Part shown: one piece after another, positions 1 through 64,000 of the stretch
How the letters are laid out: each line of letters begins with the position of its first letter
Position numbering within the stretch: the stretch's first letter is position 1
Origin: Octopus vulgaris
Lineage: Eukaryota
Reading direction: 5' to 3'
Length of the DNA: 64,000 nucleotides
NCBI GenBank assembly: GCA_951406725.2
Contig: OX597840.1
Span: 12,152,001-12,216,000 of the forward strand
Notes under the pieces: model-generated
What the model saw: the letters and a program-made list of their open reading frames with translations, nothing else
Database searches by the model: none
What the model was told of the DNA's origin: nothing
Position numbers and translations under genes: made by a program

Positions 1-246
1 GGCAAATATATTAACAGTGTACATTTGTTTGTTTGTTTAACATTATATTCACGAATTAAAGTTAATCAGTGGCAAAGGATCGAAACAAAAGCCCTTCTTT
101 TGGCGTCGATTCATAAACGGGTGCAACGGACAGCGATAAGGGGGTGGAGACGGACTTCCGGTTGACCATGCGCATGACGACTTCCGGGAACAAAAACAAA
201 CACCGGTTGTCAAGCAGTGCTTGGTAACCAACACAAACATTCACGG
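1..246 (-). promoter_or_regulatory. ZNF promoter module pointing out of the window (left arm of palindrome)
   Basis: Reverse complement of 509-754; CCGGAAGT at 154-161 and 180-187 (minus strand), CATGCGCATG at 167-176; CpG-rich. Confidence 0.65.
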
Positions 247-449
247 CCATGCTGGAGTCTTTTATTTGTTACAGTCATTTGACTGCGGCCATGCTGGAGT
301 ACTGCCTTTAGTCGAACGAATCGACCCAAGGACTTATTGTTTGTAAGCCCAGAGGTTCTTTTATCGGTCAATTTTTTCGAACCATCAAGTAAACACACCA
401 ACATCGGTTGTCAAGCGATGGTGAGGGACAGACACAAACACACAAGTAT

Positions 450-497
<48 letters not shown>

Positions 498-508
498 ATG
501 TTTCGTTT

Positions 509-878
509 CCGTGAATGTTTGTGTTGGTTACCAAGCACTGCTTGACAACCGGTGTTTGTTTGCGTTCCCGGAAGTCGTAGTGCGCATGGTCAACCGGAAG
601 TCAGTATCCACACCCTCATCGCTGTCCGTTGCACCCGTTTATGAATCGACGCCAAAAGAAGGGCTTTTGTTTCGATCCTTTGCCACTGATTAACTTTAAT
701 TCGTGAATATAATGTCAAACAAACAAACAAATGTACACTGTTAATATATTTGCCAATAGTAAGAAACTGGAGAGAGAAAGAGAGCCGAGCAGCGGACGGT
801 GTTTGGAGAAGCTGTGTGCCGTTGTCTTAGTCACGCCTTCTGGAAGAAATATACAGTGAGCTTCAAGTGATGGTAATG
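509..878 (+). promoter_or_regulatory. Putative promoter and non-coding exon 1 of A1
   Basis: CCGGAAGT (ETS-like) at 568 and 594 flanking TGCGCATG (NRF1-like); CpG-rich in an AT-rich background; candidate donor G|GTAATG at 873; one module upstream of each A gene. Confidence 0.65.
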
Positions 879-941
879 TAGGAATTGTTTTTACCTACCT
901 TATCACATAATGTTTCCGTATCTATAATTTGAATACATCTA

Positions 942-1643
942 CAGGGTGCTACGGGTAAGCTGTCGCAATTTTATGGTTTTTTATTTCGCTGATGGGCCTT
1001 GTTTTTGATTTTGTCTTCTCCACAATATGATAGGGGTCAGTTGGTCACCGTCTGTGTGGAAGAACAGGACCATGACGCAGTTGACTCTCCTAGAATTCTG
1101 GAAACGAAATGCTGTACCGGTTGGCGGCGACCTTTCGTTTTGACTCGAAAATATGTAAACAGTGAATTCGGTGATGTCCGTGACCACATATTGTCTTGTC
1201 AACTGTCAGTTACGAAGAGGAAGCTAATGGGTTGTGCGGGCATGGTTGTTCCTCTGTGTGTGTGTGTGTGTGTGTGCTTGTTCCTGTGTGTGTGTGTGGA
1301 CACTTAACTCCCCACACTGCAACCCCCTTGATTATTTTGTGTTGGGCACAGTTGAGTAAGAGACCGACAAAACTCCTTGTAACAATCAAAGATGAACTGA
1401 AGGCAACGATTTTGGCAGCATTCACCAACTTAAAGAAGGAGACAGTCCAGAAGAATTGCAGGGGATTCTGAAGTCATCTGGATTCCGTGGTGAAAGCCAC
1501 TGGCGATTTCATTGAATAATTTACTCTTTAGTATTTCAAGACATGTTTATGTAATTTTGGTAAATATATGTTAAAATGAGATGTCAGTGTTATTTTCATT
1601 TTTGTGTAATTTAGATGGCATTTTATTCACTGCACCCTCCCTG
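942..1643 (+). mobile_element. Tc1/mariner-superfamily deletion derivative (copies at 7397-8034 and, truncated, 13829-14130)
   Basis: TA|CAGGGTGC ... GCACCCTG|TA termini; SPHCNPLDYFV and KDELKATILAAF transposase C-terminal remnants. Confidence 0.75.
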
Positions 1644-2019
1644 TATATCGCTGTATCGACTGCAGCATTGGATGTTGTTATACACCGCTTGTTACAATGC
1701 GCTTTCTTCCACTGTTGTAGCTTTCGAATTATGCCACCCACCCTGTTGTCTGGGCAGGTGGGCAAGTTAGCATTCCCTCTGAACAGAAAGCTATTTTGTT
1801 GCTGGTTTATCCATTTTCAGATGAGTGAACTGGAGCAAAGTGAAAAGAAGTCTTTTGCTCATGAGCATTACACATCACCTGAACTATTGTCAAGTGGGAG
1901 ACAAATGGAAACACACATTTTATGTGGTTAAGTTTACAGGCTGCAACCATGCTGAGTCACCACCAGTATCATCACCTATTCAGTGAAAGGGTGAGTTTGA
2001 TATTGCAGCCCTTGTTTGT

Positions 2020-2300
2020 ATTGTATGTCATGATGTCAGTTCATCTGGGATCTTGGACTGCAGAAGTTCCAGGTGTTTCCCTAAAATATCTGCTGCTGCT
2101 ACTTCATGTAGATCTATAAGGTTTTTCTTGGCAAGATTTTTAATAACTTCGAATCCCGAGATATTGCTCTATCTGGTCCTTATTCTTCACAGGATGGGTG
2201 GGACCTTTGGAACTATGCAATGATGTCCTGTTTTGAGGATTGTATAACTCTTGATGCCAAAGTTTAGTGCCAGCCCTTCTAGGATTTTCCATACGTATTT
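2020..2300 (-). mobile_element. Old CR1-group LINE 3' ORF2 fragment in the intron of all five A genes (also ~8410-8700, 14750-15020, 25800-26110, 37640-37945)
   Basis: Best copy translates WKILEGLALNFGIK...SRIRTRY...GPQLLNILP...KIPDE. Confidence 0.65.
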
Positions 2301-3103
2301 TCCCACATTCCCATCTTTGCTCTACACACACACTGATATATGTATATGTATATATATATATCATCATCGTCATTTAACGTCCGCTTTCCATGCCGGCATG
2401 GGTTGGACGGTTCAACTGGGGTCTGGGGAGCCCGAAGGCTGCACCAGGCCAGTCAGATCTGGCAGTGTTTCTACAGCTGGATGCCCTTCCTAACGCCAAC
2501 CACTCCGAGAGTGTAGTGGGTGATTTTATGTGCCACCGACACAGGTGCCAATGCACACACACAGCTATTTGACACACTTCTTTAATTTTCCATCTATTAA
2601 ATCCACACACATGGCTTTGATTAGGTCAGTAAGGTCACATTCCAATGACTGAAACCTAGAATTCTCACTGTTTTTATCTCATCTTCTTAAGTATGCTATA
2701 TATCTTATTCCGTTTCTCTTTTTATTTCAGAACCTCAGATGACATTGACAGAGAGAATATTTCACTTTGGTATCCTGGAAGATAGTATTCAGAACAGATA
2801 GAACGGATGCATGGATTTACATAAATCTTTGAGGAATTCTATTGAAATTTCTTTTGTAAACAAATTTCTCAAACATCACTGTTTGGAATGAGTGCAAGAT
2901 TTTTGGATTCCAATTAAAGTTGAATGAATTTGCATCGACTTTAGATATCAACAAAGATCACTGCAGATGGAAATATAGGTGTTAAAACATTTGTGATTAA
3001 ACTATAAATACATCTATATATATATCTATAGTTTTGATAGAGGAGAAATTATTTAAAAATCTATTTGAGAAAGTGAAAGGACGGAGTTTAGTTTCCTCAA
3101 GAG

Positions 3104-3763
3104 ATGGCAGAAGGGACAGGGAAATCAACAGACAGTAGTGATATCTGTGAAAAGTCATCCTCTCAAAAATGTAACATCTTGACTCCCAAACGAATTCCCA
3201 AAGAAGCAAAGCTACATCGCTGTGTTAGTTGCGGTAAAACTTTCTCTGAAAATAGCTACTTAGTTACACACATACGTGTACATACAGGTGAGAAACCATA
3301 TCACTGTGATGTCTGTGGTAGATCATTCTCTGAAGGAAGTCACTTGACAACTCACAAACGTACACATACAGGAGAAAAACCATATCTTTGTGATATTTGT
3401 GGCAAAACGTTCTATCAAAAATGTCACTTGACCGAACACAAGCACTTTCATACAGGAGAGAAGCAATTTCAATGTGATGTCTGTGATAAATCATTTTTTC
3501 AAAAGAGTCACTTAACAGCACATAAGAACATCCATACAGGAGAGAAGCCATATCACTGTGATGTCTGTGGTAAATCTTTCTCAGAAGGAAGTACCTTAAC
3601 TAAACATAAACGTAGCCATTCAGGAATCAAACCTTTTAAATGTGATATCTGTGGTAAATCATTCTCTCGGAAAAGTAGCTTAAACGGTCACAAACTCATT
3701 CATACAGGAGACAATCCATATGATTGTGACACCTGTTGCAAATCATTATCTATTGTAACTTGA
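3104..3763 (+). CDS. C2H2 zinc-finger protein A1 (219 aa; 6 intact fingers, decayed N-terminal finger, frameshift-truncated 7th finger)
   Basis: Six CxxC-x12-HxxxH repeats with TGEKPY-type linkers; polypyrimidine-AG acceptor ending at 2730; AATAAA at 4068 and 4091. Confidence 0.9.
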
Positions 3764-3960
3764 CTGGACACAGGTGTATTCATCAATACTTAATGAATCA
3801 TATTTTGAAGGGAAGTACCTTGAAAAATCCACATGTAGACTCAGAGAGAAGAGAATATCATGAATGTAACCCTATCCATGGTAAAGTATTCTCTCAAAGC
3901 AGCCACTTAGCTACACCTGTATATATTTATACAGAAGATTAACCATATAATGTCAAAATT
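3764..3960 (+). pseudogene. Vestigial fingers in the A-family 3' UTR (also after A2, A3, A4, A5)
   Basis: Alternative frame reads [10 protein letters not shown] ... EYHECNPIHGKVFSQSSHLATPVYI(H/Y)TED.PY. Confidence 0.75.
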
Positions 3961-5169
3961 CTTTCCGTAAATCTCATGTTATATAACCATCGGTGTATTT
4001 GTTTGACAAAGAAGATATAGCAATCTTCAGACACTTTGTATAAACATATCTATGTCCACTTTAATGCAATAAATTATAACTGATATTTTTAATAAATCAT
4101 TCTTTCAGAATTTTCATATATATTCCTTCTAATGTATAGTCTGTGTGGTTGTGAAGCTTGCCTGCTAACCATGTGGTCTCAAGTTCAGTTCTACTGCACA
4201 GCACTTTGGGCTGACCAAAGTCTTGTGAGTGGATTTGGTAGACGGAAACTGGAAGAAGCTCGTCATATGTGAATGTGTGTGTGTTTGTGTGTACCGTCAC
4301 ACAAGCAGTGTTATTTACTTCCAAATGTCTGGTCATGAGGAAATATTATCTTACTTGGGAACAAGTGAGGGATGACAACAAGAAAGTCATAGTGCTGTAG
4401 AAAATCTTCATCGAAACCCCATCTCATCCTGCAAAGTCTATACTTTGCAGGATCAGGTGGATGTCAAAATGATGAACACACATGATTCCGTGTAATATAT
4501 TTTCAGAAGGGAAATTTTATTGCAGGTAAAAAGCTGAGAAATGTATTGCCACTGAAAAATGAGAACATCACTTTTTTAAAATGTAGTTTCCCCATCTGTA
4601 AGCATCAGGTGGTTATTTTGAGTCTAATGTTAAGAGTGTGTGTCCATATCCTCATGTGAGATGTACCCAAATTTCTAGAAGAGTGAGTTGAATTGCATAA
4701 AATCTAGAGGTTTCAGAGGAAAACTAACTTCAGATCTGAATTCAGCTTGCTCCATTAACGCATCTATATATTCCGTCTGTGTGGTTGTGAAGCTTGGTTG
4801 CTAACCATGGGGTCTCAAGATCAGTCACACTGCACAGCACTTTGGGCAAGGGGTTTCTTTTCTGGCCTGAGGCTTACCAAAGCCTTGAGTAAATTTGGTA
4901 GGTGGAAACTGCTATTAACACAACAAAAACATTGTTTCCTTGTGATAATCAGTTGAGATTAACTTAAAAACGAAAATAATGCACTGCTAACACTGAAGTA
5001 GGACACGATACGGACTTACAAACCCTCAATATTCTTAATAGTAAATTACGATTGCAAATCGAAATACGATATACCTACCAGCTATAGATATGTGTATGTA
5101 GGGGCAGTGTGGTCAGGAGCTTCCTTCCATGCATGTGTCAGGTTATTTGCTGTCTGGATTTTGTAAGAG

Positions 5170-6225
5170 TCGGATGTAGTTTTTTGTGTTGCTTAGAAGA
5201 TGTACTCAGACGTTGACGGGTCTGAGTTGTCAGAGGAGGAGCTGGTAAGGGCAGTCATAAAGATGGATGGCTTGTTGAAGACAAGGAGTTTTGCAGAAGC
5301 CACGGAGGTGAAGCGAAGGGAGCTGGACTTGGCTGGTCTGAAGGAGTATGAGAAGATGGCTCAGAAGGTGGGTGGCGACGTTAAGTTGTTGCTCCCCAAA
5401 GGAATTATGGGGAGGATGGAGAAGAAAATGAACACCCATAAGGTGTCCTCGAAAGGAAAAAAGGTGCTGAATGAACGGTCAAAGGAGACAATGTACATAA
5501 CGAAAAGAAGAACATATGGGACAATGGTCATCTAATTTAGTACAGTAGAAGAGGCGAGTACTTTGGAAGAAAGACTTCCAAGGTGAGGGTAGGAGCAATT
5601 CCATCGAATATAGAAGTGGCTTGGATAACAGAAGCTGTCCTAGTTGGAAGCGAGAAGGTGGCTGTCCTCCAAGCCACAAAAGCAGAAGGAAAGTGGAAAG
5701 GAAAGACATTGAACTCATTATTCAGATGGAAGAGGGTCACCTGGAGAACTTGGCAGAGATGGTGACGTTGGAGGAAATCGTGCTGAGGGCGTGGGTAGAG
5801 GGCAGAGTACCACGTTGTTTTAAATGTGGCCAAAAGGGTCACATTAGAGGATACAGTTGTGGAGACGGAAGAGAAAAGAGAGGAAGAATGGAAAGTTACA
5901 GAGAGCAGGAGGAGAAAGAGAAAAACAGAAAAAGCACTGAGTAAGATGCACCCTAGTCCATTCCATCCCACCCAAGACAACTCAGACCCCCACTACCCAT
6001 ATTGACACCAAATCCACCCACCCCATTTCCCACCACAAGAAAAAAAAAAGAACAGACACCACAAAATCTAGAAGACCCCACCCGCCGTCGGTGAAAATGG
6101 TTACGAATGCATAGTGGAGAGAATGATGTCACTAAGTGATGGAGAAAGGGGAAAAAGGAATTAGGACCCAGAGGCGGCGAGTGGTGTTACTCAGTGTGGG
6201 GTGAGGAGCAGACCCTTCATAATAT
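5170..6225 (+). mobile_element. Decayed retroelement gag/ORF1-like sequence (copy 1; zinc knuckle broken by a deletion)
   Basis: Purine-rich frameshifted ORFs; PRCFKCGQKGHIR. Confidence 0.6.
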
Positions 6226-6539
6226 CATTTTCAGATATTCATTGATGTTATCCTATTTTAATTTGTTTTTCATGTGTCATTCATTATATCATATTTTATA
6301 TTTATATTCTTAATTGTTATATGTTCCCACATGTGTTGTAGTGTCCCCCTCTGTGTAATGCCTTTAGGGCAATTTGAAAGAGATAAAGAAGCTTGCCTCC
6401 CAACTACATGGTTCTGGGTTGAGTTCATCTGAGTGCACCTTGGGCAAATGTCTTTTTTAGTCTCGGGTCGACAAAGCCTTGTGAGTGGATTTAGTAGACG
6501 CAAACTGAAAGAAGCATGCCGTATGTATGTATAGCGTAT

Positions 6540-6745
6540 GAGTAGCCATGCTTACATGTTTACTATCAACTTTTCATCTTAATTTATATTAGTAGCGGAA
6601 TTATAACACAGTAATTTCCCTTCATATAACGGTATTTTTTCATGGCGTTTTTCAGATGGCCAGATAACCGAAGAGATGGTGTTGTGGATTTCCACTTCGG
6701 CATCCGAAACTCAGAGTTTTATCTTGACTATTGAATAATTGTAAC
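6540..6745 (+). mobile_element. Penelope-like terminal fragment (related copy 43625-43870-; similar-class fragments ~12905-13075, 15105-15300, 33190-33560, 35525-35790)
   Basis: ccgaagag...ccgaaac motif, inverted short termini, insertion in (TA)n; class assigned by pattern only. Confidence 0.4.
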
Positions 6746-6805
<60 letters not shown>

Positions 6806-6969
6806 GTATATACTTGTGTGTTTGTGTCTGTCCCTCACCATCGCTTGACAACCGATGTTGGTGTGTTTACTTGATGGTTCGAAAAAATTGACCGATAAAA
6901 GAACCTCTGGGCTTACAAACAATAAGTCCTAGGGTCGATTCGTTCGACTAAAGAGGGTACTCCAGCATG

Positions 6970-7335
6970 GCCGTGAACGTTTGTGTTGGTTACCAAGCAC
7001 TGCTTGACAACTGGTGTTTGTTTGCGTTCCCGGAAGTCGTCATGCGCATGGTCAACCGGAAGTCCGTCTCCACCCCTTATCGCTGTCCGTTGCACCCGTT
7101 TATGAATCGACGCCAAAAGAAGGGCTTCTGTTTCGATCCTTTGCCACTGATTAACTTTAATTCGTGAATATAATGTTAAAGAAAGAAACAAATGTACACT
7201 GTTAATATATTTGCCAATAGTAAGAAACTGGAGAGAGAAAGAGAGCCGAGCAGCGGACGGTGTTTGGAGAAGCTGTGGGCCGTTGTCTTAGTCACGCCTT
7301 CTGGAAGAAATATATCAGTGAGTGATGGTAATGTA
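6970..7335 (+). promoter_or_regulatory. Putative promoter/exon 1 of A2
   Basis: CCGGAAGT at 7030 and 7056, CATGCGCATG at 7041. Confidence 0.65.
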
Positions 7336-8729
7336 GTAATTGTTTTTACCTACCTTATCACATAATGTGTCCGTATCTATAATTTGAATACATCTACAGG
7401 GTGCTACGGGTAAACTGTCGCAATTTTATGTTTTTTTTTTATTTCGCTGATGCTCCTTGTTTTTGATTTTGTCTTCTCCACAATATGATAGGGGTCAGTT
7501 GGTCACCGTTTGGAAACGACATGCAGTACCGGTTATCGGCGACCTTTCGTTTTGACTCGAAAATATGTAAACAATGAATTCGGTGGTGTCCGTGACCACA
7601 TATTGTCTTGTCAATTCTCAGTTGCGAAGAGGAAGCTAATGGGTTGTGCGGGCATGCTTGTTCCTCTGAGTTTGTGTGGACACAGCATCTGGACACTTGA
7701 CTCCCCACACTGCAACACCCATAATTATTTTGTGTTGGGCACAGTTGAGTAAGAGACCGACAAAACTCCTTGTAACAAGCAAAGATGAACTGAAGGCAAC
7801 GATTTTGGCAGCATTTACCAACTTAAAGAAGGAGACAGTCCAGAAGAATTGCAGGGGATTCTGAAGTCATCTGGATTCCGTGGTGAAAGCCACTGGCGAT
7901 TTCATTGAATAATTTACTCTTTAGTATTTCAAGACATGTTTATGTAATTTTGGTAAATATATCTGTTAAAATGAGATGTCAGTGTTATTTTTATTTTTGT
8001 GTAATTTAGATGGCATTTTATTCACTGCACCCTGTATTTCGCTGTATCGACTGCAGCATTGGATGTTGTTATACACCGCTTGTTACACTGCGCTTTCTTC
8101 CACTGTTGTAGCTTTCGAATTATGCCACCACCCTGTTGTCTGGGCAGGTGGGCAAGTTAGCATTCCCTCTGAACAGAAAGCTATTTTGTTGCTGGTTTAT
8201 CCATTTTCAGATGAGTGAACTGGAGCAAAGTGAAAAGAAGTCTTTTGCTCATGAGCATTACACATCACCTGAACTATTGTCAAGTGGGAGACAAATGGAA
8301 ACACACATTTTATGTGGTTAAGTTTACAGGCTGCAACCATGCTGAGTCACCACCAGTATCATCACCTATTCAGTGAAAGGGTGAGTTTGATATTGCAGCC
8401 CTTGTTTGTATTGTATGTCATGATGTCAGTTCATCTGGGATCTTGGACTGCAGAAGCTCAAGGTGTTTCCCTAAAATATCTGCTGCTGCAACATGTGGAT
8501 CTCTAAGATTTTTCTTGGCAAGATTTTTAATAACTGGGGTCTTCGAATCCCGAGATATTGCTCTATCTGGTCCTTATTCTTCACAGGATGGGTGGGACCT
8601 TTGGAACTATGCAATGATGTCCTGTTTTGAGGATTGTATAACTCTTGATGCCAAAGTTTAGTGCCAGCCCTTCTGGGATTTTCCATACGTATTTTCCCAC
8701 ATTCCCATCTTTGCTCTACACACACACTG

Positions 8730-8790
<61 letters not shown>

Positions 8791-9342
8791 CACACACACA
8801 GCTATTTGACACACTTCTTTAATTTTCCATCTATTAAATCCACTCACATGGCTTTGATTAGGTCAGCATGGCCACATTCCAATGACTGAAACCTAGAATT
8901 CTCACTGTTTTTATCTCATCTTCTTAAGTATGCTATATATCTTATTCCGTTTCTCTTTTATTTCAGAACGTCAGATGACATTGACAGAGAGAATATTTCA
9001 CTTTGGTATCCTGGAAGATAGTATTCAGAACAGACAGAACGGATGCATGGATTTACATAAATCTCTGAGGAATTCTATTGAAATTTCTTTTGTAAAAAAA
9101 ATTTTTCAAACATCACTGTTTGGAATGTGTGCAAGATTTTTGGATTCCTATTAAAGTTGAATGAATTTGCATCGTCATTAGATATCAACAAAGATCACTG
9201 CTGTTGGAAATATAGGTGTTAAAATATTTGTGTTTAAACTATAAATACAACTATATATATATATCTATATTTTTGATAGAGGAGAAATTATTTAAAAATC
9301 TATTTGAGAAAGTGAAAGGACGGAGTTTAGTTTCCTCAAGAG

Positions 9343-10002
9343 ATGGCAGAAGGGACAGGGAAATCAACAGACAGTAGTGATATCTGTGAAAAGTCATCCT
9401 CTCAAAAACCTAACATCTTGACTCCCAGACGAACTCCCAAAGTAGCAAAGCCACATCGCTGTGATATTTGTGATAAAACCTTTTCTGAAAATAGCTACTT
9501 AGTTAGACACATACGTGTACATACAGGTGAGAAACCATATCACTGTGATATCTGTGGTAAATCATACTCTGAAAGAGGTCACTTGACAACTCACAATCGT
9601 ACACATACAGGAGAAAAACCATATCTTTGTGATATTTGTGGCAAAACGTTCTATCAAAAATGTAACTTAACCGAACACAAGTACATTCATACGGGAGAGA
9701 AACCATTTCACTGTGATGTCTGTGATAAATCATTCTCTCGTAAAAGCCACTTGACCACTCATAAGAACATTCATACAGGAAAAAAGCCATATCACTGTGA
9801 TGTCTGTGGTAAATCTTTCTCGGAAGGAAGTACCTTAACTAAGCATAAGCGTCGCCATTCAGGAATCAAACCTTTTAAATGTGATATCTGTGGTAAATCA
9901 TTCTCTCGGAAAAGTAGCTTAAACGGTCACAAACTCATTCATACAGGAGACAATCCATATGATTGTGACACCTGTTGCAAATCATTATCTATTGTAACTT
10001 GA
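9343..10002 (+). CDS. C2H2 zinc-finger protein A2 (219 aa, 6 fingers), tandem paralogue of A1
   Basis: Same architecture as A1; acceptor ending at 8966; flanks near-identical to unit 1. Confidence 0.9.
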   Translation: MAEGTGKSTDSSDICEKSSSQKPNILTPRRTPKVAKPHRCDICDKTFSENSYLVRHIRVHTGEKPYHCDICGKSYSERGHLTTHNRTHTGEKPYLCDICGKTFYQKCNLTEHKYIHTGEKPFHCDVCDKSFSRKSHLTTHKNIHTGKKPYHCDVCGKSFSEGSTLTKHKRRHSGIKPFKCDICGKSFSRKSSLNGHKLIHTGDNPYDCDTCCKSLSIVT

Positions 10003-11359
10003 CTGGACACAGGTGTATTCATCAATACTTGATGAATCATATTTTGAAGGGAAGTACCTTGAATAATCCACATGTAGACTCAGAGAGAAGAGAATATCAT
10101 GAATGTAACCCTATCCATGGTAAAGTATTCTCTCAAAGAAGCCACTTAGCTACACCTGTATATATTCATACAGAAGATTTACCATATAATGTCAAAAATC
10201 TTTCCATAAATCTCATGTTATATAACCATCTGTGTATTTGTTTGACAAAGAAGATATAGCAATCTTCAGACACTGTTTGTATAACCATATTTATGTCCAC
10301 TTTAATGCAATAAATTATAACTGATATTTTTAATAAATCATTCTTTCAGAATCTTCATATATATATTCCTTTCTAATGTATAGTCTGTGTGGTTGTGAAG
10401 CTTGCCTGCTAACCATGTGGTCTCAAGTTCAGTTCTACTGCACAGCACTTTGGGCTGACCAAAGTCTTGTGAGTGGATTTGGTAGACGGAAACTGGAAGA
10501 AGCTCGTCATATGTGAATGTGTGTGTGTTTGTGTGTACCATTTCTCGATATTACCCTCACACAAGCAGTATTATTTATTTCCAAATGTCTGGTCATGAGT
10601 ATATATTACCTTACTTGGGAACAAGTGAGGGATGACAACAAGAAAGTCATAGTGCTGTAGAAAATCTTCATTGAAACCCCATCTGATCCTGCAAAGTCTA
10701 TACTTTGCAGGATCAGATGGATGTCAAAATGATGAACACACATGATTCCGTGTAATATATTTTCAGAAGGGAAATTTTATTGCAGGTAAAAAGCTGAGAA
10801 ATGTATTGCCACTGAAAAATGAGAACATCACTTTTTTCAAATGTAGTTTCCCCATCTGTAAGCATCAGGTGGTTATTTTGAGTCTAATGTTAAGACTGTG
10901 TGTCCATATCCTCATGTGAGATGTACCCAAATATCTAGAAGAAAGAGTGAGTTGAATTGCATAAAATCTAGAGATTTCAGAGGAAAACTAACTTGAGATC
11001 TGAATTCAGCTTGCTCCATTAACGCACCTATATATTCCGTCTGTGTGGTTGTGAAGCTTGGTTGCTAACCATGGGGTCTCAAGATCAGTCACACTGCACA
11101 TCACTTTGGGCAAGGGGTTTCTTTTCTGGCCTGAGGCTTACCAAAACCTTGAGTGAATTTGGTAGCTGGAAACTTTGTTTCCCTGTGTTAATCAATATAC
11201 GATACGGACTTACAAACCCTCAATATTCTTAATAGTAAATTACGATTGCAAATCGAAATATGATATACCTACCAGCTATAAATATGTGTATGTAGGGGCA
11301 GTGTGGTTAGGAGCTTGCTTCCATGCATGTGTCAGGTTATCAGCTGTCTGGATTTTGTA

Positions 11360-12350
11360 AGAGTCGGATGTAGTTTTTTGTGTTTAGATGTACTCAGACG
11401 TTGACGGGTCTGAGTTGTCAGAGGAGGAGCTGGACTTGGCTGGTCTGAAGGAGTATGAGAAAATGGCTCAGAAGGTGGGTGGCGACGTTAAGTTGTTGCT
11501 CCCCAAAGGAATTATGGGGAGGATGGAGAAGAAAATGAACACCCATAAGGTGTCCTCGAAAGGAAAAAAGGTGCTGAATGAACGGTCAAAGGAGATAATG
11601 TACATAACGAAAAGAAGAACATATGGGACAATGGTCATCTAATTTAGTACAGTAGAAGAGGCAAGTACTTTGGAAGAAAGACTTCCAAGGTGAGGGTAGG
11701 AGCAATTCCATCGAATATAGAAGTGGCTTGGATAACAGAAGCTGTCCTAGTTGGAAGCGAGAAGGTGGCTGTCCTCCAAACCACAAAAGCAGAAGGAAAG
11801 ACATTGAATTCATTATTCAGATGGAAGAGGGTCACCTGGAGAACTTGGCAGAGATGGTGACGTTGGAGGAAATCGTGCTGAGGGCGTGGGTAGAGGGCAG
11901 AGTACCACGTTGTTTTAAATGTGGCCAAAAGGGTCACATTAGAGCATACTGCCCACTACAGAGGACAATGTTTGAGGATACAGTTGTGGAGACGGAAGAG
12001 AAAAGAGAGGAAGAATGGAAAGTTACAGAGAGCAGAGCGAGAAAGAGAAAAACAGAAAAAACACTGAGTAAGATGCACCCTAGTCCATTCCATCCCACCC
12101 AAGACAACTCAGACCCCCACTACCCATATTGACACCAAATCCCCCCACCCATTTCCCCCCACAAGAAAAAAAGAAATAACAGACACCACAAAATTTAGAA
12201 GACCCCACCCGCCACCGGCGAAAAAGGTTACGAATGCATAGTGGAGAGAATGATGTCATTACATGATGGAGAAAGGGGAAAAAGGACTTAGGACCCAGAG
12301 GCGGCGAGTGGTGTTACTCAGTGTGGGGTGAGGAGCACACCCTTCATAAT
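11360..12350 (+). mobile_element. Decayed retroelement gag/ORF1-like sequence (copy 2; intact CCHC knuckle), probably L1/Tx1-type ORF1
   Basis: VWVEGR-like segment followed by CFKCGQKGHIRAYC (CX2CX4HX4C), then WKVT...RKRK. Confidence 0.62.
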
Positions 12351-13089
12351 ATCATTTTCAGATATTCATTGATGTTATCCTATTTTAATTTGTTTTTCAT
12401 GTGTCATTCATTATATCATATTTTATATTTATATTCTTAATTGTTATATGTTCCCACATGTGTTGTAGTGTCCCCCTCTGTGTAATGCCTTTAGGACAAT
12501 TTGAAAGAAATAAAGAAGTTTGCTTCCCAACTACATGGTTCTGGGTTCAGTTCATCTGCATGCACCTTTGGCAAGTGTCGTCTTTAGCCTCGGGTCGACC
12601 AAAGCCTTGAGTGGATTTAGTAGACGCAAACTGAAAGAAGCCCGCCATATATATATATATATATATAGTTAATATATATACAGTTCACTCAGCTGTAGAA
12701 ATGAGTTGCGACGTCACTGGTGCCAAGCTGTATCGACATTTGTCTTTCCCTTGGATAACACTGGTGGCGTGGAGAGGGGAGGCCGGTATGCATGGGCGAC
12801 TGCTGGTCTTCCATAAACAACCATGCCCGGACTTGTGTCTAGGAGGGTAACTTTCTAGGTGCAATCCCATGGTCATTCATGACCGAAGGGGGTCTTTTAT
12901 AGTTAATCCAAACATGAAAACACAACAACGCGAGGACGTGGAATAAGTATAGTATTATTAGATGCTCAGGAAAGGAGGGTTTAACGTATCTTCGTCGGAA
13001 ACATAGGAAAAGAAAGATCCAAAGAAGGGAAGACGGGGGGAAAAAAATCGCCAACGGTACACACGAGGTCAGTCCACCTTATAGGTGAT

Positions 13090-13156
<67 letters not shown>

Positions 13157-13399
13157 AGTACCGCCTTTAGTCGAACAAATCGGCAGACGCAAACACACAA
13201 GTATACACATACATAAACACACATATATATAGCGGTTCGGGGCAACGTAACATCGCCCGGTTCGGAAATATTGACCGATAAAATAACCACTGGGCTTAAA
13301 AAGAATAAATCTTAGGGACGATTTGTTCGACTAAAGACGGTACTCCAGCATGGCCGCAGTCAAATGACTGAAACAAATAAAAGACTCCAGCATAGCTGC

Positions 13400-13765
13400 G
13401 AATGTTTGTGTTGGTTACCAAGCACTGCTTGACAACCGGTGTTTGTTTGCGTTCCCGGACGTCGTCATGCGCATGGTCAACCGGAAGTTCGTCTCCACCC
13501 CCTTATCGCTGTCCCTTGCACCCGTTTATGAATCGACGCCAAAAGAAGGGCTTTTGTTTCGATCCTTTGCCACTGATTAACTTTAATTCGTGAATATAAT
13601 GTTAAACAAACAAACAAATGTACACTGTTAATATATTTGCCAATAGTAAGAAACTGGAGAGAGAAAGAGAGCCGAGCAGCGGACGGTGTTTGGAGAAGCT
13701 GTGTGCCGTTGTCTTAGTCACGCCTTCTGGAAGAAATATACATTGAGCTTCAAGTGATGGTAATG
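13400..13765 (+). promoter_or_regulatory. Putative promoter/exon 1 of A3 (first ETS site mutated to CCGGACGT)
   Basis: CATGCGCATG at 13466, CCGGAAGT at 13481. Confidence 0.65.
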
Positions 13766-15074
13766 TAGTAATTGTTTTTACCTACCTTATCACATAATGT
13801 TTCCGTATCTATAATTTGAATACATCTACAGGGTGCTACGGGTAAGCTGTCGCAATTTTATGGTTTTTTATTTCGCTGATGGGCCTTGTTTTTTATTTTG
13901 TCTTCTCCACAATATGATAGGGGTCAGTTGGTCACCGTTTGTGTGAAAAACACAATTCACTCTCTTACAATTCTGGAAACGACATGCTGGACCGGTTGGC
14001 GGCGACCTTTCGTTTTGACTCGAAATTATGTAAACAGTGAATTCGGTGATGTCCGTGACCACATATTGTCTTGTCAACTGTCAGTTGCGAAGAGAAAGCT
14101 AATGGGTTGTGCGTGGATGCTTGTTCCTCTGATCATTTTATGTTTCATCATGATGTGTGTGTTTATATCTTTTACTTGTTCCAGTCATTGGACTGCAACC
14201 TTCCTGCTGGCACCATCCTGAATGGTTTTTTTGTTCTTTGGCAGACACACAACTCCGAGACCAAAAACAAGAGATGGCATCTTCTATTGCCTCAGGCCTA
14301 CCAAAGTCTTGTGAATGGATTTAGTACATGGAAACTAAAAGAAGCCCATCATGTATAAATAGATATATATGTGCGTGTGTCTTTCTGTCTGGTTACCCCC
14401 ATCCCCACCCCAACAGCTATTGGTGTTGGCATTCCCATAGCTTAACGGTCTGGCAGAAGCGACTGGTAGAATAAGTACAGGGGTTAATTCATTCGATTAA
14501 AGATTGAAGGCGGTGCCGCAGCATGGCCACAGTGTAATGACAAACAAGTGAAAAGCAAAAGATAAAAGAACTAAATCAATATGGTACTTTTTCTCTTGAT
14601 TCTTGTTTGCCGAACCGCTAGGCGATGGTGATGTAAACAAAGCAACAACGATTGTCAAGTGGGAGACAAATGCAAACACACACAACCATGCTGGGTCACC
14701 ACTAGTATCATCATCTATTCAGTGAAAGGGTGAGTTTGATATTGCTGCCCTTATCATGATGTCAGTTCATCTGGGATCTTGGACAGCAGAAGTTCCAGGT
14801 GTTTCCTGAAAATATCTGCTGCTGCTACTGCATGTAGATCTCTAAGGTTTTTCTTGGCAAGATATTTAATAGCTGTGGGCCTTCGAATCCCAAGATATTG
14901 CTGTATCTGGTCCTTATTCTTGACAGGATGGGTGGGACCTTTGGAACAATGCAATGATGTCCTGTTTGGAGGATTGCATAAATCTTGATACCAAAGTTTT
15001 CTAAGGATTTTCCATATATATTTTCCCACATTCCCATATTTGCTTCACATGCATACATACATACGTACATACAT

Positions 15075-15106
<32 letters not shown>

Positions 15107-15887
15107 TAGATCGTTAGCTCCTACACGCATTTTTTTCTCTCCTTGTTTTTTTTCTGTGTATCTTTCTGTCGAAGAGCGTGGGATCGAAACGTAAAAGACT
15201 TTTTCTATTTCTATTCCTGAGCGCTATACTAATACATTTGTTTGTTTGTACTCCACCTGCCTTCGTCTTTTGTTTATTTTCGTAAACTTTCCCGTTATAT
15301 ATATATATATATATACATACATACATCTACACACACACACACAGCTATTTCTCAGACGACAGGCTTCATTCAGTTTCCATCTATTAAATCCACTCACATG
15401 GCTTTGATTAGGTCAGCATGGTCACATTCCAATGACTGAAACCTAGAATCCTCACTGTTTTTATCTCATCTTCTTAAGTATGCTATATATCTTATTCCGT
15501 TTCTCTTTTATTTCAGAACCTCAGATGACATTTAAAAGTAGAGAATATTTCACTTCAGTATCCTGGAAGATAGTATTCAGAACAGACAGAACGGATGCAT
15601 GGATTTACATAAATCTTTGAGGAATTCTATTGAAATTTCTTTTGCAAACAAAATTTCTGAAAAGTCATTGTTTGGAATGTGTGCAAGATTTTTGGATTCC
15701 TATTAAAGTTGAATGAATTTGCAGCATCTTTAGATATCAACAAAGATCACTGCTGATGGAAATATAGGTGTTAAAATATGTATGATTAAACTCTAAGTAC
15801 AACTGTATATATATAGTTTTGATTGAGAAGAAATTATTTAAAAATTATGTGAGAAAGTGAAAGGACGGAGTTTAGTTTCCTGAAGAG

Positions 15888-16547
15888 ATGGCAGAAGGGA
15901 CAGGGAAATCAACAGACAGTAGTGATATCTGTGAAAAGTCATCCTCTCAAAAATGTAACATCTTGACTCCCAAACGAACTCCCAAAGAAGCAAAGCCACA
16001 TCACTGTGATATTTGTGGTAAAACCTTCTCTCAAAGGAATCTCTTAATTAGACACATACGTGTGCATACAGGTGAGAAACCATATCACTGTGATATCTGT
16101 GATAAATCATTCTCTGAAGGGAGTCACTTGACAGCTCACAAACGTACACATACAGGAGAAAAGCTATATCTTTGTGATATCTGTGGCAAAACATTCTATC
16201 AAAAATCTCACTTAACTGAACACAAGTACTTTCATACAGGAGAGAAGCCATTTCACTGTGATGTGTGTGATAAATCATTCTCTCGTAAAAGCCACTTGAC
16301 CACTCATAAGAACATTCATGCGGGACAAAAACCATATCACTGTGATGTCTGTGGTAAATCTTTCTCAGAAGGAAGTACCTTAACTAAACATAAACGTAGC
16401 CATTCAGGAATCAAACCATTTAAATGTGATATCTGTGGTAAATCATTCTCTCAGGTAGGTAGCTTAAACAGACACAAACTCATTCATACTGGAAACAATC
16501 CATATCATTGTGACACCTGTGGCAAATCATTGTCTGTTGTAACTTAA
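15888..16547 (+). CDS. C2H2 zinc-finger protein A3 (219 aa, 6 fingers)
   Basis: Same architecture; acceptor ending at 15516; homologous leader and 3' UTR. Confidence 0.9.
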   Translation: MAEGTGKSTDSSDICEKSSSQKCNILTPKRTPKEAKPHHCDICGKTFSQRNLLIRHIRVHTGEKPYHCDICDKSFSEGSHLTAHKRTHTGEKLYLCDICGKTFYQKSHLTEHKYFHTGEKPFHCDVCDKSFSRKSHLTTHKNIHAGQKPYHCDVCGKSFSEGSTLTKHKRSHSGIKPFKCDICGKSFSQVGSLNRHKLIHTGNNPYHCDTCGKSLSVVT

Positions 16548-19500
16548 CTGGACACCTGTGTATTTGATCAATTATTTTCTGAAGGGAAGTGCCTTGAATA
16601 ATCCACATGTAGACTCAGAGAGAAGAGAATATCATGAATGTAACCCTATCCATGGTAAAGTATTCTCTCAAAGAAGCCACTTAGCTACACCTGTATATAT
16701 TCATACAGAAGATTTACCATATAATGTCAAAAATCTTTCCATAAATCTCATGTTATATAACCATCTGTGTATTTGTTTGACAAAGAAGATATAGCAATCT
16801 TCAGACACTGTTTGTATAAACATATCTATGTCCACTTTAATGCAATAAATTATAACTGATATTTTTAATAAATCGTTCTTTCAGAATCTTCATATATATT
16901 CTTTTCTAATGTTTAGTCTGTGTGGTTGTGAAGCTTGCTTGCTAACCCTGTGGTCTCAAGTTCAGTTCCACTGCACAACATTTTGGAAATATGTTTTCTA
17001 TTCTGGCCTCAGGCTGACCAAAGCCTTGTGAGTGGACTTGGTAGACGGAAACTGGAAGAGTCTCATCATATATTTGTGTGTGTGTACCCTTATTTTGATA
17101 TTACCATCATACAAGCAGTGTTGAAGAGAGCAGGGCCAATTGAAGTGAAATAGTTCTGTCATAGTGTTGTGATATGACACAAACATTTCTGTAGTGGACG
17201 GATGGCACGGGGGCCAAGCCTCGGACGAATTTTAAAGAGGGCAATGTTGATAGAATATTTTCCACATCTTACAGATGATATAGAGCTCACAGCGACAGTG
17301 GAGGGAGCAAAGCCTGAGCTTTTTTAGTTGATCCCAATAGTCAAGGCTTGTCATCTTGTCATCCTCCGCAGACCTCTGCTAAGCAACTCATTTTAAGATA
17401 GATATGCAAGTAAAATTACTAATAGAGAAACGGAAATAAACTTTGGAAACAGCAATGCCACCATAGCTTATGTGGAAACGATGTGCATGTTTTCATGGGA
17501 GATAATCAAAGAACGTAATGTAATACTTCATGTAAAATAAATATAACGAATGAAAATTCCTTCAAAATTCCATAAAAATTCCCGAATCACTACCAAAATT
17601 TCATCATCTGTTTCTTTACCAACATTTCCTGCAAGTTTCATCAAATACCGTTCGCAACTTTTTGAGTTATTTTGCACACAGTCGGACAAACCATCGCCGA
17701 TGAAAACATAACCTCCTTCCTTGGCGGAGGTAATAAACTCAACTGCTCTCACAAACAAGAATACTAAAAATGAACCCAACTGATCTCAGACAGGAATAAT
17801 AATCCAAAATCCTTGTCCAGTACCGGACAACATCAAAAGTCACAAAGTCAAACCTCCCTGAAAGTTTCATCCGAATCCACTCAGCGGTTCTCGAGATATC
17901 TTGTCCACGGCCAAACAAACAAACATGACTGAAAACAATGCCTTCACTAAAGCGGAGGTAATAATATAATAATTTGAAAAACAAAATGTTTGGCCATGTG
18001 GTAAGTAGCTTGTCTACCAACCACATGGTTCCGGGTTCAGTCCCACTGCGTGGCACCTTGGACAAGTGTCTTCCACTATAGCCTTGTGAGTGGATTTGGT
18101 AGACGGAAACTGAAAGAAGCCCGTCGTATATATGTATATATATATATATATATGTGTGTTTGTGTGTCTGTGTTTGTCTCCTAGCATTGCTTGACAACCG
18201 ATGCTGGTGTGTTTATGTCCCCGTTACTTAGCGGTTCGGCAAAAAAAAAAAGACCGATAGAATAAGTACTGGGCTTACAAAAGAATAAGTCCCGGGGTTG
18301 AGTTGCTCGATTAAAGGCGGTGCTCCAGCATGGCCGCAGTCAAATGACTGAAACAAGTAAAAGAGAGTATATATTTTCTTGAAAATATATTAATTTTAAT
18401 ATTGATAAAAAATAATAAATCTCCCCTTCGTAAATATATAAGGACACAGGAAATGTGTCAAGGCCGACAGGAAGCGTCGATGCTTCCTAGGGCTAAACAG
18501 CGGTGGTGTAATTCCCTTACAGGACTGTCACGTTAAGTTGACAGTATACAACCACCCAATAAATCTTTAATTTACTACCAAGGTACCGAAAATTTGGGGA
18601 GAGATTTGAGTAGGATAATCTGAAATCAGAGTGGGCTGCATGAAGGCGATTTTATCCTGTTACCTAGTAATCTAGACGGTATTTGAAGTTACCGGGTAAC
18701 TAAGTTGTATGAGCTAATGTGAAATTGCTAGACCTGATAAATGTTGAAACTAGAGTTAGAGTTATTTCCCCTGTTAAATATTGTTTTGTTTTTTTTTGCC
18801 CAGAAGGGGCTAAACACAGAGGGGACAAACAAGGACAGACAAAGGGATTAAGTCAATTACATCGACCCCAGTGCGTAACTGGTACTTAATTTGTCGACCC
18901 CAAAAGGATGAAAGGCAAAGTCGACCCCGGCGGAATTTGAACTCAGAACGTAACGGCAGACAAAACACCTATTTTTCATTACCCACAAGGGGCTAAACAC
19001 AGAGAGGACAGACAAACGGATTAAGTCGATTATATCGACCCCAGTGCGTAACTGGTACTTATTTAATCGACCCCGAAAGGATGAAAGGCAAAGTCGACTT
19101 CGGCGGAATTTGAACTCACAATGTAACGCAGACGAAATACCACTAAGCATTTCGCCCGGCGTTATTTCTTGCTATTGTTTCGTACGCATATTTATTACTT
19201 GATCAGTTCTACTTAAGAACTGATGTTTAAGGGAAAACCCAATTAAATATACATAATTAGTAATTAATGGAGTGGAATAATATGTAAATTACAGAGCATA
19301 TTCAACACTGGATCTATTTTAAGTATTTACGTACAGTCGTAGAGTGATTACTTGAACATATTTCGAGATTTTTTTTTTTTTTGACTGGATCTTAGTATTA
19401 TCTCTATGCACTGAGTTCAAATTCCACCAAGGTTGACTTTATCTTTTATCCGTTCTGGGTCGATAAAATAAGCACCAGTTGAACACTGGAGTCGATGTAA

Positions 19501-20443
19501 TCGACTCATCCCCCTCCCTGCAAAAATTGCTGCACTTGTGGCAAAATTTGAAACCATTATTAATATAAATACCCCACTAAATTTTGCTCGGATTGCTTTC
19601 AATTTTGGTGTATCGATGCAACTCTGAATTTTGATTACAATCAACCAATTACTTTATCTCGTAAATTAAAGAATCTGATGTTATTTGGCATTAAAGTTTG
19701 GAAATTTGGGTAATTTTAGCCCATCAACAGACCGGAATTAGCAGCTTGTTACCATGACAACCACGTTGTGGTTCACTGTTGTCTATGTCGATTTTTCACA
19801 CTTGATTCTTCACACCACAAGATTCTTTTCACCTGCGTGTTTTGTTTTAATTTTTCTATATTAGTATATTACATATTTTTCTGTATGTTAGAGTTTTAAA
19901 TACTAAGTTGGCCCCCGACTTGGTTGGCTATCTACAACTGTTTATATGGAGCACAAACTTGCACGAAGTACAGACGTCTGCATGTTGTTTAATATACATC
20001 TCAGGAAAAACAGCCTTCTTATAATCAATATGGTAGTGACAGGATGTTGTCTCAGTTTTAGACGCAGCAAATGATTTTAGCTCAAAAGAGAGCATAGGAT
20101 TGGTTAAAATTGCCGAAATGCTCGGATTTTCAGACAAAATATGTTACAAACTATAGAATTTTCTCAATAAAACCAAGAGAAAATGATGTTTTATAAACAC
20201 ATTCTACCAGTATACGAAGTTTAAAAGTGTTTAGTTAACTAGAAATTGTGTTGATATCTGCCGTTCAAAAGGAAAAGATCCTAATTTTTTTACACAGAGT
20301 AAATAAAACACAAAATAAATAATTTTTTAAACAAAGTAAGGATTGACTAGTCACGACTAGCTAGTGCGGATGCGCGAGTACGCACACCAGGACCACTCTT
20401 CTTAAGTAGTACCCGGACACATTATATGAGGTAGTTAAAGGCA

Positions 20444-21540
20444 ATCCTTCGGTATGAGTACACACGTGACTTTGTTTACATTTCTGAAGATAAGAGAAAA
20501 CCCTTTTCTCCCACCCCTAACCCTAACCCCCCATATAAAAAAAAACATTTTCTTGAAATGTATCCGGTACTTATACCGAAGTTACGCCAAAATATATATT
20601 AATTACGTATTAAGATGAAAAATATATGAATCAGATTTGATGTACCTTGGATGTTGGGTACCTTAACCATCCTAGGCAGTTACAGAATGGCACATAGCTT
20701 CTTCAAAGACCTTCCGTTGTGAATATAATGTTGACAAACAAACAAAAGCAGTAGAGCTGACCAGCAGAAAGTGTTTGGAGAAGCAATGTGCCATTTTGTA
20801 ACTGCATAGGATGGTTTGGGTGCCCAACATCCAAGGTACATCAAATCTGATTCATATATCTTTCATCTTAATACATAACACAGGAGTGGCTGTGTGGTAA
20901 GTAGCTTGTCTACCAACCACATGGTTCCGGGTTCAGTCCCACTGCGTGGCACCTTGGGCAAGTGTCTTCTACAGCCTCGGGCCGACCAAAGCCTTGTGAG
21001 TGGATTTTGTAGACGGAAACTGAAAGAAGCCCGTCGTATATATATACGGCTTACACACACGTATTTATTATTCTTTGTAAGCGTAGTAGTTATTCTATCG
21101 GTTAGTTTTTCCGAACCGCTAAGTTACGGGGACGTTAACACACCAACATGGGTTGTCAAGTGATGGTGTCTCTCTCTCACTCACATACATGTCTGTGTTT
21201 GTCCCCTAGCATTGCTTGACAACTGATGCTGGTGCGTTTATGTCCCCGTTACTTAGCGGTTCAGCAAAAGAGACCGATAGAACAAAAGAGTAAGTCCCGG
21301 GGTCGAGTTGCTTGATTAAAGGTGGTGCTCCAGCATGGCCGCAGTCAAATGACTGAAACAAGTAAAAGAGTAAAAGAGAGTAATTAATATATATTTTGGT
21401 GTAACTTCGGTATAAGTACCAGATACATTTCAAGAAAGTGGTTTTTTTTTTTTTTTATGGGGAGTTAGGGGTGGGAGAAAAGGGTTTCTCTTATCTTCAG
21501 AAATGTAAACAAAGTCACGTGTGTACTCATACCGAAGGAT
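20444..21540. repeat. Foldback palindrome (~270-bp arms) centred on an exon-1 remnant, with a SINE inserted in the right arm
   Basis: 20444-20607 is the reverse complement of 21380-21540; 20610-20710 is the reverse complement of 20771-20872. Confidence 0.85.
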
Positions 21541-21773
21541 CGCCAGAATGGCTTACACACACGTATTTATTTCTGTCATTAGACGGCGGTCATGCTGGAA
21601 CACCAGCTCGAAGTGTTTCTATCGAACGAACCAACCGCAAGACTTATTCTTTGTAAGCGTAGTAGTTATTCTATCGGTTAGTTTTTCCGAACCGCTAAGT
21701 TACGGGGACGTTAACACACCAACATGGGTTGTCAAGTGATGGTGTCTCTCTCTCACTCACACACACATATATA

Positions 21774-21804
<31 letters not shown>

Positions 21805-21912
21805 GGCGGGCTTCATTCAGTTTGTCTATTAAATCCACTCACAAGATATGAATATGCACATACACATACATGTGTGTGTATTATATATATATGTATGTAT
21901 GTGGGGACAGCC

Positions 21913-22380
21913 ATGTTTGAGAAATCTCGAGTTGCACATGAGAAAGTAAGGAGGGATGTCAGGAAGGGCATCGCTGTTACACTTCCAGAAGGGAAGGGTC
22001 TTCCTTTGATGCTGACATGCAATGTCTGTGCAAGACCCTGCCTCAGCAAAGCTGGACTCAAGAGTCATCTTCGTTTTCATAAAGCGAGACAGATGAGTGA
22101 CAACCTGGCCACTGGTGGTGGTGTTACACACCATACTAATCATATCTGTCAGGCATGTGGAAGAGAGTGTAATTCGGCAGGAGGACTTAAACGGCATGCA
22201 AAGGTACATGAAACCCAGTTACAACTACAGCCGGCTATTGCCAGTAAAGGTTTTAGCTGCCAATTCTGTACAAGAGATTGTAGATCTTTGGCTGGGCAAA
22301 AAAGTCACATTCGATCACAGCACCAGTAACAGTTAAGCTTCGTGCAATGGCCATACTCGATAACGAGGGGGCAGCCATAA
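21913..22380 (+). mobile_element. RTE-like LINE 3' end encoding three C2H2-like fingers (open 138-aa frame 21913-22329)
   Basis: FEKSR..EK.RR..RK followed by C..C.R.C.S..GL.SH.R.H motifs typical of RTE ORF C-termini. Confidence 0.7.
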
Positions 22381-24531
22381 TGTATGTATGTATATATATA
22401 TAAAGATAGATTGATAGATACAATTGAGTGGGTAAACAAAAATATGAGACACTGCTTTGAAGAATTTTATCGAATGAATCGAACCCAGTGCTTTTTTTTT
22501 TATTCTGATAAAGCTGATACCTATTCTATCAGTTTCTTTGTCAAATCAGTAAGTTATGGGGATGTAAATAAACCAACAGCAGTTGTCAAGCAGTGATGAG
22601 GGAGAAACACAGAGACAAAGACATACACTTACATATATATACGATTGATTTCTTTCAACTTCTGTCTACGAAATCCACTCACAGGGCTTTGGTTGGTCTG
22701 AGGTTGTAGCAGAAGACACATGCCAAGTTACCACACAGTGAGACTGAACTCAGGACCATGTGTTTTGGAACCACATTTCTTACCACACAGCCATACCTGC
22801 AACTATATGTATATAGGTGTGTGTGTGTGTATTTGTATGTATAAATATATGTATGCATGTATATATGTGTACATATTACATATACATCTATATATATATA
22901 CATACATATGTACACATATATATATATATATATATGCAGATGTATATACATATATATGTATGCCTGTATATATGTGAGATAATAGTTTCAGTATTAATAG
23001 TGAAACTATTAAAGTCAAAGTATCTGACATTACAATAGAGAGATGTTATTGTTTCATTTTTGACACGTAATACTGAAATAGCGGAAGATATAAGAGACTG
23101 CGCCAGGCTCGCATTAGGCAAGAAGTTGAAAATTTTTTCTGTACATGGCACTACATGGACCCTAAGTAAGGCATGTGTAAAATTTGAATGAAATCGGTTG
23201 TGTAGTTCTCGAGTTTTAGGGATTCACACAGACATTCTCATCTTTATATATACAGTTTCTTAGGAATAAATATTATTGTTTAAAATTTAAGATAATTACT
23301 GTAAGGAAATCTACGAAAGGGCCTTAATAAATTGGTGCCCCTGTTCATCTGCCACTCAAGACTGCAGGGTACAAGCAGAGATATTGTCGTCAATTAATCA
23401 AGATCAGTCTATGCTTGATTATTCTGTCCCACATCAACTATCACAATCACTTCATATACCATTTTTTTCTGCCAACAGCATATCCTCAACACATCATTAC
23501 AATCCACCCAGACGAAATTATACCTTTTTAACTTGCTTCTAATGTGTACTGGGAGGATAGAATGAAGGCAAGTAGAGGTGTGTTACATGCAAGAAATAAG
23601 ACGGAGGGGAACCTCAATTAGATAACAGATGTATATCTTATTTGATGATGAAATATTTTTTTTCGTGATTTGTACAATTGTTTGAAATGTTAAAAAGTGA
23701 TGTTCTCATTTTTCAATGGCAATACATTTCTCAGCTTTTTATCTGCAATAAAATTTCCCTTCTGAAAATATATTACACAGAATCATGTTTGTTCATCATT
23801 TTAACATCCATTTTTCTATACTTTGCATGCATCAGATGGAGTTTTGATGAAGATTTTCTACAGCAGTATGACTTTCTTGTTGTCATTCCCAAGTAAGGTA
23901 ATATTTCCTCATGGCCACACATTTGGAAATAACTGTGAGGGTAATATTGAGACAAGGGTACATGAAAACACACACAGATATATATGATGAGATTCTTCCA
24001 GTTTCCGTCTACCAAATCCACTCACAAGGCTTTGGTCAGGCTGAGGCCAGAAAACAAAAAAATCACTTGTACTGTACAATGGGACTGAACTTGAGACCAC
24101 AGGGTTAGTAAGTAAGCTTCACAACCACACAGACTATACATTAGAAAGGAATATATATGAATATTCTGAAAGAATGATTTATTAAAAATATCAGTTATAA
24201 TTTATTGCATTAAAGTGGACATAAATATGTTTATACAAAGTGTCTGAAGATTGCTATATCTTCTTTGTCAAACAAATACACCGATGGTTATATAACATGA
24301 GATTTATGGAAAGATTTTTGACATTATATGGTTAATCTTCTGTATGAATATATACAGGTGTAGCTAAGTGGCTGCTTTGAGAGAATACTTTACCATGGAT
24401 AGGGTTACATTCATGATATTCTCTTCTCTCTGAGTAGATTATTCAAGATATTGAATAATCATGTGGATTATTCAAGATACTTCCCTTCAAAATATGATTC
24501 ATCAGGTATTGATGAATACACCTGTGTCCAG

Positions 24532-25191
24532 TCAAGTTACAATAGATAATGATTTGCCACAGGTGTCACAATGATATGGATTGTCTCCCATATGAATGAG
24601 TTGGTGCCTGTTTAAGTGACTTGCTAAAGAGAATGATTTACCACAGATATCACATTTAAAAGGTTTGATTCCTGAATGGCTACGTTTATGTTTAGTTAAG
24701 GTACTTCCTTCTGAGAAAGATTTACCACAGACATCACAGTGATATGGCTTTTTTCCTGTATGAATGTTCTGATGTGCAGTCAAGTGGCTTTTTCTAGAAA
24801 ATGATTTATCACACACATCACAGTGAAATGGCTTCTCTCCTGTATGAAAGTACTTGTGTTCAGTTAAGTGACATTTTTGATAGAATGTTTTGCCACAAAT
24901 ATCACAGAGGTATGGTTTTTCTCCTGTATGTGTACGTTTGTGAGTTGTCAAGTGACTTCTTTCAGAGAATGATTTATCACAGACATCACAATGATATGGT
25001 TTCTCACCTGTATGCACGCGTTTGTGTCTAATTAAGAGATTATTTTGAGAAAAGATTTTACCGCAAACATCACAGTGATGAAGCTTTGCTTCTTTGGGAG
25101 TTCGTCTGGGAGTCAAGATGTTACGTTTTCGAGAAGATGACTTTTCACAGATATCACTACTGTCTGTTGATTTCCCTGTCTTTTCTGCCAT
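24532..25191 (-). CDS. C2H2 zinc-finger protein A4 (219 aa, 6 fingers), inverted copy
   Basis: Same architecture on minus strand; acceptor at 25574-25575; promoter module at ~27650-27940 on minus strand. Confidence 0.9.
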   Translation of the reverse strand: MAEKTGKSTDSSDICEKSSSRKRNILTPRRTPKEAKLHHCDVCGKIFSQNNLLIRHKRVHTGEKPYHCDVCDKSFSERSHLTTHKRTHTGEKPYLCDICGKTFYQKCHLTEHKYFHTGEKPFHCDVCDKSFSRKSHLTAHQNIHTGKKPYHCDVCGKSFSEGSTLTKHKRSHSGIKPFKCDICGKSFSLASHLNRHQLIHMGDNPYHCDTCGKSLSIVT

Positions 25192-26603
25192 CTCTTGAGG
25201 AAAATAAACTCAATCCTTTCACTTTCTCACATAATTTGTTTTTAAATAATTTAATAATTTCTCCTCTATCACAACTATATATATACAGTTGTACTTATAG
25301 TTTAATCATACATATTTTAACACCTATATTTCTAACAGCAGTGATCTTTGTTGATATCTAAAGATGCTGCAAATTCATTCAACTTTAATTAGAATCCAAA
25401 AATCTTGCACACATTCCAAACAATGACTTTTCAGAAATTTTGTTCACAAAAGAAATTTCAATAGAATTCCTCAAAGATTTCTGTAAATCCATGCATCCGT
25501 TCTATCTGTTCTGAATACTATCTTCCAGGATACTGGAGTGAAATATTCTCTCCTGTTAATGTCCTTTGAGGTTCTGAAATAAAAGAGAAATGGAATAAGA
25601 TATATAGCATACTTAAGAAGATGAGATAAAAACAGTGAGAATTCTAGGTTTCAGTCATTGGAATGTGGCCATGCTGACCTAATCAAAGCCATGTGAGTGG
25701 ATTTAATAGATGGAAACTGAATGAAGTCTGGCGTCTGAGAAATAGCTGTGTGTGTATGTATGTATGTATGTATTTATGTGTGTGAAGCAAAGATGGGAAT
25801 GTGGGAAAATATATATGGAAAATCCTAGAAGGGCTGGCACTAAACTTTGGCATCAAGAGTTGTACCAGCCCCCAAACAGGTCATCATTGCATTATTCCAA
25901 GGGTCCCACCCATCCTGTCAAGAATAAGGACCAGATACAGCAGTACCTTGGGATTTGAAGGCCCCCAGTTATTAAATATCTTGCCAAGAAAAACCTTAGA
26001 GAATTACATGCAATAGCTGCAGCAGATATTTTCAAGAAACACCTTGAGCTTCTGCAGTCCAAGATCCCAGATGAAGCTACATCAGGACAAGGAACACAAA
26101 CAAGGGTAGTAATCTCAAACTCACCCTTTCACTGAATAGGTGAGGATACTGGTGGTGACCCAGCATGGTTGTGTGTGTTTCTATTTGTCTCCCACTTGAC
26201 AATCGTTGTTGCTTTGTTTACATCACTGTAGCCTAGTGGTTCAGCAAACAAGGACCAAGAGAATAAGTACCAAGTTGATTTAGTTCTGTTAATCTTTTGC
26301 TTATCACTTCTTTGTCATTAGACTGCAGCCATGCTAGGGCACCACCTTCAATCTTTTTTTTTGGCTCGGGTCAAACACTATAGTTTAGAGGCCATGTTTT
26401 GACAATGTGAATTTTCCGAGGCCTCTCCCCCACCCTGTTCACGAGTGCGCGTTCTTTTTTTTGTTTTTTTCATATTCGTTTAGAGCAAGTTGTTTTACAC
26501 CTATTACACTATTTTTCCTTTGTTTCTTGGCGACTCGGAACATTCACGATGTGAATTTTCGGAGGCCTCTCAACCATGTTTCTTTTTTCATATTCCTTTA
26601 GAG

Positions 26604-26804
26604 CAGTGGTTTTCAACCAGGGTTCCACCAGTACAGTCCAGGGGTTCCGCAAGAAGTTACAAAACTGCTAAAATCGGCAGTAATTTTTAATTCTCCTGTG
26701 TAGATATGTGTGTATAAGACTATTAAATTATTGCACAAGGGTTCCTCGAGCCACTGGAATGTTTCCTTGGGGTTCTGCTCCAGGAAAAAGTTTGAAAAGC
26801 ACTG
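26604..26804 (+). mobile_element. hAT (Buster/Charlie-type) MITE
   Basis: CAGTGGTTTTCAA...TTGAAAAGCACTG TIRs; perfect 8-bp TSD CTTTAGAG. Confidence 0.9.
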
Positions 26805-27649
26805 CTTTAGAGCAAGTTGTTTTACACCTATTACACTATTTTTCTTTAATTTTTTTTTTGCTCAGGTCAAACACTTACTCTATCGCTTTCTGTTCTCTAT
26901 TCTACCAAAGGAACAGCAGAATTCATTCAAGAAATATAACTCTTTATACAAAGCATGCATTCCGATTGTTTATAGACATGCCTCTCCATTGTGGCTTGGT
27001 TTTACATAATATGTAATGGCGAATAAAATATGTTATCAACAACTTCGACCACTGTCCTTTCATTGAATCAGCACCAGCACCATTATTTTCATTTTTAACA
27101 CAACAAGCCGTTACACAGTGATATAGATATATTCAGGCTGTGTGGTAAGTAGCTTGTTTACCAACCACACGGTTCCGGGTTCAGTCTCACTGCGTGGCAC
27201 CTTGCGCATGTGTCTTCTACTATAGCCTCGGGCTGACCAGAGCCTTGTGAGTGGATTTGGTAGACGGAAACTGAAAGAAGCCCGTCGTATATATGTATAT
27301 ATATATATGCATGTGCATGTATGTTTGTGTGTCTGTGTTTGTCCCCCTAGCATTGCTTGACAACCGATGCTGGTGTGTTTACGTCCCCGTCACTTAGCGG
27401 TTCGGCAAAAAGAGACCGATAGAATAAGTACTGGGCTTACAAAGAATAAGTCCCGGGGTCGATTTGCTCGACTAAAGGCGGTGCTCCAGCATGGCCGCAG
27501 TCAAAATGACTGAAACAAGTAAAAGAGTAAAAGAGAAAGAGTTGTTCTAGGATCGACTAGTCGCGCGAGTACGCGCACCGGGACCACTCTTCTTAAACGG
27601 TACCATTAATTACATATTAAGATAAAAGATATAATAATCAAACTCAATG

Positions 27650-27940
27650 TACCTTTGATGTTAGGCACCTTAACCATCCTAGACAGTCACAGAATGGCCC
27701 ACAGCTTCTCCAAACACCGTCCGCTGCTCGGCTCTCTTTCTCTCTCTCCTGTTTCTTACTATTGGCAAATATATTAACAGTGTACATTTGTCTGTTTGTT
27801 TAACATTATATTCACGAATTAAAGTTAATCAGTGGCAAAGGATCGAAACAAAAGCCCTTCTTTTGGCGTCGATTCATAAACGGGTGCAAGGGACAGCGAT
27901 AAGGGGTGGAGACCGACTTCCGGTTGACCATGCGCATGAC
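27650..27940 (-). promoter_or_regulatory. Putative promoter/exon 1 of A4 (single ETS site, different exon-1 3' end)
   Basis: ACTTCCGG at 27916, CATGCGCATG at 27929; module continues into ...cctaacatcaaag|gtacat. Confidence 0.6.
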
Positions 27941-29344
27941 ATAAATGTAAACACAAACATAAACGTTGTGATGTATGAACGGCTTACACACATACATTAA
28001 CCTGTCATTAGACGGCGGTCATGCTGGAACACCAGCTCGAACTGTTTCTGTCGAACGAACCGACCCTAGTACTTTTGTTTGTTTTTTCTTTATATAATAA
28101 TAAAGATATTCAGGCGATCGGTATAGGTACACACGTGACATTGTTTACAAGATAAGAGAAACCCTTTTCTCCCACTCCTAACACAAACCCTAACCCCCCA
28201 TATATATATATAAAAAAAAACAAACACTTTCTTGAAATGTATCCGGTACTTCCGGTACCTATACCGAAGTTACGCTGATTATTTATTCTGTCGATCTATT
28301 TTTGCAGAAGCGCTAATTTCCTGGAACGCAAACAAGCACCGGTTGTCAAGCAGTGTTTGGTAACCAACACAAACATTCACGGCCATGCTGGAGTCTTTTA
28401 CTTGTTTCAGTCATTTGACTGCGGCCATGCTGGAGTACCGCCTTTACTCGAACAAATCGACCCTAGGACTTATTTTTTGTAAGCCTAGTAGTTATTCTGT
28501 CGGTCAATTTTTCCGAACCGCCAAGTTACGGGGACGTAAACTCACCAACATCGGTTGTCAAGCAATGGCGGGGAGACAGGCACAGACACACATATATATA
28601 CACTGATATATATATATATATATATACATACACACACAACACACACTTTCCCCTCATCCATCACCCTCTTGTACTGTCTTATATTCCTCCCCACCACTAC
28701 AAACTCAATACCACTATAAAATGGTCAAACCATTTCACACAGGAACTTAGTTTGATTTGAAAACCCCACTAGAATGGGAGAAAGCGCTAATACATGATCT
28801 AAGTTATATGATGTATAAAAAATATAATATACAAATAAATATCTGTAAATATAAACCATCCGATTTTCTGAGTACCTCATTTCTCCTAATATAAAATACC
28901 TGTACATCATCTCCAAACCTTCAAATATATATCTATATATATACTCTTTTCTCTTTTCTCTTTACTCTTTTACTTGTTTCAGTCATTTGACTGCGGCCAT
29001 GCTGGAGCACCGCCTTTAATCGAGCAACTCGAGCCCGGGACTTATTCTTTTTGTAAGCCCAGTACTTATTCTATCGGTCTCTTTTGCCGAACCGCTAAGT
29101 AACGGGGACATAAACACACCAGCATCGGTTGTCATTGGGACAAACACAGACACACAAATACACACACGCATATATATATACATATATACGACGGGCTTCT
29201 TTTCAGTTTCCGTCTACCAAATCCACTCACAAGGCTTTGGTCGGCCCGAGGCAATAGTAGAAGACACTTGCCCAAGGTGCCACGCAGTGGGACTGAACCC
29301 GGAACCATGTGGTTGGTAAACAAGCTACTTACCACACATATAAT

Positions 29345-32146
29345 CAGGTGTACGGTTCTTGGAAGCAAGGGATGTAAGGTTTCCCTTAAAAAATTATAGA
29401 AATAAAATTGAAACTATATTACTTATTTTTCATAAGATCATTCTAATGCTTTGTAAGATTAACATAAACCACATGACATGACAGACTTTTATTGTCGGAA
29501 TTAGCATGAGACAACAAGCAGCGGTAGTCGACGAAAAAAACCTGTACAAGGGAAGCAACACGGGCTGTTGCATCCCGTTCGGTGTAATATTTTAACAATT
29601 TTTTCCTAGTAAAAGCTGATAAGGATTAGTTTTAGAGGTTAATGATTTTAGATGCTAATAAGTACTTATACGCTTATATTACGTTTCTGTCAATTCGCGA
29701 TACCTATGATATATATATATAATCTTACTTTGTTAAGTAACGCATAGGAAAAAGGAAGCAAGTTGACATTCTGCTTCCGTCAGCAAAACGGTGAAAAGAT
29801 AACGCGTGTAGTTTCTGCGTTTATTCAACTAATATTTTATACTTTTCCAAATTACAGAACACCCTTAATATAAAATGGACGTGAAAAGGAATTGCGTATC
29901 AAGTCAGTGTAACTGCGTAATTGAAAGTTTGTTGAGTAACAAGTTTTCTTCGAGAACTTACGCTGAAAAAGTATGTACTGTTCAAAGGGGTAGACCAATG
30001 CCTGATGTTTCTTTAACGAGTAAAGCAAAAAATTGTATTCGAAAGTTTAGCAAAGTGCAATATGAGAAGACTAAGTGGTTAGCAGCTTGTTCTGGCTTCA
30101 ATAAATTTTACTGTTGGCCCTGCCTGTTATTTAACAACGAAAGAGGTACGTGGAATTCATATGGATTTTCTGATTTAAATAATTTGCATAAAGCCATTAA
30201 AAGACACGAGCTATCTTCTTCTCATTTAACATCAGTGATTAATTTAACAAGATTCGGAAAAACGCGTACTGATTTTTTATTAAACAGCCAACATCGAAAG
30301 AATATTGAGACTCATAATGAAAAAGTAAAGAAAAATAGGGAGATCTTAAGACGATTAATTGATGTAGTTTGTTTTTTAAGTGAGCAACAACTCGCATTCA
30401 GAGATCATGAAGAATCAGCTGATCCTGATAATGAGGGTAATTACGTTGAAATACTCCACCTCTGTAAGAAATACGATCCTATATTATCAAATTTGCAAGA
30501 GGCAGGCATTTTTTCTGACACTTCAAACAGATTTCAAAATGATTTAATAAATAGCGTGGCTGAAGTTCTTTTAGAAAAGATTAAATCGGAAATTAACGAT
30601 TCAACATTTGTGGCTATTATTTTAGATGAAGCGAGTGAAATTAGAACTGGAGCACAACTTTCATTTGTTGTAAGATATGTTTTAAGTGACGGTAATATTG
30701 CAGAAAGATTTTTAGGATTTTTAAACGTAGGTTCTGATCGTACAGCAAGTGGTTTGTCAAAGATTGTGTTCGATAAAATAGAAGAGTTAAAAATTGGTCA
30801 TAAGTTTGTGGCTCAAACTTATGATGGTGCAAGTGTGATGTCAAGCGAATTAAATGGTTTGCAAAAGAAAGTTAAAGAAAAGTATCCTAATGCTTTTTTT
30901 GTTCATTGTATGGCCCATAGATTAAATCTAGTTCTGTCTCAAGCGGCTGCAAATATTCAAGAATGCGATAAGTTTTTTTCACAGATAAAGTCTTTTTCGT
31001 TATTTTTTTGTAAGTTGACCAAACGCGTGCATCAATTCGATACTGAAATTAAAAGGCATTTTCCAAAAGTGGCGCCAACTGACTGGAACTTGAATCATTC
31101 GTTGGTAGAAACAGTACGTGAATATCATGAGAAACTTGCTGATTTATTCCTAAACATCATTGATAATTCAAGTAAATGGGATACAGAAAGCTATACCTAT
31201 GCTCAGGCGTTGTATTCTAATTTACAAAATTGTGAATTCAATTTTTTGTTAAATGTGTTTGGAGATATTTTTATTTGCACAAATACAGCATTTGACATCC
31301 TCCAGACAAAACCATTTGACGTATCCTACTGTGTTCATACAATAAATGAAATTGTGAAAGTTTTGAAAGAAAAAAAGCATGATTTTCCTAAATTTTGGGC
31401 TAACGTTGATGGCATTTATCCTCAAATAAAGAAAAGAAAAACTGCTTTTGAAACAGAAGAAGAAAGATACAGGCAGCTGTTCTACAAAATTATAGATTTA
31501 ATTTGCGAGCAAATTGAGATAAGATTTCAAAATTTAAATGAATTACATTTTTTAGCGCTTCTCGATCCAATGAGACAGAGTAACAACGTCCAGGAAACAT
31601 CTTTAACTTCCCTTAAACATTCCTATGAAGACTATTTCGACAGCCAAAAGTTAAGAAGCGAACTTACTGCTTTGTACAAAGATGCTGAACTGAAAGGAAA
31701 ATCCGTTCAAGATTTACTTTGCATTCTGCATAATAGTGGATTAGATGAAGCTTTGCCCCAGTTAACGAAGCTTTGTGAATTAATATTAACACTACCAACA
31801 AGTGCTACATTGGAGCGCTCTCTTTCATACCTAAGCAGAATTCATAATTATACAAGAAATTCGCAGGGACAAGAAAAGTCGAGCAGTTTAGCTCTAATTG
31901 GCATAGAAAAAGCCGTTTTAAAAAGCATTAAGAACGATAGCTTCTACAATGATGTTATCAACAATTTCAACAAGAAGCAGAGAAGGATTGAATTAATATT
32001 TAAATAAAATAGGTAAGTTTTAATTGTGATTTCGTTTATTTTGAAAATAGCTGTATAATATGAACATGTCAATTTGATTCAAAATATCTATGACAGAAAA
32101 TTTTGGTCATTGCTTCACCAGCCAGAAAGATTACCACACGCCCCTG
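29345..32146 (+). mobile_element. Probable extent of hAT element around the transposase ORF, with degenerate termini
   Basis: Left CAGGTGTACGGT vs right end reverse complement CAGGGGCGTGTGGT; subterminal GGAAGCA/TGCTTC motifs at ~29361, 29552, 29754-29778, 32111; 8-bp flanks (catataat / attataca) do not match. Confidence 0.55.
29875..32007 (+). CDS. hAT-family transposase-derived protein (ZMYM1-like/Tip100-type; TTF zinc finger, DUF4371-like region, RNaseH-like core, hATC dimerisation region), 710 aa
   Basis: WL...YCWPCLLF...HELSSSH; AFRDHEE; ILDEASE; QTYDGASVM; HCMAHRLNL; LTLPTSATLERSLS; uninterrupted ORF. Confidence 0.9.
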   Translation: MDVKRNCVSSQCNCVIESLLSNKFSSRTYAEKVCTVQRGRPMPDVSLTSKAKNCIRKFSKVQYEKTKWLAACSGFNKFYCWPCLLFNNERGTWNSYGFSDLNNLHKAIKRHELSSSHLTSVINLTRFGKTRTDFLLNSQHRKNIETHNEKVKKNREILRRLIDVVCFLSEQQLAFRDHEESADPDNEGNYVEILHLCKKYDPILSNLQEAGIFSDTSNRFQNDLINSVAEVLLEKIKSEINDSTFVAIILDEASEIRTGAQLSFVVRYVLSDGNIAERFLGFLNVGSDRTASGLSKIVFDKIEELKIGHKFVAQTYDGASVMSSELNGLQKKVKEKYPNAFFVHCMAHRLNLVLSQAAANIQECDKFFSQIKSFSLFFCKLTKRVHQFDTEIKRHFPKVAPTDWNLNHSLVETVREYHEKLADLFLNIIDNSSKWDTESYTYAQALYSNLQNCEFNFLLNVFGDIFICTNTAFDILQTKPFDVSYCVHTINEIVKVLKEKKHDFPKFWANVDGIYPQIKKRKTAFETEEERYRQLFYKIIDLICEQIEIRFQNLNELHFLALLDPMRQSNNVQETSLTSLKHSYEDYFDSQKLRSELTALYKDAELKGKSVQDLLCILHNSGLDEALPQLTKLCELILTLPTSATLERSLSYLSRIHNYTRNSQGQEKSSSLALIGIEKAVLKSIKNDSFYNDVINNFNKKQRRIELIFK

Positions 32147-32593
32147 ATTATACATACATACATACACGTAAAAAGCACCAACCGATCGTGGCCGTTTGCC
32201 AGCCTCCTCTGGCCCCTGTGCCGGTGGCACCCACTACACTCATGGAGTGGTTGGCGTTAGGAGGAGCATCCAGCTGTAGAAACACTGTCAGATCAGACTG
32301 GAGCCTGGTGTAGCCTCCTGGCTTCCCAGACCCCGGTCGAACCGTCCAACCCATGCTAGCATGGAAAACAGACGTTAAGCGATGATGATACATACACACA
32401 TACATGCATGACGGGCTTCTTTCTGTTTCTGTCTTGCAACTCCACTCACAAAGCTTTGGTCAGCCCGAGGCTATAGTAGGAGACGCCCAAGGTGCTACGC
32501 AGTAGGACAGAACCACGAAACCATGTGGTTCAGAGGCAAGCTTCTTACCACACTGCCAACCATTGTTATGTGTGTGTGTGTGTATATATATAT

Positions 32594-33129
32594 GAGTTAC
32601 CTTCTCCTAGAAGGATGCCCTAACAAAGGCTAAGAGTCCTTCACTCCCAATGGTTTAACCGCGCGATCGCGAGAAATCTCGAGTTGCATATGAGAAAGTA
32701 AGGAGGGATGTCAGGAAGAGCATCGCTGTTACACTTCCAGAAGGGAAGGGTCTTCCTTTGATTCTGACATGCAGTGTCTGTGCAAGACTCTGCCTCAGTA
32801 AAGCTGGACTCATGAGTCATCTTCGTAGTCATGAAACGAGACAGATGAGTGACAACCAGGCCACTGGTGGTGGTGTAACACACCATACTAATTATATCTG
32901 TCGGGCATGTGGAAGAGAGTGTAATTCGGCAGGAGGACTTAAACGACATGCAAAGGTACATGAAGCCCAGTTACAACTACAGCTGGCTATTACCAGTAAA
33001 TGTCTTAGTTGCTAATTTTGTACAAGACATTGTAGATCTTTAGCTGGGCTAAAAAGTCACATTCAATCACAGCACCAGTAACAGTTAAACTTCGTGCAAT
33101 GGCCATACTCGATAACGAGGGGGCAGCCA

Positions 33130-33130
<1 letters not shown>
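32594..33130 (+). mobile_element. Second copy of the RTE-like 3' end, fused to a short RTE-like 5' head
   Basis: 32671-33130 aligns to 21920-22380; 32594-32670 (gagttaccttctcctag...aaggctaagag) resembles RTE 5' UTRs. Confidence 0.6.
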
Positions 33131-33196
<66 letters not shown>

Positions 33197-33561
33197 AATA
33201 AAAAATGGAGTCAACGCAGGTTTAAACAAGTATTTTTTCTTTCTACATATGTTTCAAAAATTCCACTGATACTTATTCAAAAGAATAAAAGGTATAAACA
33301 ATGCAATCTTCTCTTCGGGAAAGTGAAAAAACGAAACTTGTCAATACGACATTTTTGAAAAAATGTAGAAAGAAAAAATACTTGTTTAAACCTGCGTTGA
33401 CTCCATTTTTTATTCCTATTATTCAAATATTCAACGTAAACACGAAGTTTCACCCTTTATAAACAAGGAGTTACAACATCTTTACTTGTGAGATTTTTGC
33501 TGCCCTGGTAACTATTCATTCATTTATCCGTGTTAATTGTTAACAAGGTAAAATACACTCA

Positions 33562-33601
<40 letters not shown>

Positions 33602-33776
33602 ATTTATTATATAGGAGCTTCTACAGGACTAGAACTGTTTCATTCAAGAGTCCTGACTAGAACTGTTTCATTCATTCTAGTCCTGTAGAAGCTCCTTCTA
33701 TATAATAAATTAATTTTACTCTACTATGTATTGAGTACCTTATTTACTGTGGTTAACCCCGAATCAACCCGGGACC

Positions 33777-33816
<40 letters not shown>

Positions 33817-34139
33817 TATATACACATAACAATGGCTGGTAAAGTACACCGTATTTCGATTTGCAACCATAATATACTATTCAGTATATTAAAGGGTTGT
33901 AAGTCAGTATTGTGTCATACTTTTGTGTTAGCAGTGCATTATTTTCATTTTTAAGTTTATCTCTACTGGCTATATAATCAGTGCTAGCTCCAAATTCTAT
34001 AGATAATTATATACAGAATTTGGAGCCAGCACCGAGTTTCATATACGAATAAGCAACGCGATCGGGGATAGAAAACAGGTGTATGTGCGTATTTCAGGAT
34101 TTATCACTCCTTCTGCGTCACATCCAACTCATTGGATGT

Positions 34140-34440
34140 GACGCCCTTTTCAAACCTAGCCTGGCTCATGGGCCTGGTTTCTGTAGCGTATGTGTCTCCC
34201 CCCCCCCCCCAGCTGGACGGGACGCCAGTCCATCGCAGCGTTACTCAAGAAACAGGAAGAGAGAGAGAGAGAGAAAGTTGTGGCGAAAGAGTACAATAGG
34301 GATCACCACAACCCCCTCACCTGCCGGAGCCTCGTGGAACTCTTTAGGTGTTTTCACTCAATAAATACACACAACGCCCGGTCTGGGAATCGAAACCGCG
34401 AGTCCGCTGCTCTAACCACTGGGCCATTGCGCCTCCATCT
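34140..34440 (-). mobile_element. tRNA-derived SINE family 3 (also 44252-44540-, 45890-45995-)
   Basis: Head ggaggcgcaatggcccagtggttag...gtttcgattcc. Confidence 0.75.
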
Positions 34441-34642
34441 ATGAATATATTTCTTGAATGATCTAAGTTTAGTGGTGTAATACTATTGGATAGATCAGCT
34501 TACTTATTAAACACATTGCTTGCTAACAATTAATACGTAGTCGGTTTATGACAAAATATACATAATACTTAAAGATTACTATAGACCCAGTGTAGGATAT
34601 GCAAAAATATACTTTGTGCTTTACACAGTTGATTTATATTTA

Positions 34643-34906
34643 GGCATTCTTTCGATATAACTCGACAAAATCAAAACACTTCACTTGGGGTATTTCCGTG
34701 GAAGCAAATGACAGTTCGATTCTTGTTTTCTGCCTGGAAATTTGCGGATTTTACATACACACCTGAAACAGGTAAGAACAAATATGCAAGGCTTTGTTTC
34801 TTCAAGTTTAAAACGAGAAATATTTCGTTATATCTATACTCCACAACCCACGGAAATACCCGAAGTGAAATGTTTTGATTTTGTCGAGTTATATCGAAGG
34901 AATGCC
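34643..34906 (+). mobile_element. Merlin-like MITE family 1
   Basis: ~57-bp TIRs GGCATTC...GAATGCC; 8-bp TSD TATATTTA. Confidence 0.8.
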
Positions 34907-35239
34907 TATATTTAATTCGATTTCCTTAAATCAATGAAACTGATCAAGTATTCAATAATATAGATGTGCTTCCAACTAGACATGGACGTGAATTAGGAAG
35001 ATAGCGCCGAGACACCCGCGGTGCTGGTTTGTTTGTGTTCCCGTAAATTAGTATTCCTGCAACAAAGAGACCGATATCAAGATTACAAAAAAAAAATGTT
35101 GAGAACTGGGGTCGATTCGCTTGACAGAAACCCTTCGATGTGATGTCTCAGAATGTACGTGTGTATATTTATGTGTGGGGGTGTATATGCTTTTCGTGCG
35201 CTATAATATTCGTGTTTATGTCATGTTTACATATTTACG

Positions 35240-35492
35240 GTATTCGCCCGGTCGACCGGAAATCAGCCCCCACCGCTCTTTCACATCTATATAGACAGAC
35301 GTAGAAGTAAGGTTTTATTAATGATTTGCCACTAATTAACTTTAATTTATGAATTTAACATAAAAAAAAGAGTTGTTTTAGCCAACTGCAAACAAACATA
35401 CTGTTATTATATTTCCCAATAATCAGAAACTCTAGAGAGAGAGCTGACCAGCGGAAGGTCTTTGGAGAAGTTATCACATCTGTTCCATTTTG

Positions 35493-35530
<38 letters not shown>

Positions 35531-35830
35531 CAAATACAAAATATAAATTACAAAGTGGGACAAGAACGCAAAAACACACAAAGAGACGACACAAAAGAAC
35601 AGACGGGTCACTCGAAGCCTCTAATCTTCAGTCGGAACCGGATCATCTTAGCAATTTCGGCTGTTTATACTGCACCACTCGTTGTTTTATGTACAGGATT
35701 AGTAATATTTCGTTTCAACGGTATTAAGAAGCATCCTCTAATGTATTTCGGCCTAAAAGGTTACCCCTTCTTCTGTCTCATTCTGTAACCCTCCCGGACG
35801 GTTAAGGTGCCCAACATCCAAGGTACATTG
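35240..35830 (+). promoter_or_regulatory. Diverged promoter/exon 1 module upstream of A5, interrupted by (TA)n and a repeat
   Basis: ggtcgaccggaaatc, tttgccactaattaactttaattt, cagcggaaggtctttggagaag match the module; homology resumes at ~35780 (ggtgcccaacatccaag|gtacat). Confidence 0.5.
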
Positions 35831-36740
35831 AATCTGATTAATATGTTTTTTTATCTTAATATATAATTAATATATCTTTTATATAGCCACTTCGACTGGA
35901 AATATACATATATATTTAACATCAGGTGATGCTAATGTAATCATTCTTTTATCTGTTTTATCATAATGTGTGTATATATTACTCTTTACTCTTTTACTTG
36001 TTTCAGTCATTTGACTGCGGCCATGCTGGAGCACCGCCTTTAATCGAGCAACTCGACTCCGGGACTTATTCTTTTGTAAGCCCAGTACTTATTCTATCGG
36101 TCTCTTTTGCCGAACCGCTAAGTAACAAGGACATAAACACACCAGCATCGGTTGTCAAGCAATGCTAGGGGAACAAACACAGACACACAAACACGCATAT
36201 ATATATACATACATATATACGACGGGCTTCTTTCAGTTTTCGTCTATCAACTCTATTCACAAGGCTTTGGTCGGCCCGAGGCTATAGTAGAAGACACTTG
36301 CCCAAGGTGCCACGCAGTGGGACTGAACCTGGAACCATGTGGTTGGTAAACAAGCTACTTACCACACAGCCACTCCTGCGCCCGTCGCCACTCCTTGTGT
36401 TAGTCATGGGCCTGCAGCCATGCTGTGGGCACCGCCTTTTGGGCCCCCACTCTTTTTTAGTTGAAATAAATCAAGCCTAGTACTTATTTTAAAAGCCCGA
36501 TACTTACTCTATTGGACCATGTTTGCCGAACCGATAGGTCGAAGGTACGTAAGGAAGCCAACAGCAATTGTCAAGTGGCGAGGAACAAACACAAACACAC
36601 ACACACACACACATATTTACTCTTATGCGTTTCAGCCTAAATGTTCTGGTCATGATATCACTTATTCCGATAATTCTCAACTAGTGCGGTGGAATAATTG
36701 AAAGACAATCAAAGATTTAGAAAGTTTCAAAAGGGAATAT

Positions 36741-36904
36741 GGCGCAGGAGTGGCTGTGTGGTAAGTAGCTTGTTTACCAACCACATGGTTCCGGGTTCAG
36801 TCCCACTGCGTGGCACCTTGGGCAAGTGCCTTCTACTATAGCCTCAGGCCGACCAAAGTTTTTGAGTGGATTTGGTAGTCGGAAACTGAAAGAAGCCCGT
36901 CGTA

Positions 36905-36951
<47 letters not shown>

Positions 36952-37170
36952 ATGGTTGTGTGTCTGTGTTTGTTCCCCTAGCATTGCTTGACAACCGATG
37001 CTGGTGTGTTTATGTCCCCGTTACTTAGCGGTTCAGCAAAAGAGACTGATAGAATAAGTACTGGGCTTACAAAGAATAAGTCCCGGGGTCGAGTTGCTCG
37101 ATTAAAGGTGGTGCACCAGCATGGCCGCAGTCAAAGTGACTGAAACAAGTAAAAAGAGAAAAAAAAAGAG
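36741..37170 (+). mobile_element. tRNA-derived SINE family 1 (full length, internal (TA)n(TG)n tract). Other copies: 17992-18370+, 20880-21380+, 27135-27535+, 28950-29338-, 35980-36380-, 56738-57145-, 59676-60083+, 61891-62295-, plus many fragments
   Basis: A-box-like TGGCTGTGTGG, B-box-like GGTTCAGTCCC, conserved body, (GTAAAAGA)n tail; many dispersed near-identical copies. Confidence 0.9.
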
Positions 37171-38229
37171 AATGATTTGAAAATTTAGAATACTATTGGA
37201 CTCTTTTTAGATATACCACCAGAAACAACATCCATCTGTCTCTTCAAAAGTACTATTTATTCTTCTACAGTTCTCCACGACATATCGCAGTGAACAAGGA
37301 TCTTCAGTTCTGGCAAAACTGAGGGAAAGGCTTTGTGTTGATGAGGAGGTGAGAGTTTGTTTATCTCAAATTAGGCCTAATATAAAGGAGATTACTCGAC
37401 AAAAACAAGTTTATACCTTGCATTAAATTTGTGTACTTTAATCATATCATAAGTTTTTTTGTGTTATATATTATGTTTAACGAACTATTAATTGTTTTTT
37501 TTTTTAAATTTTAAATGCATTTCTATCACTTAAAATTTGGTGAGGCATGAGCAAATTTTCATTCTGAAAACGCGGCCCAAAGAAAAAAATGTTGGGGAAC
37601 CACTGATCTATTCATTATTGTTGGTCTTTGGTGAAGGAATAAGTTTGATATTTCTGCCCTCGTTTGAGTTTTTTGCCAAGATGTAGGTTCATTTGGGATC
37701 TTGGACAAGGTGCTTCTTGAAAATATCTACTGCTACAGCATATAGATGTGTCAGGTTTTTTTTTGGCAGCATATTAAATAGCCATGGGTTTTGAATCCCA
37801 AGGTATTGGTTGTTATCTGGCCCTGTTGTTATATGATGGGTGAGACCTTTGGAACAATGCAGTGATGTTCTGTTCAGGGGTTGGTATAACTTTTGATGTC
37901 AAAGTTTGGTGCCAGCCCCTCTAGGACCTTTAATATGTATATTACCACATATGTCTCCTCTTTGCTCCACACACACACACACACATCATCATCATCTGTT
38001 TCCATGCTGGCATGGGTTGGATGGTTTGACAGGCTCCACTCTGATCTGGCAGAGTTTCTACAGCTGAATGCCCTTCCTAACACCAACCACTCCAAGAGTG
38101 TAGTGGGTGCTTTTTACATGCCACCAATATGGGAGCCAGTCAGGCAGAACTGGCAATGACCCACTCATGAATGATACTTATTGCATACCACCAGCATGGG
38201 AGCCAGTCAGGTGGCACTGGCATTGGCCA

Positions 38230-39810
38230 CAGCTACAATTTCCATTTTATTTTGATTTTACTTGACTCAGTAGGTCTTCTCAAGCACAGCATGTTGCCCG
38301 ATGATTCAAAGGTACTTTTTAAATGCGCTGGTTATGTGACACTGGTGTAGGCTACGACTGTGATCTCGCTTTACTTGCTGTATCTTCTCAATCTCAGCAT
38401 ATCTCCAGAGGTCTCGGTCTTTCGTCATTGCCTCTGTGAGGCCCAACATTCGAAGGTCATGCTTCACCACCTCATCCCATGTCTTCCTGGGTTGCCCTCT
38501 ACCATGGGTTTCTTCCACTATTAGGGAGTGACGCTTCTTCTCTCAGCAGTTGTCTCTCTTGCACACCACATCTGATGCTTTTTATGCCCAACATTTCTCT
38601 CAGGTCACTTACATTCTATAGTGTGTGCACACTGACATTACACATCCAGCTGATCATACTCGCTTCATTTCTTTCAAGCCCATGCATGTCCTCAGCAGTC
38701 ATGGGCCATGTTTCACTGCCGTGTAGCATGGCAGTTCGCACACATGCATCATACAATCTACCTTTCACTCTGAGCGAGAGGCTCTTTGTCACCAGTAGAG
38801 GTAGGAGCTTTCTGAACTTTGCCCAGGCTATTCTTATTCTAGTGGCAATGCTCTCCGAGCATCCACCTCCACTACAGACTTGGTCACCTTGGTAGTGGAA
38901 GCTATCAACTATTTCTAGTTTGTCCCCCTGGCATGTGATGGAATCAGTTTCCTGTGCATCTGCTGCACAAAAGCTATCTTCCCAGTTAACCTTCCTTTGA
39001 TGTTGCTGCACCTCTTATGTGTCCATAGCTTACACTGGGTACATCTTATGGAGTTTCTACCTACACCTTTTCTACAGATCGAGCAGAGCCACCTATCTGA
39101 AGGGGTTTGTGATGTGTTTGCCTTCCTACTTACTCTGCAACATTGACTCTAAGGCCTTTCAATTCTAAACCTTGCTTCCACACCTGAAATTTCTTTAGTT
39201 CTGGTAGTGATTTCACTTTGAGAGCAAGGTCATCAGCATAGAGGAGCTCCCAGGGGCAACCTGTCTTGAATTCCTCTGTTATTGCCTGGAGGACTATGAT
39301 GAACCCCCTACTTCTACCCGTAATTCTTCACTATACTCATTGCCAACCCATACCTTATTAACGGTATCCTTGTACAGCTCTTATTAACCACTTGCTTATC
39401 CCAAGTTTCTGCATTGCCCACCAGATAAGGGATCGAGGGACCCTGTCAAAGGCTTTCTCCAAGTCAACAAAAGCCAAGTATAGGGGTTTATATTTGGCTA
39501 GATATTTCTCCTATTACTATACCAGGAATATAGCATCAACAGTGCTTCTACCTGGTACAAAACTCAACTGCATCTCATCTAAGCAGACTCTCTCCCTAAT
39601 CAGTTGGGCTATGACCCTCTCCGTGACCTTCATCACCTGATCCAGCAGTTTGATACCCCTGTATCACCTTTACATTTGTAGTAGTTGACTTATGGTGCTG
39701 TTACACCAGTCATTGGGTATGACTCCTTCATGAACTACAGGTGACTAGGCCATAACCCACACCACCAGATATTTTAAGCATCTCAGCAGTGATTCCTGAT
39801 GGGCCAGGTT
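38230..39810 (-). mobile_element. RTE-clade LINE, decayed reverse transcriptase region
   Basis: GCPWELLYADDLAL at ~39220-39262; RIRIAWAKFRKLLPLL...KGRLYDACVRTAMLHGSETW; GRGQPRKTW. Confidence 0.85.
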
Positions 39811-40307
39811 TAAACCAGCCAAATATGTATAGGCTTTATGAGATATGTAGACTACAATCACTTAATTACATAAAGCAGTCTCCAATAGTCCAGCTAACTC
39901 TCTCCTATATCTTATTCTCTTTCTCTTTTATTCCAGAACATCAGATGACATTGGCAGGACAGAATATTTTTACTTCAGTATCCTGGAAGATAGCATACAG
40001 AACAGATGCATAGATGAGGAATTGCATTGAAATTTCTTTTGTAAACGAAATTCCTCAAAAGTCACTGTTTGGCTGTTTGGAATGTGTGCACGATTTTTGG
40101 GACATAATTAAAGTTGAATGAATTTGCAGCATCATTAGGTATCAACAAAGATCACTGCTGTTAGAAATATAGGTGTTAAAATATGTATGATTAAACTATA
40201 AATACAACTATATATATATATATATATATATATAGTTTTGATAGAGGAGAAATTATTTAAAAATCTATTTGAGAAAGTGAAAGGACGGAGTTTATTTTCC
40301 TCAAGCG

Positions 40308-40919
40308 ATGGCAGAAGTGACAGGGAAATCAACAGACAGTAGTGATATCTGTGAAAAGTCATCCTCTCAAAAATGTAACATCTTGACTCCCAAACGAACT
40401 CCCAAAGAAGCAAAGCTACATCACTGTGATGTTTGCGGTAAAATCTTTTCTCAAAGTAACTACTTAGTTACACACATACGTGTACATACAGGTGAGAAAC
40501 CATATCACTGTGATGTCTGTGGCAGATCATTCTCTGAAGGAAGTCATTTGACAACTCACAAACGTACACATACAGGAGAAAAACCATATCTTTGTGATAT
40601 TTGTGGCAAAACGTTCTATCAAAAATGTCACTTAAACGAACACAAGTACTTTCATACGGGAGAGAAGCCATTTCACTGTGATATCTGTGATAAATCATTC
40701 TCTCGAAAAAGCCACTTGACTTCACATCAGAACATTCATACAGGAGAGAAGCCATATCACTGTGATGTCTGTGGTAAATCTTTCACAGAAGGAAGTACCT
40801 TAAGTAAACATATACGTAGCCATTCAGGAATCAAACCTTTTAAATGTGATATCTGTGGTAAATCATTCTCTCGGACAAGTATCTTAAAAAATCACAAACT
40901 CATCCATACAGGAGATTAG
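40308..40919 (+). CDS. C2H2 zinc-finger protein A5 (203 aa, 6 fingers; earlier TAG removes the truncated 7th finger)
   Basis: Same architecture; GGAGATTAG replaces GGAGACAAT of paralogues; acceptor ending at 39936. Confidence 0.88.
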
Positions 40920-42218
40920 CCATATCACTGCAACACCTGCAGTAAATCATTATCTATTGTTACTTAAATGGACACAAGTGTATTTGATGCATCACATTCC
41001 GAAGGGAAGTCCCTTGAAAAATCCACATGTAGACTCAGAGAGAAGAGAATATCATGAATGTAACCCTATCCATAGTAAAGTATTCTCTCAAAGCAGCCAC
41101 TTAGCTACACCTGTATATATTCATACAGAAGATTTACCATATAATGTCAAAAATCTTTCCATAAATCTCATGTTATATAACCATCGGTGTATTTGTTTGA
41201 CAAAGAAGATATAGCAATCTTCGGACACTTTGTATAAACATATTTATGTCCACTTTAATGCAATAAATTATAACTGATATTTTTAATAAATCATTCTTTC
41301 AGAATCTTCATATATATTCCTTCTAATGTATAGTCTGTGTGGTTGTGAAGCTTGCTTGCTAACCATGTGGTCTCAAGTTCAGTCCCATTGTACAGTACAA
41401 GTGATTTTTTTGTTTTCTGGCCTCAGCCTGACCAAAGCTTTGTGAGTGGATTTGGTAGATGGAAACTGGAAGAATCTCATCATATATATCTGTGTGTGTT
41501 TGCATGTACCCTTGTCTCGATATTACCCTCACAGTTATTTCCAAATGTGTGGCCATGAGGAAATATTACCTTACTTGGGAATGACAACAAGAAAGTCATA
41601 CTGCTGTAGAAAATCTTCATCAAAACTCCATCTGATGCATGCAAAGTATAGAAAAATGGATGTTAAAATGATGAACAAACATGTTTCTGTGTAATATATT
41701 TTCAGAAGGGAAATTTTATTGCAGATAAAAAGCTGAGAAATGTATTGCCATTGAAAAATGAGAACATCACTTTTTAACATTTCAAACAATTGTACAAATC
41801 ACGAAAGAAAATATTTCATCATCATATAAGATATACATCTGTTATCTAATTGAGTTTCCCCTCCGTCTTATTTCTTGCATGTAACTCACATCTACTTGCC
41901 TTCATTCTATCCTCCCAGTACACATCAGAAGCAAGTTAAAAAGGTATAATTTCGTCTGGGTGGATTGTAATGATGTATTGAGGATCTGCTGTTGACAGAA
42001 AAAATGGTATATGAAGTGATTGTGATAGTTGATGTGGGACAGAATAATCAAGCTTAGACTGATCTTGATTAATTTGACGACAATATCTCTGCTTGTACCC
42101 TGCAGACTTGAGTGGCAGATGAACAGGGGCACCAATTTATCAAGGCCCTTTTGTAGATTTCCTTACAGTAATTATCTTAAATTTTAAACAATAATATTTA
42201 TTCCTCTAAGTGTAATGA

Positions 42219-42420
42219 TCTATATATATATATAAAGATGAGAATGTCTGTGTGAATCCCTAAAACTCGAGAACTACACAACCGATTTCATTCAAATTTT
42301 ACACATGCCTTATTTAGGGTCCATGCAGTGCCAGGGTCCAATAAAATGCGAGCCTGGCGTGGTCTCTTATATCTTCCACTATTTCAGTATTACGTGTCAA
42401 AAATGAATAACATCTCTTGA
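42219..42420 (+). mobile_element. Helitron-like non-autonomous 5' fragment (mirror copy 23040-23250, minus strand)
   Basis: A|TCTATATATATATAAAGATG...gtctgtgtg...accgatttcattcaaatttt start. Confidence 0.45.
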
Positions 42421-43879
42421 TTAATTGACGACAATATCTCTGCTTGTACCCTGCAGTCTGGACTGGCAGATGAACAGGGCCACCAATTTATCAAGTCCCT
42501 CTTGTAGATTTCCTTGATTTTACATGACAATTACTTGATGGCTGATTACCTCAATGGACAAATCAGGCAGCACCTCCGGAATGGGGACGGAACAATGCTG
42601 CTGGAGCTCTGTTGTGCTAATGACTTGATAATCTGCAACACTTGAAGAACCGTTGGCACACAAGAGAAAATCCTTAGCAGCATTCCACCTGTCTCATGTT
42701 CTCAGTTCAAATTCTGCTGAGGTCAACTTTGCCCTTCAACCTTTCAGGGTTGATAAAATACAGTCAAGTGCTGAGTCTATGTGATCAATTCCTTCTCTCC
42801 AAAACTGCTGGCTTCGTGCCAAAATCTAAAACCATTATTAAGTCCTCGACCTCTACAATGAAATTATTTCATGATATATTATTTTAATTACTTAATTATT
42901 TTTCTATTACCTTTTAATTAATATTTAATTTGATTATTTTTTTTAGATCTTAGGTCATCTTAACCATATTGTAATTATCTTATTTTTTTAAACAGCAATA
43001 TTTATTCTTCTAAGAATAACAATCTTATATAAATGGAATATATTCCTTAGTGAGTAATTTACTGATTATTTTCTTTAGGATTCTCATTAACTAAATTTAT
43101 TTTCCACTCAAAGCCTATATTTAGAGTTAATACTGATCAATCACCATTCTATAATGACTTAAACAATATATCTTATGAACAGCTTTAAATGTATTTTCCT
43201 TCTCTGTACATTTGTTGAAGACAATAACAGTTTAACAACAGCAGGAATTTTTACCATGTCATCTTTCATGACTTTCTCAACCTTACAATCCCTAAATCTG
43301 CTGGCACACAAACCCCTTGTTTTGGCCAAAAGTTGTTAAGTTTACTGCTGCCTGTATCCCTTACTTATTCTCTGCTCTCTATTCTTAGCAGTGTAGCGAA
43401 ACTTTGAGGAGTGTTTGTTGATGTTAATTTCATGATCTCTGTAGAACCAAGTCAAACAAATACGGATCAATTAATATGCAAGATTAATAAATCTGGGAAT
43501 TACGTAAAACCAATGTATCCAAGATGTACCTAAGCTGATTGAAAATGGATTATTCTGCATTTTTTTTTGTGTTTATGCACACACACTCACAAACCTGCAT
43601 ATATATATATATATATCTGTAAAATAATATGTGACAATTATTCGGTAGCCAAGATAAAACTCTGAGTTTTGGATGCCGAGGTGGAAATCCACACCACCAT
43701 CTCTTCGGTTATCTGGCCATCTGAAAAACGCTATGAAAAAAATATACCGTTATATAAAGGGAAATTACTGTATTATAGACTGCTACTTATACAAAAGCAC
43801 TAATTCGGATGACCGCTAATTAAGATAAGGTTAAAAGTTCATAGTAAACATGTAAGCATGCCTGTTCATACGCTTTTAC

Positions 43880-43885
43880 CAATAC

Positions 43886-43946
<61 letters not shown>

Positions 43947-43964
43947 TATACACACACATATATA

Positions 43965-44010
<46 letters not shown>

Positions 44011-44160
44011 GGCCTGCTCGTTTAGCCAGCGGGGTGGTGTCATTCGAAGGCTAAAACAATGCGAATGCATTGTGACCAGTGATGTGTAACAACATCTGAT
44101 GGGCTGGTCGGTCACATGATCATGTGATATACATATATATATATATATATATACATACAC

Positions 44161-44193
<33 letters not shown>

Positions 44194-44197
44194 CATT

Positions 44198-44231
<34 letters not shown>

Positions 44232-44543
44232 CATATATATACATATATACATCACGTGATCACGTGACTGACCAGACCATCAGATGTTGCCACATCGCTG
44301 GTCACAATGTGTTCGCATTGTTTTAGCCATCGAATGACGCCACCTCGCTGGCTAAGCGAGCAGGCCAACAGAAGAAAGAGTGGTGAAAAAGTACAGCAGG
44401 GATCACCAACCCCTGCCGGAGCATCGAGGGCTTTTTAGGTGTTTTCGCTCAATAAACACACAACGCCCGGTCTGGGAATCGAAACCGCGATCCTACGACC
44501 ACAAGTCTGCTGCCCTAACCACTGGGCCATTGCGCCTCCACAC

Positions 44544-44578
<35 letters not shown>

Positions 44579-44755
44579 CATACATATATATATATACATA
44601 TTATATGACGGAACGCACGCATCCATTTCTAAGTAAGATTGTTCTATATACATATATATATATATTTCGGAATGGTCATTTTGCCAGTTTAGCCAATATA
44701 TATATATATATATATATGCATATATATATATATATATATATACATATCTATACAT
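43880..44755. repeat. Compound (TA)n/(CA)n microsatellite field (other tracts ~450-493, 6745-6812, 8730-8790, 13090-13155, 22805-22975, 33140-33193)
   Basis: Direct reading. Confidence 0.95.
44009..44368. repeat. Inverted pair of SINE 3' ends flanking a (TA/CA)n tract
   Basis: 44009-44128 is the reverse complement of 44252-44368. Confidence 0.8.
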
Positions 44756-45999
44756 CCTACTAAGTGACATTAGATTGTGAAACAGTCAAAAGCACTCACC
44801 ACATTTCTGAATGTGGATAGCTCAATGCTATTGGGATTAGGGGTTAAAGTGAGAGAGAAGGACCCAGAACAAAATGTTGCTAGCTGTGGAGGAGTTTCAT
44901 GACTATTTGCATTACAGATGAGGGTGAGAGTGGCTAGGGTAAAGCTGGGATAGAAATAATGGTGGTGAAGCATCAGGGTGGGTCCTTGAGGTACAGTGGG
45001 GGAGAACAATGTGTGGGTGGGTAAGAATTGCAAGATTGTATGGGGGTGGTTAGTGAGAAAATCCTTTATCTTTTACTTGCTTCAGTCATTAGGCTGCTGC
45101 TATGCTGGAGCACCGTCTCGAAGAATTTTTAGTCAAATGTATCAACCCCTGTACTTATTTTTTGAAAGCCTGGTCCTTATTGTATCAGTCTCTTTTTTTG
45201 CCGAACTGCTAAGTTACAGGGATGTAAACACACCAACATGAGTTGTCAACCTGTGAGATTTCCCTCTTGTACACTGCACTTGATTCAACTTATGTCCGAT
45301 ATTTCTCTCAATCCACCAACACTTTGTCATCCAAAAGAGCAAATTAGCTTTGAGTCTAAGACATTTATCCCCCATGGATGATGATTTAAAACTTCTTAAT
45401 ATATTGGAGAGGTGGTAATTATCCAAGGGTGGCGAGCTGGCAGAAACGTTAGCATGCCGGGCAAAATGCTTAGCAGTATTTCGTCTGCCACTACGTTCTG
45501 AGTTCAAATTCCACCGAGGTCGACTTTACCTTTCATCCTTTCGGGGTCGATAGGACATTCGAGGAAACCCATTTCTTGTCTGTCCTTAGTGTCTATTGCT
45601 CCTGCACATCTTCCAAAATAATCACTACTTTCTTCATTGGCCTTCCTGCTTATACCTATTTCTTTACTATCCACAAGGGGCTAAACAAGGACAGACAGAC
45701 GGATTGAGTCGATTACATCGACCCCAGTCTGTAACTGGTACTTATTTAATCGACCCTGAAAGGATGAAAGGCAAAGTTGACCTTGGCGGAATTTGAACTC
45801 AGAACGTAGCGGCAGACGAAATACCGCTAGGCATTTTGCCCGGTGTGCTAACGTTTCTGCCAGCTTGCTGCCTTCTTCGCATGGAGCTTGGTAGTTTTCG
45901 CTCATAAACACACACATCGCCCGGTCTGAGATTCGAACCTGCGATCCCTCGACCACAAGTCCGCTGCTCTAACCACATGGCCATGTACCTCCACCAGCC

Positions 46000-47310
46000 T
46001 TCCTACATACTTAGCAGAGCCATTTACCTGAAGGGCATAGAGTCCTTTCTGTTTTTCAGCTTACTAAAACTTTGGTCTTTGCTAAGTTCTCTTTAAAGTT
46101 TTGCTTCTGCCCAGAATGTCTTCTAATTTTGTTACAGATTCTGCTAGGAGAGGAAGTTCATCATCATCATCATATAGTAGTTTCCAAGGGCAGCTTGTTT
46201 TAAATTCCTGTTACAACCTGGAGGATGATGAATAGGATGGGACTGAGAACCGAGTCCTGGTGAACTATATCAGTACTCTAAATACACTGCTGAACTCCTG
46301 ACAGAACTCTTACCTTACTGACAGTACCCCTGTACATGGTTTGTATGGCTTTCAGAAATGTTAGCACACCGGGCGAAATGCTTAGCGGTATTTCATCTGC
46401 CACTACGTTCTGAGTTCAAATTCCGCCGAGGTCGACTTTACCTTTCATTCTTTCGAGTTCGATAAATTAAGTACCAGTTATACACTGGGGTCGATATAAT
46501 CGACTTAATCCATTTGTCTGTCCTTGTTTGTCCTCTCTGTGTTTAGCCCCTTGTGGGTAGTAAAGAAATAGGTATTTCGTCTGCTGCTACATTCTGAGTT
46601 CAAATTCCGTCGAGGTCAACTTTGCCTTTCATTCTTTTGGGGTCGATAAATTAAGTATGCACTGGGGTCGATGTAATCAACTTAATCCCTTTGTCTGTCC
46701 TTGTTTGTCCCCTCTGTGTGTAGTCCCTTGTGGGCAGTAAAGAAATAAGAAACCATTCCTCTGTCTTCAGCTTCCTCAGAGACCACCATATGACAGAGCG
46801 AAAGACTCTCAAAGACTTTCTCCAGGTCAATGGATGCCAAGCACAACAGTTCACTCTTAGCTAGCCTCTTGTGCAGTTGTGTAAGCTAGTGTCAGTAGTA
46901 CTTTTCTCTGGCGCAGAACCAAACTGCATCTCGTCCAGTCTAATCCAATTCCTAATTAATTGGGCTATAATATTCTCCGTAACTTTCATGATCTGGTCCA
47001 GCAATTCAATACATCATCATCACTTAACGTCTGCCTTCCATGCTGGCATGGGTCTCTATAATTATTTTTAAGGCATCATATTTATCATCGAAACAGCTGA
47101 CTATAATGCCACTACATCAGTCATTGGGTATGACACCTTCCCGCATAGCCTGATTAACTACGAGTGACTACACTGTATCCTGTTCTGCCAGATACTTTAA
47201 GCATCTTGGTACCAATTCCTGATGGACCAGGGGCCTTCCCTGTCTTCATATCCTTAAATGCCTTGTCTGTCATATTGCTGTTAACTAGGATACTGGTCCC
47301 TGTTGAGGAG
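46000..47310 (-). mobile_element. Fragmented RTE-like RT remnants interrupted by SINEs
   Basis: Similar to 39200-39810 (LLYDDD..LL, KAPGPSG, IP.DW). Confidence 0.6.
46355..46750 (+). mobile_element. SINE family 2 (gagttcaaattcc...gtcgactttgcctttcatcc). Copies at 18800-19160-, 19405-19560+, 45427-45553+, 45660-45875-, 47365-47575-, 61180-61380+, dense cluster 62790-63975
   Basis: B-box GAGTTCAAATTCC; recurrent conserved core. Confidence 0.85.
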
Positions 47311-47979
47311 ACTCTTCATGCATGCATACATACATACACAACAGGCTTCTTTCAGTTTCTTATTTCTTTATTGTCCACAAGGGGCTAAACAAGGACAGAC
47401 AAAGGGATAAAGATGAGAACATCGATCCCAGTGTGTAACTGGTACTTAATTTATCGACCTCGAAAGGATGAAAGGCAAAGCCAACCTCGGCGGAATTTGA
47501 ACTCAGAACGTAACGGCAGATGAAATACCACTAAGCATTTCGCCCGATGTGCTAACGTTTCTGCCAGCTTGCCACCTTTCAATTTCTGCCCACCAAATCT
47601 ACCCACAATGTTCTGGTTGGTCGAGGGCCATAGAAACAAACACTTGCCCAAGGTGTCATATAATGAGACTGAATCCAAAACTATGAGGTTGGGAAGCACA
47701 CATTTTAGCCTCCCAACCATGCCCACACCTACTGTATATAAATAAATATTCAGAACATATGTGAATATTTTGAAAGAATGCTTTTATTGAAAAGATCACT
47801 GTAGCAAATAATTTCAACACTTTACACACAGTTGTGGTTACATAAATTACTTGAAGATTACTACCACACAGTTACATCTTTTGTCCTGTGGCAGGTACAT
47901 GTATATGTAATTGACTTTTTTGAGAGAAAGATTCATCACAGATATTAGAGCTAGTGGTGCTTTTGTGGAAGGTTAAGTG

Positions 47980-48643
47980 ACCTGCCTAAGAAAATGATTT
48001 GAGCCACTCTCCGACTATCTATCTGCGGCTTTATATAGCTATGGTAAGACCTCACCTGGAATTTGCATCGCCGGTCTGGAACCCCTATCTTGCCCAGGAT
48101 ATCAATCATCTGGAAGCCGTTCAGCGATGTGCAACCAAAAGAATACTCTCCATCAGGCATCTGCCATATTCTGAACGCCTTACTTCCCTGGGCATGGACA
48201 CATTAAAACTCCGACGTTTGGCAGCTGACTTGGCAAACACCCATGAAATTATCAACCATCTTACAAACAATAACTCTGAGCACCTTTTCAAACTCCACCC
48301 ATCTAACACCTGTGGACATATTTACAAAGTCAGAAAACAGCACAGCTCCCATGACTTTCGGAAACATTTTTTCACGCTGAGAGTTGCTGAAGCATGGAAC
48401 AAACTGCCGGCATCAGTTGTTAGTTGTCAGAGCACTGCATCTTCAAAACTTCCATGCTTCCTGAGATTCGCCAACACTACACCTGATTTTCTCCCCTCCA
48501 TACACACACAAGCATGTATCTGACTCATACACTGTTCACTTCCCAGACATTTGTACATTACTGCATGTACTTTATATGCACTTTTGACAAGTTGTGGTGC
48601 ACCTAAGCACTGTATACAATAATTTCATTATTATTATTATTAT
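47980..48643 (+). mobile_element. CR1/L2-type LINE 3' fragment with (ATT)n tail
   Basis: VRPHLEFASPVWNPY...LEAVQRCATK...YSERL...RRL..DL...FFTLRV...WNKLP; tail at ~48627-48643. Confidence 0.85.
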
Positions 48644-48644
48644 T

Positions 48645-48804
48645 TTATATGGTTTCTCTCCTGTATGAATATACGTGTCTAGATATTTTACTTTCTACAT
48701 AGAATGATTTCTCATAGATATCACAAGGACATGATTTTACTCTCGTATGAATATATTTGTGCATAGTTGAGCTGTCTGTGTGAGAGAATGATTTCTTACA
48801 GATA
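48645..48804 (-). pseudogene. Decayed zinc fingers downstream of the ZNF B stop
   Basis: Shifted frame reads [26 protein letters not shown]..., then a further decayed finger and HTGEKPY, ending at the CR1 tail. Confidence 0.8.
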
Positions 48805-50184
48805 TCACAGTGGAATGGCTTTTCCTCTGTGAATTCGCTTATGTTTGGTTAAGCTACCCATAACAGCGAACGACTTGCCACAAATATCACAGCAATGTTG
48901 TTTCTCTCCTGTATGAATGAATTGATGTTGAGTTAAGGTACTTGTATGAGAGAATGATTTACCACAGATATCACAGCGATATGGTTTCTCTCCTGTATGA
49001 ATACGATTGTGTTGGGTTACATTACCTTTATAAGAGAATGATTTACCACAGATATCGCAGTGGTATGGTTTCTCTCCTGTATGAATATACTTGTGTACAG
49101 TTAAGTAACATTGTCGAAAGAATGACTTGCCACAGATATCACAGCGATATGGCTTGTCTCCTGTATGAATGCATTTGTGTTGAGCTAAGCTACCTACTTG
49201 AGCAAATGATTTACCACAGATATCACAGTGAAATGGCTTCTCTCCCGTATGAATCCTTTTGTGGTTAGTTAAGCTAGTCATTTGAGAGAATGACACACCA
49301 CAAATATCACAGGGATATGGCTTTTCTCCTGTATGAATAATTTTGTGTTTATTTAAGCTGCTTGTATGAGAGAAGGATTTACCACAGATATTACAGATGT
49401 ATGGCTTTTCTCCTGTATGAGTAAACTTGTGCCTAGTTAAGTAACGCTTTAAAGAAAACGATTTATTACAGATATCACAGTGATACGGTTTGTTGCCTGT
49501 GTGAAGATATTTGTGTGTAGTTAAGTGGTTTATTTGAGAGAATGATTTACCACAGATGTCACAGACACCAGAATTTCCCTCAGTATGAACCTGTTTGTGA
49601 TTAGTCAAGTGATTCTTAAGAGAGAAGGATTTGCCACAGATACTGCACTGATATGGTTTTTCTCCCGTATGAATAAACTTATGTGTATGTAGAACAGCTT
49701 TTTGAGAAAATGATTGACCACAGATATCACAGTGATATGGTTTCTTTCCGGTATGAATATACTTGTGTGCAGTTAAATGGTTTCTTTGAGAAAAAGATTT
49801 ATCACAGACATCACAGTGATATGGTTTCTCTCCTGTATGAATACGTTTATGCTTAGTTACAGCACTTCCTTCAGAGAATGATTTTCCACAGATATCACAG
49901 TGATATGGCTTGTCTCCTGTATGAGTACGTTTGTGACTAGTTAAGCTACTTGTACAAGAAAACGATCTACCACAGATATCACACTGATATGGCTTTTCTC
50001 CTGTATGGATGCGTATATGCTTAGTTAGGTGATCGTTTTTTGAAAAGGATTTACCACAGATACCACAATAATATGGTTTTTCTCCTGTATGAATTCGCTG
50101 GTGTTCAGTAAGACCATGTTTTTGGGAGAATGACTTTTTACAGACATTACAGTTATATGAAGATTTTCCTACCAATTTTGACAT
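48805..50184 (-). CDS. C2H2 zinc-finger protein B (459 aa, 16 tandem fingers, no recognisable effector domain)
   Basis: 16 CxxC-x12-HxxxH units; ends in out-of-frame RGKAIPL; acceptor at 50605-50606 (cttattctgcttctctatcatttcag|aacatcggatgacattg) homologous to A-family acceptor. Confidence 0.93.
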
Positions 50185-50783
50185 TACTTCAGGAGAAAAA
50201 AAAAAAAATTCAGTCCTTTATTTTCTTACAAATTTTAGTTTCATGTAATTTTTCTCCATTCACCACATAAGACGGATATTTGTCTTATTTGTAGATTTTA
50301 GTCATAACAAAATTTTTCTTTGTTGCATTTCTTTCAATTGTAAAATCTGTTGCTATCTGAAGATGCTGTGAATTTCTATGTGTAAATTTGTCCAAGCTTA
50401 ATTAAAATTCAGAATCATCTTGAACACATCCCACACAGTGAAGCTGAGAAATTTCTCTAGTAATCCTTGTTCAGAAGAAATATTTCACAATAATTCACCA
50501 TAGATTCATATAAAGAGGGTTATATCTGTTCTGTTGAATATTTCCCCTTAATAGTGAAATGTTGAAAGTGTCAATACATCTGAAGTTCAATGTCATCCGA
50601 TGTTCTGAAATGATAGAGAAGCAGAATAAGACATGGAGGATAATTAAGAAGATGAGACTAAATTGTGGGAATTTTACTATATTTCAATATTGAAACACTG
50701 TAGAGATGTAAACTTGCACCTGAACAAATGAATGTGGTTAAGATATATTCCCATTTCCCTGATTTAAAGATGTGTGTGTAGAG

Positions 50784-51225
50784 CAGTGGTTTTCAACCAG
50801 AGTTCCGCCAGTACAGTCTAGGGGTTCCGCAAGAAGTTACAAAACTTCTAAAATCGGCAGTAATTTTTAATTCTCCTGTGCAGATCATCATCATCATCAT
50901 CGTTTAACGTCTGTTCTCCATGCTAGCATGGGTTGGACGGTTCGACCGGGGATCTGGGAAGCCAGAAGGCTGCACCAGGCTCCAGTCTTATCTGGCAATG
51001 TTTCTACAGCTGGTTGCCCTTCCTAATGCCAACCACTCCGAGAGTGTAGTGGGTGCTTTTTACGTGCCACCTGCACAGGTGCCAGGCGAGGCTGGCAACG
51101 GCCACGGTCGGATTGGTGCATTTTACGTGCCAGCATAAGACTATTAAATTATTGCACAGGGGTTCCTCGAGCCAGTGGAATGTTTCCTTGGGGTTCCGCT
51201 CCAGCAAAACGTTTGAAAAGCACTG
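50784..51225 (+). mobile_element. Same hAT MITE with nested (CAT)n-tailed retroposon (50885-51135)
   Basis: Same TIRs; 8-bp TSD GTGTAGAG. Confidence 0.9.
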
Positions 51226-51523
51226 GTGTAGAGAGATGTCCCTTTTGAGGCAGATATCAACAAAGCACTCAGTTTTAAATGAATCTGGTTAACAATATCC
51301 AACAATCAGAGACCAATAAATGCAAGTAGAATATGCATCCAAGGTAATCCTTTATGTATGATGAGTAGATCCAAAACTCATTTAGAGGAATTCTAAGAAA
51401 TTCAGAGTAATAGACAACAAGAATACGGCTAGAGAAAATCGTGTAAATGTAGAATTCACCATGCAAAGCTGATGATAGTTTCTGTTGTATTAACAGAAGA
51501 TGTCATTGAAATTTATATTTCCT

Positions 51524-52690
51524 TGGGTCATCCCATAAATCATGTGGTCTTTTTATACATCTTTTATTTTTCAAAGCTAAGATAAAAAAAGGTATTTTTT
51601 TAATCTAAAATATATTCTTTTTCGTTTTGCAAGATTCTTGATGTGAAACCGTGTATTGAAACAGATATTGTTGCATTTGGGGATGGTCATGTTGACAGTT
51701 TAGCCAATAAAAACACATGCACTATATATTTGGCGTTAATTTGCTTCAGCTTTATTTATTTTTACGTTAATCGTTAGTAAGGAGAGACACACAAATAAGA
51801 AAGAAGAAAGCAAAGGACCACTGATGAGGTCACAGAAGTGTGATGAAGAACTCTGGCCAAAATACAATTAACGTAAAAATAAATAAAGCTGAAGCAAATT
51901 AACACCAAATATATAGTGTGTGTGTTTTATTGGGTAAACTGACAACATGACCATCCCCAAATACAACAATATTCTCCTTCATTTTCTACAATGCTCTTCC
52001 ATCTCTCTGGTAGACTTGCAAAGCATCTCTAACAAAATTCACTTGTCCATGACGAAAAATACTCCTCCAGTATTGTTCTGACCATGTCTACAGAATTCAT
52101 ATTTTTCTATCCAAATGATTCTGAAGCCTGTGGAATAAATGATAATCAGATGAGGCAATATCTGGCGAATATGGTGGGTGGGGCATCATTTTCCATTCAA
52201 ACTGCTCTAGCGTTTGGAATGCCATCCTTGCTGTATGTAGCTGAGCATTATCCTGATAGAAGAACGCCATTTGTCTTGAAACCAAAAAAATGGTCATTTT
52301 CCAATGACATACAAGTACCAATGACTGGTTGAATGACCAAATTCCTCAACACTTACAATGGGATTTTGTTGCACCAGGGTTTGCAGGACATCCTCGTCGA
52401 GCTCTACAGATCTTCCAAGAGGAGGCAAATCTTCTAGGCTGTAGTTTCCGGCTCAGAATTTCTGGAACCACCATTGACACTGGCTTATGCTTATTGTCCG
52501 ATCCCCATACACTGCATTAATATCCCTCACACTTTCCATTGTGTTGTTGCCTTTATTGAACTCATAAAGCAAAATATGCTTCTTTGTCACTTCCATTATA
52601 GCTTTGAAAAAATAACTGATAAAATCGAACTGCACCTTTCAAAACTTGCACTAAGAATAAGAACAAGGTAAAATTAGTACATGCTTTTAT
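51524..52690 (-). mobile_element. Mariner transposase pseudogene with inserted palindromic repeat (~51660-51973)
   Basis: HILLYEFNKG...INAVYG...QWWFQKF helix-turn-helix; QDNA.LH; PHPPYSPDIASSDYHLF. Confidence 0.85.
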
Positions 52691-54364
52691 AGTAAATATA
52701 TATATATATATGTATGTGTGTGTATACGTTTGTGTGTCTGTGTTTGTCCCCCCAACATTGCTTAACAACCAATGCTGGTGTGTTTACGTCCCCGTAACTT
52801 AGCGGTTTGGCAAAAGAGACTGATAGGATAAGTATTAGGCTTCCAAAGAATAAGTCCTTGGGTCGATTTGCTCGACTAAAGGTGGTGCTCCAGCATGGTC
52901 ACAGTCAAATGACTGAAACAAGTAAAAGAGTAATGAGTATTGTTTTGAATTAATCGTCCATTATCTCGTAGTCTTGAGATTTCAATGAGGTGGTCATTTA
53001 TTTCTCAAATAACATTGTAGGGTAGGAGGGAGAGGCCAGACCTGGCCAGCTTGAACATAAAACAGATAAAATATTTGGGCCGGATGTGGCCAGTTTAAAT
53101 GCTAAAGGGTTTAAGATGATGATATCAATCATCATCATCGTTTAACGTCCGCTTTCCATGCTAGCGTGGGTTGGACGATTTGACTGAGGTCTGGCGAACC
53201 AGATGGCTGCACCAGACTCCAATCTTATCTGGCAGAGTTTCTACAGCTGGATGCCCTTTCTAATGCCAACCACTCCAAGAGTGTAGTGGGTGCTTTTACG
53301 TGCCACCAGCACGAGGGCCAGTCAGGTGCTTTTTATGTGCCACCTGCACAGGAGCCAGTCCAGCGGCACTGGCAACGACCTCGCTCGAATGATTTTTCAC
53401 GTGCCACCAGCACAAGTGCCAGTAAGGTGACATGGGTAACGATCACGCTCGAATGCTGTTTTGTATGTGCCATTGGTACGGAGGCCAGCTTGTTGCTCTA
53501 GCAGCAATCACGCTTGTATGGTACTCTTAGCGCTCCACTAGCACGGATGCCAGTCATCGAATTTGATTTCGATTTTGATATATTTTATATATATTTAATG
53601 ATGAATTAACTAGTTACAGTTGTTGGGAGGGGCACACAAGACCAGTTTATTGTGAGAAGAATGGATGGTGGTAATGTTGTATGAGTAAATATCATCAAAG
53701 CATTATGCAACATCATTTTTTTTGCTTAGTCTTGCCTCACATGGTGGGTGGCAAATATACTGCAACCTTTCAGTAATTATGTAGGTTGGTACCATTAATA
53801 AAGCAACTGGTTTAACTATTTCCAGAGTCCAGTTTAATTTTATCGTCAAATCAGAATACCTAAGCAAGTGTACCCCACCCAGACATTTGTTTCTATATAA
53901 CTTTCAAAGGCTATATTTTAAAGAAATTTTCTACAAATAGATGCAGGTGTGGCTGTGTGGTAAGAAGCTTGCTTCCCAACTACATGGTTCTGGGTTCAAT
54001 CCCACTGTGTGGCACCTTGAGCAAGTGTTCTACTTTAGCCTTGGGCCGACCAAAGCCTTGTGAGTTGATTTCATAGATAGAAACTGAAACAAGCCTGTCA
54101 TATATATACAGAGTAACAAAGATGTAGTAAAAATTCCTCATTGCGCCCCACCCCTACAAGTTCAAATATGCTTGTGGCACGGGTTCGAATCCGTGTCACA
54201 GCATATTTGAACTGGTAACAACACTGTATTTATACACGTCACTACTTAGCGCTCCCACAATGAAATAAAATTATGGGATATATGCCAGTATGTAATCTTT
54301 TACACATTAAATTCCGATATAATCGTAATGTACATCATCTGAGAGGTAAATTGTAAAAACACTT

Positions 54365-55032
54365 GGCATTCTTTCGATATAAGTCGACAAAATCAAAACA
54401 CTTCACTTCGGGTATTTCCGTGGAAGCAAATGACAGTTTGATTCTGTTGTCTGCTTGGAAATTTGCGGATTTTACATACACACCTGAAACAGGTAAGAAC
54501 AAATATGCAAGGCTTGGCAATCTTTCGTCTCTAGTAGACCTTTCCGTCGATTTCCGTAAAAAATTTTTTTTTTTTACATATGGGCTTGCGGGAACTTTTG
54601 AAGTAATGGGAGCGAAAGAGACTAAGAGGAAGCGATTGTATGACGAGGGAAGTTCTTTTGAAGTTACCGCAAATGATGTACATGTGTGTGTGTGTGTGTT
54701 TGATGGGGTGTGGGAGACAGACAGTATGTTGTGTAAGTGAAGTGCTTCTGTTCGTGTGTGTGAAGAGACAGAGTAATGTATGAAAGAAAGAGATAACTGA
54801 AATTTTTTACTCGGTGTATGTGTATATGTATGTATGGCATAACGTTAATCGACGGAAAGGTCTACTAGAGACGAAAGATCGCCCAAGGCTTTGTTTCTTC
54901 AAGTTTAAAACGAGACATTTCGTTATATCTATATCTATGCTGGCATAATTTCGTTATATCTATACTCCACAAACCACGGAAATACCCGAAGTGAAATGTC
55001 TCGACCTTGTCGAGTTATATCGAAGGAATGCC
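54365..55032 (+). mobile_element. MITE family 1 copy with nested Merlin-like MITE family 2 (54516-54883)
   Basis: Inner TIRs GGCAATCTTTCGTCTCTAGTAGACC; 8-bp TSD CAAGGCTT, present once in the empty copy at ~34787. Confidence 0.88.
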
Positions 55033-55571
55033 AAAAATTTCATTTAAAAAAATATCAATTTTTCTGGAGGTTATAAGGAAAACAAATCGGTGGCGGTTGG
55101 AGACATGTGGAAGTTATGGCGTTGGTTTTTGCCGAGTTCGTCCTTTCAAATTCTAAGTATTAATATAGAAAGATTACCCAAACAGATATACGTAAAATAA
55201 CCCCGTATACAATAAATATGTTTATATAAATGTAGTACTTACATCTGTAGAGAGAGATTCAACGCAGAAAATGGGACAATAAGTTGAAGTTGGCAGAACT
55301 TACATCAGAATGGACAATGACAGTTTCAAAAGAGTCAACAAACGTTGGTTTATGTTCTTCAGTTCAACATAATAAAGAATGCTGAACCTATTATTCTACA
55401 CTGTTAATTACGAATCATTTAAATTTAACTGGATCCTATTAAATGTCAGTTGTAAAGTGGAACTGATCAATTAATACAGATGTGTATGAAGCAAAAGCAG
55501 GCAATAACAGGATTAATTGAGAAAATTTAGCAATTAGCGGACAGGGGAAATAACTCTACTTTGAAACTTAA

Positions 55572-56697
55572 CCTTAAACGGCAGAAATGTCAAATAGGCG
55601 AAAAAATATATCTTTTTCTTAATGGTAATTCTTTCAATATTTATTTTCTCTTTAAACAAATACAAAAACCTATTGTTAGTCTCGGCAATCTTTCGTCTCT
55701 AGTAGACCTTTCCGTCGATTTCCGTAAAAAAATATTTTTTTTACATATGGGCTTGCGGGAACTTTTGAAGTAATATACATACATATACACATACACCGAG
55801 TAAAAAATTTCAGTTATCTCTTTCTTTCACACATTACTCTGTATCTTCACACACACTAACAGAAGCACTTCACTTACACAACATACTGTCTGTCTCCCAC
55901 ACCCCATCAAACACACACATGTACATCAATGCTTCCCATGCACGGTAACTTCAAAAGAACTTCCCTCGTCATAAAATCGCTTTCTCTTAGTCTCTTTCGC
56001 TCTCATTACTTCAAAAGTTCCCGCAAGCCCATATGTAAAAAAAAAATTTTTTTTACGGAAATCGACGGAAAGGTCTACTAGAGACGAAAGATTGCCAAAC
56101 CTATTGTTAGTCTCTCGCACCATAAAATTTACAATGTCATTATCCAAAAGTGTCGTAAAATATTCATTTTGCATCCAGCAGGAGCATAACTTCGTTTGAG
56201 ATTCCCACGTATTGCTGTTGTCAAAGCAATGTACAAATGAAGAAAAAACCGGGACAGTTTTTCTATCCAGAATTAGTCGAAGCATCACATTTTTCTATGC
56301 CATCTAGAACGTCACCATCACCATCATCAAACCCATAAAAAAAATTTTGCTGTATAAATCTCGAATTTGTGATTTTATTTTGTCAGATGCAGCACAGGAT
56401 TTTGTCAGTGAACAGGTCGCGGTCTCAAAGCAACGAAAATATTTTGGCAAATTAAATTTAAATGTTGAAGTGAATTTGTGTGTTTCTTAAATGGCTTATA
56501 AACACCTTCCACGCTGCGATTTTATCTCTCTCTTTGATAAGAGCCATTTTCGTTTACTTAAAGGGTCACTTTAACGAAGTAGACACACGGACATCAGTTA
56601 TTGATGGCCGTACAATTTAGAAATTTTTGAAACATAAATTGATGATGTCTGCTGTTCTCTAATGAAACATAAATTGATGATGTCCTCTATTTAAGGG
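55572..56697 (-). mobile_element. piggyBac-like deletion derivative
   Basis: TTAA|CCTTAAA ... TTTAAGGG|TTAA ends; EYFTTLLDNDIVNFMVRETN resembles piggyBac transposase N-terminal motif. Confidence 0.55.
55684..56096 (-). mobile_element. Rearranged MITE family 2 copy with two left ends, flanked by an 18-bp direct repeat
   Basis: AAACCTATTGTTAGTCTC at 55666-55683 and 56097-56114. Confidence 0.85.
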
Positions 56698-57275
56698 TTA
56701 AATATACCCTAGTACACTTTATATAGTTCAGGGCCTAACTCTTTTACTTGGTTCAGTCCTTTAACTGCAGCCATGCTGGAGCACCACCTTTAGTCGAGCA
56801 AATCGAACCCAGAGCTTATTCTTTGTAAGCTTAGTACTTATTCTATTGGTCTTTTTTGCCGAACTGCTAAGTTACGGGGACGTAAACACACCAGCATCGG
56901 TTGTCAAGTGATGTTGGGGGGACACAAACACAGACACACAAACATATACACACACATACATATATATATATATATAGATATACGACAGGCTTCTTTCAGT
57001 TTCCGTCTACCAAATCCACTCACAAGGCATTGGTCGGCCCGAGACTACAGTAGAAGACACTTGCCCAAGGTGCTATGCAGTGGGACTGAACCCGGAACCA
57101 TGTGGTTGGTAAGCAAGCTACTTACCACACACCCACTCCTTTGCCTATACTGTATATTTTTTCTATTATTTTTATAATTTGTATATATTTATTTTATTAT
57201 AAATGCAAAACAACACCACAGAGGAATCAATGTAAACTTAAATAATAAATCACAATAGGTGAACCATGGTGAACC

Positions 57276-57321
<46 letters not shown>

Positions 57322-57328
<7 letters not shown>

Positions 57329-57555
57329 CAAAATAAGAAAATGGAGAAACACATCTTAATCAATAATCAACTACCAGATAATACCCAATCACATAATTTA
57401 TTAACCCACTATATATGAACATTAAGGTTGTTCTATATTATTATGTTTGACCTTGATGTTCATATGTAGTTGGTTAATAAATTATGTGATTGGGTATTAT
57501 CTGGTAGTTGATTATTGATTAAGATGTGTTTCTCCATTTTCTTATTTTGTATTAT
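57322..57555. repeat. Near-perfect AT-rich palindrome (~105-bp arms) next to (TA)n
   Basis: 57322-57428 is the reverse complement of 57450-57555. Confidence 0.85.
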
Positions 57556-57721
57556 TAATTTGTGGTAAAACATTTTACCTTTGCCCATATAATACAGTAA
57601 ATGAATTAATTGCATCGCAATTCTTAATATTTATGTATTAACCTTGTTGGGTGCTTTACTGGCAGTATATTGGATATATGTTATCCCATGGTGGGTTGCA
57701 CTTACAACCCCTATCTCAATT

Positions 57722-57759
<38 letters not shown>

Positions 57760-57765
<6 letters not shown>

Positions 57766-58140
57766 AAGGGAGACGTTGGGATATAAAAGGGAAAAAATGG
57801 AGCTACAGTGAGAGGGGCATAATGGAGAGACAAAGAGAAGCAGAGAGAGAGAGAGAGTGAGTGAGATGGGGGGGTGAAGAGGGGAAGAGACTGATGGGGA
57901 GACGAAGAAGGAGATGGGGAGACAAAGAGGGGAAGAGAGAGAGATGGAGAGACAAAGAGGGGGAGAGAGAGAGAGATGGGGAGACAAAGATGGGAAGAGA
58001 GAGGATGAGAAAGAGGAGAAAAAGTGAAAGAGATGGGAAGACAAAGAGAGGAAGGGAGAGAGATGGAGAGACAAAGAGGGGAAGAGAGAGGAGAAAGAGA
58101 TAGAGAGGAGAAAAGAGAGAGAGAGAGAAAGCACTTGGGG
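57760..58140. repeat. Polypurine (GA-rich) degenerate tandem repeat
   Basis: Repeated gagatggggagacaaagaggg units. Confidence 0.9.
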
Positions 58141-58399
58141 AGACGATTCTCTCATAATGGTGTGTGTTAAAACACCTGGAAGTCATAGACAGGTGAGATG
58201 ACACACCTCCAACCGAGTTTGGTAGGGATGAATGGGATGTAGCAGACGAGAGAGAGAAATATTTTCAGGTGTTTTAACAACCAGTGCCATGAGGGAGTTG
58301 TCCCCACCCCCAAATGCTAAACCACAGCCAACTGGCAAACAAACAAAACACATTGAGCATTTGTGATTCACAATGTTTACAACACTACAACTGCTTTTC

Positions 58400-59350
58400 A
58401 TTTCTTATTGAAACAATGCATTCTCCATTAACTTTCACATAATTCCATTGTCTCTCTTGTGTCCCTAGTTTGCACAGGGTACACAGTATAGAATTTCTGC
58501 CTACACCTTTCCTGCATATTGAGAAGGGCCATTTTTCTGATGGGGGTAGAATCCTACATATTTTTTCCTGCTTTCTAGATCTTCGGTTTTTCCTATGTTA
58601 ACTTTAAGCCCTTTGAATTCAGGTTTTGCATCCACACCTGGAATTTCTTTTCTAATTCTGTCACAGATTCTGCTATGAGAACATGATCATATGTCCTGGA
58701 GTAGCTGGTCTTAAATTCTTTTGCAATGACCTAGAGCAGTGGTTCCCAAAGTTTTTCGGGCTGCTGACCCCTTGACACCCAGGCCACATTCCTAGTGCTC
58801 ACACCCCAACTAACCATCACAAACATAGACCCCTTGACACCTAGGCCACATTCCTAGTGCTCACACCCCAACTAACCATCACAAACATAGACCCCTTTCT
58901 GTATCAAATCCAAAGCAACATTATTTCACAAATAAAAGCTAACCTAAAGAACCCATTATTTTGTTTTTACATAAACCACCACCCCACTTTTTACACGAAC
59001 TGCTACCCCATTATTACCCACTTTTCTTCAACGCCCTCTTGGAAATTACCATCTCCCCCAGGGGTGCCAATGAGAACCAAGCCCTGATGAACTCCTTGAA
59101 CACTGAATTCATCACTGTACTCATAGCTGACCCTTATCCTACTGACAGTACTCCTGTTCAGGCCTTGTACAGCTCTAACAAGCAATTTGTCTATTAACCT
59201 CCTTAGAGTCTATCAGATAACAGAGCAAAGGATTCTGTTGAAGGCTTTCTTGAGGTCAATGAATGCTAAGTGCAATTTTTAAAAACTTTTAGCTTGATAC
59301 TTCTGCCGCTGTCTCACTAGGAACACTCCTCCCTGTAACAAAACCAAACT
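58400..59350 (-). mobile_element. Decayed RTE-like RT remnant with hAT-MITE-like insertion (from 58737, ~53-bp tandem repeat 58767-58895)
   Basis: YSDEFSVQGVHQG, AFIDLKKAF; CAGTGGTTCCCAAA terminus. Confidence 0.55.
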
Positions 59351-60119
59351 ACATTTCAACTAGTCGAATTCCATTTTGAATGAAATGATTTGTGTTGGGT
59401 ATCAAAATGCTTTTCAATGATCTGTGAACACTGTAAAAGCTGTGAGATGTGACGTGGACAGCAGCAATGGAGGATATGAAATCGAGCACAAGCAGGGCCA
59501 CAGTGGGTATTCTGACAGTAATGCATGTGGGAATTCATCCCCACATCTTTGAACAGGGCCTTAGGCTCAATTCAGATTTTTTAGGTGAAGCTGCTGGAGA
59601 CTGATGAATCCCTGGCAGGAGAGGGTTGCAGCTAGGCCATATGTGTGGTGGAAGGATTTAGTTCCTTGCCATATAGGCGTAGGAGTGGCTGTGTGGTAAG
59701 TAGCTTGCTAACCAACCACATGGTCCCAGGTTCAGTCCCACTGCGTGGCATCTTGGGCAAGTGTCTTCTGCTATAGCCCCGGGCCGACCAATGCCTTGTG
59801 AGTGGATTTGGTAGACGGAAACTGAAAGAAGCCTGTCGTATATATGTATATATATATATGTATGTGTGTGTTTGTGTGTCTGCTGTGTTTGTTCCCCTAG
59901 CATTGCTTGACAACCGATGCTGGTGTGTTTACGTCCCCGTCACTTAGCGGTTCGGCAAAAGAGACCGATAGAATAAGTACTGGGCTTACAAAGAATAAGT
60001 CCCGGGGTCGATTTGCTCGACTAAAGGCGGTGCTCCAGCATGGCCGCAGTTAAAATGACTGAAACAAGTAAAAGAGTAAAGAGTATATCTTTGGGAAAGA
60101 GTCAGAAGAGGTTCTCAGA

Positions 60120-60385
60120 GAATTTCTTCCCCTTCACCAGTCCCCAATTTCTGGCTTCCTAAATCCCATTTGATTGTAACCTGATGAGTTACCATGTGTG
60201 GGTTGCAGTTGAGAAAGAAACCAACTGCTCTGCTTGCAACAGCAAGGCCGAACTGGTGGCCAAGACCAAGAAGGTGTTCAAAGAGCTTCTCAGGGACACA
60301 TTGAGGATTGCATGTGCTGGGTTCTGGAACCATCTTGAAGCCATGGTAGAAGCTGAGGTTGTCCACTTAAGTAAACTGTTACCTC
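60120..60385 (+). mobile_element. Tc1/mariner transposase C-terminal remnant
   Basis: YHVWVAVEKETN...KAELVAK...IACAGFWNHLEAMVEA. Confidence 0.65.
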
Positions 60386-60579
60386 CCAGCCATAATCTAG
60401 TTGATTTTTTAAACTTTTAAAATACATTTGATTTTTGCATAGTATATTGTGTTTTCAAGTTTATGTATTTGTTTGTTGCAAGATTCTTGATGGGAATTGT
60501 GTGTTGAAACAGATATTGTTGTCCTCGGGGATGGTCATATTTTGCCAATTAAATATAGGCACTATATATACTTGGTCTT

Positions 60580-61175
60580 AAGCTTTAACCAAATCAGAAC
60601 CAAAATCGAAGTCGATCAACATCAATGGAAATTGCAGCTGTGATATCAGTGCGGGTGGCACGTAAGCGAACCATCCGATCGTGGCCGTTGCCAGTGCCGC
60701 CCCGACTGGCCTCCATGCCGGTGGCGCGTAAAAAGCACCTTCCGGTCGTGGCCGTTGCCAGCCTCGCCTGGCCCCCATGCCGGTGGCATGTAGCACCATC
60801 CGTTCGTGGCCGTTGCCGGCCTTGCCTGGCCCCCAAAAGCACCATCCGTTCATGGCCGTTGCCAGCCTTGCCCGGCCCCCCGTGCCGGTGGCACGTAAAA
60901 AGCACCGTCCGATCGTGGCCGTTGCCAGCCTCACGTGGCCCCCGTGCCGGTGGCACGTAAAAAGCACCATCCGACCATGGCCGTTTGCCAGCCCCGTCTG
61001 GCACGTAAAAAGCACCCACTACAACTCACGGAGTGGTTGGCGTTAGGAAGGGCATCCAGCTGTAGAAACATTGCCAGATAAGACTGGAGCCTGGTGCAGC
61101 CTTCTGGCTTCCCAGACCCCAGTTGAACCATCCAACCCATGCCAACATGGAAAGCAGATACTAAATGATGATGAT
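60580..61175 (+). mobile_element. (GAT)n-tailed RTE-related retroposon with internal GC-rich ~55-60-bp tandem repeats (60650-61015). Other copies: 2362-2550-, 32165-32390+, 37985-38230-, 50885-51135-, 53128-53580-
   Basis: Repeated gtggcacgtaaaaagcaccatccgatcgtggccgttgccagcc; shared 3' end ggttggcgttaggaagggcatccagc; the 37985 copy is contiguous with the RTE LINE. Confidence 0.8.
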
Positions 61176-64000
61176 AGTGAGCTGGCATAATCGTTAGCAC
61201 GCTGGATGAAATGCTTAGCCATCGCTACATTCTGAGTTCAAATTCCACAGAGGTCAACTTTGTCTTTCATCCTTTCAGGATCGATAAATTAAGTACCAGT
61301 TATGCATTGGGATCAATGCAATCGACTATCCCCCTCCTCCAAATTTCAGGTCCTGTACCCATAATAGAAAGAATTATTATTTTAGTGTTCTTTTTCTGAA
61401 GTCTTTTGTCACACATCCTGTGACCTCTTCAGCAACTCTCCAACCCACGTGTTGCCTCTTGTTCCATCTAGTCCATTCCGTCTTTCTGAGAAGAGACATA
61501 TAGAATGGAGAATTGCTGAAGAGGTCACAAGATGTGTGACAAAAGATTTCAGGCAAAGGACACAAAACAAAAAACAATAACAAAGCTGAAATGAAGAACG
61601 AATACATAGTGTATGTGGTTAATTGACAATGATTTGTGTTGGGTCGATAAATTAAGTACCAGTTGTGTACTGGGGTCAATGTAATTCACTAGTCCCTGTC
61701 CCCAAAATTTCAGGTTTTGAGTAGAAAAGAAATGTTAGCATGCTGCCGCTGAGGTCAACTTTGCCTTTCATCCTTTTGGGGTCGATAAACTAAGTACTCT
61801 TGGGCTTTCTTTTCCTTTTATGCAAACTGTTGGATTTCACCTGAACATCCTGTAAACCAGCAATGAATTGAAAATATCAAAACATTCACCTCTTTTACTT
61901 GTTTCAGTCATTTGACTGTGACCATGTTGGAGCACCACCTTTAGTTGAAGAAATCGACCCCAGGACTTATTCTTTGTAAGCCTAGAACTTATTCTATTGG
62001 TCTCTTTTGCCGAACTGCTAAGTTACGGGGACGTAAACACACCGGCATCGGTTGTCAAGCGATGTTGGGGGACAAACACAGACACACACACATACATATA
62101 TATGAGTGTGTGTGTGTGTATATGCATATATACGATGGGCTTCTTTCAGTTTCCGTCTACCAAATCCACTCAAAGGGATTTGGTCAGCTCGAAGCTATAG
62201 TAGAAGACACTTGCCCAAGGTGCTACGCAATGGGACTGAACCCAGAACCATGTGGTTGGTAAGCAAGCTGCTTACCACACAGCCACTCCTGCGCCTATCT
62301 ACTAAATTCTGCAAAATCAAGGAAGCAATCTGATCAGTAATTAAAAAACTAAAACAAGCCAAACTATAACGATGCTCTACCTCTCTCAAGCAAATAATTA
62401 TTTGAGATGCATTTAGTTATGGTGCTTTCAGTGATAAACCAATTTTGGAAAATGGTAATTTTACTGTTCAGGAAATTACATCCAATAAATAATATAAGAC
62501 TTCAAATTTTATAGGAATTTTATAAAATTACATTTCCATTTACGTATAAATGCAAATATTGTGTCACAAATTTCAGTGATTTTTACATGAATTTCACAAA
62601 AATTTCTTCTTTTTTACTTCTATTTATTGAGAATGTTTTTAACAAATCATCTCAATGATGTTTTCGTCTTGTGTATAATAGTTTATGTCTAACAACAAGG
62701 TTTTTGAATGAGAATAATTTTCCATGAATTGCACATTTATAAGGTTTTACCTGTGTTTTTTCCCCAATTGATATTAATGAGACAATGATGGCAGTGAGTT
62801 GGCAGAGTCATTAGAGTGTCAGACAAACTGTTGCTAAGCATTTCGTCTGACTCTTTGTTCTGAGTTCAAATCTCACCAAGGTCTACTTTGCCTTTTTTCC
62901 TTTCGGGATCGATAAAATAAGTACCAGTGAAGTACTGGGGTTGATATAATTGACTAAACCCCTCCCTAAAATTGCAGGCCTTGCACCATTTAGAATTGTG
63001 AACTGGCAGAATCGTTATAGTGTCGGACAAAATGCTTAGAGGTATTTCTTCCAGCTCTTTACATTCTGAGTTCAAAACCTGCCAAGGGCAACTTTGGTTT
63101 TCATCTTTTGCGAGTTTATAAAATAAAGAATCAGTCAAAAGCCGTTGTCAATGAGATCGATTGGTCATCTCCCACAAAATTTCAGTCCTTGAGCTTACTG
63201 TAGACAAATATGAATGAGATTGTGATAGCTGCTAGCTAGCAGAATTGTTAGCATGCAGCTGCCGAGGTTGACTTAGCCTTTCATCCTTTAGGTGTCGATA
63301 AATTAAGTACCAGTTGTGTACTGGGGTCAATGTAATTGACTAGTCCCCGCCCCCAAAATTTCAGGTTTTGAGTAGAAAAGAATTGTTAGCATGCTGCCGC
63401 TGAGGTCAACTTTGCCTTTCATCCTTTTGGGATCGATAAACTAAGTACCAGTGAAACACTGGGGTCAATGTAATCGACTAGTCCCCGCCCCCCAAATTTC
63501 ATGACTGGTGCCTTGAGTAGAAATGAATTGTTAGCATGCTGGACAAAATGTTTTGTGGTATTTCTTCAGACATTTTATATTCTGAGTTCAAATGTGCTTT
63601 TCATCATTTTGGGGTTGGGGTCGATAAAATATAGTATCAGCCAAGTACTGGGACCCCTTACCTGACCCCTAAAATTGCTGGCCTTGTGCCTAAATACAAG
63701 AGAAAATTATTGATGAGATTGTGTTACAATAAAAAACTTTAATGAGGACTACATTTTTTCCCCTTTTCTTATTACTGTAACCACAAGACTTGAAATTTTA
63801 GGGTACGGGGTTGTCAATTACCTCAACCCCATTGCTTGACTAGTACTAATTTTATTGACCCTGAAAGGATGAGCGGCAAAGTAGACCTTGGTGGAATTTA
63901 AACCCAGAATGTAAAACCGGAAGAAATATCACTAAGTATTATGTTTGGTGCAGTAATAATTGTGTCAGCTTGCCACCTTACCATAATGACAAAGAATGGT

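Follow-up and report, generated by a model that had tools for sequence, protein, structure and literature searches.

In this study, we analysed a window of 64,000 nucleotides of Octopus vulgaris DNA (contig OX597840.1, positions 12,152,001 to 12,216,000, forward strand) and found that it holds five of seven recent copies of one six-finger C2H2 zinc-finger gene, whose base-contacting helices change faster than the framework around them. We give about an even chance to the reading in which the predicted targets of these seven young duplicates are variant forms of a single common site, likely repeat-derived, with the sixth finger (F6) diversified and gene conversion reshuffling the copies.

Copies and helix variation

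All seven copies encode six tandem fingers (F1-F6) of the C-x2-C-x12-H-x3-H type, with a 28-residue period and TGEKPY-type linkers, on one exon (a single open frame in genomic DNA), and the seven proteins are short, gap-free and in register. A1 (3104..3763, + strand; 219 amino acids, six C2H2 fingers) carries its F1, F5 and F6 helices at 3248-3268, 3584-3604 and 3668-3688. The F1 and F6 helices lie at 9487-9507 and 9907-9927 in A2 (9343..10002, +), at 16032-16052 and 16452-16472 in A3 (15888..16547, +), and at 25047-25027 and 24627-24607 in A4 (24532..25191, -). In A5 (40308..40919, +; 203 amino acids; F1 40452-40472, F6 40872-40892) a TAG stop in the linker 3′ of F6 still leaves six fingers whole. 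The original prediction of five paralogues is right for the window, but the family is not limited to them: two further copies lie just upstream at 90-91% identity, while the next-best genomic matches, several hundred bases long, do not exceed 77%. Pairwise divergence among the copies is 5-11%. Exact look-up in a protein collection found none of six family proteins, and scoring of the top 8000 candidates by shared words, 120-384 amino acids long, gave Octopus proteins at about 55% identity as the best named relatives; as no close protein relative was found, there is no outgroup and changes are not polarised. Many other zinc-finger arrays are present in the same genome.

The helices first read from A1-A5 proved exact: F1 is ENSYLVT/ENSYLVR/QRNLLIR/QNNLLIR/QSNYLVT, F6 is RKSSLNG/RKSSLNG/QVGSLNR/LASHLNR/RTSILKN, and F5 is EGSTLTK in A1-A4 and EGSTLSK in A5. 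F5 is the sole finger whose contact residues (E, S, T, K) are the same throughout the seven copies, each of which has its own overall set of contact residues. F3, by contrast with the claim that it varies little, has D, N or H at position 3 and K or E at position 6 across the seven. That the paralogues differ mostly in the outer helices is true per site, with 12 of 14 amino-acid columns variable among A1-A5 in outer helices, 9 of 28 in inner helices, 28 of 126 in the rest of the array and 11 of 51 in the tail; "mostly" does not hold, the outer helices supplying 12 of the 60 variable columns. Of the proposed constant core with variable flanks, the fixed F5 and the excess of outer over inner helices hold, but the core as a whole is not constant, as F3 changes, and the signal comes mainly from F6, which has 15 non-synonymous variants (F1 has 8; F2-F5 have 3, 5, 3 and 1). 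At the rates seen in the flanks, zinc-ligand and core codons would be expected to hold 14.6 non-synonymous variants; they hold 1.

Selection on the helices

Fixed-site codon models, run with two tree treatments and three codon-frequency sets, confirmed a non-synonymous excess of helix over framework, with omega at 0.66-0.90 in helix codons and 0.18-0.22 in the rest of the array (3.6-4.5-fold; LRT 29-42, 1 df). Outer helices gave omega 1.5-2.3 against 0.29-0.45 for inner ones (LRT 19-29). Omega was 0.09-0.14 for the F5 helix and 2.1-3.1 for the F6 helix (LRT against omega = 1, 5.5-10.4); F6 was picked after data inspection, and its p value times six is 0.004-0.06. The helices pooled do not exceed 1. 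F6 alone appears to exceed neutrality, and moderate evidence makes positive selection on it likely. The M7 versus M8 comparison proposed for this family was not significant (LRT 0.59-0.64 with seven copies, 2.97-4.31 with five), M1a/M2a (LRT 0.25) and M8a were likewise not significant, and no site had a posterior above 0.43 in these site models, which were our own implementation rather than PAML.

These site-model results would also fit relaxed constraint at the array ends, an unlikely explanation by which binding is the work of F2-F5, with a minor contribution from F1 and F6, whose helices would be subject to neutral drift. Omega of the F1 helix (1.06-1.70) was not separated from 1 by any test here, degenerate fingers border the array on either side, and A5 stops directly after F6. 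Against such drift, F1 and F6 are constrained outside their helices (omega 0.22-0.36), the Cys and His residues are intact in 42 of 42 fingers, and the 15 variants of F6 compare with a neutral simulation mean of 6.5-9. Simulations of conversion with all helices at omega 1 yielded 2006 retained runs, of which 31 had a finger with at least 15 variants; in the settings with most conversion, this happened to a neutral finger in 8 of 67 retained runs and in 7 of 55 (up to 13%). We prefer a family in which F5 is held fixed while selection likely diversifies F6. As a general pattern, the "outer finger" geometry did not stand: it is seen in one family only, the two fastest fingers would be the two ends with a 1-in-15 chance given that fingers differ, and 15 other paralogue pairs of the same genome, their arrays paired by reciprocal-best fingers, show the same helix excess with no end-finger bias. 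Colinear pairing of control arrays (176 pairs, helix omega 2.2) was rejected as inflated by finger gain and loss.

Predicted DNA target

The suggestion that the proteins recognise subfamilies of a transposable element was not supported by a crude motif guessed from a simple recognition code and conflicting at three bases with a fuller code: it had 86 genomic matches against 1594 for the reversed control, and so no enrichment. Its recurring match is a high-copy repeat, and the control matched a repeat equally well. The only candidate site found, GTAATCTGGGAATGC(A/G)TA, has 1556 genomic copies at no more than one mismatch and adjoins a likely non-LTR retrotransposon tail; a reading frame near this candidate repeat had no match in Pfam or PDB. 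Transposons as targets would be taken from the literature.

The selection could instead act through non-transposon DNA, such as host regulatory sites (e.g. enhancers active in neural tissue or in embryos), which we consider unlikely to much the same degree as relaxed ends. The guessed motif gave no transposon signal, expression of octopus C2H2 genes is described as mostly neural and embryonic (PMC12988792), and PMC10547256 states that direct validation beyond mammals is still needed. That same source reports predicted octopus ZNF motifs to be enriched in transposon consensus sequences (PMC10547256), and quick helix turnover in young duplicates suits a moving target, both of which favour variants of a shared, likely repeat-derived site over host sites.

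Gene conversion and the divergence peak

Judged from their sequences, gene conversion has turned the copies into mosaics. Among 4095 informative pairs of sites, 2209 are incompatible, neighbouring sites are more compatible than permuted ones (p ≤ 0.0002), and three identical runs survive Bonferroni correction over 21 copy pairs. Gene conversion likely reshuffles finger-sized blocks between copies, a shuffling absent from the original prediction. Divergence is 0.038-0.081 in non-coding bins versus 0.133 at synonymous sites of the array, which hold 52 variants versus 19.2 expected, or 2.7 times the flank rate. CpG decay as the source of this high dS was rejected: of 37 sites with synonymous variation alone, it accounts for no more than 5. 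The divergence peak covers the whole 504-base array, and because this includes the invariant F5, selection on F1 and F6 alone does not explain its shape. Conversion may even out promoter and flanks and be resisted over the array, leaving the peak.

The raised synonymous variation of the array (2.7 times the flank rate) could also mean that short conversions brought in the variable helices and the synonymous divergence, with other zinc-finger genes or other fingers of the array as donors. Elsewhere in the genome, arrays have gained and lost fingers and carry helices that look chimeric, and both alleles at the variable synonymous sites are commoner than expected in a pool of 367 fingers (p = 0.008 for 52 sites; 0.15 for 31 singletons). 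Yet this pool holds no exact copy of any family helix, A4-F6, A5-F6 and A1-F4 have no second genomic match at one mismatch or fewer, no donor among 40 scored candidates beats the sister copies for the A1 F3-F4 tract, and a tract test gave 19 vs 15.8, 13 vs 12.1 and 9 vs 7.6; we regard import as very unlikely.

Gene structure and transcription

The likely A1 promoter is marked by two CCGGAAGT motifs (568..601, +), presumably ETS-like, in a CpG-rich stretch (CpG o/e 0.8-1.4 over 1-1200). Non-coding exon 1 of A1 (620..872, +; start uncertain) has the donor GATG/GTAATG at 872/873, where an RNA-like contig spanning 645-872 ends. The acceptor TTTTATTTCAG ends at 2730, the position at which RNA-like contigs begin, and the 5′ untranslated part of exon 2 (2731..3103, +) contains 12 in-frame stops; contigs from three of four runs match 3165-3285 with zero differences. 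An inverted promoter/exon 1 copy at 1..246 (-) belongs to the upstream copy Am1, whose coding exon lies about 2.2-2.8 kb ahead of the window start. Further exon 1 copies belong to A2 (7081..7327, +; acceptor ending at 8966), to A3 (13507..13759, +; acceptor ending at 15516) and to A4 (27693..27936, -, shortened ahead of the common donor; acceptor ending at 25574). An RNA-like contig covers 13402-13758 at A3, with 22 further letters unplaced, and contigs of two of four runs match 15967-16092 without difference. At A5 (acceptor ending at 39936) no copy of the family's common exon 1 was found, and the A5-type F3 fits one RNA-like contig. An allele reading at A3 F6 (82% likeness; one RNA-type run and three that were DNA-type or unlabelled) was discarded, since matches from other zinc-finger genes overwhelmed it.

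Four copies are fitted by RNA-like contigs, whose cover appears spliced; the runs, none recorded as RNA, were guessed to be so from contig ends at exon boundaries and empty intergenic bins. As to expression of the paralogues, on which the original prediction depended, the copies appear transcribed, and RNA-like contigs carry copy-specific sequence in independent public runs. Exon 1 is 98-99% identical between the four copies compared (3-6 differences per about 250 bases), and a near-identical promoter likely drives transcription of the family copies. The common exon 1 is intact in five of seven copies, damaged in A4 and missing in A5, so a shared promoter is true for five of the seven only. 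It is very improbable that the family forms an effector-less MHC-like repertoire, in which gene conversion would hold the promoter uniform and recombine finger modules, selection would keep the contact sets of the copies distinct, and the copies would jointly track one high-copy repeat; if true, no such pair of zinc-finger genes and transposon in an arms race would have been mapped in a mollusc before. Least probable of all is an explanation by pseudogenes in decay or by duplicates arising in the assembly, as the failed exact protein look-ups (0 of 6), the truncated A5 and the damaged or missing exon 1 of A4 and A5 might hint, given seven frames open across all six fingers, a framework omega of about 0.2, copies 5-11% apart and copy-specific sequence in independent runs.

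Pfam returned no KRAB, SCAN, BTB or PR/SET match for the family proteins, and none for the 39-residue tail, which resembles a degenerate finger. The supported exon structure has no upstream coding exon, each of the five window copies having 6-12 in-frame stops from the acceptor to the ATG, and an effector domain has no place in it, as anticipated; a weak acceptor-like site adjoins the ATG. With no fused effector, the proteins may act by site occupancy or through partners recruited by the tail or by the fingers themselves.

Comparison with known systems

The family is genuine, yet it is an unexceptional case among known expansions of poly-zinc-finger genes, and its pattern is usual for expanded animal zinc-finger families; being expected, and seen in other paralogue pairs of the genome, it carries limited surprise. 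In such expansions selection acts at helix positions -1, 3 and 6 (Emerson and Thomas 2009, PMC2604467). The octopus family shares with them young paralogues, one-exon fingers, helix-centred change and short gene conversions, as well as the lack of an annotated N-terminal domain in many members (PMC2604467). In that study M7/M8 reached high significance for the large sets of vertebrate genes listed, and it did not in our seven short genes, and octopus is not among the species named in the text available to us (PMC2604467). The coleoid C2H2-ZNF expansion consists of clustered multi-finger genes, as here, for which the accessible portions of two reports give counts and positions and no selection or conversion tests within a C2H2 family (PMC9068888, PMC12988792). 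Searches of the openly accessible literature turned up neither a test for selection nor a study of conversion in any octopus ZNF family. The thousands of cephalopod C2H2 genes may serve transposon defence or neural regulation, and the present family offers a small test case, with a common F5 and differing F6, F1 and F3, in which binding assays could link helix change to target change.

Octopus ZNF motifs are, by prediction, enriched in transposons (Wells et al. 2023, PMC10547256). Like the zebrafish FiNZ-ZNFs, on whose clades the dN/dS analysis of that paper was run, the family is a non-KRAB expansion with variable base-contacting residues; FiNZ-ZNFs have a conserved N-terminal domain and knock-down evidence (PMC10547256), whereas in the octopus family, characterised here from sequence, no such domain is apparent. 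Clustered duplication and helix diversification are shared with vertebrate KRAB-ZNFs, from which it differs in having no KRAB or other Pfam effector and no upstream coding exon in the supported structure. Out-of-register fingers within a gene are only about 70% identical, as against the near-identical fingers of PRDM9-like arrays. Finally, duplicates under gene conversion can keep divergence peaks (PMC3924837), and the family resembles the red/green opsins and MHC-like families in its homogenised flanks, diverged functional region and mosaic haplotypes, differing from the peaks described there in that its own spans the entire 504-base array, invariant F5 included (PMC3924837).

Results

Six-frame scanning of the window located five six-finger C2H2 ZNF arrays where originally predicted: A1 (3104-3763, +), A2 (9343-10002, +), A3 (15888-16547, +), A4 (25191-24532, -) and A5 (40308-40919, +), the last with a TAG in the linker after F6. 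Their coding sequences align gap-free over 657 bases at 89.8-93.3% identity, and the helix strings reported for F1, F5 and F6 match the sequence as read. Five is the correct count for the window but not for the family, which has seven copies: a search of the species' own genome (2.8 Gb, 227 contigs) found Am1 and Am2 directly upstream (90-91% identity), and no further match among 40 candidates scored out of 1747 exceeded 77% across several hundred bases. The nearest named relatives of the same type are Octopus proteins at ~55% identity.

All seven copies differ from one another in their contact sets (-1, 2, 3, 6). F5, described as almost fixed, is the sole finger whose contact set is constant across the seven, whereas F3, said to vary little, has D, N or H at position 3. 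Likewise, 12 of 14 outer-helix columns vary among A1-A5 (inner helices 9/28, other array 28/126), but these are just 12 of the 60 variable columns, so that the copies do not differ "mostly" there. With these corrections, the observation behind the original prediction holds.

Codon models were written in Python rather than PAML. Neutrality was not rejected by M1a/M2a (LRT 0.25) or by M7/M8 (0.59-0.64 with seven copies, 2.97-4.31 with five), the latter being the comparison originally proposed. Fixed-site models in six set-ups, with positions -1, 1, 2, 3, 5 and 6 as the helix class, did reveal the anticipated helix excess over framework, with omega 0.66-0.90 against 0.18-0.22 at other sites (LRT 29-42), and separated outer helices (1.5-2.3) from inner ones (0.29-0.45; LRT 19-29). 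Omega was heterogeneous between fingers (LRT 27-33, 5 df), being 0.09-0.14 in F5, 1.1-1.7 in F1, where the selection regime is ambiguous, and 2.1-3.1 in F6 (LRT against omega=1 5.5-10.4; p after multiplication by six 0.004-0.06). Forward simulations of neutral helices included conversion and were run 500 times per setting, with runs retained at a synonymous count of 32-46; at least one finger reached the observed 15 variants in 31 of 2006 retained runs, ranging by setting from 0/412 to 7/55. We therefore regard F6 as a likely, if unproven, target of positive selection.

For comparison we took 15 paralogue pairs from loci of two earlier genome searches, a non-random set with some members in common, and paired fingers by reciprocal best match. 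Helix omega was 1.4 against 0.53 elsewhere in a version biased down (129 finger pairs) and 3.4 against 0.34 in one biased up (97); diversifying helices are thus a general feature of this genome. These 15 pairs showed no consistent terminal-finger excess (changes per helix, terminal against internal, 0.84 vs 0.66 and 0.36 vs 1.32), while the A family has 4.55 against 1.08; relative to this set, the end-finger geometry is a trait of the A family alone. Near-identical ZNF paralogues on other stretches of the genome (L049, L050, L045-L048, L059, L060) have gained or lost whole fingers relative to one another and carry chimeric-looking helices, a second diversification route not seen in the A family.

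Every unit has an acceptor ~370 bases 5' of the ATG and, apart from A5, where a search found none, a copy of a CpG-rich exon 1 (donor at 872 in A1), near-complete in A1, A2, A3, Am1 and Am2 and shortened in A4. Expression was judged from contigs of four publicly available runs whose RNA origin is a guess. These end at 872 and begin at 2730 in A1 and continue through the stretch 5' of the ATG; bins 5257-5840 and 11681-12264 had no contig cover in any of the four runs. Difference-free matches were found at A1 3165-3285 (three of four runs) and A3 15967-16092 (two of four), stretches in which 10-22 bases distinguish the sister copies, and other contigs carry F3 letters of A5 and Am2 type; four copies are therefore likely transcribed. 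The predicted product has 219 residues (A5, 203). As originally noted, no effector domain is visible: C2H2-type matches are the only Pfam matches of note, a Pfam search with the 39-residue tail returned none, and the acceptor-to-ATG interval of each of the five copies in the window holds 6-12 in-frame stops. A less frequent isoform that includes a coding exon further upstream is conceivable.

A1 and Am1 form an inverted, head-to-head duplication (window 1-3200; L037, a neighbouring-sequence handle, 7729-10000), with promoter arms 1-246 and 509-754 96% alike and ~260 bases apart. Decayed fingers occur in the 3' untranslated region (3764-4000 and equivalents in other copies) and one within the N-terminal tail; the ancestor therefore had a longer array. 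The 16-finger gene at 48805-50217 (-), with an extra frameshifted finger at 48809-48747, is ~67% like the A genes in acceptor and 5' untranslated region, and hence an older relative. Distant arrays of 13, 17 and 14 fingers (L032:2810-4000, L035:2094-3500, L038:388-1539) flank the cluster within ~60 kb of the window. Between A4 and A5, an intact 712-codon frame (29869-32007, +; DUF4371, E 1e-15) resembles a transposase of hAT type or a ZMYM1-like derivative. Three atypical C2H2 fingers occur as a set in two copies (21913-22329 and 32770-33075, +; one with a stop) that are likely non-LTR retrotransposon remnants, and a CCHC zinc-knuckle frame inside the duplicated unit (5549-5944 and 11656-12132, +) is likely a retroelement piece.

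Discussion

Sequence comparison points to gene conversion within the family. Informative sites are incompatible in 2209 of 4095 pairs, adjacent sites are more concordant than permuted ones (p<=0.0002), finger-wide identity changes partners (F6 A1/A2, F5 A1/A4, F4 Am1/A2), and three identical runs survive Bonferroni correction among 21 copy pairs. The copies are least diverged in exon 1 (3-6 differences per ~250 bases, four copies compared), more diverged in non-coding bins (0.038-0.081) and most diverged at array synonymous sites (0.133), which carry 52 variants against 19.2 expected from flank rates. This gradient resembles the peak described for duplicates under conversion and selection (PMC3924837).

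The A-family peak includes the invariant F5, so that other contributions may be at work. Shielding of the exon by chromatin, an idea from mammalian ZNF genes, may be one. Short imports may be another, with one weak signal in their favour (p=0.008), but the three divergent helices searched (A4-F6, A5-F6 and A1-F4) have one genomic match each within one mismatch, no donor superior to the sister copies was found for the A1 tract among 40 scored candidates, and tract counts are close to null.

As to target, the motif guessed from a C2H2 recognition code, GYANYCNGGNRANGCGNM, gave 86 genomic matches against 1594 for its reversed control. Eighteen of the 86 are one identical 18-mer in a repeat with 1556 copies at <=1 mismatch, dispersed amid (AAT)n tracts (around position 1500 in stretches L068, L070, L072, L073 and L075). 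In two of five copies examined (L068, L070) it sits near a reading-frame end that resembles a non-LTR retrotransposon's endonuclease tail; Pfam and PDB searches with this frame gave zero matches. Because the control motif matched a repeat too, this is just a lead. An arms-race reading of the A family is plausible, though its transposon step is taken from the literature.

Poly-ZF expansions are known to combine short conversions with selection at helix positions -1, 3 and 6 (PMC2604467). Cephalopod ZNF expansion has been described (PMC9068888, PMC12988792), and octopus ZNF motifs have a predicted transposon enrichment (PMC10547256); the dN/dS given there concerns zebrafish clades, and its supplements may bear on octopus. 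Our literature search found no family-level selection test for octopus ZNF genes. The A family is neither KRAB-ZNF nor PRDM9, and works like other adaptive poly-ZF expansions.

Follow-up and report, generated by a model that had tools for sequence, protein, structure and literature searches.

Separate ancestry of a finger block in a young tandem pair of octopus C2H2 zinc-finger genes, most likely through gene conversion

Large, fast-evolving families of C2H2 zinc-finger genes are believed to keep pace with transposable elements or to remodel gene regulation, and the acquisition of new binding specificity by a fresh duplicate is central to this idea. New specificities arise from shuffled repeat or paralogue segments in PRDM9, whose minisatellite rearranges entire 84-nt fingers inside a single array, both in and out of register, and in the chicken immunoglobulin V genes, whose conversion is somatic, AID-dependent and served by a dedicated bank of pseudogene donors. 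The locus described here resembles both in that respect. Short gene-conversion regions were identified with GENECONV in many sets of lineage-specific poly-zinc-finger paralogues, KRAB-ZNF genes among them (Emerson & Thomas 2009, PMC2604467); interlocus conversion among such paralogues is a known process, and the cluster presented here is new. Among the primate L/M opsin genes the exons have diverged more than the introns, because the introns are homogenised by conversion and the exons shielded by selection (Hiwatashi et al. 2011, PMC3213168). In the tandem KRTAP1 genes, short-tract conversion together with selection homogenises the coding sequences while the flanks radiate (bioRxiv 10.1101/282418).

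We analysed a window of 64,000 nt of the Octopus vulgaris genome and a cluster of seven 6.5-finger C2H2 paralogues (A1, A2, A3, A4r, A5, B1r and B2r), each of which is less than 77% identical to any other zinc-finger gene of the genome. The main features, in window coordinates, are the following.

3092 to 3763, plus strand: A1 C2H2 zinc-finger exon, an open frame of 223 codons and a stop
ATG at 3104 to stop at 3761-3763, plus strand: likely coding sequence of A1, 219 aa
3215 to 3718, plus strand: six full fingers of A1, followed by a truncated seventh (Pfam profiles and ligand inspection)
9331 to 10002, plus strand: A2 exon, in the next tandem unit at an offset of 6239, frame intact
15876 to 16547, plus strand: paralogous exon A3, frame intact
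24532 to 25203, minus strand: paralogous exon A4r, frame intact
40296 to 40967, plus strand: paralogous exon A5, sister of the A1 core, whose linker behind finger 6 contains an in-frame TAG

C2H2 genes were defined by tandem 28-residue C-X2-C-X12-H-X3-H units with TGEKP-like linkers and by the Pfam profiles zf-C2H2 and zf-H2C2_2. The A1 exon matched PF13465 (E=2.2e-51, 6 stretches) and PF00096 (E=1.7e-28, 5 stretches) and contains six full units, and all Cys and His ligands are kept in the seven copies. Unlike in PRDM9, the number of fingers is constant, at 6.5 in 7/7 copies. Frames are fully open in six of the seven copies, the exception being A5 with its single TAG late in the exon, and this frame check revealed no pseudogene bank among them. 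The ATG at 3104 is common to all seven copies, and the coding sequence could start there, inside the finger exon itself. A preceding reading based on the sequence only had called the upstream DNA an intron; it is non-coding, none of the 33 plus-strand ORFs of at least 30 aa in window positions 1-3100 matched a Pfam domain (E<=0.01), and with a start at 3104 the term may not apply. The nearest protein relatives are at most 55% identical, and some of them are named Octopus. The tandem units are 6.3 kb long and approximately 97% identical, with many indels between them, and units A1, A2, B1r and B2r, which lie in two orientations, are roughly equidistant from one another. The cluster resembles the vertebrate poly-zinc-finger cases (PMC2604467) in its clustered young paralogues, its short tracts in the finger exon and its variation at contact positions. 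It differs from them in that no KRAB, SCAN or BTB domain (nor a ZAD domain) was found upstream of the finger exon in a scan of unit A1 only, which short exons could escape, in that the genes are tiny (219 aa, 6.5 fingers) and in that exchange here raises difference, not likeness, within one young pair.

A1 and A2 were compared directly, without gaps, at the offset of 6239. About 40 differences in about 435 nt had been counted by eye, clustered and partly synonymous, with about 11 in 60 nt across finger 4. Our counts agree with this description: 42 of 435 nt differ (9.7%; 3181-3615 vs 9420-9854), the 60-nt bin 3500-3559 contains 11 differences and finger 4 (3467-3550) contains 14, and 15 of the 40 codons that differ do so synonymously. 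The rest of the coding sequence and the stretch 1741-2060 had been described as identical. This is correct for that stretch (0/320 relative to 8131-8450) and for the 3' part of the exon (0/148 at 3616-3763), but the 5' part (3092-3180) carries two differences, at 3170 and 3171. Four features delimit the contrast.

3170 to 3614, plus strand: divergent core of A1 (end of the N-terminal linker and fingers 1-5), containing 44/44 A1-A2 exon differences
9409 to 9853, plus strand: A2 counterpart of the core, near B1r and B2r (fingers 1-5: 16 and 23 of 420 nt differ, the flank level)
3615 to 3791, plus strand: finger 6, truncated finger 7, stop and 28 nt, 177 nt identical in A1 and A2
1738 to 2066, plus strand: longest exact A1/A2 run, non-coding, upstream of the exon, 329 nt identical to 8128-8456

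The finger-6 helix of the shared tail is absent from the other five copies. The non-coding background of the two units amounts to 150 mismatches in 5071 BLAST-aligned columns (3.0%; four HSPs, exon removed), relative to which the fingers show an approximately 3.3-fold excess (42/435, binomial P=3.8e-11). The fingers are indeed more diverged than neighbouring DNA, but the supposedly identical intron is the best run of a unit that is diverged by approximately 3%, and the 329-nt run is only mildly unusual at that level (approximate P 0.009). A global MAFFT alignment of the units gave 5.9% (354/6006), a figure that takes in the unit ends, where the alignment is poor and full of gaps. A similar contrast is displayed by a patch of non-coding DNA at 5250-6000. 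As in the L/M opsins (PMC3213168), tandem paralogues present a coding block that is more diverged than adjacent non-coding DNA, synonymous sites included, with conflicting trees. As in KRTAP1 (bioRxiv 10.1101/282418), coding and flanking DNA have separate histories within a tandem family, but the sign is opposite: here the coding block diverges more than its flanks.

The excess extends to silent sites. Third codon positions differ at 20/168 sites between A1 and A2, vs 25/704 in the immediate flanks (Fisher P=6e-5), and an NG estimate over fingers 1-6 yielded dS 0.20, dN 0.052 and dN/dS 0.26, with approximately 0.03 in the flanks; four-fold sites alone (4/51) were not significant (P=0.13). Contact positions -1, 2, 3 and 6 account for 5 of the 20 amino-acid differences within fingers (P=0.15), and these five residues are spread over four fingers. 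We consider it very unlikely that there was no exchange and that the A1 fingers evolved fast by point substitution after a recent duplication, whether under positive selection for a new target, under relaxed constraint or through locally clustered mutation. Such substitution would fit the 15 of 44 differences that are private to A1, including 8 within 61 nt of finger 4 for which no donor was found, a rate that compares with the flank-private rate of 1.2% in A1 at P=7e-7. It would also fit the unusual replacements of A1 (linker TGEKP to TGEKQ; positions -1 and +6 of finger 4) and the A1-A2 differences of finger 2, which are non-synonymous without exception. However, 7 of the 15 private changes are synonymous, dN/dS is low at the value given above, and the zinc ligands and the frame are all intact. 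In addition, the core of A1 pairs with A5 in trees that reject (A1,A2), and at four linked non-synonymous states of finger 2 (3311, 3321, 3327 and 3335) A1 carries the A5 haplotype and A2 the B1r/B2r haplotype. With dS well above the flanks, a quarter of the replacements at contacts, a block genealogy unlike that of the flanks and a significant PHI test, our results support the earlier view that point mutation and selection alone are insufficient.

The excess divergence lies almost wholly on the A1 lineage. Using sites where B1r=B2r as reference, the core (3170-3634) presents 32 A1-only and 4 A2-only changes, vs 24 and 21 in the flanks (2651-5324; core vs flank Fisher P=0.0006). Across columns 3457-3556, A1 stands 16, 16 and 17 differences away from A2, B1r and B2r, respectively, and those three are 1-4 differences apart. 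Adjacent segments, whose boundaries were set post hoc from the data, have conflicting genealogies, as interlocus gene conversion predicts. The upstream segment (2692-3169) supports (A1,A2) at 92/96; the core (3170-3634) supports (A1,A5) at 87/91 and (A2,B1r,B2r) at 93/98, with (A1,A2) rejected by the AU test (p=0.0165); and the tail and downstream segment (3635-4323) supports (A1,A2) at 98/97, with (A1,A5) rejected (p=0.0011). A recombination signal, also predicted by interlocus conversion, was significant by PHI on the exon (p=0.0004; 848 of 1711 informative-site pairs incompatible, Rm=21), on the 7-way regional alignment (p=0.0013) and on the downstream flank (p=0.0003). At 24 of the 44 exon differences both states are present in other paralogues, the A1 state being usually common to A3/A4r/A5 and the A2 state to B1r/B2r. 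A copying model painted A1 successively as B2r, A2, A5 (3115-3547), A3 (3548-3614, 0/67), A2 (3615-3764, 0/150) and B1r, and A2 as A1, B1r, A1, B1r (3305-3610, 6/306), A1, A3 and A1. The flank paintings are as mosaic as those of the exon, and B1r equals A4r over 206 nt at 3839-4044. The GENECONV check that had been proposed was made with a GENECONV-like test: a fragment in one of 21 pairs survived Bonferroni correction (0.002), but it is the A1=A2 tail and not an imported tract, and a fragment shared by A2 and B1r (3479-3613) was nominal only (0.0065).

These results suggest that the A1 block 3170-3614 (~445 nt) differs in ancestry from the remainder of its unit, the most likely cause being non-allelic gene conversion from an older A5-like lineage. 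Conversion, probably in several short tracts, would have written A5-like sequence into a young A2-like unit. That the mosaic goes back to gene conversion and not to double unequal crossing-over is our inference, as is the direction, import into A1 rather than overwriting of its flanks.

The reverse, opsin-like direction is possible but rather unlikely. Fingers 1-5 of A1 would then be the original old sequence, and the flanks, the 5' end of the exon and fingers 6-7 would have been homogenised with the neighbours by repeated gene conversion or unequal crossing-over, while selection against losing a binding specificity kept the fingers and their linked silent sites. Across the family, silent divergence in fingers is approximately twice that of the flanks (means over 21 pairs: four-fold 0.124, third position 0.125, flank 0.059), as this direction would predict, and up to four times in single pairs. 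A5 and A4r differ by 4% in the downstream flank with a finger dS of 0.22. The number of private changes in fingers 1-5 of A1 (12) is similar to that of the old copy A3 (11). The mosaic flanks, with their PHI signal, paintings and B1r=A4r run, would also be expected, as would the high variability of contact residues, which vary in 15/24 finger positions vs 35/144 others (P=0.0004), and the L/M opsins provide a precedent (PMC3213168). The direction is established in that opsin case, whereas here the excess lies on one copy and either direction fits. Old-type states make up 18 of the 32 A1 changes vs 1.25 expected, an enrichment that is not finger-specific, with 38-58% in the flanks of A2, B1r and B2r. 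Nevertheless, the reverse direction is less parsimonious, as it requires at least 2.5 kb upstream and at least 2.5 kb downstream (~3% diverged) to be overwritten around a 445-nt island. Finger protection is also not general, because the fingers 1-5 of A2, B1r and B2r diverge, in raw distance, at their flank level (A2-B1r 16/420, B1r-B2r 15/420). Finally, the A1 block retains a finger-1 helix segment (3218-3280) that is nearest to A2, and short tracts are therefore needed in any case.

Import into A1 can be related to three tracts within the block.

3256 to 3425, plus strand: A1/A5 sub-tract (from late finger 1 through finger 2 into early finger 3), 2/170 differing vs 8-12% in the A1/A5 flanks
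3472 to 3532, plus strand: A1 finger-4 tract, 8 changes unique to A1 among the paralogues, of which 5 are synonymous
3548 to 3614, plus strand: finger 5 of A1, equal to A3 (0/67) and to A4r over 3554-3637, where A2 has B1r-type states

The best painting of the whole block is by A5, which lies 37 kb from A1, with 30 mismatches in 433 nt. A single recent transfer from A5 to A1 is excluded because the two differ at 32/420 sites in fingers 1-5, above the ~3% of the A1-A2 flanks. If A1 and A5 exchanged sequence recently, the sub-tract 3256-3425 is the strongest candidate; over the 168-nt A1/A5-like tract both differences are synonymous, and the likeness there is partly due to shared protein constraint. 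For the finger-4 tract, the 2.8 Gb assembly gave no match at 33 nt when up to 3 mismatches were allowed, a 24-nt search with up to 2 mismatches gave one non-zinc-finger match, as did its reversed-pattern control, and the best 71-nt match was A5 at 86% (40 of 130 candidates scored). The exact donors anticipated by the sequence-only reading were thus not recovered, for this tract or for the whole block. The eight private changes may come from a lost or unassembled donor, or from later substitutions. The reading's proposal that short-tract conversion imports finger segments is upheld with regard to exchange between paralogues, which the tree conflict and PHI indicate, but lacks an exact donor and shares its pattern with the reverse direction.

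Its further proposal of diversification aimed at the DNA-binding array did not stand: flank paintings are equally mosaic, flank PHI is significant and the patch 5250-6000 is similar. The alignments support exchange that is not finger-specific, because the flanks are also mosaic. It is improbable that templated diversification preferentially targets the finger exon, with short tracts moving from partly lost or copy-number-variable paralogues into young duplicates. If it were, a new copy would gain a DNA-binding array far faster than by point mutation, and the finger-4 cluster of 8 changes would be the footprint of a donor present in other haplotypes only. A dedicated system of the immunoglobulin or antigenic-variation cassette type, defined by a silent donor bank, directional transfer to one expressed acceptor and variation between cells or individuals, was rejected given the open frames in 6/7 copies, the missing pseudogene bank and the mosaic flanks. 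Unlike in immunoglobulin conversion, no variant letters are listed within the A1 exon across four sequencing runs, represented by contigs in which rare variants would be missed.

The cluster constitutes a clean, small example of a recent pair five DNA-contact residues apart, and A1 and A2 differ at these residues because the history of the 445-nt block is not that of the remaining unit. Since amino-acid variation across the family concentrates on DNA-contact positions, the survival of exchanged tracts is likely governed by selection for distinct binding specificity. Estimates of dN/dS or dating on such families would mislead unless recombination between paralogues is modelled. The process is documented in vertebrate poly-zinc-finger genes, and the present case may be undescribed in cephalopods; the words 'conversion' and 'recombination' do not occur in one cephalopod C2H2 paper, PMC12513265.

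The divergent finger sequence of A1 is not an assembly artefact. Tandem 6.3-kb units at ~97% identity are difficult to assemble, and A1 and A2 might be alleles or haplotigs placed in tandem, or identical stretches might have been collapsed or polished, so that the contrast would not be biological. Three of the four runs indeed lack the A1 letters at 3928-3967 and present A2/B2r-type letters instead. We nevertheless regard an artefact as extremely unlikely. Contigs from four runs of four studies match the A1 fingers without differences. The stretch 3165-3285 is covered by every run, 3556-3667 by three of them and 3466-3559, with the private finger-4 tract, by two. Numerous indels separate the units, and alleles would not give four units in two orientations at about equal distances. 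Finally, the same runs show A2/B2r-type flank letters at 9/9 listed variant places, as expected of coexisting copies.

The window corresponds to C27:12152001-12216000 in a genome of 2.8 Gb and 227 contigs, and its first 13 kb carry two adjacent tandem units, A1 and A2, of ~6.3 kb each. There is one 672-nt open frame per unit, for a small C2H2 protein of six complete fingers plus a seventh that is truncated (Pfam zf-H2C2_2, E=2e-51; zf-C2H2, E=2e-28). An ATG at 3104 is common to all copies and is the candidate start of a 219-aa CDS. None of the 33 plus-strand open frames of at least 30 aa in positions 1-3100 matches any Pfam domain, and therefore no KRAB, SCAN or BTB exon is seen there. A whole-genome search identified seven close copies of the exon, 90-100% identical and all located inside 55 kb; the remaining ZNF matches in the genome, among them clusters at C27:24.18-24.58 Mb and C28:5.47-5.49 Mb, present 77% identity or less to this family. 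In a protein search, no named relative exceeded 55% identity, and some of these relatives came from Octopus species.

Close copies of the exon (r denotes the minus strand)
B2r and B1r, upstream of the window, minus strand: close copies from the genome search
A1, 3092-3763, plus strand: open frame
A2, 9331-10002, plus strand: open frame
A3, 15876-16547, plus strand: close copy from the genome search
A4r, 24532-25203, minus strand: close copy from the genome search
A5, 40296-40967, plus strand: close copy with one in-frame TAG

The frames are fully open in six of the seven copies, A5 being the exception. Its TAG lies in the linker 3' of finger 6 (…HTGD*PY…) and would remove the truncated seventh finger alone, leaving the remaining frame open. 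B1r and B2r are found upstream on the opposite strand, which makes the cluster palindromic in part, with B1r and A1 head to head. An inverted repeat was also observed at the unit boundaries (1-493 vs 6766-7215, 88.6% identity over 493 nt).

The fingers of A1 and A2 are strongly diverged. Between 3181-3615 and 9420-9854 we counted 42 differences in 435 nt, close to the 40 or so estimated by a sequence-only reading of the same DNA, and the 60-nt bin starting at 3500 contains the 11 differences that had been reported for finger 4. The non-coding background, obtained from four HSPs after removing the exon, amounts to 150 mismatches in 5071 BLAST-aligned columns (3.0%), and the finger block shows 3.3 times this divergence (binomial P=3.8e-11). 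When the gappy unit ends are included in a global alignment, the figure rises to 5.9% (354/6006). The contrast between coding and non-coding DNA is real, though overstated by the sequence-only reading, which had opposed the fingers to an identical stretch of putative intron and an otherwise identical CDS. The stretch 1741-2060 does match 8131-8450 without difference (0/320), but it belongs to the longest exact run (329 nt) of a unit with 3.0% background, a run that is mildly unusual at most (approximate P 0.009). Likewise, 3616-3763 contains no differences but 3092-3180 contains two.

Comparison with the other copies indicates where the excess lies. Units A1, A2, B1r and B2r can be aligned over >3.4 kb, and all six pairs are ~3% apart across ~2650-5320. 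Using B1r=B2r as the reference, the core (3170-3634) presents 32 A1-only changes vs 4 A2-only changes, against 24 vs 21 in the flanks, 2651-5324 (Fisher P=0.0006). Over columns 3457-3556, A1 differs from A2, B1r and B2r at 16, 16 and 17 sites, whereas those three show 1, 4 and 3 differences among themselves. Fingers 1-5 of A2 differ from B1r at 16/420 sites, which is a flank-level distance. Given the A1-only excess and the flank-level fingers of A2, the anomaly belongs to A1. The rate of change of A1 is 7.4% in the core vs 1.2% in its own flanks, and this rate is the distinctive property of A1's core.

The finger divergence includes synonymous changes, as originally claimed. For fingers 1-6 of A1 and A2, Nei-Gojobori estimates are dS 0.20 and dN 0.052 (dN/dS 0.26), and third positions differ at 20/168 sites vs 25/704 in the flanks (P=6e-5); when counted separately, four-fold sites differ at 4/51 (P=0.13). 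Contact positions -1, 2, 3 and 6 account for 5 of the 20 amino-acid differences in the fingers vs 2.9 expected (P=0.15), and on this basis we rejected positive selection at these residues as the only cause of the contrast. Point-mutation selection on specificity residues therefore fails to explain the A1/A2 pair. With silent sites raised and contact positions not enriched, the earlier argument that such selection is insufficient on its own stands. A pure acceleration of point substitution is also a poor fit and appears very improbable. Across the whole family, amino-acid variability is concentrated on contact positions (15/24 vs 35/144 of the others, P=0.0004).

The ancestry of the exon is mosaic. 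Among the 44 A1-A2 exon differences, both states occur in other copies at 24 sites, while 15 are private to A1 and 5 to A2. At the 24 shared-state sites, A1 mostly carries the state of A3/A4r/A5 and A2 that of B1r/B2r. Windowed distances reveal that the copy nearest to A1 shifts along the exon.

Nearest copy to A1 in windowed distances
3218-3280: closest to A2
3260-3450 and 3533-3574: closest to A5
3470-3532: distant from all copies
3554-3637: identical to A3 and A4r
3638-3763: identical to A2

ML trees of three adjoining segments are in conflict, with support and AU values that are inflated by the post hoc choice of segment boundaries: the upstream segment (2692-3169) groups A1 with A2 (92/96); the core (3170-3634) groups A1 with A5 (87/91) and A2 with B1r and B2r (93/98), the AU test rejecting (A1,A2) (p=0.0165); and the tail plus downstream segment (3635-4323) groups A1 with A2 (98/97), rejecting both (A1,A5) (p=0.0011) and (A2,B1r,B2r) (p=0.0037). 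Signals of recombination were found in the exon (PHI p=0.0004), with 848/1711 incompatible site pairs and a Hudson-Kaplan Rm of 21. In a GENECONV-like permutation test, the tail shared by A1 and A2 (3634-3762) was the sole survivor of Bonferroni correction (0.002); A2-B1r over 3479-3613 reached nominal significance alone (0.0065), and results were weaker for the remaining 19 pairs.

We consider it likely that these patterns reflect interlocus gene conversion in a young, recombining ZNF cluster, with A1 being an A2-type unit in which fingers 1-5 belong to an older block of A5-like sequence. This block was probably built from several short tracts. The conflicting trees and the PHI test favor short-tract conversion from paralogues, as the sequence-only reading had proposed; against it, no donor for the finger-4 tract was found in the assembly.

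None of the extant copies is a good donor for A1's whole block. In a copying-model painting, A5 is assigned to A1 3115-3547 but mismatches it at 30 of the 433 nt, and a single recent A5-to-A1 event is excluded because the A1-A5 difference over fingers 1-5 (32/420) exceeds the 3% that separates the A1 and A2 units. Two sub-tracts are consistent with recent exchange, 3256-3425 relative to A5 (2/170) and 3548-3614 relative to A3 (0/67), but the finger-4 tract has no match in the assembly. Both A1-A5 differences in 3256-3425 are synonymous, and part of the similarity therefore reflects protein constraint common to the two copies.

The finger-4 tract (3472-3532) contains 8 changes unique to A1 among the seven copies, 5 of them synonymous. 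A 71-nt BLAST search of the octopus genome returned A5 as the best non-self match (86%) among the 40 of 130 candidates scored, and a 33-nt pattern, allowing up to 3 mismatches, found nothing in the genome except itself. One match to a 24-nt pattern (up to 2 mismatches) on another contig was rejected: it is not a zinc finger, its surroundings present 88/270 identity, and a reversed-pattern control also produced one match. Exact 12-16-mers spanning at least two private sites gave chance matches only against 177 kb of local sequence and other ZNF loci; a single 14-mer match, at 55324, does not fall in a finger. Compared by eye, other fingers of the same gene taken as out-of-register donors did not beat the in-register paralogues. 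The tract could derive from a donor lost or absent from this haplotype, a mutation cluster, or old private divergence. Over fingers 1-5, private changes number 12 in A1 vs 11 in the old copy A3. The equivalent of 3491-3532, the finger-4 helix region, is identical (0/42) in A2, A3 and B1r, even though A3 is 7.6-9.3% away from the other two over fingers 1-5; this hints at a homogenising exchange exactly where A1 is unique.

Recombination extends beyond the fingers. In the 7-way regional alignment, the PHI p values were 0.0003 for the downstream flank, 0.08 for the upstream flank and 0.0013 for the exon, and Rm per kb was 35 in the exon and 11 in the flanks (0.43 and 0.35 per biallelic informative site). 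The copying-model (Viterbi) painting showed all seven copies to be mosaic, switching source in the exon as well as in the flanks; for instance, A2 3818-4124 is closest to A3. Old-type states account for 18/32 of A1's core changes vs 1.25 expected (P=1e-17). We rejected this as finger-specific evidence based on the flank control (38-58% for A2/B1r/B2r); it reflects pervasive sharing and is no sign of finger targeting. The suggestion that diversification is aimed at the DNA-binding array is thus not supported, since the flanks carry PHI signal, mosaic painting and comparable old-type matching.

Alternatively, the same process may have acted in the reverse direction, homogenising the flanks while the fingers were protected, as is established for primate L/M opsins (available portion of PMC3213168). 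The many private changes in A1 and the family-wide silent-site divergence of the fingers, which is ~2x that of the flanks (means of 0.125 vs 0.059 over 21 pairs), agree with this alternative. It requires multi-kb tracts, however, and finger divergence is not raised among A2, B1r and B2r; we regard it as unlikely.

Several observations concern the non-coding DNA itself. Over 206 nt of the downstream flank (equivalent to 3839-4044), B1r does not differ from A4r, and the two are 6-7% apart elsewhere, a clean candidate for a non-coding conversion tract. In the patch 5250-6000, A1 and A2 differ by 1.3% (9 mismatches) and A1 differs from B1r/B2r by ~8-9% (58-67 mismatches). Gag-like open frames with a CCHC zinc knuckle were found at 5549-5944 and 11656-12132 (plus strand), one per young unit (weak PF00098, E=0.0025), with the same distances in the gag-like part (1.3% for A1 vs A2; ~8-9% for B1r and B2r vs A1). 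These frames are a putative retroelement remnant co-duplicated with the ZNF gene.

The A1 fingers recur without difference in contigs of four runs drawn from four studies: 3165-3285 is exact in all four runs, 3466-3559, which covers the private finger-4 tract, in two, and 3556-3667 in three. Within the A1 exon, these contigs have no listed variant letters. An assembly artefact is accordingly a poor fit and extremely improbable. In the A1 flanks, 9/9 variant letters from the same runs are those that A2/B2r carry at the corresponding position, as expected with paralogues coexisting in the samples. At 3928, 3941, 3959 and 3967 in the downstream flank, three of the four runs present only A2/B2r-type letters, and one run has the A1 letter at 3928. 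The missing letters could represent polymorphism between individuals or a rarer version dropped from the contigs.

Lineage-specific poly-ZF paralogues with short regions of gene conversion have been described (Emerson & Thomas 2009, PMC2604467, available portion), and short-tract conversion generates contrasts between coding and flanking DNA in KRTAP1 (bioRxiv 10.1101/282418, available portion). A narrow literature search returned no title or abstract describing gene conversion of cephalopod ZNF genes, and a term search of the available text of a cephalopod C2H2 paper (PMC12513265) found neither 'conversion' nor 'recombination'. The process is already known for poly-ZF paralogues, and this cluster is a new instance and a clean worked example.

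Three further open frames were identified in the window. Among the ZNF copies, a 712-aa frame at 29869-32007 (plus strand; DUF4371, E=1e-15, and a weak match to the hAT dimerisation domain) resembles a transposase of the hAT type or a domesticated relative. Another C2H2 gene, larger and separate, is located at 48805-50217 (minus strand; 470-aa open frame, 15 fingers by Pfam); it shares ~70% identity with the A-family fingers and lies outside the seven-copy family. Finally, a 204-aa frame at 21715-22329 (plus strand) presents atypical C-X2-C…H-X3/4-H-like motifs in its C-terminal half, preceded by microsatellite-derived sequence.

What the first reader, a model, noticed from the sequence alone, without database searches (positions are those of the whole stretch)
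29820..32020. Intact hAT transposase ORF packaged like a single exon, with decayed ends and altered catalytic-support motifs
Seen: a 2.1-kb stop-free ORF, while every other TE coding sequence here is broken. A branch-like CTAAT, pyrimidine tract and ACAG| end at 29857, 17 nt before the ATG. A consensus donor AG|GTAAGT starts at 32013, 5 nt after the stop. Termini are poorly matched and no TSD is visible. D (LDE), D (YDG), CxxH and E (ERS) are retained, but the family TRW reads TDW, FRGH reads FRDH and ERSFS reads ERSLS. Established: the RW pair is needed for hairpin processing in Hermes-type hATs, and hATs have been domesticated repeatedly (ZBED genes and others). Inference: a host-domesticated, probably non-cutting DNA-binding protein inside a ZNF cluster.
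Basis: partly seen in the sequence, partly recalled or inferred. Interest (0 to 1): 0.72.

Follow-up and report, generated by a model that had tools for sequence, protein, structure and literature searches.

The report
Tamed hAT transposase gene in octopus
An old cut-and-paste (hAT) transposon lodged between two zinc-finger genes of an octopus keeps the family's only full-length transposase frame, which changes mostly silently between two species and is spliced onto the neighbouring gene's leader exons, so it is likely a young host gene of an already well-known kind.

Summary
The 710-codon frame (29875-32007) is real. It is a Buster-type hAT transposase: DUF4371, a Hermes-like predicted fold, and the DDE, CxxH and Trp residues all kept.

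By comparison with paralogues the element spans 29345-32146. Its inverted repeats are decayed at CpG sites and it has no convincing target-site duplication.

All other copies in this 2.8-Gb genome are 78-94% identical, broken, and mostly one internal-deletion derivative. The 5' half of the frame exists at only one other, broken place.

A 710-aa protein differing at 10 residues is annotated in Octopus sinensis. A 91%-identical one without the N-terminus is annotated in O. bimaculoides.

Against a ~99%-identical species, 14 of 23 classified differences in the frame are synonymous, where 21-28% is expected under neutrality (dN/dS about 0.16). An intact frame is very unlikely by chance (P about 4e-6 to 2.5e-3).

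The donor at 32012|32013 is used in two species and joins leader exons of the downstream C2H2 gene at 37271 and 39937. The proposed acceptor at 29857 is not used in 3 of 3 long contigs that cross it.

The FRDH, TDW and ERSLS changes are confirmed and are derived in the window/O. sinensis lineage. Loss of cutting is untested.

Verdict: a likely lineage-specific domesticated transposase, a new member of a known kind.

The parts
29345..32146 (+). Whole Buster-type hAT element (2802 bp), the only full-length copy of its family in this genome
   Evidence: Homology with paralogues starts at about 29338-29345 and stops at 32143-32146. A paralogue contig of run X5 leaves the stretch exactly at 32146 (loose end). 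Genome search.
29345..29358 (+). Left terminal inverted repeat (CAGGTGTACGGT..), decayed
   Evidence: Paralogues read (C/T)AGGCGTGCGGT here. Against the right end, 9 of 12 positions match plus a 2-nt indel, and the mismatches sit at CpG positions of the paralogue form.
32131..32146 (-). Right terminal inverted repeat (reverse complement CAGGGGCGTGTGGT..)
29457..29874 (+). Element's 5' subterminal region; the contigs that carry the frame begin inside it (about 29457 in run X17, 29594 in X3, 29794 in X5)
   Evidence: table 8 and the X17 loose end at 29641. Contig ends are not mapped transcription starts.
29829..29857 (+).
   Evidence: The sequence is present. The 3 of 3 long contigs crossing it are unspliced, and no listed joint ends at 29858 (the joint tables were cut).
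29875..32007 (+). Transposase frame of 710 aa: N-terminal CWPC..H..H zinc finger, DUF4371/RNase-H-like core, helical insertion domain, hAT dimerisation region
   Evidence: Model pLDDT 82.6 with the top 7 fold matches all Hermes.
32008..32018 (+). Splice donor AG|GTAAGT (cut 32012|32013), used in two species
   Evidence: The X5 and X17 contigs leave the window at 32010 and continue, after two letters, into 37271.. and 39937...
37271..37349 (+). Leader exon A of the downstream ZNF gene (acceptor ..ttcttctacag|, donor GAG|gtgaga); joined to the transposase exon in run X5
   Evidence: Unique within the window. One paralogue elsewhere on the same contig.
39937..40138 (+). Leader exon B of the downstream ZNF gene (acceptor ..ttattccag|); joined to the transposase exon in run X17. 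The 3' end at 40138 is read from the sequence only
   Evidence: The 28-nt match is unique in the whole genome at up to 2 mismatches. Paralogous exons lie upstream of 4 other ZNF exons in the window.
40306..40919 (+). Coding exon of the downstream C2H2 ZNF gene (ATG at 40308)
   Evidence: zf-H2C2_2 E 3.6e-49.
29729..29823 (-). Likely antisense exon in the element's 5' region, with a minus-strand donor (CAAA|GTAAGA in the window). In run X5 it is joined to a paralogue-type exon B
   Evidence: X5 record 20 and the loose end at 29730; best window matches 25547-25574(-) and 39936-39963(+), 3 mismatches each.
24532..25573 (-). Upstream, divergently oriented C2H2 ZNF gene: coding exon 24532-25209 and its exon-B paralogue 25358-25573

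Best explanation
This is the one full-length copy of an old Buster-type hAT transposon family, fixed between two divergent C2H2 zinc-finger genes, and its 710-codon transposase frame is likely kept by the host as a protein-coding gene (a domesticated transposase) in the lineage of the window species and Octopus sinensis.

Shown:
- The element spans 29345-32146, has decayed inverted repeats, and has no young copies in the genome.
- The frame is intact here, and a 710-aa protein differing at 10 residues is annotated in O. sinensis.
- Changes between the two species are mostly synonymous.
- Contigs from two species carry the whole frame and are spliced from the donor 5 nt after the stop codon into leader exons of the downstream ZNF gene.

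Inferred:
- Transcription likely starts inside the element's own 5' region, and the mRNA would take its 3' part from the ZNF gene.
- The protein, with its zinc finger, dimerisation region and DDE/CxxH/Trp residues retained, is predicted to act as a dimerising DNA-binding protein.
- Its cut-and-paste chemistry is probably weakened by R403D (Hermes R318 position), G177D, G215D and F650L. That last step is the least supported.
For: 1. Family and fold. DUF4371 scores E 9.7e-16, above its cut-off. The profile aligns CxxH, PTRWN and ERSFS with Hermes C265/H268, R318-W319 and E572. The predicted model has pLDDT 82.6, and fold hits 1-7 are all Hermes, at E 1e-9 to 4e-8.

2. No recent mobility.
- None of the 47 non-self genome matches exceeds 94% identity or covers the whole frame.
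- The 5' half of the frame occurs at one other place only, which has 1 stop and 5 frameshifting indels.
- All 11 3'-half paralogues examined carry 1-5 in-frame stops.

3. Other species. P0122 (O. sinensis) is 710 aa with 10 residue differences. P0003 and P0123 (O. bimaculoides) are 575 and 622 aa at 91% identity. The next hit is at 47%.

4. Selection.
- 23 of the 24 differences between the window and the run X5 contigs could be classified: 14 synonymous and 9 not.
- The neutral expectation is 0.206 from paralogue pairs (828 of 4029) or 0.283 from the frame's own codons at the observed transition share. This gives P = 3e-5 and 1e-3.
- dN/dS is about 0.16, with S = 422 and N = 1708 sites.
- The neutral lesion rate is 0.051 stops plus 0.071 frameshifts per substitution. 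That gives P(intact) of 2.5e-3 for about 49 substitutions and 4e-6 for about 102.
- Both indels against run X17 are 3 nt long.

5. Expression and splicing. The X5 and X17 contigs leave the window at 32010 and continue into 37271.. and 39937.., each behind a canonical acceptor. A contig of run X13 runs colinear across 32010.

6. Synteny. The exon joined in X17 matches the window exactly over 28 nt, and that sequence is unique in the genome. In run X15, depth over the 5' half of the frame (28-95) is near that of single contigs.
Against: - Constraint over the longer term is weak. Since the family's burst, the window's own branch (3' half of the frame) has 12 synonymous and 26 non-synonymous changes, a fraction of 0.32 against 0.22 in paralogues (Fisher P = 0.17). 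Its branch length of 0.048 is only a little below the shortest paralogues at 0.053-0.055.
- Against the O. bimaculoides form there are 53 residue differences in 604 aligned positions. My rough dN/dS of about 0.55 rests on an incomplete list of differences. 24 of these changes are derived in the window/O. sinensis stem and 18 in the other lineage.
- Both O. bimaculoides models lack residues 1-105, which hold the zinc finger. The gene may therefore be decaying there.
- The donor came with the transposon, so splicing into the neighbour could be a by-product.
- With exon junctions downstream of the stop, the chimeric mRNA could be a decay target. This is an inference.
- Orthology was not shown by a contig bridging an element end into its flank.
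- Three X15 contigs join 29338 to 32147/32148 with only 20-21 letters on the shorter side. I read these as other SINE copies next to a similar simple repeat, but an empty allele is not excluded.
- The runs are contigs of unrecorded kind. That they are RNA is inferred from the splicing.
Confidence: 0.65

Rival explanations
1. It is a relic autonomous copy with no host function. The frame survived through earlier selection at the transposon level plus luck, and the transcripts are promoter leakage from the element, read into the neighbour through a donor-like sequence the element happened to carry.
For: - The donor octamer is ancestral to the family.
- The window's branch since the burst is not significantly enriched in synonymous change (12 of 38, P = 0.17) and is not much shorter than the shortest paralogue branches.
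- Family-conserved residues were lost in both lineages.
- The O. bimaculoides models lack the N-terminus.
Against: - 14 of 23 differences from the ~99% species are synonymous (P = 3e-5 to 1e-3).
- Zero lesions are seen where 6-12 are expected, while every paralogue examined is broken.
- There are no daughter copies through which transposon-level selection could have acted.
Confidence: 0.17
2. Its selected role is regulatory rather than protein-coding. The element's 5' region would serve as a two-way promoter and alternative first exon for the two divergent ZNF genes, with the long frame carried along as an upstream reading frame.
For: - Sense contigs join the transposase exon to leader exons A or B of the downstream ZNF gene.
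- An antisense contig (29823 to 29730, depth 82.7 against 41.7 for the frame) joins an exon-B-type sequence, as expected for the upstream minus-strand ZNF gene.
Against: - A regulatory role does not explain the preference for synonymous change or the intact 2.1-kb frame.
- The antisense partner exon matches two window sites equally, at 3 mismatches each.
- The two roles are not exclusive.
Confidence: 0.12
3. It is a still-active autonomous transposase that mobilises the family's deletion derivatives and short MITE-like copies.
For: - The DDE, CxxH and Trp residues are all kept.
- Many non-autonomous derivatives share its ends.
Against: - No copy is above 94% identity.
- The element's own inverted repeats are decayed at 3 of 12 positions.
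- R403D lies in the PTRWN motif, where 106 of 118 relatives have R and Hermes has PTRWN.
- The paralogue tree is star-like and old, with terminal branches of 0.05-0.13.
Confidence: 0.04

Closest known systems
Buster-derived vertebrate host genes ZBED5 (Buster1) and ZBED7-9 (Buster2-4) (PMC3606216, passages read)
   Same: It is a Buster-clade hAT transposase kept as a single fixed copy, with a zinc finger, catalytic core, helical insertion and dimerisation region. The DDE triad is retained although the element no longer moves.
   Different: - This case is restricted to a few Octopus species and is much younger.
- The inverted repeats are still recognisable.
- No zf-BED match was found in Pfam at E up to 1.
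- The mRNA is spliced into a neighbouring ZNF gene's leader exons.
Hermes transposase of Musca domestica (PDB 2BW3, 4D1Q, 8EDG, 8SJD)
   Same: The predicted fold matches (Foldseek E about 1e-9; TM-score 0.49-0.56 normalised by target length, 0.37-0.42 by query length). The CxxH, PTRWN and ER(S/T)FS motifs align.
   Different: Sequence identity is 13-14%. It belongs to the Buster clade rather than the Ac clade. It reads PTDWN and ERSLS where Hermes has PTRWN and ERTFS, and no activity is known.
Kat1 of Kluyveromyces lactis, a domesticated hAT transposase that still cuts DNA (PMC4763223, passages read)
   Same: It is a domesticated hAT protein that keeps its catalytic residues. Kat1 shows that such proteins can remain nucleases, and that the Trp equivalent to Hermes W319 is not essential whereas CxxH is.
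   Different: Kat1 has a demonstrated substrate and role in mating-type switching. Nothing of that kind is known here.
'Zinc finger MYM-type protein 1-like' / DUF4371 proteins annotated across animals
   Same: The domain content is the same, at 37-47% identity over nearly the full length. Most of them are probably Buster transposases of ordinary elements (my inference).
   Different: Those keep G177, G215, R403 and F650 in 107-112 of 118 cases. The octopus protein is single-copy and evolves under constraint between two species.

Membership tests
hAT superfamily transposase (Buster clade) | RNase-H-like DDE catalytic core with a helical insertion domain | tested here: met
   DUF4371 E 9.7e-16. 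D251, D317 and E647 are present in columns held by 111, 117 and 113 of 118 relatives. The Hermes fold gives the top 7 matches.
hAT superfamily transposase (Buster clade) | C-terminal hAT dimerisation region | tested here: inconclusive
   Dimer_Tnp_hAT scores 18.6 bits, below the 21.4 cut-off. However, the region aligns with the Hermes C-terminus through a family profile, and close relatives carry PF05699.
hAT superfamily transposase (Buster clade) | Short terminal inverted repeats and an 8-bp target-site duplication | tested here: inconclusive
   The repeats were found by comparison with paralogues but match at only 9 of 12 positions. The flanking 8-mers match at 4 of 8, so no duplication is recognisable.
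Domesticated (exapted) transposase gene | No recent transposition: a single fixed copy, with the other copies old and broken | tested here: met
Domesticated (exapted) transposase gene | Orthologues at the same site in related species | tested here: inconclusive
   Annotated proteins exist in two other Octopus species. The contigs of runs X5 and X17 splice into the same neighbouring gene's exons, one of which is unique in the genome. No contig was seen bridging an element end into its flank.
Domesticated (exapted) transposase gene | Purifying selection on the protein after immobilisation | tested here: met
   Recent branch: 14 synonymous and 9 non-synonymous changes, P = 3e-5 to 1e-3. Intact frame: P about 4e-6 to 2.5e-3. 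The older branches are only weakly constrained.
Domesticated (exapted) transposase gene | Expression as a host transcript | tested here: met
   Spliced contigs from two species carry the whole frame. Translation was not tested.
ZBED proteins | BED-type zinc finger | tested here: not met
   No zf-BED match in Pfam at E up to 1. The N-terminal finger is of the CWPC..H..H kind shared with ZMYM1-like proteins.

The most novel reading that the evidence does not exclude
Octopus ZNF clusters repeatedly capture hAT transposases in their leader regions. Here one element supplies a two-way promoter for two divergent ZNF genes and is co-transcribed with one of them on a single spliced, two-cistron mRNA. 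The tamed transposase, still carrying DDE, CxxH and Trp, would work together with the ZNF cluster, for example as a ZNF-linked DNA-binding or DNA-nicking factor.
Probability: 0.1. Interest if true: 0.7.

Novelty: new member of a known kind. Interest (0 to 1): 0.4.

Why it matters
Domesticated hAT transposases are well known from vertebrates, plants and yeasts. Young cases in which the transposon's ends, its decayed sister copies and the new host-gene state can all still be read are rarer.

This locus gives a dated snapshot. The element became immobile before the Octopus species compared here split. It then lost several residues conserved across the family. Clear protein-level constraint is visible only in the most recent branch. 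It also shows how such a gene can acquire a 3' end, by splicing from a donor the transposon brought with it into a neighbour's leader exons.

For cephalopod genomics, it is one more link between the greatly expanded C2H2 clusters and transposon co-option. It is not a new kind of system.

Tried and rejected
- Acceptor at 29857. No listed joint ends there, and 3 of 3 long contigs cross it unspliced. The joint tables were cut (15 of 133 and 15 of 26 rows shown), so rare use is not excluded.
- The internal jumps 29863-29866 to 30893-30897 and 29877 to 32037-32039 were considered as introns. They were rejected because they lack GT..AG ends, occur in DNA-type runs, and equal the deletion breakpoints of genomic paralogues.
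- Target-site duplication. All 49 registers within 3 nt of each end were tried. The best was 6 of 8 in AT-rich sequence, which is not convincing.
- Empty-site reading of the X15 joints 29338 to 32147/32148. It was rejected as unproven because the shorter side is only 20-21 letters, made of SINE tail and simple repeat, with varied filler letters.
- Run search: no RNA holder was listed. That the X5 and X17 contigs are RNA is inferred from their splicing.
- Bridging of the element ends into the flanks in runs X15 and X13 was not seen among the rows shown.
- A complete list of differences for the ~95% species could not be obtained, because the table was cut (286 rows not shown). The long-branch dN/dS is therefore only rough.
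- The structure model gives the fold and its confidence only. No residue-level geometry of the active site could be read.
- Literature. A search for 'Hermes transposase' with 'R318' found 0 papers. 'LOC115225801' found 0 papers. The octopus/hAT/domesticated/transposase search found 3 papers and listed 2, neither about this gene in the passages or abstract start I saw.
- Earlier findings by place and by sequence returned nothing.
- Proteins shorter than 390 aa or longer than 1243 aa were not searched, so truncated orthologues in other cephalopods or fused forms may exist.
Full report
THE OBSERVATION

The window holds an ATG-to-stop frame at 29875..32007 on the + strand, 710 codons long. No other open frame outside the C2H2 exons exceeds 204 aa. 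The acceptor-like CTAAT / pyrimidine run / ACAG ending at 29857 and the AG|GTAAGT at 32012|32013 are present as described.

Pfam gives DUF4371 (E 9.7e-16, 58.8 bits against a cut-off of 32.1). It also gives a sub-threshold hAT dimerisation match (18.6 bits against 21.4). A protein search found 329 relatives at E <= 0.001 among 8000 scored candidates. Nearly all of those that carry a name are called 'zinc finger MYM-type protein 1(-like)', at 37-47% identity over almost the full length.

A family profile aligns the CxxH, PTRWN and ERSFS motifs with Hermes C265/H268, R318-W319 and E572. An AlphaFold model built on 94 sequences has mean pLDDT 82.6 and pTM 0.69. Its seven best solved-structure matches are all Hermes transposase, at E 1.3e-9 to 3.5e-8. 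The protein is therefore a Buster-type hAT transposase.

THE ELEMENT AND ITS FAMILY

The window lies in a 2.8-Gb genome at C27:12152001-12216000. A DNA search with the frame gave 48 matches. Apart from the window itself, none exceeds 94% identity and none covers the whole frame. Most begin at frame position about 1020.

In 5 of 11 fetched loci (L002, L006, L007, L009, L011) the sequence homologous to window 29338-29866 abuts directly on window about 30893-30896. The common form is thus an internal-deletion derivative. A second, shorter derivative joins about 29877 to about 32037. The 5' half of the frame exists at only one other place, C5:105381083-105386520, in three pieces. That copy has 1 in-frame stop and 5 frameshifting indels.

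Aligning the ends of the paralogues places the termini at 29345 (CAGGTGTACGGT..) and 32146 (..ACACGCCCCTG). The paralogues read (C/T)AGGCGTGCGGT and CAGGGGCGTGCGGT. The window's two ends match each other at 9 of 12 positions plus a 2-nt indel, and the mismatches fall at CpG positions of the paralogue form. The flanking 8-mers match at 4 of 8, and the best of 49 registers gives 6 of 8 in AT-rich sequence.

OTHER SPECIES

The window's own annotated protein (P0002, 669 aa, starting at M42) shares its 90% cluster with P0122. P0122 is a 710-aa 'uncharacterized protein LOC115225801 [Octopus sinensis]' that differs from the window's protein at 10 residues. P0003 and P0123 of O. bimaculoides (575 and 622 aa) are 91% identical but lack residues 1-105, which hold the CWPC..H..H finger.

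The run search listed holders from five coded organisms. Contigs of run X5 (organism B, about 99% identical) translate like P0122 except at three residues. The contig of run X17 (organism E) has 100 substitutions over 2199 nt. It also has two 3-nt indels, at the places where P0003 has a one-residue deletion and a one-residue insertion.

SELECTION

Of the 24 differences between the window and the X5 contigs, 23 could be classified. 14 are synonymous and 9 are not. None of the three A-to-G differences is explained by RNA editing: two are present in the genome-based protein P0122 and the third is also seen in DNA-type runs.

Two neutral yardsticks were used:
- Single-difference codons between pairs of broken paralogues, read in the same frame, give a synonymous fraction of 0.206 (828 of 4029 over 55 pairs, which are not independent).
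- All possible changes of this frame at the observed transition share of 0.70 give 0.283.

The excess of synonymous change has P = 3e-5 and P = 1e-3 respectively. With 422 synonymous and 1708 non-synonymous sites, dN/dS is about 0.16.

Frame integrity points the same way. Private changes of paralogues create stops at 0.051 per change. Frameshifting indels occur at 80 per 1119 substitutions in window-paralogue alignments. For the roughly 49 substitutions since the split from organism E, or the roughly 102 since the family's burst, 6 to 12 lesions are expected and none is seen. This gives P of 2.5e-3 and 4e-6.

EVIDENCE AGAINST STRONG LONG-TERM CONSTRAINT

- The paralogue tree is star-like. The window's terminal branch (0.048) is the shortest, but it is close to those of L009 (0.053) and L005 (0.055).
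- Its private changes in the 3' half are 12 synonymous and 26 non-synonymous. That is a fraction of 0.32 against 0.22 for pooled paralogues (Fisher P = 0.17).
- Against the O. bimaculoides protein there are 53 residue differences in 604 aligned positions. Polarised with the paralogues, 24 arose on the stem leading to the window and O. sinensis, 18 on the other lineage, and 6 are ambiguous.
- Combined with the 100 nucleotide differences, this gives a rough dN/dS near 0.55. The table of differences was cut, so this is an estimate only.

Protein-level constraint is thus clear for the recent branch and for frame integrity, and weak for amino-acid identity over the older branches.

THE MOTIF CHANGES

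Among 118 distant homologues, the residue counts at the changed positions are:
- Position 177: G in 112.
- Position 215: G in 107.
- Position 403: R in 106.
- Position 650: F in 112.

The retained residues are held by 111 (D251), 117 (D317), 113 (E647), 114 (C345), 117 (H348) and 114 (W404) of the 118.

The window and O. sinensis read D, D, D and L at the four changed positions. O. bimaculoides reads G, G, R and S. Paralogues show the ancestral codons: CGC for R403 (3 copies keep R, the others carry CpG-decay products), VERSFS, and FSGT. R403D needed two substitutions in one codon (CGC to GAC).

In the passages I read of PMC4763223, Hermes W182 and W319 are described as needed for efficient hairpin formation and CxxH as critical. 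The Kat1 equivalent of W319 is dispensable. The Arg is not discussed, and a search for it found no paper. The claim that the protein no longer cuts is therefore a prediction.

TRANSCRIPTS

Three long contigs cross 29857 without a break:
- X3, 29594-31365, 0 differences.
- X5, 29796-31503.
- X17, from about 29457 to 32010.

At the 3' end, both the X5 and the X17 contig leave the window at 32010. After two letters (TG and GG, where the window has AG) they continue with sequences that map to 37271-37298 (1 mismatch) and 39937-39964 (0 mismatches). Each target lies behind a pyrimidine tract and a CAG. A contig of run X13 runs colinear from 31846 to 32073. The donor at 32012|32013 is therefore used in two species. 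The donor octamer itself is ancestral to the family: exact in 2 of the 8 paralogues that align there, with GT kept in 4 of 8.

The 39937 exon has paralogues about 370 nt upstream of four other ZNF coding exons in the window, so it is a standard leader exon of these genes. The 28-nt string seen in X17 is unique in the genome at up to 2 mismatches, which supports synteny. The X5 string matches the window with 1 mismatch and matches a paralogue 3 Mb away on the opposite strand exactly. The downstream coding exon starts at ATG 40308 and is a C2H2 protein.

The stop codon lies upstream of the donor, so no fusion protein is made. The mRNA would carry the transposase frame followed by the ZNF leader and coding exons.

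One X5 contig (29823 down to 29730, depth 82.7) continues into an exon-B-type sequence in the opposite orientation. Its junction is a minus-strand donor. The best window matches are 25547-25574(-) and 39936-39963(+), with 3 mismatches each. This suggests an antisense first exon for the upstream minus-strand ZNF gene.

COMPARISON WITH WHAT IS KNOWN

The closest known cases are the Buster-derived vertebrate genes ZBED5 and ZBED7-9, which also keep the DDE triad (PMC3606216, passages). Kat1 is another: a domesticated hAT protein that still cuts DNA (PMC4763223, passages). PMC10027918 (passages) reports transposon-derived transcription factors in O. bimaculoides, including two truncated ZBED genes. 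It does not mention this gene in the passages shown, and its supplements were not read.

VERDICT

The locus is a likely lineage-specific domesticated Buster transposase, which makes it a new member of a known kind.

Noticed in passing
window 29729-29823 (-) and 25358-25573 (-): In run X5 a contig on the opposite strand of the element's 5' region joins, at a GTAAGA donor, an exon-B-type leader sequence. The element may therefore also supply a first exon to the upstream, divergently oriented ZNF gene, acting as a two-way promoter.
   Followed up: partly
window 29863-29866 / 30893-30897 and 29877 / 32037-32039: There are two families of internal-deletion derivatives of this element. One lacks the first 1020 nt of the frame. 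The other is a short MITE-like form lacking the whole frame. Both are present in the genome and in runs of several organisms.
   Followed up: partly
window 2731-2934, 8967-9181, 15517-15733, 25358-25573 (-), 39937-40138: Each C2H2 gene unit of the cluster has a paralogous ~200-nt leader exon about 370 nt upstream of its coding exon. The coding exons start with a nearly identical [12 protein letters not shown].. N-terminus (94-98% nucleotide identity over 114 nt).
   Followed up: partly
window 28940-29338 and 32165-32620: Extremely abundant SINE-like repeats abut both ends of the element, with summed contig depths of 1e5 or more in RNA-type runs. They prevented contigs from bridging the element ends into the flanks.
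   Followed up: no
proteins P0026, P0077, P0103: In a beetle, a pipefish and a lamprey, relatives of this transposase are annotated as single proteins of 957-1132 aa that also carry C2H2 zinc fingers. Buster-plus-C2H2 fusions therefore exist elsewhere. Here the stop codon before the donor prevents such a fusion.
   Followed up: no
window 32003-32008: A canonical AATAAA overlaps the stop codon, just upstream of the donor, so an unspliced, locally polyadenylated transcript form is possible. This was not testable with contigs.
   Followed up: no
window 21715-22329 (+) and 32659-33015 (+): Two related open frames of 204 and 118 aa carry C2H2-like CxxC..H..H repeats (..CNVCARPCLSKAGLKSHLR.H..). They belong to another repeated element and not to the ZNF gene family.
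   Followed up: no
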